Source: Haplodiscus bocki (lineage: Eukaryota). Taken from it: a DNA stretch of 64,000 bases. Below are positions 1 through 64,000 of the stretch, piece by piece. Below the pieces are notes generated by a model that saw only the letters and a list, made by a program, of their open reading frames with translations, made no database searches and was not told the origin of the DNA. The position numbers and the translations under genes are program-made. Location: assembly GCA_965655095.1 (NCBI GenBank), contig OZ296650.1, positions 134,168,001 through 134,232,000 of the forward strand, given 5' to 3'. Numbering within the stretch: the stretch's first letter is position 1; the number at the start of each line of letters is the position of its first letter.

Positions 1-3000
1 CCGCCGAAAACTGAAGCTCTCTCCGCAGCGACACTAGTTATGACGCATCTCAATCCCCTAGCTAAAGCCGCAATAACACAATGAATCAGCACATGGCTCT
101 TTCCTGTACCTGGTGGACCAACTATGAACTGATGTTTAATAAAGGCAGTCGTACAAGAACAATAATTGTCGTACAAAGAACAAACCTTATCCAAAATATT
201 CTGTTGATCATGCAATGATTCGTCAGTCTGGTTGCGCGCTTTATGTATCTTCTGGCTCCAAGTCAAAGGACGTGCTAAGGTGGTGTTCATCAATTCTGCA
301 TAAGTTGGTAAACCAACATAACCCCCATTGACAATTGCACACAGAAGACTCTCTTTCTGCGCATTTAATTCGTCTGAAATGTTGCTGTCACTCTGCTCCA
401 CAATACTCTATTCTAAAACGCGCGGTGTTGAGCAGGGAAAAACGACTGAATTATTTTGTGCTGCTTGCTGGATGCACAAATACGCACTTGTAACAAATCG
501 ATCCAGTAAAGTAGATGATCCTGGATAATAGCGTAATTGTTCAAGCACAAAGCGCCGAACAACATCAATAATTTCGGAATCTTCGCATCCCAAAGGAGAC
601 CTTGCTAAAGAAGCCTCGAAAAAAGCAGATTTCATATTCGATTGGGAAAAAATGTCAAGTTCGGTTACGTATTCTCCAAGAGACAACAGAATGTGGGTCA
701 AAAAATTGGTTGTGTTCCTCGGAACAACGTTCGATAAAACTACTTGAGTTTGACAAGCCTTTTTCTCATAAATGAACTTGTGACTTGAACTGCTCGTTGT
801 ACATGCAATGGCTTCACGACATTGCGTGGAGAAACGAGGGACCCCACTAGAAAAGTTGCGACAGTAGTTGAAAAAAGCTTCTTTGTACAAATAATTAAGG
901 TATATGCAATAGCCGAGGCCATCCACCCAACAAGATTTAGTTACATTTTTCTTTAGTAAACCTTCTGGTGTCACCTTTAAGGGCTTTCGGAACCGGCTGA
1001 ACCAAGTGAAATAGTTTTCCACTTTGAGCACAAAAGTTAGTTCAGGGGGTCGTACACCAAAAACTGTTATCTTGTCAGGACAAAGAGAACTTTTTTCTGC
1101 ATCAATTATCAGCAGCTTCTGATTTAACGTGAAGCAACGGTGAGGAGGAAAGCCCTTGCTATGTCTAATGGAAATCTGTCGCCCGAAAGGAGGACCTTGA
1201 TTGCTATTAGAGAGTCTGCCCTTCGGTTCAATGACTATTCCAGCCCGTTTCTCTCGCGGGGCAGTGACAACGTGAATGAATTGTATATTGGTCACCACGT
1301 AAGGAAATCGCAATGACCACCACACGGATTCCGTTAAACTCAAAATGCGAGAGTTCACACACTTTTTCTTCGGCTTTCCCTCCTTGTTCATATTGGTCAA
1401 GTATACCCCAGCAATTTTGTTGTTCACTTGTTGATCAACCTGGAAGTCATACAAATCTGTCCCACTTGACGTAGAAATAGAAACTTCGGTGCGTTCCTCC
1501 ACGCCTGCAACATATTTTGACAGATAACGGCTACTCATGTAAATGTCGCAAATTTGTAGATTGGTGCTAGATCGGACGAGGGCAAAAATTTTGGCGTTTG
1601 TTGGGGAAATGTGCGTGTTAATTTCTGTTGGATAATGATGCTTGCCACCACAAAGACGCTGATCAATGGTGACGGAACAATCAAAATCACTCGACTCAGC
1701 TAATCCGATCTTCTTCAAAACTGCTATCGTTTCCTCCGACAAATCCTTGTGAATACATTTGTAGGTAAAACTAGCACAAGGAGGGTATTTGGGCACTCGG
1801 CAGATTTTTTCTTTCAATTTGTCTGTTTTTTTCTGACAACGAAATTTAGCTTTAAAACAGCTGTGTGATTGGTAACGGTTGAACAGATCTCGTAACTCGT
1901 TCAAATCGTCCAAACTATATTTGTGCGAACCAACTTCAGTCAATAAGTTCCCCAGAAAAGTTGTTGCTGAGCAACAAACTCTAGACCTTACTGCTTCACT
2001 AAAGCGATCTTCTGCCGTCCAAATCAAAGCATGTACATGAGGGAACCCACTAGCTTCATCTTGAAACTCATATCGATATCAAATCTTAATAACCTTTCCC
2101 AGTGGCTGCTCGGGCGACGTTTCAATGTACTTCATGACAAGACGAGAAGCTCGTTCCCAGGCTCTCAACATGGTGACCATATCAGATTGAATTGCTGATT
2201 TTCGGTCCTCCTCTTTACATAAGTCTTTCGGAAACTTTGCGTCCAACGCACAAAAAATTTTCTTCAAGCCAGGATGCGTGGACTGCCCACATGTGTAAGT
2301 GAAAAAATATGTAGCTGGTCGTTCTTTCAAAGCTGCTCCCAATTCATTGACATTCTTCCGAGAATCGCATTGATCAAAGAAAATGGCTCCTTCTCGCATG
2401 GCATGTACATTTTTTCTTTGCCGTGCCGCTTCACTCCAACCTCTGTTCAAAACTATTCTCGTGTCATTGACACGCAGCTGTAGGTTAAATATTGTGTCAA
2501 ATACGTATTGGACGTAACGAGGATCTGTTGACGTCAGCAGAGATGAATCTTTCAAGCGCGTCTGTAAATGTTGTTCTAAGCTTGCGAATCCGAGCAATTC
2601 GTTTTGTTTGTGATCATTATACAAGGGAGAAGGTATTGCACCCGAATAACTGCCGTCTGTATTTTGGTGCCAGAAGATGGACGGAAACAACATGGCTTCC
2701 GGCTGAAGCAAAGGGACAGAATTAGGGGGCGACGTTGCGGTGATATTCTCCAAAAATCTTTTGTGTCTAGCTGCAACATACAACGGAGACCCTTTACTCC
2801 TTTTCAGTAAGCCGCATTGACCATTCAATAAAACATGTGGTGGGAGCTGAAAATCAGTACTGTCTATTCGGAAATCACGTTCCAAAACAACAGTTGAATC
2901 TCCAGCAGCAGTTGTAACAGGCAGCGAAACATGCGAAACCTCAGAATCTTCCTCTAAAAGCCCAGGGATGGTAACAAATTCCGAGGACGCGACCGTGTTG

Positions 3001-6000
3001 GTAGGCAATGTGGACCAATTCTGTGAATCAACAGAAACACGGCTATAGCTACAATCATCCAACTGACTTGAACCGCACGCTGAGTTTTTTGTGGACTCAA
3101 CAAAGGTCCTTTTTTTACCATCAAAAACAAACTGCCTTTCCTGACTTTCATCTTTGGAATGCATTCTGCAAACACTTGCCAAACAACCAGACACTGGACA
3201 ACGTAAAAAAGAACTTCTACCACATGAGCATTTAAAACCACTGGAAGGAAAATCACGGGTGAGTAACAGCGAATGGTTCTTACAAAAGAATTTTCCTTGA
3301 CCTGCCAGTGTTTCAAAATATTTTGACCGCAGCTCATCAATATCAGCAGACGTCTGTCGATAGTAAACACAGATATTCCAATAATCATTAATAAAATGAT
3401 CAACCGCTGTATCAGAAGGCAGCCTCACCTGTTCAGGGAAAACATTTTTGTTTTTGTACGCCCAAAAACTTTGAAAGACACCACCATGCCTCAAAAGGAT
3501 GTTATTACGAGTCGCTAAACGTTCAGTAGCAATAAACTTCAACTCGAAAACGGACTGAGCAGTTTGAAAGTTCAGAGGAGCTTTGAATTTAGAACGCAAA
3601 GTATTTACTCCCGCGTATGAAAAAAGTATGACATTTACACCATCAAATTCCCGAGTTTCCAAAAAGTGCAAAACATCTTGACGGCTTGCTACGTCTTCAT
3701 GAATGACATCTTCACAAAATTGTGAGACACCGAAACTGAGGCAACGAGATGGACTTTCCGGAAATCTTGTAAACAACTCCGACAGTTAATCACTCATAGA
3801 AGCATCGACGGTTTTCTTTTTGCAGCGACTGAACCTCGGAAAAATTACAGGGTCCAAGAAATGCAGCAAAGGAAAGATCGCATTATCAACAGCAGCTGCA
3901 TCAGATATAGATCGACACAGTTGAGGAGAGATGCAGAATAAAGTTTGCAACAACGACAAAAAGTAAGTCTTGCAGCTCAAAATTTTCGGAGGAGAGGAAC
4001 CAAACGAATTCGGAGGCTGAGCGAACGTCACAGACTTGAATTTTGCGCACAAGCGTTGTCCGTCAGTCAATCCAGGAGAAGTGAATAAACGATAAGTATC
4101 CGTTATAGACACACTTGTTGATGCAGAAATACAAGCAGCCGACTGTTCAATGTTGGGTTTACTTTGAATGCTTTGTCGGATTTCATCAGTTGTTTCGCCA
4201 GAGGACACTAAGTTATTCAAAAAATACTGAACATCGCTTCGGTAAAAACTGCATTGAGATTCCGCCTTCACTAATAAATCCGAAGTAATATCCCAACGGC
4301 GTTTAGAGCTCAAGCGAATGCTGCTAATGCCTGAATAATTACCGACAGCTTTCAACAACTGGAAAGTGTGGCTAGCGTAATTCGCTTTGGCATTCTTCAA
4401 AATACGCAAATTTGGAGCAACAAATGCTAATCTGTCGTTGGTAGGAACACTCAGACGTCCTAGAGACGGGTGTGCAGGTGAGTGAAGATACTGCAGGTGA
4501 GAACCATTGTTATGCTGCTGCACACAAGTTCCTATAACAAGGCCATATGCCTCGTTAACACTGACAAAGCCGGAAACATCAAACGCATCCAAAACTTTCA
4601 TTGGTTTCAACCAATCGTGTCTTGCACCTCGCAAATGGTTCAAGTAATCAGAGCTGAACGATGTGAATGAAGGCAAAATCCCATTTACAAGGTGGTTGAA
4701 ACCGATTTAACCTGTTTCTTCAACAAATGTGAAACAACCGAACGGACATCTACAATTTGGATAACATTCACTATCTAAGGCTTCCTCCAAATCAGTGAAA
4801 TTGCCCGAACTTACTTTGTTCAGAAAAACTTGCTTCCGTTTTGTTATATCAACTAGAACAGCTCGATCAGCCATAGAAACAGCAGGATGCAAATGTTGAC
4901 ACATAGCCCAGCTGTCGCGTATTTCGGGAGGTAAAAAAGAAACAAGTTTTTTCATAGTACAATCTCGAATGCTGAGATCTTTCAGTAACGAATGAATAAC
5001 GGAAGGCCAAGCATACCGCCAAAAATTTCCGTCGTTATTGTAATTGAAACAATTCTGGCAGACAAAACAGGTACCAGTAGGTCGCAAACCAAATCTCCTT
5101 CGTTTCATTGCTTTCTTTTCAAGAATTTGCCATTGCAAAGGATACGCAGCAGTTGAAATTCGACAACATTTACCGCACATTTCTCTACTTTGTGCTTTGT
5201 CGCTTGAAAAAGAGGACTTGAAAACACAATAGTTACTCGAGGCATCCACCTGACGACATGCCTTATCTTTCTCCACTATCATTGTGGCTGTTTCATTGTG
5301 TGCGGATTGCGTGGATTGAATCTCCTGAGGCAGGGAATTGAAGCAAACGCCTGAAATGAAAGGATCATAATTAGTACCAATTTTTTCACAATCAAATTTC
5401 GCTCCACTGAAAGAATTGTTGCTGGGCAACAAAAGGTCGTTGTGCATACCGCCCAATCCAATAGAGAATGATGTGAGGCCTTCATCGCACAAATGGGGCA
5501 AAACCTTAATATCAGAACATGCACCATATTTTGACGAACAAGTGTTCATTTGGAATGATGTGGAAATCAGAGTTCTTCGTGGTGTCGTTTCTGTGAATGA
5601 ACTCTGGAGGCAGCCATGAGGCAACAATTGCTGAGAAATTGGAATTTCTACTGCCAGCACTGCTACCGTTTCAAAATGGTTACCTGCGTGAGTATGTACC
5701 AAGAAGACAGATGGAACGTCCATTGAAGCACGATCTCCAGCATAGCTATAAACTAACCACAGCTTTGTCATGCAATGGTACACAAAAACATCAACCATCG
5801 CAATTTGGGCAAAACCATAGATCTCTACACAAGTGCCATACACACCATTTGATCGCATTCCGGAACGATTCAAATATTCGTTCACGTTTGAAGCTGTCTG
5901 TACCACATTATTTCCATCAACGGTTGTGTAAATTTCAAAAAACTGCGGACGAATATCTAGTGAAGGTAAGGCCGAACAAATACGCTGGCGTAATTTTGAA

Positions 6001-6700
6001 TGATACCAAGCTTGTGAGCCAATTGACAACGCCAACGCTGAGAACAAACAATTACCGTCACTTGGAACAGGATGAGTTTGTGATGGAACCAACTGTTCAA
6101 AGAATTGGCACCCAACAAATGTGTGTTCCTTGGTTTCCCCACAAACGGTATTCCCAACTCAATGCAAACTCTCGTCAAATTAGCGATTGTGCAAGAAAAA
6201 GCTGTTGAATTCGGCACGTTCGAGAAAAGACTCATGTTATTGAATGGCGCACACGACAGCGACCGATCAAAGTAGTCATCACCAACTGAGGCTTTTACCA
6301 TGGATGATTGGAAACAAGAGCAGTCTTTGCCGCCATAAAAACGCCCACACGTTACGCATTTCCTGGGCTCTCTGCAGAATTTCTTTTTTTTTGGCGGGCC
6401 AGGGTTGGTTTCTATACCAATTCTCAACAGAAACAAAAGCAACATTCTGCGAGTCATGGAAACCTCACCAGAAGTGCCGATCCTCAGAAACTGCAACTGA
6501 TCCTGAAGAAACACAGAAACATAAAATTCCCCAACGGTGACGTCTGAGCTGAAGACTTCTCCAACATTGTTCACATAAACAAGTCCATCTTTTTCCAAAA
6601 CTGTCGATAAAGAGGACCAAATCATCAACAAAGTTAAACAAAGTGAGTACACCATTTTCTGAAAATGAGATTCGTCAAGACTCTGCACACTCATCAACAC
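1..6700 (-). pseudogene. Disrupted OTU-Rep-helicase polyprotein of element A (runs off the window within the helicase)
   Basis: ORFs 5957-6700, 4707-6092, 3786-4676, 2079-3776 and 408-2027. The last four are in one frame, each ending at an in-frame stop (4707, 3786, 2079, 408), with frameshifts near 6090 and 320. Motifs: SDGNCLF...NHF (OTU), YFFTYTC, I*YRYEFQDEASGFPHVH and RYLSKY (Rep I-III), GPPGTGKS at 96-119 (Walker A). Confidence 0.9.
6395..6418 (-). other. 2A-like ribosome-skipping motif GIETNPG/P
   Basis: LLLFLLRIGIETNPGP matches the (D/G)(V/I)ExNPGP 2A consensus; a counterpart is at the same position in element B. Confidence 0.75.
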
Positions 6701-7684
6701 TCAGTGGCGTCGCCTACATCTATGAAACTCAGTCAAAGATGAATTTGAAAAAGCCCTTTGCGTTACACAAAAATATTCTATCGAAACGAACTTCAAATAG
6801 AGTTGGAGCATTTGAATTCAAAACATTCACTGTATTGAATTATTGAAGCTCAGCAGTTAAATTATGAGCTGTCTCTTGAGTGACTTTTCGTTTTTAAAGG
6901 CGAAGATACCACGCATGAGTGATTTGAGCAAGACTTTGAGTACTTGAAAAAATGATTAGTTAAATACGATTAAAATTCAAAACAGAATGAGGACTGTTGG
7001 TGTTGAACACCAAACAAAACAAACTGCTGAGTAAGTGTAGTCTCAATATAATCCATGTCGAATGCCAAAGTGATGCTTGTTGAACGCCAACCATAGACTG
7101 TCCAAAAAGTTGACAATTACAAAACACACTCCAACGTACAATGCACAAAAGAGGTTAAACTCTCGTAATGCAAACATGAAAAGTTCAAACACTGCTGTTT
7201 CCTACGAAGAAACTTAAAAAACTTAAAAAAGAAAACGAAAGAACCTCATTTTTGCTCAGAACAATAAAACAACAAACCAAAATTTTCTGGCAAACAATTG
7301 AAATTGAATGCAAAACTAATTGCATTTTTTGTTAATTTTCAAAATGCATGACACGTAATGGAAACATTTATTGCATTCCACAACCAAGAAACAGCCCCGA
7401 TTCATGATTTAATTTATGTATGACATTATACTTGATGAGAGGAAAGGCAACATTAAAAAATGTAACTTACATAAGTAACGCCTAACTAGTTTAAATTTGA
7501 TTTTAGCTAAAAAAAACTGTGTCAAATGAAGTAAAATACGGTAAAAGTGTCAACAACTACCTGTCTAGAAAAAGTGTAACCTTGTTAGGTGCCTTTTACG
7601 CGCAAAACGATCATTTCTAGCAATTTTAGGCGCATTTTACGCGCAAAGCGATCATTTCCAAAAAAAAAATTTTTTTTTCACAAA

Positions 7685-8288
7685 AACATCCGTCATTTCC
7701 GTCATGTTCTTCACGTCATATCCGTCATTTTTTTCGGCATTTTGACCGAAATTTTCTGACTAACCAAAACCAATTGCCCTTTCAGTTTTGGCTGCCTTTG
7801 CGAAGGCCAGCATACGAGAAATAGTTGTTTTTGGCGATCAAAAATGACGGAATGACGCTTTTTTGGCAAAATTCCGAAACTTTGTCAGCGCCTATCTCCT
7901 GAGCGAAAAGAGCTGGGCCAACAATTTTTGGCATGCAAATTGTTGAGATCATTTGTGCTTCACACACAAAATTTTGGCCAATTGTATCGGGTGGATGTGG
8001 AACTAGACCGATGAGAAATCAATTTTCAGGCAAAAAACACGATCATTGCGTCATAACTCATCACGTTGTGAATGGAAAAAGTTTTTTCCCTCCCTCCCTT
8101 TCTTACCTCGCCATTTTAGGACCGCATGCAAAATATGAATAAATTCTATCGGGTACGACCCGAGATCGGCTTCCCAGTCCTACCATGCGGTATGATGAAA
8201 TTTATCGATTAATATTTAACCTCGGCAACGGGACCCTACCCGGCCTCGGACTCTAAGAAGGTTACATCCCTGACCACCCAGCGGAGGC
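7685..8288 (+). repeat. Divergent (type 3) ~600-bp terminal module of element A
   Basis: CGTCAT cluster, TTTTGGCATGC...TGCTTCACAC, GATCATTGCGTCATAACTC, CGCATGCAAAA...GAGATCG, CGGG-ACCCTA-CCCG hairpin and core occur in the same order as in the type 1 and type 2 modules. Confidence 0.8.
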
Positions 8289-9036
8289 TAGGGTAACAAC
8301 TACCAGTGGAGGCTTTAGCGTATGTAAATTAGAAGAAAGTGTTTTAATTTCTTGAAGTCTTCACATAAGTATAATTATTATGATAGCGACAGCAAAAACC
8401 GTCTCGTTGGATTTAAATTTCCCATAGTTTGAAACATTTTTAGGAAATATATGGGAAAATCGTACAAAATGTATCGCCCATTTCGCTGTGAGTTGTTTAT
8501 GTTTTCCTTGCATGTAAAAAAAACTGTCTGAAGCTACTGCTACCAGTTTTGATTGTGCTCCAGCGATTACAATTGTATTTTTTGTTGCAGTATTTGAAAA
8601 AAACTTTGGTGAAAGAAAATAGTAAACCATATGAGAAAACTTCGTTGTCATCAGAAGCAGTTGATTGTGAGTGGTAAACTAATGTAAATTTTTACTCCAA
8701 ACTCGTAAAACTTCTAATGAAACAGAAAGTTGTTCGAAATGATAATTTTGTCAGATTGAGAAGTGAAAAACTTCAATAATATAATAATTCGAAGTACCAA
8801 TTTTGCATTACTTTATAACCGGAAGAGAATATGGTAATCAATTATTACACTAAATAACCGATTTGTATTGAGAACACAACTACGTATTCACAAAGATGCC
8901 GCTCAGTTTAAAGTAAAGAAAAATATGAGAAGAGTTCTAACAACCAACTAGTTGAAATCTCTTTTCAACCAATAATGTCCTCCAGTTACAACTACAAGAA
9001 ACTCAACAACAGGATTTTCCGAAATTTCACTGGAAA

Positions 9037-10035
9037 TTAATGTTGTACGTTCAACACATTAGGATTTGCATGCTGTAGAGGTGGTGGACCACCGCGTGGT
9101 TGTTCCGCTTCGCCAATGCCGTATTTCATGTTGTCAGGCACCTGAACTGCTGAGATCAAACAACAAACTCTGACGCGTTGAACTTCCTGTGTGATTGATT
9201 CGTCGCTCACACTACTTTTAACAAAACCAGAGACTCGCCATCCGCCGTTAGCATTGACGTGTTGAGAAACACGATCAATAGCCTCGCGCAATTCGCCTAC
9301 ATCGACAGAACTTGATGGGAGACGCAATAAATCGTTGGTACAGAAGAAGGACGCGACATGATGACTTTGAGTCATATCACCACTCAGCGGGTCATCGTCT
9401 TCATCATCAACATCTCGTGAGATTATTCGTGTCGACAGGGTCCACGACGAAACAGAACTTTTTTGAATGCAAGCACAAACGCTTTCATTCTTCGTCGATC
9501 TTCTGTCACAAAGAGTTCCCGAACAGGTTGGTGCCACCACAATTGAGTGCAAGAATGTCAGTGGCCTGTTTGTCAACGTATAATGGAACATTGCTGGAGT
9601 TGTTGGCGACGTGGAAATGGGTATGGGAGGGAAATCATTGTCATTTAAGTTATTCACAACTGTCAGTGGATGGTGAGTCTCCACGATGGGGTTATGCATG
9701 TCATTTCCCAGACAAGTGTTAGTGTACAGCGGCTCGACGACATCGACGATGGACCCCACCGTCAGATAACGATCAGAGAAAAGATTCGCTGACTTTTGAG
9801 CCGACTGTGAAATTACTACAAAACAATCCTTACAGTTCCACTGACCTATTATTGCCATTCGGTCGTAATTTCCTTCAGGGGAAGGCCTTTTAAGTTTAAG
9901 GGTTTGGGGCCGATAGAGCTGCAGTGGACGATCACTTCTTTTGAGCACAAGTACAATTCCTCGCAAGGTTGTATTCCCACTGATACGTAAAAAACCTTTC
10001 GAGGTCACCTGTGCCAGAGGCACTTGACGATTCAT
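9037..10035 (-). CDS. Conserved 332-aa accessory protein (ORF3), possible OB-fold/Zn-binding protein
   Basis: Intact ORF homologous over its length to 43388-44398 and 62641-63654 (RGIVLV..., YDR, CLGND..NPI, AMFH, PTCSG..CDRR...C.CIQKS, NGGW.V.GF). The function is inferred only. Confidence 0.85.
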   Translation of the reverse strand: MNRQVPLAQVTSKGFLRISGNTTLRGIVLVLKRSDRPLQLYRPQTLKLKRPSPEGNYDRMAIIGQWNCKDCFVVISQSAQKSANLFSDRYLTVGSIVDVVEPLYTNTCLGNDMHNPIVETHHPLTVVNNLNDNDFPPIPISTSPTTPAMFHYTLTNRPLTFLHSIVVAPTCSGTLCDRRSTKNESVCACIQKSSVSSWTLSTRIISRDVDDEDDDPLSGDMTQSHHVASFFCTNDLLRLPSSSVDVGELREAIDRVSQHVNANGGWRVSGFVKSSVSDESITQEVQRVRVCCLISAVQVPDNMKYGIGEAEQPRGGPPPLQHANPNVLNVQH

Positions 10036-11033
10036 ATCTTAAAAACGCGAAGTACTCAAATAATTATTCATAAATTAACTTGTGATGTTTAATATTTTAC
10101 TTTTCAAGTTTCAGCGACAGTCTGACCGTTAACTACTTTCAACTAGACAAAAAGTTTCGTTAACCAGACTAACTTTACAACGTAAACATACCTAAGATTG
10201 TGCTTTTTATGCATTCAATTCAAAGGCTTTTTTCAAAACACTCGAACTACCTGCGAGACAACAACGAAATCTAATGACTTCAAAGTGTTTTTCTTACTCC
10301 TGCTATCCAATTCAACAGACAACTATACGCTCAACTGCTCATCGATTATTGTCATCCAAGATTAAAAAGTGCTCGGATAATTATAATTAAATTTGATTTC
10401 CATTTTAAAAATGTAACAGTAATTAGTGGAGAAAAGTAAAAATTCCAAACGCACTCATTCATAATTTCTACAATTTCAGATGAAAACCTTCAACATTCTT
10501 AGAACAATTCAAGATATCGAAAACACAAAAGTTTGTTTCCGATAACAAAAGGTGCGGTGTTGAAACACCGACACCTCAACAACAATACATTAAGCAATAA
10601 AAAAGTCGATGAAAGTCTCCAATGAATGAAAGAAACACGTTCTTTTCAAGTAACGCAAGCGGTGAAGAACACCGACGAATCAAAGTTTCAGTTGGGAACG
10701 ACATAATTTTATGCGGTGATGGAGGTCAGCACACCACAGTAGAAATAAATTGAAATTTGAGGCTCCACAAGAGCTGTTGTTCAGTAACGGCTAATGAGAT
10801 AACCTAGCTACCTGATAAAAAAAAGAAACAAATGAATAAAATATAAAGGTAGAAAGCTTGTTTCCACGCTCCGCGCGGAAACAAGCAACCAATATCCGCA
10901 CCCAACAAAAAAAACCTATGCTTCTACAGTTAAAAGTATTTTTCTTTGATGCGGAACTGGAAACGTTTTTAACAGCTCTTAATATACGTCTTAAAGAGAC
11001 ACGTTGAAATGATTTCTCCATTCTCTTGTTAGG

Positions 11034-11678
11034 TCATTCCGAGCAATTGAATATCTTGCGACCAATGTCAAGAAAAACAATTGTTGAAGACAAAAAAAAA
11101 TGATAACTATCAAAACCACTAACCCTATTTTCCAAATTTCTTTTCCTGTTAACTGCTCGTTTTTGGGACAGAACAAAAAGACTCTCACAGAAGATTACTC
11201 GTGACACCATGTGAGCTTCTAAAATTGGATTTAAATGCAAATCATTGCCAGGTTGCAGCAGTTTCTTGTACCGTTGTGTGAGAATTGCTTTGATTTTGAT
11301 AAACGTGATACCAGCTGGGCAAAATGAAAGATCATCAGAAAGGTCGTGCGCACCACGACGAGGTAAATAGGTGAAGCCAATGACATTGTATTGAGTAAGA
11401 AGTCGTAACTTTTGAAAAAATTGATACGGGGTCAACGCTGGATTCTTCTTTGAAGAAAGACTGTTATTTACAGCATCATGCCACAAAATTATTTTGTTTG
11501 ATGTCGTTGGAATTTTATGTGTCCTCAAAAGCACTTCAATGTTTTTCTCTTCATTTGCATGATTTAAAGCCAAACCGGGAACGCTAAAAACTTTATTTTG
11601 TAAACCTTCGAACAGATGCGGTTTGTCATCCATTGCCCAGTACACAGACGAGGCTGCAACTATCAAATACTCATTCAT
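11034..11678 (-). CDS. Divergent SGNH/GDSL-fold hydrolase-like protein (214 aa, apparently intronless)
   Basis: Occupies the same slot as the SGNH genes of C and D. Block-like motifs YLIVAASS, SVPG, IILWHDAVNN and NDLHL occur in SGNH order. Confidence 0.6.
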   Translation of the reverse strand: MNEYLIVAASSVYWAMDDKPHLFEGLQNKVFSVPGLALNHANEEKNIEVLLRTHKIPTTSNKIILWHDAVNNSLSSKKNPALTPYQFFQKLRLLTQYNVIGFTYLPRRGAHDLSDDLSFCPAGITFIKIKAILTQRYKKLLQPGNDLHLNPILEAHMVSRVIFCESLFVLSQKRAVNRKRNLENRVSGFDSYHFFLSSTIVFLDIGRKIFNCSE

Positions 11679-12361
11679 TGTCCTGGAAAGCTCCTCCTTG
11701 TGTTAGTAATGAACCAAAAAAAGTTCGATTTCTAATCAAAGAAAAGAAGTTAATGAAATAGAAGATGCGTTTAGTAAACTTCAGGGCCCAGAAAACTGTG
11801 AAATGACAGAAGTTTTTATTACAAACACTTTGCAACTTTCACAACTGTTCTCCATTTAAGTATGAACAACTCAAATTTGTTGAAAAAACATTCCTTGGAA
11901 AAATAATTTTTTTATCATTTAACGTGCAACCACTAGTGCATTCAATCCCAACCAAAAACGATTGGACGCCTCTTCAATCCTCTATCGCCTTCATAAGGAA
12001 CTAGCAGTTTAAACAACATTCAATTGAAGTTTTTAATCGAGAATGATCAAAAGGCTATGGATAAAAAGTGTTTCTGATGTAATATACATACTGGCAATTC
12101 AAATAAAAAACAGTAAATGAATAATGGACAGAATGGTTTTCAAAGCTGAGAGAAGATAATAGGTTGCCGTGCAACCAAAGAAAACAATAGGTTTGCGGAA
12201 GTTTTTTGGAACTGCAAACATTTTGAAGAAATCAGCACGAAGTACACAATAAATACGAAGCGGATGGAAACTTTTCAAGAAAGGTTGCTGTGCAACCAAA
12301 AATTGACACCTATCAACAGAGTTAACATTCAGTGAAGAAGAAACGTTGACATTGATTGAGT

Positions 12362-15300
12362 TCAGTTTGTTCCGCCATATACAGACGTTTTCACAAGGCA
12401 TTCGCACCGCAACGACCCCTCTACGTTAGTACAACGATACAAATCAATTAACACGTCGCATTCGCTCAGATAGTCAGCAAGTTTCAGTTGCACAACGTTT
12501 CTTTTTCTGCGAGACATCGCTTTCTGCCAGGCCACTTCGAATGAAGACAAAGAATTTCCGGTTACATCAGCGAAGCCATGCACATAAGCAATTACTGTCC
12601 AGGGACGACGAGGTATGGGCTTTGTAAACTCACTTCCGCGCCCGGAATTGTGTTCATGAACACGCCGACGAAGATTTTTGCAGCGACCGACGTAAAACAA
12701 ATGAGGCAACTTCAAAGTCCTCAGCAAATAGCAGAAACTAAACGAAGTGTTAGGTATTTCGCTAAACCGCAAAGGAAACGGGCTTAATGTTTCTACAGAG
12801 CTCAGATTGCTTCTCATATCAGTGTAACTGTCCAGTAGGCTATTGATGAAAGGAAACGGATGGTTTTCCTTGAATAAAGTGTTGTCAATGCTTCTCATCG
12901 TGGCTAATCTGTCGCCCACGAAAGTAATATGGCTGAGATCTCTGACACGACTAAGGAGGACGTACAGTTGTTCTTTGACCCAAAACTTGAACTTTCGGGA
13001 ATCGGTTATTTCAGTTGCAATCATCGGGACAGTATCACCCATCACTTTGTGAACAGTAGACGCCACGTACATTTTTAAAGGAAACTGCCATCGCCGGCAA
13101 ACTGTGGAGGCGTTCAGCTTGAACAGGACACCCATTTGTCTCCTCAGTTTAACTTCTTGCCAATTCAATGAACTAACATTTGTAACTAGAGTAGATCTGA
13201 AACCTGGAGGATAGTGCCGCAGTATGTGTCAAAACTTTTTACAAAGCAAAGTTGTCCTTGCTGCAAATTTTCAGCTGGCAAATTACGGTTTAAGCGAAGC
13301 ACGGCACCTTCATGGACAAATAGTTGCTGGGGCTCCGTGCAAACACGGTTCAAGAAAAGAGAAGCTGTCACGTTAGCTGGAACCCAATTTTGAGTTCCAG
13401 AGGGAGTCATTTCGTCAACGGCAATGAAAGTTGTGTTCGAAACATTGCCACTACTTCGCACAGCCTCTATTCGTTCGTCAATTGCCTCCCGTTCAGCTAA
13501 CTGAGTGCTAAAAACTCGTAAACAATACATGGGAACTTCAGACCATGACCTCACAAAATTACAGTTCTGCTCAATTATTGTTAACACTTCATTTCGGATA
13601 GTTTCAGTGGACGGATACTGGGCAATTAGGTCGAGGATTCTTTGTCCGGTTATGTTGATCATTCGCACATACGATTTTAGGTGATAAAAAGTGAAACACG
13701 TCAACACGGTGTTACTGCGGAGTAAGAAAGTACCGGAAGGAGGTGGTAACTGACGGAAATCTCCACTACAAAACCAAAAATTTCCCACCAAAAGGAAGAC
13801 TGTTCCCACAAACACATTGCAATACAGAATCCATGGAAGACCACAATTCGGCTGAAACCATTGACACCTCTTCTATGAAAATAACATGAACTCTTTGTAA
13901 ATACTTGCATTTAACTGGATCCCTGCACAATTTTTCTAGGGGGCATATGAAGTCATCTGGGAAACCGATGCATTATCATTTACGGGAAACGGAATGAGAG
14001 CATTTATGTGCAAACCACCAAAAATTGAAGCCCTCTCAGCCGCCAGACTGGTAACCACACAATTGAAACCTTTTGCTAGGGTTTCAGCTATACAGTGAAT
14101 CAGAACATGACTTTTACCGGTTCCAGGTGGCCCAACAATCACTTGGTGCTTCACAAAAAATGAGGTACTCTTGTGAAATGTATTCATTGTCTCCAGAATC
14201 AACTGCAGTATTCGACGTTGATCGGACACAGATTCAATTGTCTGAAGTGTTTCTTGGTATTTTTGAGGCTGCCAATTCAAAGGACTGCTCAGAGAAGCCG
14301 ACATGAATTCATTGAAGGAAGGGAAAGTTGTCGGGCTTTTCTCCATTAAGGCTGCTACTAAGTTACTCTTCACTCTATTGCTTTCTTCTAAAACATGTTC
14401 CTCTGCTTTCTGGAAAATTGAGGACTCCAGAACAAGGGGTAAATCTTTGCAAAAGGTTAGAAGATTGTTTTGTGTAGCTTCCTTTAAACAGTGATACGCC
14501 GTTCCAACATGCCTGCCAAGAGGGTTGACGAACCGGGGTAAAACCGCAGTTGCTCCATCACAAAACGCTTAGTCAATGAAACAACTTCCTCATCGGTGGC
14601 TTCTTCAGTTGACGAAATCAGACCACTGTAGACGAATGCAGACTTCAAGGACAAATGGGAAAACAAACCAATTTCAGTGCAATACTCACCAAAGGAGAGA
14701 AGATAATGATTGAGAAAGTTTGATGTACTTTTAGGCACAATTGTTGATAAAACAACTTGCACTAGTGGAAAACTCATACTCTCGTTTATGAAGTGGGACT
14801 TGTTTGGTTTTCGTAAACATTCAAGTGCTTCCCTTGCTTGCCGGACATAATGACTGTTGTTGCTTTGGAAATTCTCACAGTAACTGATTAACGCTGTTAA
14901 ATAATGCATGTTGACTGTAACTTTGAAACCAAAACCGTCAATCCAAAACGAACAGAAAATATCTGGTTTTATCATCGTTTCAATGGACGCAGTTGGTGAC
15001 ACCTTGGTGCGGACGAACCAAGTGAAATATTTCTCTACAGTACGCAGGAACAACATTTCTGGAGGTCGTGCAGAAAAAACTGTTATTTTGTCATAAGACA
15101 CAGAACTTTTCTCAGCATCAACAATGGTCCATTCTTGTGTCTGTGTGAAAAGTCTATGAGAAGGGAGCTCAAGGTTTTTTCGCAGAAGAACTTGCTGACC
15201 ATACAAAGGACCCTGCTTAGCAGGACGTATCATCCGTTCTTTCACAATACCAGCTCTTTTCTCTTTGGGAGTTGTCACTACGTGAATGAAGTGAATGTTT

Positions 15301-18300
15301 GAACAAACATAAGGAAACTTCAGAAGCCAACACGCCGACTCTGTCAAGCTGATAGCCCTTCCAGTCAAAGTTTTACGCTTCTGGCAAGAGCTTTGGTTCT
15401 TTGACCAGCGAACTCCGCTTATTTTTTCGTTTGACTGATCCTCAACGTTGTAGCCAAAAGTTGCATCAGTGGAACTACTGTAAAGGTTTACGGTACTTCG
15501 TTCTTCTATTCCCGCAGCGTACTTGGCCAAATACCTTGCACTCATATAGACGTCACAAATCTGTAAATTTGTACTTGACCGAACCAAAGCGAAAATTAGG
15601 GCGTTTGTTGGCGAAAAATGGGTACCTTTCTCTGACGGATAATGATGTTTACCACCACGTAGCTCATCAATGAGAAACAACTGACCGGTCACGGAATCTT
15701 CAAACGCAACATTCAGTTTTCGTAGAATATCCCATGTCTCTTTGGATAAATTTTTCTCGACTTCCTTGTAGGAAAAAGCGACACTGCTTGGATAAGCTGG
15801 AACTCTGCAAATTGACTTTTGTAATCTGTTCGATTTCTTGTGGCAACGCATTTTTGCTTTCCTGCAATTATGACTTTGGTATTTTTGAAACAAGATCTGC
15901 AAATCTTCTTTCTCCTCCGGTGAAAATTTTTCCGATCCCACTTCCGCGTTCAGATTACCTAAGAACGTTGGTAAGCTACAACAAACTCTCGATCGAACTT
16001 TTTCGCTGAAAGCATTTTCTGAAGTCCAGATAAGAGCATGGATATGTGGGAAGGCACTTGTTTTATCTTGAAATTCATAACGATACCACAACTTCCGTAC
16101 TCTGCCTAACGGACGTTCCGTAGAAGTTTCGATGTACTTCATCACGAGTCGGGAACTGCGTTCCCACGCTCGTAGCATTGTTATCATTTCAGCTTGAACC
16201 GCAGAATTTCGAATCTCCGAGCTGGTTATTGTTTCAGGGTATTTCTCTTCCAAAGCTTGAAAAAACTTCCGTACTCCAGGATGAGTAGACTGACTGCAAG
16301 TGTAAGTGAAAAAATAGGTTGCAGGTTCATCCTTCAATGCACACTAAGTTCATTGACATTTTTTCTTGAATCACTCTGATCGAAGTGCATAGCTCCTTCT
16401 TTGACGCATTGGCCACTTACGTTTTTGTCAGAATCTTGTCCCCAGCCTCTGTTCAACACCAATCTAGTGTCTTTTCCGCGCAAATCTAAACTAAAAACCG
16501 AATCAAAAGCGTACTGTATGTATCTGGGATCGGATGCCGTTAACAGAGATCCATCTTTGACTCTTGCACGCAGCATATCATCTAAGCTTGCAAAACCAAA
16601 TTTGGCATTGTTATTCTTGTTGTTAAACAACGAAGCAGGTATAGCACCTGCGTAACTGCCGTCCTCATTCTGTTTCCAAAAAATAGTTGGGAACATCATC
16701 GCCTCTGGTTGAATTAGTGGTACCGAATTACACGGTTTGGTAGCTGTAACAATCTCCAACACTCTTTTGTGTCTTGCAGTCACGTAAATGGGAGACCCTC
16801 TACTACGTTTCAGAAGGCCACACTGACCATTCAAAAGAATATGCAGAGGTAAATTGAAATTGGTGTCCGTCATTACAGGTTCCCTGACATAGCTTGGTTC
16901 CAGTGCAGCATCCGTTACCTCCGGTAATGTCAATTCCGAAGAGTCTGTGTGTTCATTCAACAATCCTGCATCCATTAGGAAATCACTTTGAGAAGTTGAC
17001 GATGAAGAGACAGAGTTGCTCCACACACCTCCATCTGAAAGATTTTCCTCGCTGACACTCCTGCCGTAGCTACTGTCACCACTGATGCTCCTTGCAGCTT
17101 TGTCTCCATCGTTCTCAGACTTCGGCTCAGATTGGTTGTAACAGACAGAAGCGATGTCTTCTGAAGACGATGTGAACGGCAACTTATCTGTTCGCCTCAC
17201 ATTCGGAACATCCGCAAGATTGTCTTGCTGCATTACGTCTTTCCGACAAAGACAAGAGGTGCACTCGTTAACTGGACATCGGAGAAACGAAACCCGACTA
17301 CATTCACAGTAATAACCGCTTCCAGGAAAATCTCTGGTTAAAGGCAGCAAATGTTCCTCACAAAAAAACTTCCCTTGTCCAGTGAGTGTTTGGAAATAAT
17401 CAAGTTTCAATTGTTTGATGGTTTGCGTTTGCACAAGGTAATAAATTGCGACATCCCAATGACCTTTATTGTGATGGTCGACGGCCTCCAACGGTGGAAG
17501 GTTAACACGACTAGCAAACGGTCTCTTGTTCTCGTAAAGCCAAAATTTATCAAAAGAACCTCCATGCCTCACAAGCGATTTCCTGCTAATGTTATCTGTC
17601 AACGTCGAAATGCACCTCAACTCGTAGTCTCTATCGTCAACAGTTATGGTTATGGGTGGGCAACTTTTATTGCGCAAATTTTTTCGTGCTGGGTTTGTAA
17701 CAATAACAGTTTGGGTCGAGCTTTGAAGTGAACTCTCAAAAGCAACAACCATTTTCGACTTGTCCTTCAAGGGACAATGTGAAACTTCATCTAAAGCTGA
17801 TGTCAAAGTTTCCGAAAACATTACCGCGGGAAACTCACTGTGTGAATTGACTTCAAAAATTTTGGAAATTCGGCCGTTAAATTGACGCTACCAGTCCAAT
17901 CCTTCCGACCAGAAAAAACAACAGGTTCCGAAAATTTCAAAATGGGAACAAGATTGGGAGTGGACATACAAGCTGACGACAATTGATCGCAAAGAGGTGG
18001 AGAGATGCAAAACGCTGTCTGTAAAAGAAACATCAGTTCAGAAGTTCTACAACTGATCTTAGGAGGAAGGGCGCCAAAGAAATTGTTACCATGGGCGAAA
18101 GCCAAGGATTTGAATTTAGCGCAAAGAGAGTTCTCCAGAGACACACCCAATGATGACATCAGAGATAAAGAGGACTTCAAAGAGACACTTGTTGTGGAGA
18201 GCAAAGATTGCACAGCTAATCTCTCGTTGGGACGAAACAAAGTCTGCTGTCGAATTTCTTCAGATATTTCCTTGGAATCAACCAAGTTTTGTAGTAACAC

Positions 18301-20525
18301 TTGTAGATCTGGTCTGAAAAAAGAACACTGCGCCTCCGCTTTAACCAACAACTCCGACGCGCGCATCCAATTTCGCTTGGACGTTAAGGATATACTGCTC
18401 ATTCCAGAATAGTTACCAACAGCCTTGAGCAATTGGTATGTATGGCTCGAATAATTAGCCTTGACGTTTTTTATGAGGCGCAAAGTTGGCATAATTAAAG
18501 CTAACCTGTCTTCACAAGGCACGCTCAATCTTCCCAGTTGGGGATGTGTAGGTGGATGTAAAAACTGCAAATTTGAACCATTGTGGTGATCAAGACAAGT
18601 GCCAATAACAGGACCCTTGGAACAGTGAACGAAAGCGAAAGCGGAAACTTTGAATTTCTCCAGCACATTGAAGGGGGTGCTCCAATCAGATCTTATTCCA
18701 CGAAAATGAGAGTTAAATGACGACTTAAAGGACACGAAACTCGGCATCAGTCCATTGATGAGATGATGAAACGGAATGAAGCCAGTTTCCTCAACGAAAG
18801 TGAAACAACCGAAGGGATATCGACATTTGGGATAGGTTTCTTGATCCAGTGCTTTTTCCAACCGTTCAGAAGATCCCGAATTAACATGAGCATCGAAAAT
18901 TGACTTTCTCTGTGTTGTGTCGGACACCAACGAAGGAACATTTTGTTCACGTACGGCTGGATGTAGATGATTGAAACGATGCTTCCAACTTTGCCTGATC
19001 TCCGAAGGAATCATTGCATACAGAATTTTTACCTCATCATCCAAAATTGAAGTGTCATGAATGAGGCTACTTAAAACGGTGGGCCAAGCGTCTTTCCAAG
19101 CGACTCTGCTGCCCTGCAAATACCGTAGACAAACTTGGCAAACTTTTTGACCAACACGACATTTGCGCCCAAATTTTTTCCTCCGCCCGCTAACATTTTC
19201 CAAAACAAAGAAAAACAATTCGTAATACTTCGTCGATCTTCGCAAACAGTTGGCACATTCTAGGTGCCCAACAACAATCTGTGAATCACTATGAGAAGTG
19301 GTGTCGGAAAAAGCAACCGCTTCACAAGAGTCTACTGTGACTTCTGCTGAATCATTGTGTTGTGGTGAATTCTGCCGAAAAGTGGTCGTTGCAACAAATG
19401 AGGGAATGAAGTTAGATAACGCTGGCAGCGGTAAAGTTTCGAAATGTGCAGACGAGCTCCTGTTGTGTTTTTCCACTTCATGATTACTCAAATTTTGCCT
19501 TTTTGCAAAACTTGAAATTACGTCGAAATGATTTCCTGAAATACTGTGACGAACAAAAATCGACGGAATATCCAAAGCATTTCGGTCACCTTGATACTCA
19601 TAAACAAACCACGAAGAGGTCATACTGTGATAAACCACAACATCAACTCGAGCCAGCTGTGCAAATGTGAAAAGTTCAACGCACGTTCCAAATACACCAT
19701 CCGTACCCATGCGAGACACTTCCAAATAACTGATGACATTTCGACAGGAAATTGCTCTGACACCTGGCCCTCCAGGAACATAAGCTTCCAAAAATTGGCT
19801 TTGTAAGCCAACACTGGGTAAATGGTAGCAAATAGCAGCCCGTATGAAAGCATGGTTTGTTGCATGCGAACCGATAGCTACAGAAAGTGCAAAAAAAGGC
19901 AATTTCCGTCTCCTGGAACATCAACACAACTTCCAGGAACCAAATCTGACAATGGATGCTCATCAATCAAACTCGTTGGGAGAAACAAACCTTGAAAACT
20001 GACTCCCAGCTTATTGCAAACATGCTGTAGACTATGCTGACTTCCAATGATTTTTCTACCCTTCGAAATTACCGAATACAAATTTGCTTCCAACAATGGA
20101 TCAGCATCTGATGACAGCGGAGTTAATGTAACATTCGAAATATTCGCCAATTTTGGACTTTTCAAACACTTGCATTCCCCTTTCCCTTTGAAACAACCGC
20201 ACCACACACACTGCTCAGTCACATTGTGACGTCGCCTCTTCGTACCTGGGCCAGGATTCAATTCCAATCCTCCACGAAAAAGAGCTAACACAATAAGACG
20301 TCTAGTTAAGCTTGAATCGTTGCCACCACAAAATTGAAGCTGTCCTTGAACGCAACACGCCGATTGACCATTCCGGTAATTTCGTTTCTCAATGCAGAAA
20401 CCACCGAATAACGACACCGTGTAATTATGTGTCTGAGACAACGTTTGCAAACTTTTTTCACTTGAGAAAATTGATGTTGAACACCAAAAAAACAAAAGCA
20501 TTGTTAAACAACCGTAAAAATCCAT
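12362..20525 (-). pseudogene. Frameshifted OTU-Rep-PIF1 helicase-GIY-YIG polyprotein of element B
   Basis: Seven ORF pieces colinear with the intact C protein: PGDGNC (OTU), YFFTYTC, WYRYEFQDKTSAFPHIH, RYLAKY, GPPGTGKS, FIEEVSM (alternative frame near 13870), GDFRQLPP, QLYVLLSRV, CYLL...FYVG...RRVHEHN...RRPW...FEVAWQ. Confidence 0.9.
20247..20270 (-). other. 2A-like ribosome-skipping motif GLELNPG/P
   Basis: LIVLALFRGGLELNPGP; the ExNPGP core is in the same position as in element A. Confidence 0.7.
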
Positions 20526-21009
20526 TGAAATCTACAAAATAATCCAATTGGAAAAGGGATTAGAACAACATATCCAATGATCATTCGCAAATCGGAATAA
20601 GCAATAGCGCTTCTGGGCTGCAAAATCAATACAAAACTTTACACATTTAAATGAACAATGTTAGTAATGTTTTTGAGAAAACAAAGTTTACTAGCATGTT
20701 CATCATATGTCACGTCACAGCATTCAGCATCCGCGACTTAAATACACATCAGAAAGCCGAGAACATTGCAATGGCATTCGCATGCTACCTTCAAAACCTA
20801 CTTTTGATCACACTTTGTAGAAAAAATAAAATTTTGTCAACACGCACAACATGTTTGCATAAGTTTTTAATCCACTAACTTTATAAATGTGTCCGATCCA
20901 AAAAGCTTTCAAAAAAGTCGAGAAAAACTTTTTAACAGTCTGTAGACCGTTGTTTAGTATCTTTTAACTAAAAATACAAAAAAAAAATCAGCTAAAATTT
21001 TTTTTTGGA

Positions 21010-21618
21010 AATGTCGTCATGACCGTCATTTTTTCGTTTTAATCGTCATTTTTTCGTCATTCTAAACCGAAAAATTTTGTCGTCGAGACAAGTTCTTGCA
21101 ATTGGTAGAGGTTGTTCCGCTGTCCGGCAGCCCTAGATGTCAATGCTGATATTTCGACAAAGGAGAAATGACGGATTGATCATTTTTTTGAAATTTCTAC
21201 TGCTTTCATCCGTCATATCTCCACTTTTATGACGAGTTGGCGGAAAATTTTTTGCATGCGGATAACTCACAGTCAACATGCTTCACACACACAAAGCTAG
21301 CCCAATGCGTATGGTTAGTTGTGGAGATTGGGCCAAAAAACTTCGGTAAGGAGCCAAAAATGACGATCATTCCGTCATAACTCCTCCCCCAATGAATCAA
21401 TCATGACGGGACCTACATCAAAATTCTTATATTTGAAAGTTATGGCCACATACAAAGTTTGACCAAAATCTAATGGTTGGAACGCGAGATCGCCTTATTT
21501 AGCCCCCCCCACGGACGGATACTATTTGCTACGCACTATATTTTAAGCTCGGCGAACGGGTCCCTTCCCGGCCTCGCAGATTGTTAAAGGGGTATCACCC
21601 TGACCCCCCAGTGGAGGC
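21010..21618 (+). repeat. Type 1 terminal module of element B
   Basis: Nearly identical by eye to the right ~600 bp of the following mini-units, especially ~24200-24779. Confidence 0.9.
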
Positions 21619-24600
21619 TAGGGTACCAATTACCAGAGGAGGCTTAACTGTAGGTACATATTTGCGTGAATAAAAACTGTTCAAGTTAAAGAAATTTTGA
21701 TCTATGGGTAATGACGTTTACATTTTTGCTATTGAGTCTCCTACTGTTTTGTGTTCCACTCAGCAAAGGAGACAACTGCACCCCAAATGCTTTTATTGTG
21801 GTCCGAGCCCGTTGTTCATCCGATTAGCTACTCGCTAATCTCCGGAACAACGGGAAAAATCAATGTTCAGAAGAAATTCCGTTTTTGAAGAAAGCTGTGG
21901 TTCACAAAAAAAATCATCTCCATTGAGTTATAAAACTGGTTAGAAAACCAGAAAACACTTGTTTACAGCGACTGCATTCATTTTTGTTGTATTCTACTTG
22001 CTAAAACACACTTTTTGGGGAAGTTTCTTTTTTTTTTGAAAAACTCGTCATAACCGTCATTTTTTTGTCATAAAAGTCATTTTTTCGTCATAACCGTCAT
22101 TTTTTCCGTCATTCTGAGCGAAAAAAAATTGTCGTCGAGAAAAATTCTTACAATCGGTGTGAATTGTTCCGCTGTCCGGCCGCCCCAGATGTCAATGTTG
22201 ATACTTCGAAAAAGGAGAAATGACGGAATGATCAATTTTTTTTCAAATTTTCTATCAGTTTCATCCGTCATATCTCCACTTTTATGACGAGTTGGCGGAA
22301 AATTTTTTGCATGCTCATAATCCACACCCGAAATGCTTAACACACAAAAAGCTAGCCCAATGCGTATGGTTACTTGTGGAGATTGGGCCAAAAAACTTCG
22401 GTAAGGGGCCAAAAATGACGATCATTCCGTCATAACTCCTCCCCCAATGAATCAATCATGACGGGACCTAAATCAAAATTCTAAGAATTAAAAGTTATGG
22501 CCACATGCAAAGTTTGAACAAAATCTATTGGTTGGAACGCGAGATCGCCCTATTTAGCCCCCCCCCTACGGACGGATACTATTTGCTACGCACTATATTT
22601 TAAGCTCGGCGAACGGGTCCCTTCCCGGCCTCGCAGATTGTTAGTGGGGTACCACCCTGACCACCCAGTGGAGGCGAGGGTACCAATTACCAGAGGAGGC
22701 CTAACTGTAGGTAGACATTTCCTTGAATACATTTTGTTCAAGTTAAATTATTTTTTGATCTACGAGTATTGATGTCTACATGTTTGCTATTGAGTCTTCT
22801 ACTGTTTTGTGTTCCCCTCAGCAAAGAAAATTACATGACTCCAAATGTTATTATGGTGGTCTGAGCCCGTTGTTCATCCGATTAGCTACTCGCTAATCTC
22901 CGGAACAACGGGAAAAATCAATGTTTAAAAGAAATTCCGTTTTTGAAAAAAGCTGTGGTTCACAAAAAAAATTCATCTCCATTGAGTTATAAAACTGGTT
23001 AGAAAACCAAAAAACACTTATTTACAGCGACTGCAAATATTTTTGTTGTATTTTACTTGCTAAAACACACTTTTTGGGGAAGTTTCATTTTTTTGAAAAA
23101 CTCGTCATAACCTTCATTTTTTTGTCATAAAAGTCATTTTTTCGTCATAACCGTCATTTTTTTGGTCATTCTGAACTAAAAATTTTTGTCATGGAGAAAA
23201 ATTCTTTCAATTGGTGTAAGTTGTTGCGCTGTCGGGCAGCGCTAGAGGTCAATGTTGAAACTTCGACAAAGGAGAAATGACGGAATGATCATTTTTTTCA
23301 AATTTTCCATCAATTTCATCCGTCATATCTCCACTTCTATGACCAGTTGGCAGAACATTTTTTGCATGCGGATAACCCACACTCGAAATGCTTCACACAC
23401 AAAAAGCTAGCCCAATGCATGTGGTTACTTGTGGAGATTGGGCCAAAAAACTTCGGTAAGGGGCCAAAAATGACGATCATTCCGTCATAACTCCTCCCCC
23501 AATGAATCAATCATGACGGGACCTACATCAAAATTCTTAGAATTAAAAGTTATGGCCACATACAAAGTTTGAACAAAATCTAATGGTTGGAACGCGAGAT
23601 CGCCTTATTTAGCCCCCCCTACGGACGGATACTATTTGCTACGCACTATATTTTAAGCTCGGCGAACGGGTCCCTTCCCGGCCTCGCAGATTGTTAGTGG
23701 GGTATCACCCTGACCACCCAGTGGAGGCTAGGGTACCAATTACCAGAGGAGGCTTAACTGTAGGTACATATTTGCGTGAATAAAAACTGTTCAAGTTAAA
23801 GAAATTGTTCTATGGGTAATGACGTTTACATTTTTGCTATTGAGTCTCCTACTGTTTTGTGTTCCACTCAGCAAAGGAGACCACTGCACCCCAATTGCTT
23901 TTCTTGTGGTCCGAGCCCGTTGTGCTTCCGATCAGCCACCCGCTGACCTCCCGAACAACGGGAAATTTCAATGTTTAAAAGAAATTCCGTTTTTGAAAAA
24001 AGCTGTTTTTCACAAAAAGAAACCTTTTCCACTGAGTTATAAAAGTGGTTAGAAAATTGAGAAACCTTTCTTTACATTGACTGTAACTTTTTTATTGTAT
24101 TCTACACGCTGAAACGTAAATTTTGATGAATTTTCTTTTTTTTTTGAAAATTTCGTCATAACCGTCATTTATTTCGTTATAACGGTCATTTATTCGTCAT
24201 AACCGTCATTTTTTCCGTCATTCTAAACAGAAAATTTTTGTCGTCGAGACAAGTTCTTGCAATTGGTAGAGGTTGTTCCGCTGTCCGGCAGCCCTAGATG
24301 TCAATGCTGATATTTCGACAAAGGAGAAATGACGGATTGATCATTTTTTTGAAATTTCTACTGCTTTCATCCGTCATATCTCCACTTTTATGACGAGTTG
24401 GCGGAAAATTTTTTGCATGCGGATAACTCACAGTCAACATGCTTCACACACACAAAGCTAGCCCAATGCGTATGGTTAGTTGTGGAGATTGGGCCAAAAA
24501 ACTTCGGTAAGGAGCCAAAAATGACGATCATTCCGTCATAACTCCTCCCCCAATGAATCAATCATGACGGGACCTACATCAAAATTCTTAGAATTAAAAG

Positions 24601-27600
24601 TTATGGCCACATACAAAGTTTGACCAAAATCTAATGGTTGGAACGCGAGATCGCCTTATTTAGCCCCCCCTACGGACGGATACTATTTGCTACGCACTAT
24701 ATTTTAAGCTCGGCGAACGGGTCCCTTCCCGGCCTCGCAGATTGTTAGTGGGGTATCACCCTGACCACCCAGTGGAGGCTAGGGTACCAATTACCAGAGG
24801 AGGCTTAACTGTAGGTACATATTTGCGTGAATAAAAACTGTTCAAGTTAAAGAAATTTTGATCTATGGGTAATGACGTTTACATTTTTGCTATTGAGTCT
24901 CCTACTGTTTTGTGTTCCACTCAGCAAAGGAGACCACTGCACCCCAATTGCTTTTCTTGTGGTCCGAGCCCGTTGTGCTTCCGATCAGCCACCCGCTGAC
25001 CTCCCGAACAACGGGAAATTTCAATGTTTAAAAGAAATTCCGTTTTTGAAAAAAGCTGTTTTTCACAAAAAGAAACCTTTTCCACTGAGTTATAAAAGTG
25101 GTTAGAAAATTGAGAAACCTTTCTTTACATTGACTGTAACTTTTTTATTGTATTCTACACGCTGAAACGTAAATTTTGATGAATTTTCTTTTTTTTGAAA
25201 ATTTCGTCATAACCGTCATTTTTTTCGTTATAACGGTCATTTATTCGTCATAACCGTCATTTTTTCCGTCATTCTAAACAGAAAATTTTTGTCGTCGAGA
25301 CAAGTTCTTGCAATTGGTAGAAGTTGTTCCGCTGTCCGGCAGCCCTAGATGTCAATGCTGATATTTCGACAAAGGAGAAATGACGGATTGATCATTTTTT
25401 TGAAATTTCTACTGCTTTCATCCGTCATATCTCCACTTTTATGACGAGTTGGCGGAAAATTTTTTGCATGCGGATAACTCACAGTCAACATGCTTCATAC
25501 ACACAAAGCTAGCCCAATGCGTATGGTTAGTTGTGGAGATTGGGCCAAAAAACTTCGGTAAGGAGCCAAAAATGACGATCATTCCGTCATAACTCCTCCC
25601 CCAATGAATCAATCATGACGGGACCTACATCAAAATTCTTAGAATTAAAAGTTATGGCCACATACAAAGTTTGACCAAAATCTAATGGTTGGAACGCGAG
25701 ATCGCCTTATTTAGCCCCCCCACGGACGGATACTATTTGCTACGCACTATATTTTAAGCTCGGCGAACGGGTCCCTTCCCGGCCTCGCAGATTGTTAGTG
25801 GGGTACCACCCTGACCACCCAGCGGAGGCTAGGGTACCAATTACCAGAGGAGGCTTAACTGTAGGTACATATTTCCGTGAGTACAAACTGTTCAACTGAA
25901 CGAAATATTTTGATCTTTGAGTAAGGACGTTTACTTTTTTGCTATTGAGTCTTCTACTGTTTTGTGTTCCCCTCAGCAAAGAAGATTACATGACTCCAAA
26001 TGTTTTCATTGTGGTCTGAGCCCGTTGTTCATCCGATTAGCTACTCGCTAGTCTCCGGAACAACGGGAAAAATCAAGGTTTAAAAGAAATTCCGTTTTTG
26101 AAAAAAGCTGTGGTTCAGAAAAAAAATCATCTCCATTGAGTTATAAAACTGGTTAGAAAACCAAAAAACACTTCTTTACAGCGACTGTAATTATTTTTGT
26201 TGTTTTCTACTTGCTAAAACACAACTTTTGGGGAAGTTTCATTTTTTTGAAAAACTCGTCATAACCGTCATTTTTTTGTCATAAAAGTCATTTTTTCGTC
26301 ATAACCGTCATTTTTTCCGTCATTCTGAACAGAAAATTTCTGTCGTCGAGAAAAATTGTTCCAATTGATGTAAGTTGTTTCGCTGTCCGGCAGCCCTAGA
26401 TGTCAATGTTGACACTTCGAAAAAGGAGAAATGACGGAATGACCATTTCATTCAAATTTTCTATCAGTTTCACCCGTCATATCTCCACTTCTATGACGAG
26501 TTGGCCGAAAATTTTTTGCATGCGGATAACCCACTGTCAACATGCTTCACACACACAAAGTTGGCTACATGCGTATGGTTACTTGTGGAGATTGGGCCAA
26601 AAAACTTCGGAAAGGGGCCAAAAATGACGATCATTCCGTCATAACTCCTCCCCCAATGAATCAATCATGACGGGACCTACATCAAAAATCTTAGAATTAA
26701 AAGTTATGGCCACATGCAAAGTTTGAACAAAATCTAATGGTTGGAACGCGAGATCGCCCTATTTAGCCCCCCCTACGGACGGATACTATTTGCTACGCAC
26801 TATATTTTAAGCTCGGCGAACGGGTCCCTTCCCGGCCTCGCAGATTGTTAGTGGGGTATCACCCTGACCACCCAGTGGAGGCGAGGGTACCAATTACCAG
26901 AGGAGGCCTAACTGTAGGTAGAAATTTCCTTGAATACAATTTGTTCAAGTTAAATTATTTTTTGATCTATGAGTATTGATGTCTACATGTTTGCTATTGA
27001 GTCTTCTACTGTTTTGTGTTCCCCTCAGCAAAGAAAATTACATGACTCCAAATGTTATTATGGTGGTCTGAGCCCGTTGTTCATCCGATTAGCTACTCGC
27101 TAATCTCCGGAACAACGGGAAAAATCAATGTTTAAAAGAAATTCCGCTTTTGAAAAAAGCTGTGGTTCACAAAAAAAATTCATCTCCATTGAGTTATAAA
27201 ACTGGTTAGAAAACCAAAAAACACTTATTTACAGCGACTGCAAATATTTTTGTTGTATTTTACTTGCTAAAACACACTTTTTGGGGAAGTTTCATTTTTT
27301 TGAAAAACTCGTCATAACCTTCATTTTTTTGTCATAAAAGTCATTTTTTCGTCATAACCGTCATTTTTTTGGTCATTCTGAACTAAAAATTTTTGTCATG
27401 GAGAAAAATTCTTTCAATTGGTGTAAGTTGTTGCGCTGTCGGGCAGCGCTAGAGGTCAATGTTGAAACTTCGACAAAGGAGAAATGACGGAATGATCATT
27501 TTTTTCAAATTTTCCATCAATTTCATCCGTCATATCTCCACTTCTATGACGAGTTGGCAGAAAATTTTTTTCATGCGGATAACCCACACTCGAAATGCTT

Positions 27601-27935
27601 CACACACAAAAAGCTAGCCCAATGCGTATGGTTACTTGTGGAGATTGGGCCAAAAAACTTCGGTAAGGGGCCAAAAATGACGATCATTCCGTCATAACTC
27701 CTCCCCCAATGAATCAATCATGACGGGACCTACATCAAAATTCTTAGAATTAAAAGTTATGGCCACATACAAAGTTTGAACAAAATCTAATGGTTGGAAC
27801 GCGAGATCGCCTTATTTAGCCCCCCCTACGGACGGATACTATTTGCTACGCACTATATTTTAAGCTCGGCGAACGGGTCCCTTCCCGGCCTCGCAGATTG
27901 TTAGTGGGGTATCACCCTGACCACCCAGTGGAGGC
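21619..27935 (+). repeat. Six tandem type 1 non-autonomous mini-units (1050-1057 bp each)
   Basis: Cores start at 21602, 22659, 23712, 24763, 25813, 26866 and 27919, giving spacings of 1057, 1053, 1051, 1050, 1053 and 1053. Unit 3 resembles unit 4 and unit 2 resembles unit 6. Confidence 0.93.
27919..27935 (+). other. 17-bp junction core GACCACCCAG(T/C)GGAGGC (representative of 12 copies)
   Basis: Copies start at 8272, 21602 (one A>C change), 22659, 23712, 24763, 25813, 26866, 27919, 28960, 45995, 47043 and 48089. The unit type switches at this core. Confidence 0.9.
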
Positions 27936-28976
27936 ACCGGTGAAAATCACCAGGTGGCGGTCACTGGAGAAGCACCTCTGAAATAGGATAGTTTACTGAT
28001 AGTCTTTTCTTCGAACACAGTAATGAGTTTTGCAAATGCCTGTTTAATACATTGAAATTGAGCCTGTGAAATCTTCATTGAAATCGACAAGACATCGAGG
28101 ACGAAGCTTACAAAAAGTTCGGCCCCGTTGTTTCTCCGTGTCGCTTCGCTAATCTACGAAACAACGGGGCGGGGCAAATAACAATTTGAATTTCGATTTT
28201 TTTTTCAATTTTGGGCCAAATTATGATTGTTTTTCCAGAAAATTTCAATACCTCAACCCACAAAAAAGGTTCAAATTCAAAACAACTATGCAGTAAGAAA
28301 AATTTGGGGGAAAAATGGACAAAAAAATTGCCAGATATGAATTCTACAATCAAAACTGAGGTTTTGGAAATTTTTAATTTTTTTTGAAAATTTCGTCATA
28401 ACCGTCATTTCTTTCGGCAAAGTGGCCGAAAATTTTTCATCTTCGGAAAATTGCCTTTCAAGTTATGGAGTCGATTTCATACTGGAGCCACTCCAGAGTG
28501 CAAACTATGCACTTCAATGTGGGAGCTATGACGAAATGGTCGATTTTCGGCATTTTTTTCCAAATTTCATCCGTCATATCTCCACACCTATGACGAGTTG
28601 GTAGAAAATTTTTTGCATGCGTGTAGCCCTTAGTTATTCTGCTTCACACGAAAAGTTTCGGCCAAATGCATGTGGTTACTTGCAGGGCTGTCGCTAAGAA
28701 ACTGAAAAATGAGGCCAAAAAACAGAATCATCCCGTCATAACTCCCCTACCATTTTTGCTAGAATGATTTAACTTGCACCATTAATCTTAGAATTGAAAG
28801 TTATGTCCGCATGCAAAGTTTGATCCAAATCGTATGGGTGGGAGCTGAGATCGCTATTTTCCTATACCGTGTTTGCATAGAGTTATTTCTTATATTTTAA
28901 CGCGAGGCAAAGGGGCCCCTCCCCCGCCTCGCCAGGACCTATGAGGGGCGCAAACCCGTGACCACCCAGTGGAGGC
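27936..28976 (+). repeat. One type 2 non-autonomous mini-unit (1041 bp)
   Basis: Lies between cores 27919 and 28960 and is highly similar to 46012-47059 and 47060-48105. Confidence 0.92.
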
Positions 28977-31900
28977 GACGGTGAAAATTACCAGAAGGCG
29001 TGAGGTTTGAATCGGTGTTTCTTTCGTGTTCAGATTTATTTTCTGCGACAAACGGGCGTAGTCCTGTCATTGTGCGTCAGTCAACGTGAAGCCGTGAAGC
29101 AGTATGTTGTCAATTTTTGTGACGAAGACGAAAAATGCCTTTTGGGTGGCAAATATTGACAAAATTATCGTCGTCAATCCTTATTTCAGATTGTTGTTCT
29201 AACTTCTCTGTCTCCTGCATGAGAGGTAACTTTGTTTTCCTGTAGACGCACTGGATTTGCCGATGCAGTTTGGGAAAGGTGCAGTTAGGCGGTGAATACG
29301 AAGGGGCCGGAAGTATGCTGAGCAATGAACAGTTGTTATCTTGGAACAAAATATGTTTTTGTTAAAATTTAAGTTTAACAGTTACTTTTTAATCTTTTCT
29401 TCAGCTACCAAAATTCTGGGTTTTTGTCCAATTCATTAGTAAAATTTATCTGTACTTAAAATATGAAAGGTGAGTTAAGTTTTGTTTTAACTCTAAGTTT
29501 TTATCCATACTTTTGCTGTTTCTTTTGGAGCTGTTCCCAGAAATTTTTTTGTCTCATTGCTGTTGTTGTTTCTTTAAACAAAGAAAAAACTTGACTGGTG
29601 TTCAATTACGCACTCCAAAGTTATGTTTGGATTCTGCCTTCGTGGAAAAAACAATAATTGTTTTGTTGTTTCTAATGTTTTCTGCAGGGATGAACTTGAC
29701 AATGCAGCTTTGCAATGGGATACTAACATTTAGTGAACAAAAATCAGGATATTGGAAGCGGGTGGTCTCCACGAACCTTAAGCGTTGTTTGAACCTCGAA
29801 AATCACGAGCAAGTTTCTCCAGTTTCTCATACCTATGAGATTCATTTTCAAGGTTTTCAATGATTGTTATAACTTACATTGGTTTTTTGAAAAATGTGTC
29901 TGATTAATATCAACCACCCATTCCGCCGCTTTCGAAAATGAATTTCTGAATAGTTTTGTTGAATGAAATTTTAATGTTCAAAAAAAAAGAGGCAACGGAA
30001 TGATGACTTGTTTTTGATCGACACCAGATGCTATTTTTTTTCCGGGCTCAGGTGGAGTTTTTTATTGGAAACGTTGCACTACGCATCTGGTAGGTAATTT
30101 ATTTTTTTGTTGTTTTGTATTTTAATGGATAACACGATTCATCACAATCATTTCTTCAATTAAGGCTTCCTGCGCTGTAGCTGCTTCTTTTTGTTTGAAT
30201 CAAGCGTTTCTTGACGGGAAAGGTCCGGTTTCCCCTTGTGTTGGCATGAAGTTTCACTAACCAATAATGTTTTTCAATCAGCACATAAGTAGAAAAGTAA
30301 AGATGGCTACTGCACGCTTCCTCGTGGCTTCATGTTTTCGCGTTAATTCGCTTTCTTCATTTGTTTACAACGTTGTCCGAGCCAATTTTCCCTAAATAAT
30401 TACGTTTTTTATTCATGGCTTCCCATTGACATGACTGTCCTGCTTTTACGGTCAACATTTTTAAGAAAAGCACCCAACCTTTTTTTTTCCGCAATAATGT
30501 CTTCCTAAAAATAATTTCCTTTTTTGAAGACTGTACTGACAATTCGAAATTTCCGATATTTTCGCGAAACTAATAAGTTTCGTTAGTCCAGATTGAGTAA
30601 CGAACGGGGCATTTCCTCAGCTATTTAATTCCATCACTTGTTCAACATTTTACCGAATTTCAGATTCGTCCTTCCCTTCTTTGACGTTTTCTTCCTGATT
30701 TTAAATTATAGAATTTCCAGAAGCAAATTATTGTTTTTTATTGTAGAGCTTATTATTTTATTCACAATGTTTTTCTAATTTTGCTAATTCCCATCCTGAT
30801 ACTCTGATCCCCCAGAGTCATTTGGAATTTTGGTGGACGGAAGGCAATTCACTTCTGCAACCTTATGCTAGTTCTCTTACGACTGTTCACATTAGCATAT
30901 GTTTCTCCGCAGACATATATAAAACATCGTTAATGTTTGTAAAGTGATTGAGTAAAAATAAAAACCTATTTCATCTTTAACTTCATAAATATCTTTTATA
31001 TGCGTAACTTTTTCTCACACGCAATGGCTGGCTTTGGCAGCCTTTTTCTGCGGAATAATATTTCCGTTAACTGCCAATTTTCTCACTTGGACTAGCCTGG
31101 TTGTTTAAAAGTCAATGCTTTCGAATCTTAAGGTCCACTTTGAGGCTCTTTCTTTCCTGCAGTGAAGATTTTATGAAATGGCTCCACTGCCAGAAATTCA
31201 AAATTTCAAATATGCTTTACTTGTAAAAGATCATCGGGAAGTGGATGTTCATCTAATTGTCAGTAGACGGAATCAAGACAATAAGAAGCCAAGGCGGGAT
31301 AGCCATATTGATCAATGACTTTAACCGATTCAATTTTTCAAGTTCAATATGCAAACTATATCACAACGATTAACTGTGTCTGAATGATGCTAGGCAGTTG
31401 GAATTGCACACAACTATGGCACTTTTTGAACATCCTTGATCCATTCTTTTTATGTTTTCATCAAGAGATTTCGTATCTGGAGCCTTGAAATTTTCCCCTC
31501 TGTTCCATCAACGTGCCTGTTCATCTATCACCGTTAACGAAAGGACATGAAATAAAACAACGAATAGAGTTTGCGGAATTTGTTACTAAGCTCTTGATTT
31601 CAAGAAGCTTTCCAACGTTGAAGTAATTTAAAAAAAATACTAAATTCATTTTTATGACGCCTAAAGACTGTCAGTAGTGGTTTACGTTGTGTATTTCAAT
31701 GAAATAGGCCGTGAATATATGATTTTGAGAATTTGTCGGAGAGAAAAGTGAATTCGACGGAGAATGATGGAAATGTAGAGCTTCCCATTGTTCCTCCCAA
31801 CTGAAACAAAATTTGTACCAACAATTATCTGTACCCCCTTATTTGTATGAAATTGTTATTTGATGCTTTTTTTAGACTGTCAAATTCTTGAGCTTTTTCG

Positions 31901-32557
31901 TATCTTAAATCTGGTCTCTTTTCGTCTTCTATACGACATTTTCTTCGAAACCTAGACTGATCTTTTCAACTTTACATCTGTTAAAACAAGCTACTTACTT
32001 CATAGATGAAACAAAGGTACTGATTTTTTTGGGCCCTTGAATATAAAGTTTTTTTACCTGCAAAAACTGAATTGAATTGATGCCTGGTTTACACCAGTGA
32101 AAAAGACTACGAACCTCTGAAAACTTTGTTGGGTCTTAATTTACCCAACTTCAGTTACTTGGTGCCATTTTTTGCAAAAAGTTTTCAAGTTCCTAAGTGT
32201 TTTGTGAAACTGAAAAATTACGTTGTGTTCGATTGAAGTCAATACAACTGCTGAGGAAGCCTTGGTTTTGCTCCTGTGCGTTCGCAAAACCAAGGCGTCT
32301 GGTTTATGAATGGTTGGAATTGAATTATGATTTTTTACAGTACTGCCTTATCTTTTTCGCGGCATCGAACCTGAAATTTAATTAGGCAGGCAACGGTTTG
32401 TAATTGAACCGTAAAAGACTTCGCTCAAACGACAATTTGATGTATTTACCTATTATACGAATTTCCCTGCTAATTCTTCAACGTGTGTTTGTATTGTAAC
32501 ATCTTGTTTTTTCATATAGTCATGATCCCACTGAATTAATGTCTGTTGTGTTTTACA

Positions 32558-35500
32558 ATGTCAAAACAAAACAACAAAGGAAACTTGAAGCGTCGTCGTT
32601 GTACTTCCTGTGGACAATTTGTTGGAGAACATCATGTGTGTGCAAAATCAATTGAGCTGGAACTTCAGGTCAACGAGCCTTTAGGAATTTTATACAAAAT
32701 TCCCGATGCATCAGTTGCTGTGTCACCTACCGCGAGAACGGAGATACACAGCTCGCTGAACACTTTGGGGTTGATGGACTTTTTAAAGCCTACAAAAACA
32801 GCTATCGGAAACGATACAGTTATCTGCTCCATGCAGCCAGTCCGGGTAACAGCAGTGCTTGGGGACGGTAATTGCCTTTTTTCTTCTCTGGCAGTTGCTC
32901 TGGGACTGTCACATGAATGTGGCCCAATCATACGTAACATTATTGTCAGCCACATGAATTTAATCAGTTTCCCCCCTAATAGCCTGCAAACATCTGTTTA
33001 CTCCGATGACTTTCCCAACCAACATCGTGTTTTGAGTTGTACTTCCGTCGATGAGTACCTCCGCGAATCTAGAATGGCAGAAAATGGTGTTTTTGGAAGC
33101 TGTGTAGAAATATATTCATTTTGCCAAATCTTCAAAGTAGATGTTTTTTTGTACCATGTTCCATTCAAATCCTGGATGATTTATGAATGTTCCTCCAACG
33201 TAAATAGAAAAGGAATTTTCATTCCACAAAACCGGAATGCAAATCACTTCGAGGTGATAACAGAGCTGGTTTCAATTGGTCCTGAAAGCTCCAGCTTATC
33301 GCAAGTTGCATCAATTAATCGCCCTCCTTCTCAATCAAGCGAAACTAATCATTGGAGTCAAGCCTTGCAGAACTGCGAAGGAACTGAAACTGAACCAGCT
33401 TCGAAAAAAAGCAAAGTCAATTCTGATTACACCTGGGAAGAGCACCCTGACCCGCTCGCATTAAGTCTCTTCGCCAATTCTGTATCTACCAAAATGAAGA
33501 AACTTTCGGCCTTGGAAACATTATCAACAAATTCAACGAACCTCCCAAAGAACGATTGTTCACAAATGCTGGAACCCCCATGTTTTGACTTTTCCCCAAC
33601 AGATAGTGTTTCAGGAAATATGCACACGAACGGCGAGTGCCCAAATTTGGGCGGATGTGACTGTTGCGCAAAATGCATGCGCCAGTCAACAGTTCTTTAC
33701 CCTTTAAAGTTGAAGAGGAAGAATAAATTTGATCTTAAAAACCGTGTGTTTGGAAACAAGCTAACGGAGCCCATTGTTGTTTTATGTAAGCTCTGTCTTC
33801 TCTATTGCACAACCGAAAGTTATGATTGGTACAATGCTTGGCCCTCTGTGTTTTTCAGCCTATTGAGTGATCAAGACATGCCAGTTAGAACCCAAATGGA
33901 TATTTTGTCTTTGTTACCTTGGGAATTGAGACAGCAGTGGATGACATCCATGCACTACTTTCCCCTGTGCGTTCAAAGATGTCTAAGTCGGAAACGGATT
34001 GCTGGGAAATGTTCCGTTGATGGGACGCTTCGTTTGCGTCGTTTCCACGAACTCATGAAAACCTTGAAGCAGACTAACATTGCTCTTGCCCTGGACAATG
34101 AACCTTATCCCAACGTCCGCTGCCCATATGGGTGCTGGTGTTTCATTGAAGAATCAGGTTGGATACCCGCAAATCACTTCATCAATCTTTTTGAAAGAAA
34201 CTTTACCTCGTTTCAGTCCTCCAGCTTCCTGCATCTAAGAGGAATTAGGTCCGACTTTTTGACACCATTTGTGTCCCTGCGCCAGTTCTTAGTAGCGACT
34301 ACAGTGCGAGTTGATGAAAAAGCGGGACTCGTGGTTCAGGCTTGCTCCAGGCACTCAAGAGGCTCCAGTGTGCAGTACTTTCATCCGCCATCACATCCTT
34401 CGCTGGTGCGAACTACAGTGAATTATGAAGAACGTCTTAGTGCCATCGCACCCACATTGTCGTTCATCTCAAGCATAAAAGCCAACTTCGCCAGTCATAC
34501 GTACCAATTGCTAAGAAGTGTTGGCTCTTACAGTGGAATGAGCACAGTCCGATTGAAGCGGAAAACGCGCTGGGATTTCACTAGTGACATTTTGTATCAT
34601 GCTGAAGGCGTCGCTTGTCATTTCAGAGAAGACATCAAAACAATGATTCGTGAGTGGGTAAGACAGGGTAAAATCCTTGATGACGTAGCTTCGGGAATGC
34701 TGGATCATGTACCGGACAAAAAGAAAGTCAACAGTTGTTTGTCACAGGCCACTTCAATAGACTTACAAACATGCCTGAACCTCACGAAAATAGTGGAAAT
34801 GAATGAAAAAGAATATCTCAACAATGTTAAGTCGTTGAGTTGTTACACTCTCGTTCATGGGAATGATGATTACGGCTGCTCTCCACCTCCTCTGGAAAAT
34901 AGAGTAAGCATAGTATCGTGGATTGTGCAGGCTGCAGTTTGTGTTTCCCCAATACTTTGTCGATCCTTAGTGAACTCATCAAAATACAGTGTGACACTTA
35001 GGCCTTTGTTCACTTTACTCAGGAAAGTGTTGCTTGGCACCGCAAGAATGAATACAGCAAAAGTTTTATGGCTTGTTAGAAAATCCGAACAAGCAGTCTC
35101 AGCTGTCATAGAACAAACTAACACTGATGACAAAACAGAGGGAACAACCGACTGTTGTTGTTTTGTAGGAGCAAGGTTTCTTTCAGAAATTTGTGACACC
35201 ATTCAACACGTTCCCTTAAACAAACGGAAGAATATCGGTTCAGCCACAACAGAGCAAGTTTCGTACAACATGACTCATGCCATTTTTACGACAGGTTCCC
35301 CAAAAAATTTGCGGAACAAGGTGAAACCACCGTTAACCCTGATTATTTCCGACAATGAATTCGAATTGATTGCAGTTGGAACGAAGGATGGAAGCAGCAA
35401 GGGAGAACCGAGGTGGTTGGTTAGACATGGAGGGAGGTTTCAGGGGTTTTGGCTCATTGAGAAAAGTAAAAAATTTGCCACAAAAACAGAAGGCTCTCCG

Positions 35501-38500
35501 ACTGATGCCCTGGAAACTTTCATTCGGGGTTATTGGACAATTGCAATTTATCAAAAGTCAAGAAATGTTCAATTGATTGATTTGAAGTGGAAATTTCTGA
35601 GCACTTTGACAGGTCAGGGTATTTTTATTTGTGCACATCACACAATTCCTTTAACAAGAGATTTCAGAAACAGTGGTTTCCAATGTAGATGTAATCGTGC
35701 ATCGTTTTTGCGCTGCCCGCATTTGCAGTGCTACTCTTGCGTTTGCAAGCGTCTTTTCAATGAAGGTCTACAGCAGCAACACAGACGTATTTTAATTGAT
35801 TCAGTACCGTTGGAGAAGTTAAATAAAACTAATTCCCCTTCTCTGGTATCGGAATCATCTTCGTCACGGGATTTTATTGAGCCCAACAGCATGCCTGCAA
35901 ATGAACCAATTCAACCAGATGCGGCAGCAGAAACGCTTGACATTGCATCAAGCAACAGTTCGTCCGTCAGTTATATTGTTCATCCGGAAACAAATGACGA
36001 AGAATTCGAAGATGACAACTTGAGAATAATGGCTACATTAAAAACCAACTCAGATGAAAAACTGATTTCCGTGGATCTTGAACGAAAAGAAGATGCCTTC
36101 AAACTACCGCTCCATATTCTTTTAAACTCACAATGCAATCTTCTTTATCGACGTAACGGGAATCCAATCAGCCTTTCTCTGAAAGAAAAACGTTTCCTGG
36201 AAAATATTTCAGCTGTTTCGACGTCTGCATTACCGCTCATTCAACCCGAAGCTCTTCTTTTTCCATCGATTTTTTGGTGTCAAGCTAGCAGCGGCAGTTT
36301 TCCAGGAGCAATACCAACGGCTTTATACAATTCATCCAAGTACAACAAACAGCTGGGTTTCGCCGGTTTGGATGACATGCTTCGAACTCGAATCAAGGAC
36401 GGCTCTCTTTTGACATCTTGCAATCCTACTTATTTGCAGTATGTGTTTGATTGCCTCTTGAACATGCAGCTTCATAAAAGTGACATTAGGATAATACTAA
36501 ATCGAGGATGGCAAGAAGTTAATTCGGTTCCTCATAATTGCTCTTTTCTTTCGACTCAAACTTTCAAGTTTGATTGTGCCGAAAGTCGAAAAAATGTCTG
36601 CGAACTTGCGGCTTTGATTACAGACAAAAATCCAACCTACTTTGTGACATACACTTGTAGTCAATCGACCCACCCGGGGATTCGCAAAATCTTTGAAGCA
36701 CTGCATGAAATGTATCCCGCAGAAACCACTCCAAAGGAAGTACTTGCAGCAGCAATTCAAGCTGAGCTCATGCCCATGCTCAGGTCTTGGTACCGCGCCT
36801 CTCAATATGTAATGGAATGGGTGAAAAATTCACCAGAAGAACCACTTGGTCCTGTGTCTCATATTTGGATGAGGTACGAATGGCAAGAAGAGACAGCTGG
36901 CTTTCCACACTTGCATGCTATATTGTGCACACCAGAAGATAAATTTAGTGATGATGTACGATCTCGAGTTTGCTGTTCAAAACAAACGTTTTTGGGTGGC
37001 TTAGAAGTCAGTTGCCCCGAATTGAACGCAGTCGAACGTTTCCAACTGGGTAAACTTTACCAAAAGTATCAAACCCATAACTGTTCGAAAGGCCGTAAAC
37101 GTTGCCATAAGAAGACAGACAGGCTGGACAAACCAATTTGTCGTGTACCTAAATATCCTCCTTCGAATTGTTTTTCTTTCAAGGAAATTCCTGTGAACTT
37201 TTCCTGCGAAACAATGGGACTTCTGCGAGAAATGGAACTGGCAGACATAGATGAAAACTCGCTATTCCCAAAAGTGAAAGATCCTTTAACGGCCGGAAAA
37301 CATCATTATCCCACTGTTTCTAACGAACATTATTCACCAACGAACGCTGCTCTTTTTGCTTTGACACAATCCAGCACCAATGTTCAAATATGTGACGACT
37401 ACATGGCCCCCCGCTACGTTGCAAAATATGCAGCCGGCATTGAATCTCGAGCAGTTGCCAAAATTGTTGCTGGTGAAACAGAAAATAGTGTCAAAGTTTT
37501 AACAGAACCAATCGCACATGAAAAAATAGCTGGGGTACAGGCTTCGCAAAAGAAAATGAGAGGCGATGAAAAACAAAAATCGGTAACTGGTCGTGTGGTC
37601 AGCATAACAGAGTGTCTCTGGTGGTCCTTACAGCTTCCTTATGTCTGCACAAATGTCGATTTTGTTCACGTGCCAACTGTTCCCAAAGAAAATCGATCTG
37701 GAATTATCACTGAAAAACGCTTTAGCAATAAAATTAAGTTGGGCGCCACGTTTATGGAAGGAATCCGAGTTCGGAAACACGTTTTACAACTTCCAAAGCA
37801 CCGGCAGTTCACAAGAACACAAAGTTTTCTTCTTGCAGATGTTGAAAACAGCTCTATTTCGCCAGACAAAGTAACAGTTTTTGGACTCCGCCCACCTGAA
37901 CTTTTGTTTGTCTCGAAGTTAAAAAATTACTACAGTTGGTTTGTTCGTTGTAAACCGCAAACAAAAAAATCCATCAGCAATCATGAAGTGTTCTTGAAGA
38001 GAAGCTTCCGCAGAAGTTGTTGGGTTGATGCATTGGGGTATTTGGTTAAACTACGCCCTTGTTCAGTGGACGCTTTCGTAAATTTCTGTCGTGCAAATGG
38101 TACCGATGGACGGGATGGGATTCTGAAACGCGAAATGAGAATACACATTGTTCCGTTGCTTGTGACGAAAAAAGCATCACAATTTGTTGCTCACTGGAAG
38201 CAGTTGTCCGAAGAAGATGCCGTGGTTGTTTTCAGTAACGTTTTGCCGAATAACCCAACTAAATTTCTACTACATGTGCTCTTGACTAATGGAGAATTTG
38301 ACACAGAGATGGACATTCTGAACGTGCAGTCTTTCAAAGAAGCTTTCACAACAGCTAAAATTATTCCAAGCTGTAACATAAACGCCAAGACCGTGCAAAA
38401 TTTAACACGGAATTATTTGCTGAAACAGCTGAGTTTTGTACCTGGGTCCTCGAAACTAATTGACAAATACCTTTTAATGGCTCACAGTGTTCTTTCAGAG

Positions 38501-40615
38501 GCTCTGTTAGTAAACAGCCTTTATTTCGCTGCTGCGCTACCGCCTGTGCTGGACAGAAGTGTCATTGAAGAATACGAAGAATCACTAGCAGTGCAAATCA
38601 GTATGGAAAAATGCAAAATGGTAGCTTTTCTTCACACTTGTCAGAAACAATTACCTACTGAGCAGGCGATGCTAGATGCAACCATCACCGTCCCTTTACC
38701 TTGGAAACCAGTCATTCAGAAAAGCCCGGATCAATGTCGAAACTCTTATACGGAACAGAAGAGTGTATTAAACAAACTGTTGAGTTCCATCGACATTTAT
38801 AAAGAAGGACTTTGCAGTTTCATCAGGCATCAAATTGTCTTTGGACCTCCAGGAAGTGGGAAAACTTTCGTTGTGCTAAAATCGCTTGCATATGCTTTAT
38901 GCCAAGGTCTCAACTGTGTAGTGACATCTTTGGCTGCTGAAAGATCTGCCGCTTTGGCTGGAAAACATCTGAATGCCCTCATCCCATTTCCAGTGGAAAA
39001 ACACGCTTCTGCAGAATCGCTCTCGAGAACAGCCCTGTCCAACCTACAACGATCTCCTATTAAGAGCCGCTTTCTGCAAAATCTACATGTTCTTTTCGTG
39101 GAGGAATTGTCAATGATTTCTAGCGAACTTTGGGCTGCCACGGATTATGTGCTTCAGGTTATCACAGCAAACTATGTTCCATTCGGTGGGAAACTTGTTA
39201 TTGCAACCGGAGATTTCTTCCAACTTCCTCCACCATCAGGATCTTGTTTGATGAGTTCTTCTTTTCCTCTCACAACGTTCACTTTTCTCAAACTGGAAAA
39301 TTTCGTTCGCATGCAAAACAAAAATGGCCAAGAACTGTTGTCTTTGTTGTCAGCGACTCCAAAAACTGACGGCAATGCGAGGCGTATCTGGGAAATTATC
39401 GGTAAAGGTTGCAATTTTGTCCATTCATGGAAAGACGTGCCGAATGATAGAATTCGAATTTTTGCCACTCGACAAGCAGAACGTAAAGCAACTGAAGACA
39501 AAATAATCGATGTTAAAAACAGCGGTACCCAATTTTATGAAAATGCGGCAATTGATGAAATGTGCGTTTCAAGCACTGACAACTGGACCGAGGCGTCGCC
39601 AAGTACATCAAAATTTCTCAACAAAAAGTGTCTTGAACCCCAGTCGTTGTTTCTGTACCCCGGAGCCATTTTACGACTAACAGTGAACATGCCATCTATA
39701 TCCGCGTATCAGGGTCAACTCTGTGTTCTGCTTTCTTTGGATACAATTCAGAATGGCTCTGTGACAATTGCTCTAGCACCAGCTGGTTGCCGAAGTATTC
39801 CACCGCTTGTTGTGATCAAAAACAAATGGCGTTGTGTTGTTATCGGCAAAGAAACTGGTGTTACCTACCGATTAAACCACAAAACGGTTTGCAGACGAAT
39901 CCAGTTTCCACTAAAATTATTTGTTGCGTCAACCATTCATAAGACAATGGGTGAAACGCTTCCGATGGTCGCAACCCAAATAGTTGGATCGAAAGACTTC
40001 GCTTTGTGGCTTCCCGAACAACTCTATGTTGTAATGAGTCGAGTAAGAAGTCTGAATCAGGTGACTTTTGTTGGATCGAAGGAATCTAACAAACGAGCAG
40101 TCTTGGATTTAGTCTGCAAAAATTCGCAATGGGCTGAACTCACGAATGAAATTTTGACTAAAAGTTCCGCTGGTGACCCTACAATTGATCATGCAAGAGC
40201 ATCTCCTTTTCCCCCTTCAATGAGAGAACTACCCGTTCAAAATGTGGGCTTCTGTTACTTGCTCCAAAGGGAACCACAGCAGCACCTTCTGTACATTGGC
40301 TCCACTATGTCGTTAGTGCGTCGTTTGCGAGAGCACAATGCAGGACTGGGTTCCTCCTTCACCAAGGTACAAAATCGTTTGCCCTGGATGGTTTGTGCTT
40401 ATGTTACTGGTTTCAATTCGATTAATGCTTCAGAGAGAATCCGAGCATTCGAGAAGGAGTGGCTGAATGCGGCAACACACTACGTCAACGCAAAAAAGAA
40501 AAATGTGTCACTTCCCACAGCTATCAATTTGGGGGAAATTGTCGCAAAAAATTGGCTATACAAAGAAGATGATTTGAAACTAGTAGTCTGCTGCAGGTCA
40601 TCAACTGTGTCTTGA
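32558..40615 (+). CDS. Rep/helicase polyprotein (~2685 aa): basic/CxxC N-terminus, OTU protease, Cys-rich and unknown domains, HUH Y2 Rep, PIF1-family helicase, SLX1-like GIY-YIG nuclease
   Basis: First ATG at 32558. OTU: GDGNCLF...NHF. Rep: YFVTYTC (~36638), YEWQEETAGFPHLH (~36875), RYVAKY (~37412). Helicase: GPPGSGKT, FVEELSM, GDFFQLPP, QFPLKLFVASTIHK, QLYVVMSRV. GIY-YIG: FCYLL...LYIGST...RRLREHN...PW...FEKEW. Confidence 0.95.
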   Translation: MSKQNNKGNLKRRRCTSCGQFVGEHHVCAKSIELELQVNEPLGILYKIPDASVAVSPTARTEIHSSLNTLGLMDFLKPTKTAIGNDTVICSMQPVRVTAVLGDGNCLFSSLAVALGLSHECGPIIRNIIVSHMNLISFPPNSLQTSVYSDDFPNQHRVLSCTSVDEYLRESRMAENGVFGSCVEIYSFCQIFKVDVFLYHVPFKSWMIYECSSNVNRKGIFIPQNRNANHFEVITELVSIGPESSSLSQVASINRPPSQSSETNHWSQALQNCEGTETEPASKKSKVNSDYTWEEHPDPLALSLFANSVSTKMKKLSALETLSTNSTNLPKNDCSQMLEPPCFDFSPTDSVSGNMHTNGECPNLGGCDCCAKCMRQSTVLYPLKLKRKNKFDLKNRVFGNKLTEPIVVLCKLCLLYCTTESYDWYNAWPSVFFSLLSDQDMPVRTQMDILSLLPWELRQQWMTSMHYFPLCVQRCLSRKRIAGKCSVDGTLRLRRFHELMKTLKQTNIALALDNEPYPNVRCPYGCWCFIEESGWIPANHFINLFERNFTSFQSSSFLHLRGIRSDFLTPFVSLRQFLVATTVRVDEKAGLVVQACSRHSRGSSVQYFHPPSHPSLVRTTVNYEERLSAIAPTLSFISSIKANFASHTYQLLRSVGSYSGMSTVRLKRKTRWDFTSDILYHAEGVACHFREDIKTMIREWVRQGKILDDVASGMLDHVPDKKKVNSCLSQATSIDLQTCLNLTKIVEMNEKEYLNNVKSLSCYTLVHGNDDYGCSPPPLENRVSIVSWIVQAAVCVSPILCRSLVNSSKYSVTLRPLFTLLRKVLLGTARMNTAKVLWLVRKSEQAVSAVIEQTNTDDKTEGTTDCCCFVGARFLSEICDTIQHVPLNKRKNIGSATTEQVSYNMTHAIFTTGSPKNLRNKVKPPLTLIISDNEFELIAVGTKDGSSKGEPRWLVRHGGRFQGFWLIEKSKKFATKTEGSPTDALETFIRGYWTIAIYQKSRNVQLIDLKWKFLSTLTGQGIFICAHHTIPLTRDFRNSGFQCRCNRASFLRCPHLQCYSCVCKRLFNEGLQQQHRRILIDSVPLEKLNKTNSPSLVSESSSSRDFIEPNSMPANEPIQPDAAAETLDIASSNSSSVSYIVHPETNDEEFEDDNLRIMATLKTNSDEKLISVDLERKEDAFKLPLHILLNSQCNLLYRRNGNPISLSLKEKRFLENISAVSTSALPLIQPEALLFPSIFWCQASSGSFPGAIPTALYNSSKYNKQLGFAGLDDMLRTRIKDGSLLTSCNPTYLQYVFDCLLNMQLHKSDIRIILNRGWQEVNSVPHNCSFLSTQTFKFDCAESRKNVCELAALITDKNPTYFVTYTCSQSTHPGIRKIFEALHEMYPAETTPKEVLAAAIQAELMPMLRSWYRASQYVMEWVKNSPEEPLGPVSHIWMRYEWQEETAGFPHLHAILCTPEDKFSDDVRSRVCCSKQTFLGGLEVSCPELNAVERFQLGKLYQKYQTHNCSKGRKRCHKKTDRLDKPICRVPKYPPSNCFSFKEIPVNFSCETMGLLREMELADIDENSLFPKVKDPLTAGKHHYPTVSNEHYSPTNAALFALTQSSTNVQICDDYMAPRYVAKYAAGIESRAVAKIVAGETENSVKVLTEPIAHEKIAGVQASQKKMRGDEKQKSVTGRVVSITECLWWSLQLPYVCTNVDFVHVPTVPKENRSGIITEKRFSNKIKLGATFMEGIRVRKHVLQLPKHRQFTRTQSFLLADVENSSISPDKVTVFGLRPPELLFVSKLKNYYSWFVRCKPQTKKSISNHEVFLKRSFRRSCWVDALGYLVKLRPCSVDAFVNFCRANGTDGRDGILKREMRIHIVPLLVTKKASQFVAHWKQLSEEDAVVVFSNVLPNNPTKFLLHVLLTNGEFDTEMDILNVQSFKEAFTTAKIIPSCNINAKTVQNLTRNYLLKQLSFVPGSSKLIDKYLLMAHSVLSEALLVNSLYFAAALPPVLDRSVIEEYEESLAVQISMEKCKMVAFLHTCQKQLPTEQAMLDATITVPLPWKPVIQKSPDQCRNSYTEQKSVLNKLLSSIDIYKEGLCSFIRHQIVFGPPGSGKTFVVLKSLAYALCQGLNCVVTSLAAERSAALAGKHLNALIPFPVEKHASAESLSRTALSNLQRSPIKSRFLQNLHVLFVEELSMISSELWAATDYVLQVITANYVPFGGKLVIATGDFFQLPPPSGSCLMSSSFPLTTFTFLKLENFVRMQNKNGQELLSLLSATPKTDGNARRIWEIIGKGCNFVHSWKDVPNDRIRIFATRQAERKATEDKIIDVKNSGTQFYENAAIDEMCVSSTDNWTEASPSTSKFLNKKCLEPQSLFLYPGAILRLTVNMPSISAYQGQLCVLLSLDTIQNGSVTIALAPAGCRSIPPLVVIKNKWRCVVIGKETGVTYRLNHKTVCRRIQFPLKLFVASTIHKTMGETLPMVATQIVGSKDFALWLPEQLYVVMSRVRSLNQVTFVGSKESNKRAVLDLVCKNSQWAELTNEILTKSSAGDPTIDHARASPFPPSMRELPVQNVGFCYLLQREPQQHLLYIGSTMSLVRRLREHNAGLGSSFTKVQNRLPWMVCAYVTGFNSINASERIRAFEKEWLNAATHYVNAKKKNVSLPTAINLGEIVAKNWLYKEDDLKLVVCCRSSTVS

Positions 40616-41192
40616 AAAGTCGTACTTTAGGAGAAAGCTGCCCAAAAACTTATGGATTAGTTTGAGATAATTGTTTTACTTGCACACAAACTTCCTTGCC
40701 TTGACAGCCATACGCATCGACTGCATAGTGATGCAATGGTGAATTTCTCTTTATGTTATGCTGCAACCGCATCGGCTGCAGAGTGATGTACCAAGTAGCA
40801 CGTGCAGCAACATCAACCTTTTTGCTGGAAAATATAATGCCTCGACTGCATAGTGTTGCATTATCTATTTTGCAGTTGAGATGATTTGTTGCTAATCACT
40901 TGTCTGTGTCTGTTTAATTCATTAGTTTGATGGGATTCACTTTCACTGAACCTGATTTGATGGACTTTGATTTTGGAAGCACTAGAAAGAGTCCATTTAA
41001 AAAAGCGCCGTTAATTTTGGACAATAGAAATCAGCTAACTTTCAAGTTTTTTCGGGAAAAAAATATAATCATACGTTAAATGACGAATTTTGACATTGTT
41101 GATTGAAGCACTCTTGTTACTGTATCCCCGTATTCGGGGATGATACCTGAAGCTGCAGAAACCGACGTTTTTCACAGTGCTTCCAGATCATT

Positions 41193-41945
41193 ATGGCTCA
41201 TTTGATCATAACCGACTCTCTGGGCGTACAACTGGAAGGTGTGCTTGAAAATTTGGCAGTTAAAAGTTTTCCTGGCGCCAGAGCGGCGGACCGACGTGTA
41301 ACGAGTTTCCTGGAAAATTTGCGGCGCCGCTTCCAATCCATTACAATTTTCATTGGAGGGAATGGCCTTTCCAATTGGGGCCGGCGTCCAGCTGAAAGTC
41401 CAGAACAGGTAAAGCTTAAGTGATGGTTCATGGGGTTACTGTTTGCAAAATCAAATTAGACGCTAGTAAAATTTGGAACGTTTTTGTGTATTGTTAAACC
41501 CTTTATTGAAGTACGTTTAGTAAAAATCTAGGAAAACGTTGTTTTCAATATTAAGTCTTTCTACTGGTACTTTAACTGGTGCTACTTGCAAACTATAATT
41601 GAACCGTAACTTTGTGTTTTTAATGTCTCAACAGTACTTCATTTGCTTTTGTTGTTTTATTATTAGGTGTTCCATGATATCTTGAACCTTGTGAGAATTG
41701 CCGAGAGAAAATGCGACAAAGTATACTGCCTGGGCTTAGTAATGCGAAGCCGACCGTGCTTCCTTGCAGTGAAAGAAATAAACCGAATGCTGCGAACATC
41801 CATTGGACACTACACTTACGTTTCCGTGTCATCTAAGATGTCATCTGAAAGAAATCTTAAAGACGGAGTGCATCTGTCTCAGCACGGCGTGACGAACATC
41901 CTGTGGATTATAAAAAGACGGATTTTAGGTAACAAATGTGTCTAG
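41193..41945 (+). CDS. Two-exon SGNH hydrolase (exons 41193-41408 and 41667-41945; 164 aa)
   Basis: Blocks TDSLG, FPGA and IGGNG are in exon 1 and DGVHL is in exon 2. The phase-0 intron 41409-41666 (CAG/GTAAAG...TTATTAG/) is at the same codon as in element D. Confidence 0.88.
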
Positions 41946-43387
41946 CAGTACATTAAGATGTTGAAAAACAGTATTGATTCCAGTAACTTGCGGTTGATAT
42001 CAACTTTCCAGCAATTGAATGTTTCTAGCTTTAAACTCTTTGGAATTTACCTATAGAAGGTTTACGTTTTTTCCATAAACTTCCATTCTAACACCAATGT
42101 CGTTTAGGACACTCAATCAGGAGACTCTCCCATCGCAAAAACCGCTACGTCCACTGGAAGTGGTGAAGATCCGGCCCTGTGTTGTTGTAGGCTTCATTTG
42201 GACATTTCTGGAAAATGGAATTACAATCTTGGTCGTTGCACCTATGTTTCGAATACTCTTGGTAGTTTTTTCATGATGACACAATTTTGAAACTTTTTTT
42301 GGTGGTACCATTAAAAACAAACAAAGGTGCTTTTTTGGTTTCCAATAATCTTGGCCAATTGACGCCGCTAACAGTGTTTTAATTTTGTTTTCGTGTCCTC
42401 TTCGATTTGTAATTTGTCAGTGATAAAATTGTAAAAAAGCTCGACCGCATGGTGGCCTCTACTTCTTTGAAGTTTTGAATTTTTTTTGTTCCACACACCT
42501 TGCATTTTGGCGTACATTACAACATATTTATTATTTTAAACTTTGTCTTCATGCCTCATTCAATTTAAAGTTGGTTTGTGATGACGTTGTAAGGAGTTCA
42601 ACCGCATGGTGATCTGTACCTCTTTGAATTTTTGATGCTTCGTTGTCATTGGAACATTTTTTTAATGGTCGCCGTCCGCTATTAGTCGTCACAATTCCTT
42701 CATGTTTTCGCTGAAATAGTGTACTCCATAGTTACATTGTTTGTTAAAAACTTTTGGTAGTTTAAAATTTCGAAAGTGATCAACTAACCTCGGCCATACT
42801 GTTACAAGGATTGTTCATATTATTTTGAATAAAGTTTTCTTTTGAAATGTTTGTTCTTATATTCGCAAAAAACGTTATAGCAAACATTGTGCAGCTTTGA
42901 GCTCGTATTAAACTTCAGTTGTCGAACATCTGCAATGAAGATATAATTTATAATCCTTAACTTTCTACAAGTTTTGTAGACAGGAAAAAAACCGATGTAA
43001 TAACGATGTATTTGAATGCATTGCTCACCATTTTTTTTCTTTTGCCTTGAGTGTTACTGATCGATAAAGCGTGATGCGTTGAACAGTAAGATAACTGTAA
43101 ATGTAACATAACATTTCGATGAAATAAACTTAATGATAAAGAAGATTTGAGAAATGTGAATAATTGAGAAACTTGTCATGCTTTTTTGAAAAACAGGTTG
43201 CTTTACTTGAAGCAATAGCGCTAATTCACTGGATTAAATGCTTGAAACCAAAATTACTTGCCTGTTGACTTCATTGAACCTTATAGGAAAATGCGTTCAC
43301 AGAATCTTTAAAAAAGGAAAAAGCATGGTTTTGAATGTTCCAATTGTTCAATTCTCAGGCAGCTTCAACCACGTTTGATTTCAGACT

Positions 43388-44398
43388 ATGACAACTCAAG
43401 TGAACACCTCCCAAGTAACAGCACCAAATTTTTTGCGACGAAGCGAAAATACATTCGTCAGAGGTATCGTTCTAGTAATTAAGAAATACGACAAACCTTT
43501 GCAGTTGTTTAGACCGCAAAATATCAAAAACAAGAGAGGTGCCCTCGATACCAGCTATGATCGATTAGTCATACTAGGCGAGATCAATTCAAAAGAATGC
43601 TTTGCTGTGATTGCGGAGTCTGCACAGAAAAGCTATTTTTTGTTCGGGGACACTCTGTTAACAGTAGGGTCAATTGTGGACGTAAAAGAACCTGTGTTCT
43701 CGAACTCTTGTCTCGGCAATGACCGCAGTAATCCAATTTTTCATGTCTTTCTTCCTTTGGAAGTCGTGGTTAACAATATTCCATTGTTGCCAATTCCCAT
43801 AGATCTCCACCCATCAACGACAGCAATGTTTCACTTTTGCTTGCCAAACAGACCCCTCACCTTCTTACAAGCAGGTGCTGTAGCTCCAACTTGCTCAGGC
43901 TTCATGTGTGACAGACGAGAAAAACGAATTGACTCTGTATGCCCCTGTATACAGAAATCTCCCGTTTCAGCTTGGGTAATGTGCGCCCGAATTGTCAGTC
44001 GTGACATCGAAAATGAAGACGAAGATTCCCTCACGGGAGAAATGATACAAAGTCTTAACCTGACAAAACTATTTTGCAGCGAAGCAATTATTAGAAGTTC
44101 ATATGCATCAATCGATTCGCAACAACTGCGGATTGCTGTTAACCAGGTGTCCCAATTTGTAAATGAGAATGGTGGTTGGCAGGTATGTGGATTTTACAAA
44201 AGTGGATCCACAGACGAAAATCTTGCACAAAACGTACAACGTGTCCGCATTTGCAAAATTACGCCTGCCGTTGAAGTGCCTTTTAACTTGAAATACAACA
44301 TTGTGCCATGCAACGCCAATATTGGCAATGAGCCCCCAGCTTTGCAACATGCGAATACTAACGTCGGTGCTCCTAACAATCCGAACAACGTACGATAG
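43388..44398 (+). CDS. Conserved 336-aa accessory protein (ORF3), possible OB-fold/Zn-binding protein
   Basis: Intact, full-length homologue of 9037-10035 and 62641-63654. Confidence 0.87.
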   Translation: MTTQVNTSQVTAPNFLRRSENTFVRGIVLVIKKYDKPLQLFRPQNIKNKRGALDTSYDRLVILGEINSKECFAVIAESAQKSYFLFGDTLLTVGSIVDVKEPVFSNSCLGNDRSNPIFHVFLPLEVVVNNIPLLPIPIDLHPSTTAMFHFCLPNRPLTFLQAGAVAPTCSGFMCDRREKRIDSVCPCIQKSPVSAWVMCARIVSRDIENEDEDSLTGEMIQSLNLTKLFCSEAIIRSSYASIDSQQLRIAVNQVSQFVNENGGWQVCGFYKSGSTDENLAQNVQRVRICKITPAVEVPFNLKYNIVPCNANIGNEPPALQHANTNVGAPNNPNNVR

Positions 44399-45419
44399 CT
44401 GATCTAGACTTACTCCTCAGATGACCGTTCTTTCTCCACCGCATGAACTGCTTGCTGGTTTTCAAAACCAATCTCTCCTTTCGCAATCGACCGCAAGGTG
44501 GTTGCTGAAAAAAACATGCACAAATTAACAAGTTTCGGAAAAAAAGTCAACTGATAAAGTTGTCCTCGTTCTTTCATACCACAATTTGTTCTCCTCCTTT
44601 TCAATCTTGAAACCTATGCTTCAATTTTCTTGTTAATGATAAAGTTTAACTTCCCAGTACTTATCAGTACCCAAAGGTTAATTGTTGGTTTTTGTGGAAC
44701 TGTAAACACTAATGTCAAATTACAAATTAGTTGTTGTTGAACAATGGAAATTAGTTTGCAACTGCCGACGACTTGTCTCTGTAAACCTACGTTTTTCAGT
44801 AGCTTAGAACATTGTGCTAATTCGTGTGGCTTTTGAGTGTGGTTTATTGGTTCGTGTAGAAGTTGTGAACTTTTTATGTTATGCAATTAACTTCTTTCTT
44901 GTTATGTTAAACATTACTATCCGTTCATGACCGAACGTTTTGAACTTTGAAACGCTGGCTTGCTCTTCTATCGGTCGAAGTGCACGCTCTCAGTTCGTTG
45001 CTTGACGTTTGATACAGTGTTGTAATTTTCGCTAACAGAAGAATGGGATCAAACTTTCATACGAAATTTTAGGGAAATTTTTTTCTGAAGTCCATACAGG
45101 TTCATTTGGTTCATTCGGGTTGTTTTCACAAAGTAACAGCTGGGAACCTACTGCCTACAAATTGACAACATTGATGCGAAACTTTTTGAGAAAGTTAAAA
45201 CACTTTCGCTGGTCAAATTTTGAAAGTATTCGTTCGGACAAAAATTTTAGTTTTCCTTCCCAGAAACTCATCAAACTTGAAGTTGTTTGTTAAAGGAACA
45301 GTTGCTCTCCGAGAATTGCGGGCAAAAATTCCTGCCGACGTTTCACCATACGCCTGTTTAAGTGTTATATTCAAATTCTACAGCAAAAATTGATTTTTTT
45401 CTGATTTTGTTTTTTTTTC

Positions 45420-46011
45420 CAAAAAATTCGTCATAACCGTCATTTTTTTCGGCAAAGTGGCCGAAACTTTTTCATCTTCGGAAAATTGCCTTTGAAGTTA
45501 TGGAGTCGATTTCATACTGGAGCCACTCCAGAGGGCAAACTATGCACTTCAATGTGGGAGCTATGACGAAATGGTCGATTTTCGGCATTTTTTTCCAACT
45601 TTGATCCGTCATATCTCAACACCTATGACGATTTGGTAGAAAATTTTTTGCATGTGTGTAGCCCTTAGTTATACTGCTTCACACGAAAAGTTTCGGCCAA
45701 ATGCATGTGGTTCCTTGCAGGGCTGTCGGTAAAAAACTGCAAAATGAGGCCAAAAAACAGAATCATCTCGTCATAATTCCCCAACCATTTTTGCTAGAAT
45801 GATCTAACTTGCACCATTGTTCTTAGAATTGAAAGTTATGCCCGCATGCAAAGTTTGATCAAAATCGTATGGGTGGGAGCTGAGATCGTTATTTTCCTAT
45901 ACCGTATTTGCATAGAGTTATTTCTTATATTTTAACGCGAGGCAAAGGGGCCCCTCCCCCGCCTCGCCAGGACCTATGAGGGGCGTAATCCCGTGACCAC
46001 CCAGTGGAGGC
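45420..46011 (+). repeat. Type 2 terminal module of element C
   Basis: Nearly identical by eye to ~28390-28976, ~46470-47059 and ~47515-48105. Confidence 0.9.
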
Positions 46012-48105
46012 ACCGGTGAAAATCACCAGGTGGCGGTCACTGGAGAAGCACCTCTGAAATATGATATATTACTGATAGTCTTTTCTTCGAACACAGTAAT
46101 GAGTTTTGCAAATGCCTGTTTAATACATTGAAATTGAGCCTGTGAAATCTTCATTGAAATCGACAGGACATCAAGGACGAAGCTTGCACAAAGTTGGGCC
46201 CCGTTGTTTCTCCGTGTCGCTTCGCTAATCTACGAAACAACGGGGCGGGGCATTTAACAATTTGAATTTCGAATTTTTTTTTTTCAATTTTGGGCCAAAT
46301 TATGATTGTTTTTCCAGAAAATTTCAATACTTCAACCCACAAAAAAAGTTAAAAATCAGAAAAACTATGGAGTAAGAAAAATTAGGGGGGAAAACTGGAC
46401 AAAACATTTGCCAGATATGAATTCTACAATCAAAACCGAGGTTTTGGAAATTTTTAATTTTTTTTTCGAAAATTTCGTCATAACCGTCATTTCTTTCGGC
46501 AAAGTGGCCGAAAATTTTTCATCTTCGAAAAATTGCCTTTCAAGTTATGGAGTCGATTTCATACTGGAGCCACTCCAGAGGGCAAACTATGCACTTCAAT
46601 GTGGGAGCTATGACGACTTGGTCGATTTTCGGCATTTTTTTCCAACTTTGATCCGTCATATCTCAACACCTATGACGAGTTGGTAGAAAATTTTTTGCAT
46701 GCGTGTAGCCCTTAGTTATTCTGCTTCACACGAAAAGTTTCGGCCAAATGCACGTGGTTACTTGCAGGGCTGTTGGTAAAAAACTGCAAAATGTGGCCAA
46801 AAAACAGAATCATCCCGTCATAATTCCCCAAGCATTTTTGCTAGAATGATCTAACTTGCACCACTGTTCATAGATTTGTAAACTATGCCTGCATGCAAAG
46901 TTTGAGCGAAATCGTATGGGTGGGAGCTGAGATCGCGAATTCCCTATACCGTATGTGCGTATTTGTTATTTCTTATATTTTAACGCGAGGCAAAGGGGCC
47001 CCTCCCCCGCCTCGCGAGGACCTATGTGGGGCGCAATCCCCTGACCACCCAGTGGAGGCACCGGTGAAAATCACCAGGTGGCGGTCACTGGAGAAGCACC
47101 TCTAAAATATGAAATATTACTGATAGTCTTTTCTTCGAACACATTAATGAGTTTTGCAAATGCCTGTTTAATACATTGAAATTGAGCCTGTGAAATCTTC
47201 ATTGAAAACGACAGGACATTGAAGGCGAAGCTTCCAAACAGTTGGGCCCCGTTGTTTCTCCGTGGAGCTTCGCTAATCTCCGAAACAACGGGGCGGGGCA
47301 ATTAACAAATTGAATTTCGAATTTTTTTTTTCAATTTTGGGCCAAATTATGATTGTTTTTCCAGAAAATTTCAATACTTCAACCCACAAAAAAGGTTAAA
47401 ATTCAAAAAAACTATGCAGTAAGAAAATTTTGGGGGAAAATTGGACAAAACAATTGCCATATATGAATTCTACAATCAAAACTGAGTTCTTGGAAATTTT
47501 TAATTTTTTTTTCGAAAATTTCGTCATAACCGTCATTTCTTTCGGCAAAGTGGCCGAAAATTTGTCATCTTCGGAAAATTGCCTTTCAAGTTATGGAGTT
47601 GATTTCATACTGGAGCCACTGCAGAGGGCAAACTATGCACTTCAATGTGGGAGCTATGACGAAATGGTCGATTTTCGGCATTTTTTTCCAAATTTGATCC
47701 GTCATATCTCAACACCTATGACGAGTTGGTAAAAAATTTTTTGCATGTGTGTAGCCCTTAGTTATTCTGCTTCACACGAAAACTTTCGGCCAAATGCATG
47801 TGGTTACTTGCAGGGCTGTCGGTAAAAAACTGGAAAATGAGGCCAAAAAACAGAATCATCCCATCATAATTCCCCAACCATTTTTGCTAGAATGATCAAA
47901 CTTGTGCCATTGTTCTTAGAATTAAAAGTTATGCCCGCATGCAAAGTTTGATCCAAATCGTATGGGTGGGAGCTGAGATCGTTAATTCCCTATACCGTTT
48001 GTGCATATTTGTTTTTTCTTATATTTTAACGCGAGGCAAAGGGGCCCCTCCCCCGCCTCGCGAGGACCTATGTGGGGCGCAATCCCCTGACCACCCAGTG
48101 GAGGC
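46012..48105 (+). repeat. Two tandem type 2 non-autonomous mini-units (1048 and 1046 bp)
   Basis: Cores start at 45995, 47043 and 48089. Confidence 0.92.
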
Positions 48106-51100
48106 AACGGTGCAATTTACTAGAGGGCGGGATTTTTTCCATCCAACTTTCTTTTTCTGCATCAATTCTGGTGATTGGTCTGCAATTCTAAATTAAATTG
48201 TTGTTGTTATAAACTGGAAACTGTGGTTTGTTCTTTTTTACGAATCCTTTCTCCAGGCTCAAGATTAGCTCGCACAACGCAGATTCAACTGCTTTGTGCA
48301 CGGTTTGTTTCACACCGTAAATGTAGCTATGTTCTGCAAAACCTATGAAAGTTTCTTTTTTCTTTTGAAATTCGTGACAGCAGCAACGAAGGATGGCAAA
48401 CGTACTTTCCGATCGACTTTTTCCCGAAGTCAGCTCACAACGGTGAAGTAACAAATTCTCCATTTTATCAGCTGCAGAATTAAACTATAACTACACAGAC
48501 CTACCCCTGACCGGCTTCCATATCAATGGACGTCTTCAGTGGAGCTCCTTTCCATTCATTGAATCCAGATTTTTTGAAGAAATCATTTGTTTGCGCAATG
48601 AGATGTTCCCGAAGCATTTTTTGCTGTTTCTGGTTGCCTTTCTTTGTGCTTCAGAGGAACAAAATAGGTGTTATGTGCTATTGCAAATCAGTTTAATTTT
48701 TTTGAAACATGAAATTGTACATTTAGGAGTTCTGTACTAGAAAAATTCAACAATAGGAAGTTCTGCGCCAAAACCTTTCATCCAATATGTAACTATAATA
48801 TTCATATCTCGTCCAAAACATATATAGACCGTTTCATGCTTCCGGAAAATAACCAGATGAGAAAAAGTTACTGGCCACATTCATCATTGAATTGAGACAG
48901 TTGTTTTCATCAAATTATCGTAAACCAAGTATTATGACAACATGATGACCAACTTGATGACGGATCAGTACTATGAAGTCGATTGAATATGTACCTTTCA
49001 TTTATCAAGTCGTAAAAGTGGTATTTTCATTCTCTACATTTTCAGCTTTTGTCAACATAACACTTGGTTAATGGAAGCACTTTTAACAATATCTGAAGGT
49101 TACGTGTACAGTTAAAACGCTGCCCCTTCACTCTTGATGTCTTTTTTGAGTGTTTCCGGTTTTAAAGACTTTTTTTCTTTTACATACTGTTCAAAAGTGG
49201 TCGCGTTTTTCACAACCACTTTTATCGGAGTTTTTCGAAAGATCATATTTGATTGGTTCTGACGCATAGATATCGGAGTTTTACACTTTTTCAAATTAAC
49301 TTTGAAATGTTGTGTGAAAAAATCTTGTCGTTGTCAGAAAAAATTATCCGCGAACGAGCGATTTATGGGTGTGTTTTATTCCAAGAAGTCTTGACGAAGT
49401 TAGTTTTTGGATAGTGAATTTTTATATCAAATCATAAATTCTTTAAGGTCAGCTCCACATTGCCAATTTCTCATCCCTCATTGGAACCCTCTGAAGTAGA
49501 CAGTTTTGGTATGTGATTCGATCGTTTGAACTCTTCATCCTGTGAATCCTGACTCACTGAAGTCTCAACTGATAATGGTCGACATCTTTTGATCGCTGTC
49601 GATAAATTGTGCTATTTGTTTCGGGTGATTTACTTTACTGACGTTTTTTTGGACGAACAATGCTGGATAATGCTTGTAGAATCGTTGACTGACTACTAAG
49701 TATTGTTCCAAAATTTCCAATTTACAAGGGGAACTCCACTGTTATCAGCGTACATGAATTGTTATTGTGTTTGATGGAGCATGAGACGCGGGAAAAATTT
49801 GAAAAGTATACAACATAATCGTAACTTTAAAATCATCCCGATTGATGCCAAAGATGATTGCCGTTGAACGAACAGTGTCAACGGGCTCCTCAAAGCTGAG
49901 CGTGTCAATGGTTTTGCTCCGGAAGAGAAATTGTTTCCATTTATTTTTTACCCGTCTACTGCCTAGAAGCTACAAAGTGTTTACGTGCAAGTTCGCAGAC
50001 TCACATTACCTATAGTTTTCTAACAAACTTGACAGTTTGTGCTTCATTTCATCGTGTTTTTACTGATATTGAAAGTTCTTCATGTTTGTGTTGCCTGTGG
50101 GTTTCGTTCTTTTTTCCATGTGTTCAACCATTCAATCGGATTTACCATTTTTGGAAGGAAATTCAGGACCGAATGATCAAAACTGAGATCATATTATCGT
50201 TAGTTTTGACCACAAAAAATTTGTTTTCCCAACGAAACTGTTTGGATTCGCACGTGTTTTGTAGAGATGTTAGCGAAAAAACATTGCGTGTGGAAAAAAA
50301 TTATTGACGAAAACTACTGCTTGAACGTTCATAGCAAACTGTGTGTTATCTTTGGCGTTGAAGTACCACGCGTCTGACTGTGCATCAACTTTGAGACGCA
50401 CTTGTAAGCAAACGATTTCTGATTTTGTTCTTTAATTGTTCAAATGAAACTTTGACGAGTTAAAAGTGTAATCATGATTTTTCGCGGGGAGAAGACTGCC
50501 CCTCCTTTTTCTTGTTTCAAAGTTTCAAAAATCCAATCTCTTCTGTCCGATCATGAAATTGAATTTTTTATTTTTAGCAAGTTACATAATCGCCGTCGAT
50601 ATTATAGATCTAAATTTTATTGATCAACCGCTGCTGCAAGCATTTGTTTTGTCAGCTGACTCACTTGGTTCTGACAGCTTCCATAACCTCCGTTCCATGG
50701 AATGATTTTGGATGCCAGGGTTTTCTGAAGAGAGTGACAGGATTGTGAGAATCTTTCAATCATAGTTACCTAAGTTGTTAGGTTTTTGGGTTTTTTACAG
50801 GAAGATTTTTTTTCCGGAGGGAATTTTCACCTGTTGTCAGACTTCAGTCATAAACTATAGGGCGTAATTTCAGTTTGCCTGATTTAGTAGTTGGCTCTGG
50901 GAAAAACTTTATTTTTACTCCCTTTCTTTCCTGCTCATTTTTCATGATATGTTATTTTAAGTTAACTAAAGTGATAAAGTGCGCATTTTCTCAAACAGCT
51001 TAGGGAATTCGTATAGGTCGCCTCAACACTCATGCGTTCTCAATTGATTTTTCCAACTCAACATTCTTGGCTTTTAAGAACGATTGTGATGGGCAATGTA

Positions 51101-51566
51101 GTCTGATCCCCTCACAATTGGGCAAAAAAAATTGGGAATTAAGCGAACTCGCCGTGTACACAATACTAATTGACGGCAATCCGTAACATCGAGATATGTT
51201 CCACTTGTATGGGTGAACGGAAAAAAAGTTCATGCATACGATTTTTAAACACGATACAAGAGTCGCAATTAACACTAATTACAACGCCGCCTCTCCGAGT
51301 AAAAACCTGTTTGTTTTCTTTCTCTGATAATTGCCTTGGTTTTGCTTCGTTACCTGCGCAAAACCAAGGCCCACATTGCATATGTTTTTCTGGATACTGA
51401 TTTCCGAATTAATTAGATGCTTCCCTTAATTGAACAGTTTGAAAGCCGAGCAAAACGATGTCATTTTGTACGTTGGTTCTATAATGGCGCCAACTCTTTA
51501 CAATGTATTCACTATTAAAGATGAGTGATTGATAAACTTTTGCGCGAATTTGCTTGTGAAAGAGTA

Positions 51567-54500
51567 ATGCCATCTGGTAAGAGTGATTTTAAAAGACGTC
51601 GCTGTGCAAAATGTGGACGCTTCAGTGAACGTAATCACTCCTGTCCAAATAACACTGACAATGTTTCTTCTACTAGCGAACCATTAGGAATTTTGTACAG
51701 CATACCTGACAGTAATTTGCTGGTCTCCTCTGTTGATACCCTGCACTTAGAATCAACGTTGGAAGCGATGGGACTGTCCTGTTCCCCAACAAGCGGCATA
51801 ATTGTGAATAAAACTAACATTCGCCTCAGTTCTGTTCAACCCTCGCAGAGTCTTTCTATAACGGGTGATGGTAATTGTCTTTTCACTGCTCTGGGCGTAG
51901 CCGTCGGTTTATCTCATGAAAGTGGTCATGATTTGAGGAAACTTATTGTGAGTAACATGGACTCGGTGACTTTTCCGGAAAACAGTTTGCAAACCTCAAT
52001 CTATTCCGCTGAGTTCCCCAACCAGAACAAACTTCTCACCAGCCCAACTGTCAACCACTACCTGAAGACATCGCGAATGGCAGAAAATGGACTTTTTGGC
52101 ACTTGTGTGGAAATTTATACCTTTTGTCAAATTTTTAAATTGGACGTTTATGTATACCACAGTATTTTGAAAAGTTGGCTCGTTTACAAATGCGACTGCT
52201 CAAATGACAGACAAGGAGTTTTCATTCAACAAACGCGAACCGGAGATCACTTTGAGGTAATTAGTGGCTTGACCGAAACATACCACACTTCATTACTCCT
52301 ATCAGAAGATTTTGCTGGTTCGAGTAGTCAATGTGGAAATTCAGCAATGAATACTCAATGCCCCGGAATCCAGAAGACAGCACTTGCAGCACTTGATGAA
52401 ACTGAGCCCTTGCAGAAGCGCAGACGGACTTCAGATTATCCAGTCGCCAATTATTTGATCGAGAATGGAGAAATTAAAACAACTTTGACAACTTTTTGTT
52501 TGGCCGAAGCTCTTTGTGCTGGAGGAAATACTACAACGCAATGTAAAGGCCCTCCTCCAACTGCTCTGCAACATCGACAACATCAATTTCACAGATTGCC
52601 TGGGGACGAGTTAACTGATGAGATTTTTTTGAAATTAACTGAAAACTTTGTACCATCATCGAAACTACCTGAAGAATCAACCGTTGAAATTGAGTCAAAA
52701 TTGGTTGTGACAGATACCGTCAATGGCGCTGACATTTGTTGCAAGTGCATGCGGGAAGCCACGGTTTATTTTCCACTGGACATTAAGGCCTACAGCAATG
52801 CTGGATTGGTTAATAGAAAGTTCGGTAGGAAGCTGAAAAACGAAGTTGTACATCTGTGTTGTTCCTGTTACAGCTATTGTACTGCACCAAAGGTTGACTG
52901 GCAAATGGCTTGGCCAGCTGTTTTTTTCACGCTCCTTTCTGATACTTCCAAGACAGAAGCTTGTTTAGTCGCTATTTGCTCGTTGTTACCGCTGGAAATA
53001 AGGCAACATTGGCTGGGGGTAATAACCCTTTTCCCTATCTGCATCCAGTGTGTTTTAAATCGGCCGCGTATTCTTGGCACATGTACTGTTGATGGAACAC
53101 GGAGATTGGAACGTTTCGAGCAATTAATGAAAACAATGAGACAAAAAGAAATGGCTGAAGCTTTGGACTCTGAACCGTATCCAAACATACGTTGCCCTTT
53201 TGGTTGTTGGACGTTTATCGAAGATCCCGGGTACATACCAGCACAGCATTTTATAAACTTGATAGACAGAACTTTCACATCATTCCAAGCGTCTGCATTC
53301 AAGAAACTCAGAGGCGCTAGACTCGACTTCCTGTGTCCTTTGATGTGCTTAGAGACGTTTCTAGTGGCTGCCACAGTGCGGTTACATGAGAAAGAAGGTT
53401 TGGTTGTGCAAACTTGTTCTGCGCATGACAGGGGATGTGCGTTACAGTTCTTGCATCCCCCCAGGCATCCGGAGCTGGGACGAATTCCAACTTTGTTTGA
53501 GGAACGATTAGCTATTGCATCACCTTCATTGTCGTGTGTGAGTAGCTTAAAGGCTAATTATGCTAGCCACACCTACCAACTGTTTCGGAGCGTTGGGTCT
53601 TATAGTGGTATGAGTACTGTTTCGTTGAGACGTAAACGGCGTTGGAACATCACTAGCAATCGTTTGTTCCAAGCTGAAAGAACCGCCACGTTTTTCAGGT
53701 CAGATATTCCCATTTTAATTAGACAATGGGTTGTTCAAGGTAAAGTGATTGAAGATGTCGCCACTGATCTCTCTCAATATCAGCCGAAAAATGAAAAATT
53801 GATGGAGCATGTCGGCGTAGATCTTGACACCTGCATTCGATTGACGAAGGTGATGGACAAAAACGAACAAGAACTTTTGAGTAATGTGAAATTTCTACAG
53901 TGCTACGCTTTGGCTCAACCAAACAATGAACATGGTTGCTCACCTCCTCCTCTGATCAATGATACTGGAGATACACTCTGGTTTCTTCAAGCGGCATGCT
54001 GCATATCTCCAATTTTATGTTCATCCATGGTGTCTGGCGTTAATCACGTTTTGGCAAAAAATATGTTTTCACTGTTGCGTCATACATTTGCTCGGTTTGG
54101 AAAAGAAAGCAAGTTGCAGCGTATTTCAGAAGCTCAAGCTGACATTGACAGTATATTGAATAACGCGGCAACTAACAATGACAACCCAATCCTAATTTCA
54201 AACTTTTTGCAGGCGGGTGGCGTGGTGTTGCACGCATTATGTGCTGACTTATGCCATCTGCAGTTGAGCCAAAGAATAGAATTGACTGAGAAAATTCTGC
54301 GCGACGTAAAAGTGGATACGAAACACGTGATTGCTACAACAACTGATGTAAACAATCTGAGGAACAAGGTCAACCCACCTCTCAACATCGTCCTATTTGA
54401 TGTCCAATTTGAGCTTGTGGGATGTGGTTGCGGTTCTCGGGGTACAGATGCTGTAATTTTGCTTCGGCATGGTGGTCGCTTCTGCAATTTTTGGCATATA

Positions 54501-57500
54501 CTCAAAGCTAACAAGTTTGCTGAACCTTTGTTGGACTCACCTGAGACCTTAGTAGAAAAAATTCTACGAGGCTACTGGACGTTTTTAATCTACCGAGGAA
54601 CTAACTCTAAAAAGGTGTCGACTGTAAAGTGGCACTATCTCAGTAATTTAACCGGCCAAGGAGTTTTCATTTGTGACAAACATGATGTTCCGTTAACAAA
54701 GGACTTCCGACGTAGTAACTACTTCTGTCGATGTGGAAGGTCATCATTCCTCAGATGTGCCTACTCAAAGTGCAACAGTTGTGTGTGTAAGAAACACTTC
54801 GACGAGGGAATGAAACATCCGAACTTACGAGTTTTAGTTGCACCTCTAGCAGAACGAAAATTAACGCCTGAAGTACCGAACGCTGAAGCTGCAATCAATC
54901 CCACACAGTGTGAACTGAATTCCAACATAGCTAGTGTATGTGATGAGGACAAAAGCTTTGTTGAACCAGATTTATCCACCAACTGTTTAAGTCAAAACTC
55001 AAGTTCATCGGTAGCTTCTTTTCTGTGCAACAACATGAACGCAAACTCGATCAGCGAAAGTCAATTGGCCATGAATAAATTGAACGTTTGTTCGGGTGAA
55101 AGGGCCATTGTTGCTGTACAAGAGGCTTCCAGAGAAGAAGATTACAATATTCCTCTCCACATACTGTTGAATTCACGATGCAACTTACTGCACAGGAAAA
55201 GAAGTCATCCCATTTCCCTAACCGTTAAAGAGAAACGTTTTATGGAAAACATAACAGCTTCCTCAACATCATCAACGCCTTTGCTTCAACCGGAAGGGCT
55301 GCTTTTCCCTACTATTTTCTGGTCCCAAAGTTTCGATGGCAGCATTGAAGGTGCAATTCCAATATCCCTGTTCCAATCCGAAAAATACAACAAACAAGTG
55401 GGGTTTGCAGGTTTAGAAAACATGCTGCGAACTCGCATCACTGATGGGTCACTTTTAACCTCCAGTCACGCATCATATCTGCAGTTCGTTTTTGATTGTC
55501 TTCTTAATTTACAACTGAGTAAAACCGATATTCGGATTGTGTTGAACAGAGGCTGGCAGGAATTGGGCAGTAAGCCTACAAATTACCAGTACTACTCCGC
55601 TGAAACGTTCAAGTTCGATTGTGAAGAATCCCGGAAAAATGTCTGTGAAGTAGCAGCACTTATTAGAGATAAAAACCCCACTTATTTTGTTACATACACA
55701 TGTGGGCAATCTACTCACCCCGGCTTGCGCAAAATTTTCGAGGCTATTGACAAACTTTACCCGCCCGATATGACATCCAAAGAATTGAGATTATCTGTAA
55801 TACAAAGTGAATTAATGCCTATGCTTAGATGTTGGCATCGCGCCTCACAGTATGTAATGCAATGGTTGAAGTGTTCGGCCGAGCAACCTCTGGGACCAGT
55901 CTCCCACTTATGGATGAGGTACGAGTGGCAAGATGAAACTTCGGCCTTTCCACACATCCATGCACTAGTGTGTACAGGAGAAAACAAGTTTGGTCCGGAA
56001 GTTCAATCCCGAGTCTGCTGTTCTAAAGAAACATTCATGGGCGCCTTGAACGATTGTTGTCCAGCGTTATCGGATAGCGAACGGTTCCGGTTGGGAGAAC
56101 TTTTCCAAAAATACCAACGGCACGATTGTGGCAAGGGCAAAAATAGATGTAAAAAGAAAACTGATTGGTTGGGAAAGCCAGTGTGTAGAGTACCTAAATA
56201 TCCTGCATCCGTTGGGTTCTCTTACAAGCAAATACAACCTAATTACTCGGAAGAAACTTGGGACTTGTTGAGAGCCATGAAATTGTCCTATATTGACCCT
56301 AACTCTTCAACAGACAAAGCTGAGGAAGAACTGAAAGCTGGAAAGCATCACTACCCTGCTGCTTACAACGAGCACATTTCACCAACAAATGCAGCTTTGT
56401 TTGCCTTCACTGAAAGTAGTACGAACGTCCAAATTTGTGACGACGAAATGTGTTCACGCTACGTTGCAAAGTATGCTGCCGGCGTGGAAGGTCGGGCGTT
56501 CACAAAAATAGTAGCGTCTGCTGGTGAGGATGAAGTGAAAGTCCAAACGGAACCTATTGTGAACGAAAAAATAGCTGGTGTCCAAACCAGCGTTACCAAA
56601 AAACGTCGGGATGATGATAAACGGAAATCTGTAACAGGAAGAATTGTTAGCATAACTGAATGCTTGTGGTGGGCTTTGCAGTTGCCATACGTTTGCACAA
56701 ACGTAGATTTCATTCATGTACCAACAGTTCCGAAAGAGTTCAGATCTGGAATAGTGATAGAAAAACAAATTGCGAGGACGATGAACTTCAGTGCTGTTTT
56801 TGCCGAAGCTGTTCGAATTCGGAAAAACGTTTTGAAGCTTCCAAAACATCGACAATTAACAAGAAATCAAGAATTGTTGTTGGCAGATGTCGAAGCAAGT
56901 TCGATTACGCCTGACAAAGTGACTATTTTTGGCCTTAGACCACCGGAACTTTTGTTTGTCAGCAGTTTGAAAAGTTATTTTAGTTGGTTCGTTAGATTCA
57001 AAATCAACAGCTCGAAAGGGAAAAGTAGTCATGAGATTTTGTTGAGCCGTGCATCGTGTAATGACTTTTGGGTTGATTGTCTTGGATACGCTATCAAGAT
57101 ACGCCCACCCGCAATTTCTGATTTTCTTGATTTTTGTTCAACGAGAAGTGATAACCGGAGAGACGAAGTTTTGAAACAGGAGTGCCGCAAACATGTTCTC
57201 CCCAAATTGCAAGGAACCAACAGTTGACCCAGACTGGTGGCGTACAATCATTGTTTTTCAGATCAAAAAGCCATAGTGGTTTTCACAAATACTCTACCCA
57301 GTAGTCCAACAAAGTTCTTGTTGCATTTTGTGCTAACTTTTGGTTCGTTTGACACCGAACTTGACATTCTCGCAGTTTCCTCTCTCAGGGAATCTTTTAT
57401 AGCTGCCAAACTGGTGGAGCGTAACAACATTACTGTTGCAGTCGTGCTTCAACTAGCTCGCCGCTATCTATTGCAACAGCTCCGCTTTGTGCCGGGATCC

Positions 57501-59666
57501 TCTAAACTCATTGACAAGTTTTTGTTGATGGCAAATAGCGTTCTGGGAGAGGCACTGTTAGAAAACAACTTATATTTTGCATCCGGGGTACCAGCTGTTT
57601 TGGATCGCACAATCTCTGCCGACTCCGAAGAAAATGTTGCTGTAGATTTGACAATCAGCAAGAGTAGATTGGTGGAGTTCTTACACACATGTCAAACGGG
57701 ACTTCCAAGCGAAGAAAGTATGATTGATGCTTCCCTAACTGCGCCCGTTGATTGGAAACCGGACTTTGGTAGACATCCTAGCCAAACAGTGACATCGTAC
57801 TGTGAACAGAGTAAGATTTTGAAATATTTAGTTGAAATCGTGGACTTGTACAGAGGAGGAACACAAAATTTTGTGAGACATCAAATCATCGCTGGGGCAC
57901 CAGGAACGGGAAAAACATTCATCATGTTGAGAGCTCTGAGTTATGCAATATGTCAAGGACTCAATTGCATGGTAACTTCACTAGCGGCCGAAAGGTCGGC
58001 TGCTTTAGGTGGCAAGCATCTAAATGCTCTCATTCCTTTCCCGGTGGAGAAAAATGGAACTGTTAATTCTTTGTCTCGAGTAGCTTTGTCCAGCTTGCAG
58101 AAATCACCGGACAGAAGTCGGTTTCTCCAAAACTTAGATGTATTGTTTGTTGAAGAAATTTCGATGATCTCTAGTGAACTTTGGGCTGCGACGGACCACG
58201 TTTTCCAAATCATCTGCTCAAACTACGTGCCATTCGCTGGCAAACTAATCATTGCAACCGGAGATTTTTTTCAACTCCCTCCACCAAAAGGAAGTTGTCT
58301 GATCAGTTCTTCATTCCCTCTAACGACTTTTCATTTTAGTTTTCTCCAGCACTTTGTGCGTATGCAAAATGAAACGGGTCAAAAAGTTTTGTCACTGATG
58401 TCAACTTTTCCAAGAACAACTGCCATCGGAAACCAAATTTGGAGTTTGATTGAGCGAAATTGCAATTTCGTAGATTGCTGGGATGACGTACCAAATGATA
58501 CAATTCGAATTTTTGCTACTCGCAAAGCGGAAAGATATGCGACGTTCAAGAAATTTATTCAGGTGAAAGACAGTGGTTCCCAGTTCTATGAAAGTTCATC
58601 GACAGATGAAATGTGTGTGTCAAGTACGGACAACTGGATAGAAGCTTCTGGACCTGCAACAAAGTTTCTAAATAAGAAATGCTTGGAGTCACAATCATTG
58701 TTTCTGTTCCCCGGAGCAATTCTTCGACTCACCGTGAACAAGCCAAATGTGATGGCTTTCCAAGGACAACTGTGTGTTTGGGTTTCACTGGACTCGTTGG
58801 CTGACAACGGAACAGTAACTGTTGCCTTGGCCCCTGCTGGTTGCCGATCCATTCCACCACTCTCTGTAATACGAAGATCCTGGAGATGCATTGTTCTCGC
58901 AAAGGAAATCGGAGTTAACATTCGTCTAAACCACAGAACTATTTGTCGCAGAATCCAATTTCCCCTCAAATTGTACGTAGCGTCAACTATTCACAAAACT
59001 ATGGGCGAAACACTCCCAACAGTTGCTACGCAGATTGTTGGAGCTCAAGAGTTTTCTCTTTGGCTGCCGGAGCAACTATACGTAGTAATGAGTCGTGTTC
59101 GATCACTGGCGGATATCACTTTCGTGGGATCGAAGCAGTCCAACGAAGGAGCCATCCTGAGTTTGTTGTGTAAAAAGTCACAGTGGTCGGAGCTGACTAC
59201 CGAGATCCTCCAAAAGTGTTCTTCCCGTGACCCAACAATCTTCCATGGCTCTACAGACCCCTTTCCGTCAACCATCAGTATACCGCAAGAGAATGTTGGC
59301 TACTGTTATGTTATTCAGAGCGTCCCACAAAACAACTTGTTATATATTGGTTCAACAATGTGCCTGAATCGACGAATTCGTGAACATAATGTTGGCTTGG
59401 GAGCTTCATTCACGCATGATCCCTCTCGAAGACCTTGGGTTTTGTGTGCTTACGTGACCGGCTTTCTTGCAAGCAGCTCCACGGAGAGAATAAGGTTTTT
59501 TGAAAAACAGTGGCTTGGGGCAGTCACTAAAGTGCTTAACTTGAGGAAGAAGAACATCTCCCTCCCGAATGCATTGTCAGCAGCAGAAAACTTAATCATG
59601 AATTGGCCTCATAAAGAAGATGTCCTGAAGTTGGTAATTTGCTGTAATCAGCCCATATTGCATTAG
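51567..59666 (+). pseudogene. OTU-Rep-PIF1 helicase-GIY-YIG polyprotein of element D with one in-frame TGA at 57225-57227
   Basis: ORFs 51525-57227 and 57237-59666 are in the same frame and together are colinear with the C protein. All motifs are present (GDGNCLF, YFVTYTC, FPHIH, RYVAKY, GAPGTGKT, FVEEISM, LYIGST). Confidence 0.85.
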
Positions 59667-60574
59667 TACGTTAGAAAACACTGGCAAACTACATTTCAAC
59701 AGCTTCGCCGACTGTCAAATGTGACGAAGTGAATGCCTTATCCCATAAAAAACATAAAGTTCATAATTTAATCAATACATAAAGTTTTTTTTAAACGTCC
59801 ATCTATAGTATATATTCATTTGTCTCCGGTGGTTTCCAAAGCTGCACGTGTAAAGTTTTTAGTCTGTGTGTTTTTGCTTTTCGCTGTGGTTAAAGATATT
59901 TTTGTGAAAGTTTTTTCTTTTACTATTAACAACAATTCAATTGTTCAATTTTTGATGTCTTTGAGAGTAGTCTGCAGACTATTTAGCCTACGTACTGTTT
60001 TCCAAAGGTTTCGTTGTTTAAGTTAGTTAAACATAAAACTATCCGACAATATTCCTTTGCGGACAAGACTTTGCTGCAATTTGAACCTGATTTTTGGAAC
60101 GTTAAAAGGGAGCATCAGGTGTTCATGATTTGCCCCTTAACAATGAACGTTCCTGATTGCCCACCGTATTTAAAGTTGATTGATTAGTGATTTTAACTTT
60201 TTGCACTGCTTTTTTCCCATATGCTTATGGAACGCTTTGTTTTGTGTATGTCTTAATAACGATGTACACCTACATAGTGTATGATAAAAGCCCTGTACTC
60301 CTTCCTGTTTCGACCGCAAGGTGGAACACTTGGTAAAACGTTAGTGAAACTTCTATACCAAAAACCAGACACACTCAAATGAGCAAATTTATATTTAGAG
60401 GTTTTTGGAACGATGTTTTTTTCAGCTCTTCCGTTTTATACTATTATATAATATAATGCCAATGACAGTTATCTTCTGTGTTCCATCGTAGTGTACCTAT
60501 GCTGTTGGAGTCATTAAATGTCGTTTTTTTGTCGTCACCCCTTGTCGTTGTTTTTCAACGTTCTGCAGATCTAA

Positions 60575-61331
60575 ATGAAACATCTTATCATAGCTGATTC
60601 CCTTGGGAGAAGACTTGTCATGAAGCACGAAGACCTGGAAGTGAAGTTTTTCCCTGGAGCCACGGCATCTTGCCGTCGGGTAATTGAGTGTTTAAGAAAC
60701 CTAACAACGTTTTATGAATCAATCATTTTGTTCATCGGGGGAAATGGACTTACAGGCCGGGGCACACGACGGGGAAAGACTCCTGAGCAAGTGAGTAATT
60801 TCAACACAATATCAAGTTGGTTGCGACTGAAAACATTTTAGAATTAGACTGGTTGCAACATCAGGGTGCATTGTGTATGAATTGATCCGCAGGTGATATT
60901 TCCCTGCGAAAATAATTTCCAATTATTAAGCAGAGCTTCAAATGCAACTGAAAATATTTTTTTCCTCCAAATTTTGAAGAAAGTTCAACAAAATCAAACG
61001 AAGTGCATGTTCAGCTCAAAAATTTTTTGTTAACTCTTAGGTGGTTCAAGACATTATGTACCTCGTGCGTCTGGCCATTCCAAAGTGTTACACAGTATAC
61101 TGTCTGGCTCTGGTCATGAGATCCAAACCTTGCCTCTTAGATATCAAAAGGGTTAACGATGGACTCAGAAACTCTGTGGGTCAATACAATTTTGTGTCGG
61201 TGGCTAGCAAAATGAGCTCCGAAAGGAATTTGATGGATGGCGTGCATTTATCTCGTCACGGTGTTTCAAACTTGATGTACATTCTAAGGAAAAGAGTTTT
61301 GGGTACTGTACTACCTTTTTCTGACCTGTGA
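60575..61331 (+). CDS. Two-exon SGNH hydrolase (exons 60575-60790 and 61041-61331; 168 aa)
   Basis: Blocks ADSLG, FPGA, IGGNG and DGVHL. The phase-0 intron 60791-61040 (CAA/GTGAGT...TTAACTCTTAG/) falls after codon 72, as in C. Confidence 0.88.
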
Positions 61332-62640
61332 TAAGTACAAGTAACAAAGCCTTACTGACGTAGTTGTTGATTAATGAACGCAGTTTCTAACATGGTACCA
61401 TGTTTTTGATTTTTTGGTAATCGCGTGTTTGCTCTCTTTCTTCTATGTTTCCTTTAAAGTATCAACGTTCACCGGAAAGTTGTCGTAATGTGGCCGACAA
61501 AATTGTGAACAATTGTAATTGTTTAATGGCCATTGTTTTAACAGAGCGTCGCAGAATACGTACACCTGCTCATCGTCGACTGGGGTTCTGAAAGCAATCA
61601 CATTCTGTTCCAGCTGAAAAAGAGATAAAAGTGTGGTATTACGCCTCGACGACCAATGTTATGAAGGCTTCCTTCCGTATATTCGATACACCAGTTTTAT
61701 CATGCAGCAAACAAATAGGAGTTATTGGTTATTTTACTGTGCATACAATTGGAATCGACTGTAAAGTTATCTGAGTGTTTAGATCTTGTAAGTTCCGAAC
61801 AAAATTAAATGATTTTTTCGAATAAATGTCAGTTCAACCTATAAAACCCTTGAATTTGTCACTTTGCGTTGTTTCTTCCTGTATGTTAGTTTCCTTCAGT
61901 CACGTTTTTCCATAGACTTTGAGTACTGCTAAACCCATGAATGTTGCTCTTTGTTCGGCGCTGTTTTTATGCCTGTTAATTTTCATTGCTAATTGAACTG
62001 CTTATTGAAATAAAGCATTACCAGATTGCTTCCCCTGAAATAACGTTTTATGTAACTTAGATTCAACTTCATTTGTTGAAGTCAAGAAACTGCCGATTGT
62101 TTTATTTCTCTTGAATTGCTATCATTGTCTGTGCACTGATTTGTTTAATTTCGAAAAGGTTTTCTTTCGTGTTAGAGTGGTTTTCACGAAAGAGAAATTT
62201 TTATCCTGAATTAACACGTTTCAATTCCCTATAGTCTTTTCATTTACATTCACAGCCGTTAATGATGCGTGAAAGTTCGTTGAAAAATGTAATTGTGAGC
62301 AAACATAAACGTCATTCACTGATGACTGAACTTTGAAACTGTTGACACGTGAAAAAAAGTTGAAAGAAGTCAGTTCCGCCTTTTGCGTGGCATCACGTAA
62401 AGGAACATGTAACTTTTTTCAATAGAAAACTAGCAAGAAGTTTTTTATCAAACCTTTTAATGTATACTAGCGATTCTCACTGTGACGTGGAAATTTACTG
62501 AAGTTGTATTTGATCATGTTGAACTTCATCTTCCTTGTTTTAATTTTTGAGAGTAATTAGTTCTGCGTCCTGAATAGGTTGACGAAATGTCACTGTGTAA
62601 ACCGCGTTGTATAAGATGATGCTTGAAAAGATTGTTCCAG

Positions 62641-63654
62641 ATGATGACCACCCGTGTAAATACGGCCCAAATAACTGCTCCCAATTTCTTGCGCAACAGT
62701 GAGAACACATATATCCGAGGTGTTGTTTTGGTTTTTAAAAAATTTGATCGTCCCCTACAGTTATTTCGACCGCAAGCTGTAAAAGCTAAACGAATGAGCC
62801 CTGACACAAACTACGATCGCCTAATCATCATCGGCGAAATCGAAACGCGAGAATGTTTTGCAATAATAGCAGATTCTGCGCAGAAAAGTTCACTCCTTTT
62901 TGCTGACCGAAAACTAACTATTGGTGCCATCGTTGATGTGAAAGAAGCTATTTTTTCCAACTCCTGCCTTGGTAACGATCGAACTAATCCAATTTTTAAT
63001 GTGTCTCTTCCTTTAGAGGTAGTTACAGACGACCCGCCAATGGAGCCTATTCCTATCGATTTGAATCCCTCGACGAGTGCAATGTTTCACTTCTGTCTCC
63101 CAAACCGACCCCTTTCGTTTTTGCACGCAATTCCTGTGTTTCCGACTTGTTCCGGTTTTTTGTGCGACAGAAGAAATAGAAAAAACGAAAGCATTTGCGC
63201 ATGTTTGCAAAAATCGACTTTGTCAGCGTGGGTCATGTCAGCAAGGGTAATTAGTCAGGACATATTGAGCGAAGACGATGATCCTCTAACAGGGGATGTT
63301 CTGCAAAGTTTGTCATTGACCAAACTTTTTTGTGAGGAGGCTATCATTAGATCGGCATACACATCAATTGACAGGGGACTTTTGAGAGACGCTGTCATGC
63401 GTGTTGCTAACCATGTTAATAGCAATGGTGGGTGGAGAGTGTCAGGCTTCTATAAAACTGCTTTAACAGAAGAAAACATTGCGCAAAATGTTCAAAGGGT
63501 AAGAATTTGTCGAATCACTCCAGCGATTGAGATCCCTGTGCACTTGAAATACAATGTGATTCCTTGGATTGGAGACAATACAAACCAGCCACCACGCCTT
63601 CTTCACGCTAACGCAAATTTGCCAGCAACTAACAATGTAAACAACATGAGATGA
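62641..63654 (+). CDS. Conserved ~337-aa accessory protein (ORF3), possible OB-fold/Zn-binding protein
   Basis: ATG at 62641 or 62644; full-length homologue of the B and C copies. Confidence 0.87.
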   Translation: MMTTRVNTAQITAPNFLRNSENTYIRGVVLVFKKFDRPLQLFRPQAVKAKRMSPDTNYDRLIIIGEIETRECFAIIADSAQKSSLLFADRKLTIGAIVDVKEAIFSNSCLGNDRTNPIFNVSLPLEVVTDDPPMEPIPIDLNPSTSAMFHFCLPNRPLSFLHAIPVFPTCSGFLCDRRNRKNESICACLQKSTLSAWVMSARVISQDILSEDDDPLTGDVLQSLSLTKLFCEEAIIRSAYTSIDRGLLRDAVMRVANHVNSNGGWRVSGFYKTALTEENIAQNVQRVRICRITPAIEIPVHLKYNVIPWIGDNTNQPPRLLHANANLPATNNVNNMR

Positions 63655-64000
63655 ACGATTAATTGAAGCAACAAAACTCAAAGAAATGTTATGTCAATCA
63701 CTGTTGTGACATTTTTTACTACAGCTAAAAATTACCTATAGAATCAAGAGAGGTATTACAGACAAGTAAAACAATGTGCCAGTAATCATTTAGCAAACTA
63801 CCGAATGTTGCTTCCATGCAACATCGACTGTTACAAGGCATTCGACCGTAAGGTGTTTGCCCAAAATTAGGAGTTCATTTGGCGTTAAAGAAAATGAGAG
63901 TTGTCGTAAAGTGGATTTATTTTACGTGCATCAAAATGAACTGTCAATTGTTGCTACCATTCATTTGCAGTTAAATTGAGAGTTTACTTTGTTTCACTGG

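Follow-up and report, generated by a model that had tools for sequence, protein, structure and literature searches.

The 64,000-nt stretch of DNA analysed here (the window) is made up entirely of a single uninterrupted head-to-tail array, in which long Helitron-like units (13.3 and 17.0 kb) and ~1.05-kb mini units are joined end to end, and we lean towards the view that the array was built by Rep-mediated joining at the ends of resident elements, plus local duplication. A search of the whole window for GACCACCCAGYGGAGGC (≤2 mismatches) returned 12 matches, all on the + strand, starting at 8272, 21602 (1 mismatch), 22659, 23712, 24763, 25813, 26866, 27919, 28960, 45995, 47043 and 48089. The spacings are, in order, 13,330 bp, six of 1,050-1,057 bp, 1,041 bp, 17,035 bp, 1,048 bp and 1,046 bp. 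Shuffled windows gave 0 matches in 100, a chance expectation of none. The window holds no N runs, and no DNA foreign to the elements lies between units anywhere in it. R1, a covariance model of the 3' end, recovered exactly the 3' ends of the 12 joints and nothing else in the window, indicating that it contains no hidden boundaries. This confirms the 12 boundaries, in one orientation and with no host DNA between them, that the initial annotation had described. The array is at least 64 kb long here, and at least 32 kb in the contig of a relative, L002. Its units are listed in Table 1; the joints within the run of type-1 minis fall after 22668, 23721, 24772, 25822 and 26875.

Table 1. Units, genes and terminal features of the array in the window
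Feature	Position	Strand	Description
T3	1-8281	+	Long element, truncated by window start; 3' module 7714-8281, family A
T3/T1 joint (core)	8272-8288	+	3' terminus GACCACC-CAG plus 5' terminus (T/C)GGAGGC; other eleven joints likewise
T1	8282-21611	+	13,330 bp; 5' end family a; 3' module 21015-21611, family B
T1 ORF2	9037-10035	minus	RPA-like
m1-m6	21612-27928	+	Six type-1 minis, 1,050-1,057 bp each; 5' family b, 3' module family B
Mini-only palindrome (example)	21808-21854	+	CCCGTTGTT..AACAACGGG with inner stem
m7	27929-28969	+	Type-2 mini, 1,041 bp; 5' family c, 3' family C
T2	28970-46004	+	17,035 bp; 5' end family d; 3' module family C
T2 RepHel gene	32558-40615	+	~2,685 aa counted from first ATG
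T2 ORF2	43388-44398	+	336 aa; RPA-like, two OB folds plus Cys4 zinc ribbon
T2 3' module (example)	45429-46004	+	Conserved; CGTCAT/ATGACG hexamers at fixed positions, two hairpin-like palindromes, then GACCACCCAG
m8	46005-47052	+	Type-2 mini
m9	47053-48098	+	Type-2 mini
T4	48099-64000	+	Truncated by window end; 5' end family e
T4 ORF2	62623-63654		

The 17-nt core is not a site of its own. It arises where one unit, with its conserved 3' end (..GACCACC-YAG), meets the conserved 5' end (YGGAGGC..) of the next. CC.CC.AG is invariant in an alignment of 26 junction sequences (A4). In L002 the 5' sides diverge directly past this motif, leaving just 8 nt common across the joint, and in distant relatives CCACC-YAG alone is kept while the 5' side varies. 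The junctions fall into two classes, CAG/YGGAGG and TAG/other (the slash marks the joint). Both palindromes of the 3' module are present in all families. In T2 they comprise a GC-rich imperfect hairpin, GCGAGGC..GGGG-loop-CCCC..GCCTCGC, and a short second hairpin ~11 nt before the 3' end. The terminal hairpins fold no better than shuffled sequence (z -1.1 to +0.7), and their covariation support is moderate. Neither inverted repeats flanking the units or the coding block nor duplicated bases or T-runs at the joints were found. At the 5' ends we find YGGAGGC or a different sequence, in no case TC, and the 3' end, CCAG or CTAG, has a partial likeness to CTRR. A 6-nt inverted match, GGAGGC / GCCTCG, lies at HINE-like distances and is very short.

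Upstream and downstream of the joints, 150-nt flanks were grouped by identity. The upstream flanks form three families, A at 8272, B at 21602-27919 and C at 28960-48089, with 90-100% identity inside a family and ~70% between families; the downstream flanks form five, a-e, with ~60% identity between families. Upstream of joint 27919 the sequence is 100% B, and downstream it is 98% c, so the family switches exactly at the core. The same is seen at 8272, 28960 and 48089, in agreement with the initial annotation. The joint types of the window (3'/5') are A/a, B/b, B/c, C/c, C/d and C/e.

Judged from their predicted proteins, the long units are Helitron-like: a single polypeptide combines an HUH motif, two catalytic tyrosines (YxxxY) and an SF1B Pif1-type helicase. 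The RepHel of T2, which appears to be an intact, autonomous unit, contains from N to C a zinc-finger-like N-terminus, OTU (DGNCLF), HUH (FPHLHA), the two-tyrosine motif YVAKY (YVAKYAAG), a Pif1-type helicase (GPPGSGKT) and GIY-YIG. FPHLHA, YVAKYAAG and GPPGSGKT are kept across relatives. Pfam reports Helitron_like_N, PIF1 and GIY-YIG (E 1.4e-8), the OTU assignment combines a weak match with the DGNCLF motif, and PDB matches are to Pif1 helicases and, weakly, to Helraiser 7LCC. No match to an AP endonuclease domain was found in RepHel; its C-terminal domain is GIY-YIG, nearest to SLX1 (E 4.6e-7). By domain architecture, this would be a little-described, Helentron-like lineage with GIY-YIG in place of the AP endonuclease. 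In T4 the RepHel (51525-59666, +) is interrupted by a single in-frame TGA at 57225-57227, and minus-strand remnants survive in T3 (408-6700, at least four pieces) and T1 (12362-20525, at least six pieces). ORF2 gives a structure model with pLDDT 90, whose top fold matches are RPA, Teb1 and SSB; the RPA-like family numbers 501 representative clusters and has no Pfam model. RepHel, ORF2 and two small ORFs make up the whole coding capacity, and no integrase or recombinase domain occurs in the main ORFs.

The minis are non-coding. Their 5'-terminal ~40-57 nt and a ~570-620-nt 3' module are common to the long units, and the 3' module of T1 is 95-98% identical to that of the type-1 minis. A palindrome near +200 occurs in both mini types and is absent from long units. 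Rfam, hammerhead included, gave 0 families in the window at gathering thresholds and 0 in the minis at E≤1, and no tRNA was found; the repeats do not qualify as retrozymes, other ribozyme-bearing tandem repeats or small-RNA genes. The initial description is borne out on two points: the elements are Helitron-like, with the HUH motif, the two tyrosines and the Pif1 helicase, and diverged autonomous and mini units are joined head-to-tail at one point.

For comparison, we collected 38 junctions from ten loci in at least three other metagenomes, one of them from a Cyphastrea coral. All 38 run from unit to unit and 0/38 to host DNA, in a sample biased by its collection, since the metagenome scan used the full core and could therefore detect joints alone, and the other loci were reached via RepHel genes. 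Further joint types are D/d in L001, A/j and D/k in L003, X/e in L035 and X/c in L076. ERZ25074608, a single metagenome genome, has four different 3' families preceding the 5' family CCGGGGAGCG.. and three different 5' families coming after 3' family E. Unit order is thus polymorphic, as first proposed, with the same 5' family following different 3' families across samples and within one genome. This varying neighbourhood suggests that elements insert at each other's ends and not at scattered sites. L001 was considered as a circle and rejected, its flanks belonging to other families. Recognisable ends were absent within 10 kb in relatives L004 and L006, and for the L005 element one of the two ends could not be located. 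No circle, empty site, host junction or array edge with an intact terminus was seen in the window or the examined loci.

Could these be ordinary Helitron tandem arrays, produced by read-through or concatemer integration of one composite and then by unequal crossing-over and divergence, with no targeting of resident ends? Plants, bat and Bombyx are known to have tandem Helitron arrays with such joints (PMC4067079, PMC5876387, PMC11934779), and signs of duplication are present here. Minis m3 and m4 hardly differ (98-99% identity in the 150 nt either side of the joint), m1m2 and m5m6 are 95.7% alike, the array has a 4-unit higher-order repeat, and L134 repeats a long unit plus two minis with a period of ~21 kb. 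Near-identical neighbours and the higher-order repeat indicate that plain duplication also builds the array. As a full account, however, we consider it rather unlikely. At least 13 heterotypic 3'/5' combinations switch at the same nucleotide position, and one unit family has varied upstream neighbours in one genome and across samples. Since a given 5' family can sit behind several 3' families, read-through of one element is insufficient. The initial claim of more than simple read-through is therefore upheld, but local duplication or read-through also contributes. The two families that meet at a joint are just 60-70% alike, too little similarity for homologous exchange to hit one and the same point every time. 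A further alternative is homologous or microhomology-mediated recombination in conserved terminal sequences, by which arrays would exchange units with no role for Rep specificity. The 3' modules of different families are ~70% homologous, and the core is identical over 17 nt. Mosaic minis such as m5 show that gene conversion or recombination inside units does occur. Yet the switch point is invariant in 38 junctions despite a homologous 3' module of ~600 nt, and the L002 joint offers only its 8 common nucleotides, making this explanation improbable.

It is also conceivable that the 1.05-kb repeat is a host satellite into which long elements inserted site-specifically in either orientation. The coding block is indeed found in both orientations relative to the core, mini length is kept at 1,033-1,081 bp across genomes, and site-specific Helitrons exist in Paramecium telomere repeats (PMC13085455). 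We nevertheless hold this to be highly improbable. Between samples, long units take along family-specific 5' ends and 3' modules of their own: T2 and its L001 copy are 95.5% identical over 17.3 kb and keep their 5'/3' pairing with changed neighbours, and the ends of T3 travel likewise (T3 with L003-L132). Moreover, ~400 nt of the mini, including the palindrome, would be missing at every such insertion, and the coding block lacks flanking inverted termini. Its orientation, antisense to the ends in one clade, tracks RepHel phylogeny (in a tree with relatives of this family only) and not individual insertions. Finally, repeat-rich regions are error-prone, and a collapsed or chimeric assembly might mimic an array. 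The units, however, differ from one another by 2-15%, and we see this architecture again in three other metagenomes, in long-read-style contigs, as well as in JGI contigs built from short reads. Because these contigs are independent, mis-assembly is unlikely, and we find an artefact scarcely credible.

The combinatorial unit-to-unit joints favour Rep-mediated joining at resident ends, with a target logic analogous to that of IS91 and IS608, which insert beside short specific motifs (summarised in PMC10288648, PMC5876387). Rep would cut one strand at the terminal motif, with the cut falling between CCACC and YAG or else behind AG, both starting and ending the transfer of a unit. Helraiser transposase cleaves the plus strand of the RTS-LTS joint precisely, and double-stranded Helraiser circles carrying this joint are donors (PMC5876387). 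A chromosomal joint of 3' end and 5' end would be the same chemical substrate as a Helitron circle joint, so that a resident joint or 3' end would be the preferred ligation place for an incoming unit. Because every insertion would recreate the motif, arrays would grow and mix families. Runs of adjoining units may move together, and local duplication would add near-identical neighbours. From homology we would guess that the RPA-like protein coats the displaced strand and that the SLX1-like GIY-YIG nicks or resolves a duplex or branched target. More tentatively, these may be the first eukaryotic rolling-circle transposons to use the end joint of a resident copy as their normal, nearly exclusive target. 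The HUH Rep would then recombine single strands sequence-specifically between one joint and another (circle x chromosome). The outcome would be self-contained, one-orientation 'safe-haven' arrays with cassette-like shuffling of diverged autonomous lineages and size-constrained 1.04-kb satellites, and the two joint classes would correspond to two Rep specificities.

Among known systems, Helentrons (HLE2) likewise have a single giant protein in which the Rep-helicase is combined with an OTU protease at the N-terminus and an endonuclease at the C-terminus, and their HINE/DINE-1 partners resemble the minis in being short, non-coding and having ends alone in common with the autonomous element. Helentrons have an AP endonuclease, T-runs at the boundaries, subterminal inverted repeats and insertion within TT; the present units have an SLX1-like GIY-YIG, no T-runs, no visible TT target, a 3' end reading ..CCACC-YAG, an antisense coding block in one clade and copies so far in arrays only. 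GIY-YIG has been reported once in HLE2, in a Sphagnum family (PMC11417382). The canonical Helitron (HLE1), which inserts between host A and T, differs in its 5'-TC ... CTRR-3' termini. Features common to Helitron-like elements do recur here, namely no cut-and-paste TIRs, no target-site duplication and a palindrome shortly before the 3' end, the latter with weak thermodynamic support. [quoted passage not shown] Helitron tandem arrays (maize, Arabidopsis centromeric, Myotis, Bombyx; cnidarian subtelomeric repeats) have the same precise, filler-free 3'-to-5' joints, which are consistent with rolling-circle chemistry. Those arrays are described mainly as concatemers of one element, whereas the present arrays alternate between many diverged families, autonomous and mini, with combinatorial neighbours; heterogeneous Helitron adjacency was noted earlier in bat and maize (PMC4067079).

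IS91/ISCR and IS200/IS605 (IS608) would be comparable in their single-strand HUH chemistry without target duplication. Insertion of IS91 and IS608 is orientation-specific and beside a short motif related to their own cleavage site, so that each insertion may set up the next. They are bacterial, small and without a fused helicase or nuclease, and the likeness is one of mechanism only. Integrons likewise form one-orientation arrays of unrelated units with a short core split between neighbours. Of the integron-like landing pad first proposed, the one-point joining of diverged units stands, but no integrase accompanies it and the integron is an analogy only; in mechanism IS91, IS608 and the Helraiser cleavage of the RTS-LTS joint come closer. 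A tyrosine recombinase (IntI), attI, a fixed promoter platform and promoterless cassettes are all lacking here, and the units, unlike cassettes, are transposons themselves and their parasites. Helitrons at Paramecium telomeres (PMC13085455) are also Helitron-like, with a sequence-specific target and a dedicated genomic compartment; their target is a host repeat (C4A2), whereas here it is apparently another element's end. The satellites and defective DNAs of geminiviruses and nanoviruses are ~1-kb non-coding partners with the Rep origin alone in common with the helper, and their recombination breakpoints lie at the nick site, as here. They differ in being episomal and encapsidated, whereas the present elements form chromosomal arrays and have no capsid gene.

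On a conservative reading, our results document a GIY-YIG Helentron-like lineage with an RPA-like ORF and define its ends well enough for annotation. If integration at each other's ends is true, a transposon class thought to use two-base targets would gain a long, specific and self-renewing one, and an HUH enzyme with a helicase, a single-strand-binding partner and a nuclease would be joining DNA at a ~8-17-nt site in an animal nucleus. It would also explain the origin of Helitron-derived arrays, subtelomeric blocks and satellites in cnidarians and elsewhere, and would provide a natural case in which a parasite keeps to a compartment where it does no harm.

The 17-nt pattern occurs 12 times in the window, on the plus strand only, against a chance expectation of none. 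The initial annotation had placed a unit boundary at each of these cores, and all of them were recovered at their precise positions, confirming the observation in full. Core spacing gives two long units, of 13,330 bp and 17,035 bp, along with nine short ones (minis m1-m9) of 1,041–1,057 bp, while both window ends fall within two additional long units. Self-comparison of the window and alignment of the nine minis separate two types, m1-m6 and m7-m9, which are homologous over their full length yet only ~60% identical to each other. The initial 40–57 nt past the core are common to long units and minis, as is a 3' module of ~570–620 nt whose opening sequence is CGTCATAACCGTCAT. Identity matrices of 150 nt per side at every core gave three upstream (3') families, named in capitals, and five downstream (5') families, in lower case. 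As had been claimed, the family changes exactly at the core, at four joints (Table). A covariance model of the unit 3' end, R1, recovers the 12 window 3' ends and zero extra ends in the window. The sole variant core in the window, GACCCCCCAG, joins the long unit T1 to m1. Units of 5' families a and b carry, 24 nt inward from the 5' end, a further, degenerate version of the joint, ACCAG(T/A)GGAGGC.

Relatives of the Rep-helicase protein (RepHel) of the long units were found in metagenome assemblies only. Scanning JGI metagenome contigs for the core gave 3 true matches among the first 120 loci listed, the remainder of these being chance 17-mers, and the four viral-contig matches were all chance. 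Two of the three true matches are from Ga0126343, a Cyphastrea sp. coral metagenome according to a preprint (10.1101/391565). Outside the window, junctions came from loci L001, L003/L132, L002/L131/L135, L005, L133, L134, L033, L035 and L076; among these, L002/L131/L135, L005, L133 and L134 belong to one metagenome, ERZ25074608. L001 is 95% identical to T2, a long unit of the window. Eukaryotic genes, such as a CAP-Gly gene, adjoin the L002 array. The G+C content of the window is 40%. Taken together with the coral metagenome matches, these features would point to a stony coral as the probable host.

All 38 junctions in this sample, which is skewed toward joints because loci were reached via core searches and RepHel anchors, run from unit to unit without host DNA at any. 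The neighbours are combinatorial. A T2-type unit lies behind family C in the window and D in L001, a T4-type unit behind C in the window and L033 and a further family X in L035, and a type-2 mini behind B, C or X. Downstream of 3' family A is a in the window and j in L003. Within ERZ25074608 alone, a single 5' family is found behind each of four distinct 3' families, and three different 5' families come after 3' family E. Each unit retains its own two ends as its neighbours vary. The polymorphic unit order that the initial annotation predicted is thus seen both between samples and within ERZ25074608. Such variation in neighbours cannot arise by read-through of a single element. Homologous exchange between arrays is unlikely because it would need to hit one nucleotide every time in flanks that are only 60–70% alike. 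Near-identical neighbours m3 and m4, a 4-unit higher-order repeat revealed by the window self-comparison, and a 21-kb repeat of one long unit plus two minis in L134 show that simple duplication, or mobilisation of several units together, takes place as well.

In an alignment of 26 junctions, CC.CC.AG is the sole invariant motif. Upstream of it lies a GC-rich imperfect palindrome with CCC in its loop; a second short palindrome, ~11 nt before the 3' end, has a stem that varies between families. In the correct register, 72% of palindrome cells pair, compared with 43–61% in slid controls. Terminal hairpins are plausible but not proven, because covariation is modest and the folding energy of the single-stranded ends is no better than that of shuffles. 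Immediately past CCACCTAG, the sequence varies from unit to unit in L002, whereas the window families, L133 and L134 carry YGGAGGC. The core is thus the point where the 3' terminus of a unit meets the 5' terminus of its downstream neighbour, with no separate attachment site. A Helitron circle joint likewise sets a 3' terminus against a 5' terminus (PMC5876387). The 38 junctions comprise 28 of the class CCACC-CAG/YGGAGG, nine of CCACC-TAG with other 5' ends, and one exception. Those copies of 3' family E that match one another for at least 30 nt upstream have C or T at position -3 according to the downstream partner, which speaks for placing the joint between CCACC and YAG. Alternatively, the classes may reflect two groups of Rep specificity. 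The hexamers CGTCAT/ATGACG are enriched 48-fold in the window 3' modules (12.9 vs 0.27 per kb elsewhere) and sit at conserved distances from the end. They are restricted to the families of the window and are scarce or absent in minis of other genomes. This candidate protein-binding repeat could be an iteron-like site or half a CRE-like site.

Coordinates of features in the window and in related loci
Feature	Locus	Position (nt)	Remark
Family switch exactly at core	window	8272	A/a
Family switch exactly at core	window	27919	B/c
Family switch exactly at core	window	28960	C/d
Family switch exactly at core	window	48089	C/e
Variant core	window	21602-21618	T1/m1 joint
Degenerate second joint copy	window	8299-8313, 21629-21643	
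3' modules with hexamers (examples)	window	45429-45780, 21015-21410, 7691-8055	
RepHel ORF	window (T2)	32546-40615	first ATG 32558
In-frame TGA in RepHel	window (T4)	57225-57227	
ORF2	window (T2)	43388-44398	
ORF2	window (T4)	62623-63654	
ORF2	window (T1)	9037-10035	minus strand
ORF2	L002	7420-8433	
Small ORFs	window (T2)	41193-41423, 41667-41945	
Small ORFs	L002	18881-19108, 19261-19533	
5' region	window (T2)	28970-32545	
5' region	window (T4)	48099-51524	
Mini palindrome, first copies	window	21808-21854, 22866-22912, 26021-26067, 27073-27119	
Mini palindrome, further copies	window	28124-28168, 46200-46244, 47248-47292	
Minis outside window	L003	4811-5862	
Minis outside window	L002	21997-24145	
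Minis outside window	L133	2102-4172	
Minis outside window	L134	6726-8807	
Composite unit	L003	1636-4810	
3' fragment plus mini block	L003	1-2626, 3135-5801	85% identity

In L002, at least 32 kb of array were followed with no edge. Walking the L002 contig right twice and the L003 contig left met no array edge or host junction, as the arrays continue, and the loci examined yielded no host junction, no empty site and no circle. The single array edge seen, left of L002, is uninformative as target evidence: the unit there is decayed and truncated at its 5' end, and its 3' end, devoid of the motif, directly adjoins the start codon of RepHel. L001, at 17.3 kb with a core near both ends, was considered as a closed circle; its flanks are of different families, making it an array fragment. 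Motif search, BLAST and the covariance model all failed to locate termini in L004 and L006, which are solitary RepHel copies of more distant kinship, or at the far end of L005.

The identity of the elements as Helitron-like is near certain. The uninterrupted RepHel ORF of T2 has Pfam matches to Helitron_like_N, PIF1 and GIY-YIG, with a weak match to OTU. Its motifs, DGNCLF (OTU), FPHLHA (HUH), YVAKYAAG (two tyrosines), GPPGSGKT (Walker A) and the GIY...YIG pair, are kept in the nearest relatives. Comparison with solved structures matched the helicase to Pif1 and, weakly, to Helraiser, and the C-terminal nuclease to SLX1. T2 looks autonomous. The T4 frame is intact except for a single in-frame TGA, and the RepHel genes of T1 and T3 are split into several pieces. 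A second protein, ORF2, is present in T1, T4 and all related loci with an invariant Cys4 pattern, and its family comprises 501 representative clusters in a library of 1.84 billion proteins. No Pfam model and no PDB sequence matched it. Modelling its structure with 7 sequences gave a poor result (pLDDT 39); an alignment of 66 sequences gave the sole usable model (pLDDT 90), with two OB folds and best fold matches to RPA, Teb1, CST and SSB proteins. The model predicts that ORF2 is an RPA-like single-strand-binding protein with two OB folds and a zinc ribbon, from a large unannotated family. [quoted passage not shown] Between RepHel and ORF2 of T2 lie two small ORFs, kept in T4 and L002, that bear GDS(L)-like and DGxH-like motifs, suggestive of a split SGNH-type hydrolase; the one supporting match is a weak one of the L002 copy to DUF459 (E 0.0065). 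T2 and T4 each have an AT-rich 5' region of ~3.5 kb without long ORFs. The two regions are unrelated past the first 40 nt, yet each is kept within its own family (L001, L035).

The minis have no noteworthy ORFs. Known RNAs were dropped as an explanation of their content: Rfam gave no match in the window at gathering thresholds and none in the minis at E<=1, and ARAGORN found no tRNA. Short ORFs of the 3' module were too short to serve as handles for an unbiased census. Mini length is 1,033–1,081 bp in three genomes, at 41–67% sequence identity. About 200 nt into each mini, in both types, is a two-tier palindrome (z-scores down to -5.3) that shows one compensatory stem change in m3/m4 and is absent from long units. 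One composite in L003 is a mini fused, without the joint motif, to a 5'-truncated T3-like 3' fragment, and a block of such a fragment followed by a mini occurs there twice. Relative to the termini, the coding block (RepHel plus ORF2) runs antisense in T1, T3, L132, L133, L134 and probably L005, and sense in T2, T4, L001, L002 and L003. The RepHel tree groups the sense elements in one clade (SH-aLRT 99) and T1, T3, L132 and the L133 and L134 RepHels (P0010, P0008) in another (SH-aLRT 100). On this phylogeny, orientation is characteristic of the lineage, and the core is the same in both. A search for inverted repeats that might flip the coding block found none, and flipping was dropped, since orientation tracks the phylogeny.

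The Helraiser transposase cleaves joined RTS-LTS precisely on one strand, and joint-bearing circles are donors (PMC5876387). By analogy, we infer that the joint in a chromosomal array would be the same substrate. We lean, by a little, towards Rep-mediated insertion at the ends of resident elements as the explanation. In the simplest reading, Rep would cut ..CCACC-YAG.. in the incoming unit or circle and also at a resident joint or resident 3' end, the cut ends would be ligated crosswise, and each insertion would regenerate the motif. The upstream cleavage motif may come from the neighbour, as in IS608, a hint being the variable 5' ends of L002. The target logic of IS91/IS608 resembles this proposed mechanism more than that of integrons does. 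The initial annotation had inferred an integron-like landing pad; the polymorphic order at the joint supports its interpretation in part, but integrons serve as an analogy only, and the arrays lack an integrase, attI and a promoter platform. RepHel proteins of just ~45% identity share a 100% identical 17-nt joint within a single genome, which points to a single active Rep that mobilises units in trans, or to an exchange of ends.

Helitrons are already known to form tandem arrays and head-to-tail joints. Bat and maize have been noted to contain distantly related Helitrons that directly adjoin each other (PMC4067079), and Helitron-like arrays in cnidarian subtelomeres have been described (PMC11934779). 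One report exists of a GIY-YIG domain in an HLE2 family (PMC11417382), and sequence-specific Helitrons exist in Paramecium (PMC13085455). New here are the lineage itself, with its OTU-Rep-Pif1-GIY-YIG protein, RPA-like ORF, length of 13–21 kb and constant-size minis, its defined termini, and the evidence for shuffling of diverged families at a single joint, across 38 junctions without host DNA.

Follow-up and report, generated by a model that had tools for sequence, protein, structure and literature searches.

Known eukaryotic Helitrons mostly use dinucleotide targets, and to our knowledge target choice and the end signals read by Rep are known for only one reconstructed element. In IS91, the tetranucleotide sits 5’ of the nick. 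Tandem Helitrons have reportedly been seen in plants, by Xiong et al. in 2016. As described in PMC4778049, Helraiser has the 3’ end CTAG, or CTTG when its hairpin is deleted, and its terminator needs the loop sequence while tolerating a swapped stem. IS91 is described as using CTTG beside the origin as target and CTCG at the terminator cut (PMC13181058), and the accounts of HLE2/Helentron elements list subterminal inverted repeats of 11-18 nt, insertion at T^T, and a DUF6570 or AP endonuclease (PMC11417382, PMC4067079). Here we describe a locus whose short core sequence is the head-to-tail junction, CCACC^YAG, between units of a multi-family Helitron-like group with OTU-Rep-Pif1-GIY-YIG transposases. 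We find it somewhat probable that this junction is the site at which Rep nicks and joins, that it is rebuilt by each insertion, that new copies land there, and that the hairpin-bearing end is the origin.

The window, meaning the whole stretch of 64,000 nt that was analysed (134,168,001-134,232,000 of the chromosome or contig C3, within a 1.5-Gb eukaryotic assembly), contains four coding elements, A to D, together with nine units that are non-coding and about 1.05 kb long. It starts with the hairpin-side part of coding element A (1-8278, minus strand), which carries a type-3 hairpin with its loop at 8233-8238, followed by coding element B (8279-21608, minus strand). Element B is the coding partner of the type-1 units, and has its RepHel and ORF2 on the minus strand, which is the ancestral orientation; the RepHel of this copy is broken. 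Cutting into units then gives, all on the plus strand, six head-to-tail type-1 non-coding units (21609-27925), one type-2 non-coding unit (27926-28966), coding element C of 17,035 bp (28967-46001), two further type-2 units (46002-48095), and coding element D (48096-64000), which runs about 1 kb beyond the window end. Element C, of which other copies that are 99.3-99.8% identical lie on two chromosomes, encodes an intact transposase of 2,689 aa (32546-40615, plus strand) with the domain matches OTU-Rep(HUH, Y2)-Pif1-GIY-YIG, and an ORF2 of 336 aa (43388-44398, plus strand) that had no Pfam match. Its Rep matches PF14214 below the curated cut-off, and the HUH histidines and Y-x-x-K-Y tyrosines (H255, H257, Y424, K427 and Y428) are invariant in all 21 aligned sequences. 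A model of the Rep segment reached a mean pLDDT of 66.8, and its sole PDB fold match at E<=0.001 was 7lcc, i.e. Helraiser (E 2.3e-6, 13% identity). Matches to PF05970 (E 5e-11) and to Pif1 in the PDB indicate a fused Pif1-like helicase, and the GIY-YIG of element C is, among solved structures, nearest to SLX1. Transposases of this group measure roughly 2,400-2,800 aa; no DUF6570 or AP endonuclease Pfam match was obtained in 14 ORFs of the window, nor in 18 of the 150 relatives listed.

A preliminary description of this locus had reported a GC hairpin (23661-23687), an 18-nt core (23711-23728), a mini-hairpin (23732-23744) and a direct repeat (23743-23753), and had read these as a fused terminator/origin with the nick in the core. 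All four motifs lie where they had been placed, and the type-2 GCGAGGC-N17-GCCTCGC and type-3 CGGG-ACCCTA-CCCG hairpins are present as written. The motifs, however, belong to two elements: the left-hand unit has the upstream hairpin, whereas the mini-stem and the repeat are those of the right-hand unit. What stands of the earlier reading is a fused end-plus-start of RepHel elements with the breakpoint inside it, and what finds no support is a single origin made of hairpin plus iterons around one nick. The upstream unit terminates in TGACCACC (23711-23718, plus strand), of which only the last five bases, CCACC or in some families CCAAC, are common to all families. The downstream unit opens with a short end signal that starts CAGTGGAGGC (23719-23770, plus strand) and corresponds to the 32-52 nt common to non-coding units and their coding partners. 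The junction itself, with the predicted nick site (23717-23719, strand not assigned), falls after 23717, where the minus strand reads CTGG^, or after 23718, as judged from host flanks, from 184 array units and from the empty site of one locus, L236.

At the 12 junctions of the window, left and right halves of differing types meet at the core, whose half-motif has 20 matches where 0.9 were expected; the exact core occurs 264 times genome-wide and not once in the control. The two sides of the junction assort across families. In 184 units, obtained by cutting sequence from C3 (664 kb) and from a second array-bearing contig, C9 (400 kb), at the motif, the left end of a unit predicts its own right end (mutual information of 2.81 out of 2.95 bits, 28 pair types), whereas prediction across the junction is partial (1.41 bits and 65 pair types, with 0.67 bits after shuffling). 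These units start with TAG (103) or CAG (81), the AG being required by the cutting pattern. Since most neighbours do not have the CAGTGG start, the 18-nt core represents just one form of the more general CCACC^NAG.

From the host flanks, the target is the heptamer (A/C)AHC^NAG. A genome pattern for right ends without C as the next base, of which NAG was not a part, gave 56 matches; all 30 that were fetched continue with N-A-G, 11 as host DNA and 19 as starts of other families. Six further right ends came from left-end or core searches, and of these four fit NAG, one singleton reads CGG, and one is ambiguous. Of the host-side left flanks (n=16, two false matches of the regular expression having been dropped), 15 have A or C at -4, 14 have A at -3, all have H at -2 and 15 have C at -1. 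Position +1 varies in host flanks but is set by the downstream family at junctions, with the reverse for position -2, and therefore the break is at CCAC^C or CCACC^. A near-invariant C on both sides, at 23718, leaves the breakpoint 23718/23719 uncertain by one base; right ends with a non-C at -1 are at the chance level (26, and 21 in the control), and one TAG family has no start that lacks the C. An alternative breakpoint, TGAC^CACCC, was ruled out, as the number of right ends stopping at TGAC is zero. The empty site for L236, a tandem repeat unit 95% identical to the flanks of this locus, reads AAAC^AAG, and there is no target-site duplication at this sole verified empty site. For L103, the paralogues are 72-75% identical and none bridges the site, nor was there a skipping joint among the joints listed in four contig runs; for L096, a paralogue ends just short of the site, and none bridges it. 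Text resembling GGAGGC past the end of L300 was considered as a neighbouring element and turned out to be host coding sequence. The preliminary description had found no evident CTRR ends, yet CTGG is present on the minus strand at 23721-23718, and CTAG in the TAG families.

The end hairpin of the upstream unit (23661-23683, plus strand) comprises an outer GGC/GCC pair, a bulge, an inner CGGG/CCCG pair, and the loop TCCCTT at 23671-23676, which ends 42 nt before the junction; throughout the families of this genome the conserved loop lies 40-55 nt from the unit end. The hairpin had been recognised correctly in type 1, but its outer pair had been drawn as GCGA/TCGC, where the aligned pair is GGC/GCC. 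Likewise, the 7-bp outer stem of type 2 exists in the window copy, and is disrupted in those sister copies that have GCTCGGC. As no hairpin folds better than its dinucleotide shuffles (z of -0.04, -0.58 and -0.43, and 0.89 for the whole region), significance had to come from comparison, i.e. from covariation. Among 56 distinct arm sets (three ends could not be anchored), the loop N-CCC-T-H is constant and the inner GGG/CCC near-fixed, while the fourth pair varies between C-G, G-C, A-T and T-A, and the outer stems are family-specific (GGC/GCC, CCGC/GCGG, GGAG/CTCC, GCCA/TGGC, GGGC/GCCC and GGGCAG/CTGCCC). When arms were swapped between 12 representatives of 43 arm sets, the cognate arms gave -6.9 kcal/mol and the swapped ones -4.2, a mean cost of 2.7. 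Only 1 of 100,000 permutations was as good (p ~1e-5), although p-values of this kind overstate independence since the representatives share ancestry, and 5 of the 12 had some foreign partner that was equally good.

The same signal is found in distant organisms. Among 79 metagenome loci that encode relatives, the strict motif GGG-N-CCCT-N-CCC has nine matches, in relatives with 25-32% Rep identity, against none in the reversed control. This leaves 70 loci without it, many of them on short contigs which possibly stop before the element does. It is always antisense to RepHel, and lies upstream of it in eight cases and downstream in one (L294), where the hairpin is likely the end of a neighbour joined to the L294 element. 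Because two pairs of these loci are related, they count as about seven lineages, which are spread over deep branches of the tree. All six loci with enough sequence carry AHC^NAG 53-59 nt past the loop, for a background of 5% per 21-nt window, and an arm swap on the seven strict-motif lineages was matched by 5 of 5,040 permutations. A looser hairpin pattern was uninformative in the metagenomes (21 matches, 19 in the control); L298 and L307, which stem from this pattern and were picked by energy, are excluded from the strict counts. The conserved loop, covarying stems and fixed spacing in such distant relatives thus identify the hairpin as a clade-wide end signal.

On the YAG side of the junction, the mini-stem GGTA-CCAAT-TACC of 4 bp (23732-23744, plus strand) overlaps the direct repeat of the 3’ half of the junction (23743-23753, plus strand), a second CCAGAGGAGGC after a 14-nt spacer. 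Both are confined to the CAG-starting group, and the mini-stem is absent from TAG- and AAG-starting families. The covariation between families that had been claimed for it comes down to one pair, GGTA/TACC versus GGTG/CACC. Furthermore, 38 of 39 short units have it in perfect form as opposed to 2 of 41 long, coding-size units, with wobbles or mismatches in the A, C and D types, and being imperfect in most long units it is ruled out as a required covarying element; judging from these sequences, coding copies do not need it. In two short families, the mini-stem sits at the apex of a terminal hairpin that is longer (z about -5). The repeat is the better conserved of the two: 10 of the 17 end variants have a second YAG, at 24-29 nt from the end, in nearly all copies, two have it in part of the copies, and in five it is mostly absent. 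The mini-stem and this second YAG probably belong to a terminator signal that is short and varies between families. No hairpin is universal at the YAG end, which is the more diverse end among families and is hypervariable in one of them. Short units and coding partners have 32-52 nt in common here in eight of nine pairs, with no sharing detected in the remaining one, whereas at the hairpin end the eight true partner pairs share 570-1,080 nt; in the window, the latter is represented by a region of about 590 bp common to type-1 units and element B (23130-23718, plus strand, start approximate). Subterminal inverted repeats were found in none of 21 unit types, the best cognate match of 6-9 nt with one mismatch being no better than that of non-cognate pairs.

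Genome-wide, end motifs number 1,915, against 177 in the control, which corresponds to about 1,700 real ends. Ends followed by purine-AG amount to 26 (4 in the control), of which about 16 are host-flanked; doubled to allow for the remaining bases, this comes to roughly 30-40 ends in contact with host DNA, or about 2%, such that an estimated 98% of ends adjoin another unit. Arrays contain mixed families in the same polarity and extend over 400-570 kb, and junction polarity is single in all units detected in the two arrays, on C3 and C9. In the flanking DNA sampled (80 kb), the heptamer has a density of about 3,600 per Mb. With a sequence this frequent and ends that rarely touch host DNA, the heptamer alone cannot explain the clustering. 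Same-family neighbours (95 of 182) and a duplicated block of about 100 kb in the C3 array show that arrays were built by tandem duplication too. Homology between families across the junction is limited to 7-18 nt, and singletons and array edges have the same heptamer as the junctions.

In five lineages of this genome and in the metagenome relatives, RepHel is encoded antisense to the polarity of the junctions. It is in sense in the C/D group, which forms one clade (100/100) nested among antisense lineages in a midpoint-rooted tree of 19 rows, all from the transposon group described here. The near-identity of family-C copies on two chromosomes indicates that this flip did not stop mobility. Flips of ORF orientation are also described for Fusarium Helitrons (FoHeli3-5, PMC5148889), and a variable orientation for those of Paramecium (PMC13085455). 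Relatives comprise 414 clusters at 50% identity (E<=1e-30), and a GIY-YIG was present in 15 of the 18 scanned; the viral contigs searched contained no relative. Among the joints listed for public contigs, which as such cannot show absence, there was no end-to-start circle joint of element C.

How could such a junction be used? Read in the ancestral coding-strand layout, it runs host-CTNG ^ GTGG, hairpin, RepHel, CTRG ^ host-DT. By analogy with Helraiser (PMC4778049) and IS91 (PMC13181058), as far as these are described there, a nick, peeling, a second nick, a circle and strand transfer may be proposed. The transferred strand would be the RepHel-coding strand, here the minus strand. A first nick by Rep would fall 3’ of CTNG, at the hairpin end, the presumed origin with 5’-GTGG or 5’-TT, Pif1 would peel off the nicked strand, and a second nick would come after the element’s own CTRG at the YAG end, the presumed terminator, whereupon a circle would form and be joined to a target reading CTNG^DT. 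Since it presents this heptamer beside a Rep-binding end, a resident junction could then be the preferred target for all families, and each insertion would leave two heptamers, one of them beside a Rep-binding end. As insertion would in this way rebuild the cut site, new copies would be expected to land on old junctions and to form long mixed chains. The hairpin end is placed as the origin because the minus-strand CTNG^ ends resemble the terminators of IS91 and Helitrons, and given the junction model we consider this assignment rather probable. It is in line with the position of the hairpin end upstream of RepHel in the ancestral orientation, and with partners sharing 570-1,080 nt there and at most 32-52 nt at the other end. 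Unit truncations, three on the YAG side and none on the hairpin side, were also counted in its favour, although microhomology deletion or insertion at a cryptic site can explain these as well. Compared with IS91, the host has a minus-strand CTNG and the element end CTRG or CTTG; the tetranucleotide may thus correspond to that of IS91, with the minus strand as the predicted nick strand.

The same junction and self-targeting could also operate with reversed polarity, in which case the plus strand would be transferred, YAG would be the 5’ origin, and the hairpin with CCACC would be a 3’ terminator comparable to Helitron right ends. We regard this as unlikely, even though a fixed loop with an exchangeable stem is the pattern of the Helraiser terminator, described as loop-specific and stem-tolerant (PMC4778049), and as such favours the opposite polarity. 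In the same direction point the right ends of Paramecium Helitrons, covarying stem-loops that end in CCAA (PMC13085455), the usually greater diversity of Helitron left ends (PMC11417382), which is matched by the YAG ends here, and the transfer of the bottom strand in IS91 (PMC13181058). Yet the reversal would turn the likeness of CTNG to the IS91 and Helitron cut sites into a coincidence, would have to accommodate a loop 40-59 nt from the end where the Helraiser hairpin is at 11 nt, would leave an origin of only 32-52 conserved nt that is hypervariable in one family, and would put all three truncations on the origin side.

Alternatively, the junction may be real and the mixed arrays have come about without any target preference, by circles or concatemers of different families joining before integration, or by unequal crossover or read-through copying of neighbours. 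This would agree with the 95 same-family neighbours among 182, with across-junction information above that of shuffles, and with the duplicated block of about 100 kb, and read-through is described for both Helraiser (PMC4778049) and IS91 (PMC13181058). We nevertheless hold it to be improbable, seeing that 65 family pairs meet at the exact same base with merely 7-18 nt of homology between families, and that the heptamer is identical at singletons and array edges. Hardly credible is a reading in which the features have no role and fold by chance, in a satellite-like repeat that is locally GC-rich. It could appeal to single hairpins that do no better than shuffles, and to a 4-bp mini-stem that is often broken, but has to contend with covariation in 12 end types and seven metagenome lineages, a fixed breakpoint spacing, and exact unit boundaries; it is largely refuted for the upstream hairpin, and may hold for the mini-stem alone.

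On the reading that we prefer, with Rep acting at the junction and the hairpin end as origin, it is conceivable, if a little short of an even call, that the group represents a widespread and undescribed third or fourth Helitron-like branch (Rep-Pif1-SLX1-like GIY-YIG) that has kept a CTNG cut site of the IS91 type together with a universal origin hairpin, and that lands on its own origin junctions. Many families, down to 35% Rep identity, would then have a single site-specific HUH recombination site in common and form chains hundreds of kb long, amounting to a eukaryotic self-targeting integration system. If true, self-targeting would provide a route to large mixed repeat arrays, link the cut sites of Helitrons and IS91, and offer a sequence-specific single-strand integrase. 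The breakpoint, the 7-nt target and the hairpin, found across distant organisms, make small testable substrates, and the window holds an intact, recently copied transposase. Moreover, the end signature lets annotators find a large clade, the 414 clusters, with ends outside the HLE1 and HLE2 rules.

Like Helitron1/HLE1 as described for Helraiser (7lcc, PMC4778049), the group combines a HUH Rep of the Y2 type with a Pif1-like helicase in one protein, shows no duplication of the target at its one verified empty site, and has a loop-specific hairpin; on the coding strand, its 3’ end may be CTRR-like. Unlike HLE1, it has no 5’-TC, and its target is a heptamer instead of A^T. Its ends are YAG or AAG and CCACC on the plus strand, or GTGG and CTRG on the minus strand, and a counterpart of the HLE1 CTRR-3’, minus-strand CTAG or CTGG, exists only if the ambiguous base is the element’s. 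A distance of 40-59 nt separates the conserved loop from the end upstream of RepHel, whereas the HLE1 hairpin is 10-12 nt from the 3’ end, and a C-terminal GIY-YIG, the length of about 2,400-2,800 aa, and ends that nearly always abut other units set the group further apart. With HLE2/Helentron elements (PMC11417382, PMC4067079, PMC5148889) it has in common an OTU upstream of Rep and an ORF that flips between fixed ends, as in FoHeli3-5. Proto-Helentrons are described with 5’-TT, 3’-CTAG and a 5’ stem-loop, to which five of six metagenome ends are alike on the coding strand, and the same literature includes one Sphagnum HLE2 with a GIY-YIG. In contrast to HLE2/Helentron, the group is without subterminal inverted repeats, a TT or AT target, or a DUF6570 or AP endonuclease match.

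The Paramecium Helitrons, described as a third clade (PMC13085455), resemble the group in their very long transposase ORFs, absolute polarity, variable ORF orientation, a target resembling their own end (CCAA in C4A2 repeats), a covarying end stem-loop, and non-coding derivatives. They target host telomeric repeats, whereas the target we infer here is the group’s own junction, and the main text of PMC13085455 does not contain ‘GIY’. IS91 (PMC13181058) is similar in its Y2 HUH transposase, the absence of duplication, and a CTTG target and CTCG terminator cut that compare with CTNG; as described there, it is bacterial, its elements are short and without helicase, OTU or GIY-YIG, and mixed arrays are not part of the description. 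Replitrons (PMC10288648) are likewise HUH transposons of eukaryotes and carry short direct repeats close to the ends, but are described with a Y1 Rep and no helicase, whereas the group has a Y2 RepHel and a direct repeat within one end, and is thus not a Replitron. The literature considered has no account of such an end structure or of self-joined arrays of mixed families, and the available portions of PMC6431247, PMC13404089 and 10.64898/2026.09.17.752431 do not describe them; Repbase, Dfam and the HELIANO tables could hold such families unrecognised. Judged by the published descriptions (PMC11417382, PMC4067079), the group is Helitron-like in its action, yet stands outside both the end rules of HLE1 and the rules of HLE2.

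Within the long conserved region on the hairpin side of the units, short repeats of the CGTCATAACCGTCAT type are found at positions 23086-23185 of the window and at the equivalent places of every unit, together with an inverted pair at 23270-23298 and 23467-23495. These sequences are candidate binding repeats for Rep. Short units of type 2 (27926-27970 and 46002-46045) carry a long terminal hairpin with a z of about -5, as do those of type 4 (likewise z of about -5), while the coding partners of both types lack it. Short units may have come under selection for stronger end signals. At one locus, G000 C11:34.65 Mb (L365), one right end has its terminal sequence briefly duplicated in tandem immediately ahead of the junction. 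A 78-bp unit consisting of the hairpin end only (L232 and L353) begins at GCACC^AAG, a site internal to a sibling family.

Insertion of a 1,445-bp unit into a tandem repeat at L236, a repeat that looks tRNA-like, provided the empty site. In the 400-kb array at G000 C9:18.62-19.02 Mb (L173-L212), many families are intermingled without a fixed order, with at least 121 units in all; in one of these families the first 40 nt are hypervariable and are followed by a 9-bp GC hairpin. A block of elements is present twice, about 100 kb apart, at G000 C3:134.148-134.197 and 134.250-134.298 Mb; it takes in the first half of the window and holds a fused A/A unit of 28,263 bp.

In the CAG-starting group, the transposase RepHel is accompanied by a conserved ORF of about 335 aa (ORF2; 9037-10035, minus strand; 43388-44398 and 62623-63654, plus strand), which contains a cysteine motif and has no Pfam match. 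Positions 11034-11702 (minus strand) hold another ORF, the third, with a product of about 220 aa. Throughout the clade of elements C and D (28967-64000), the entire RepHel and ORF2 cassette is inverted with the element ends unchanged, and these copies are still near-identical between chromosomes. RepHel is also carried, at 98% identity, by a public contig (P0001) of 17,291 bp, which is near the length of one element (17,035 bp), and both a circle and a collapsed repeat are candidate readings of it.

The GIY-YIG domain at the C-terminus of RepHel in element C (40230-40480) is found in 15 of the 18 relatives scanned. It could act on branched intermediates as a processing enzyme; its nearest counterpart is SLX1, a structure-specific nuclease.
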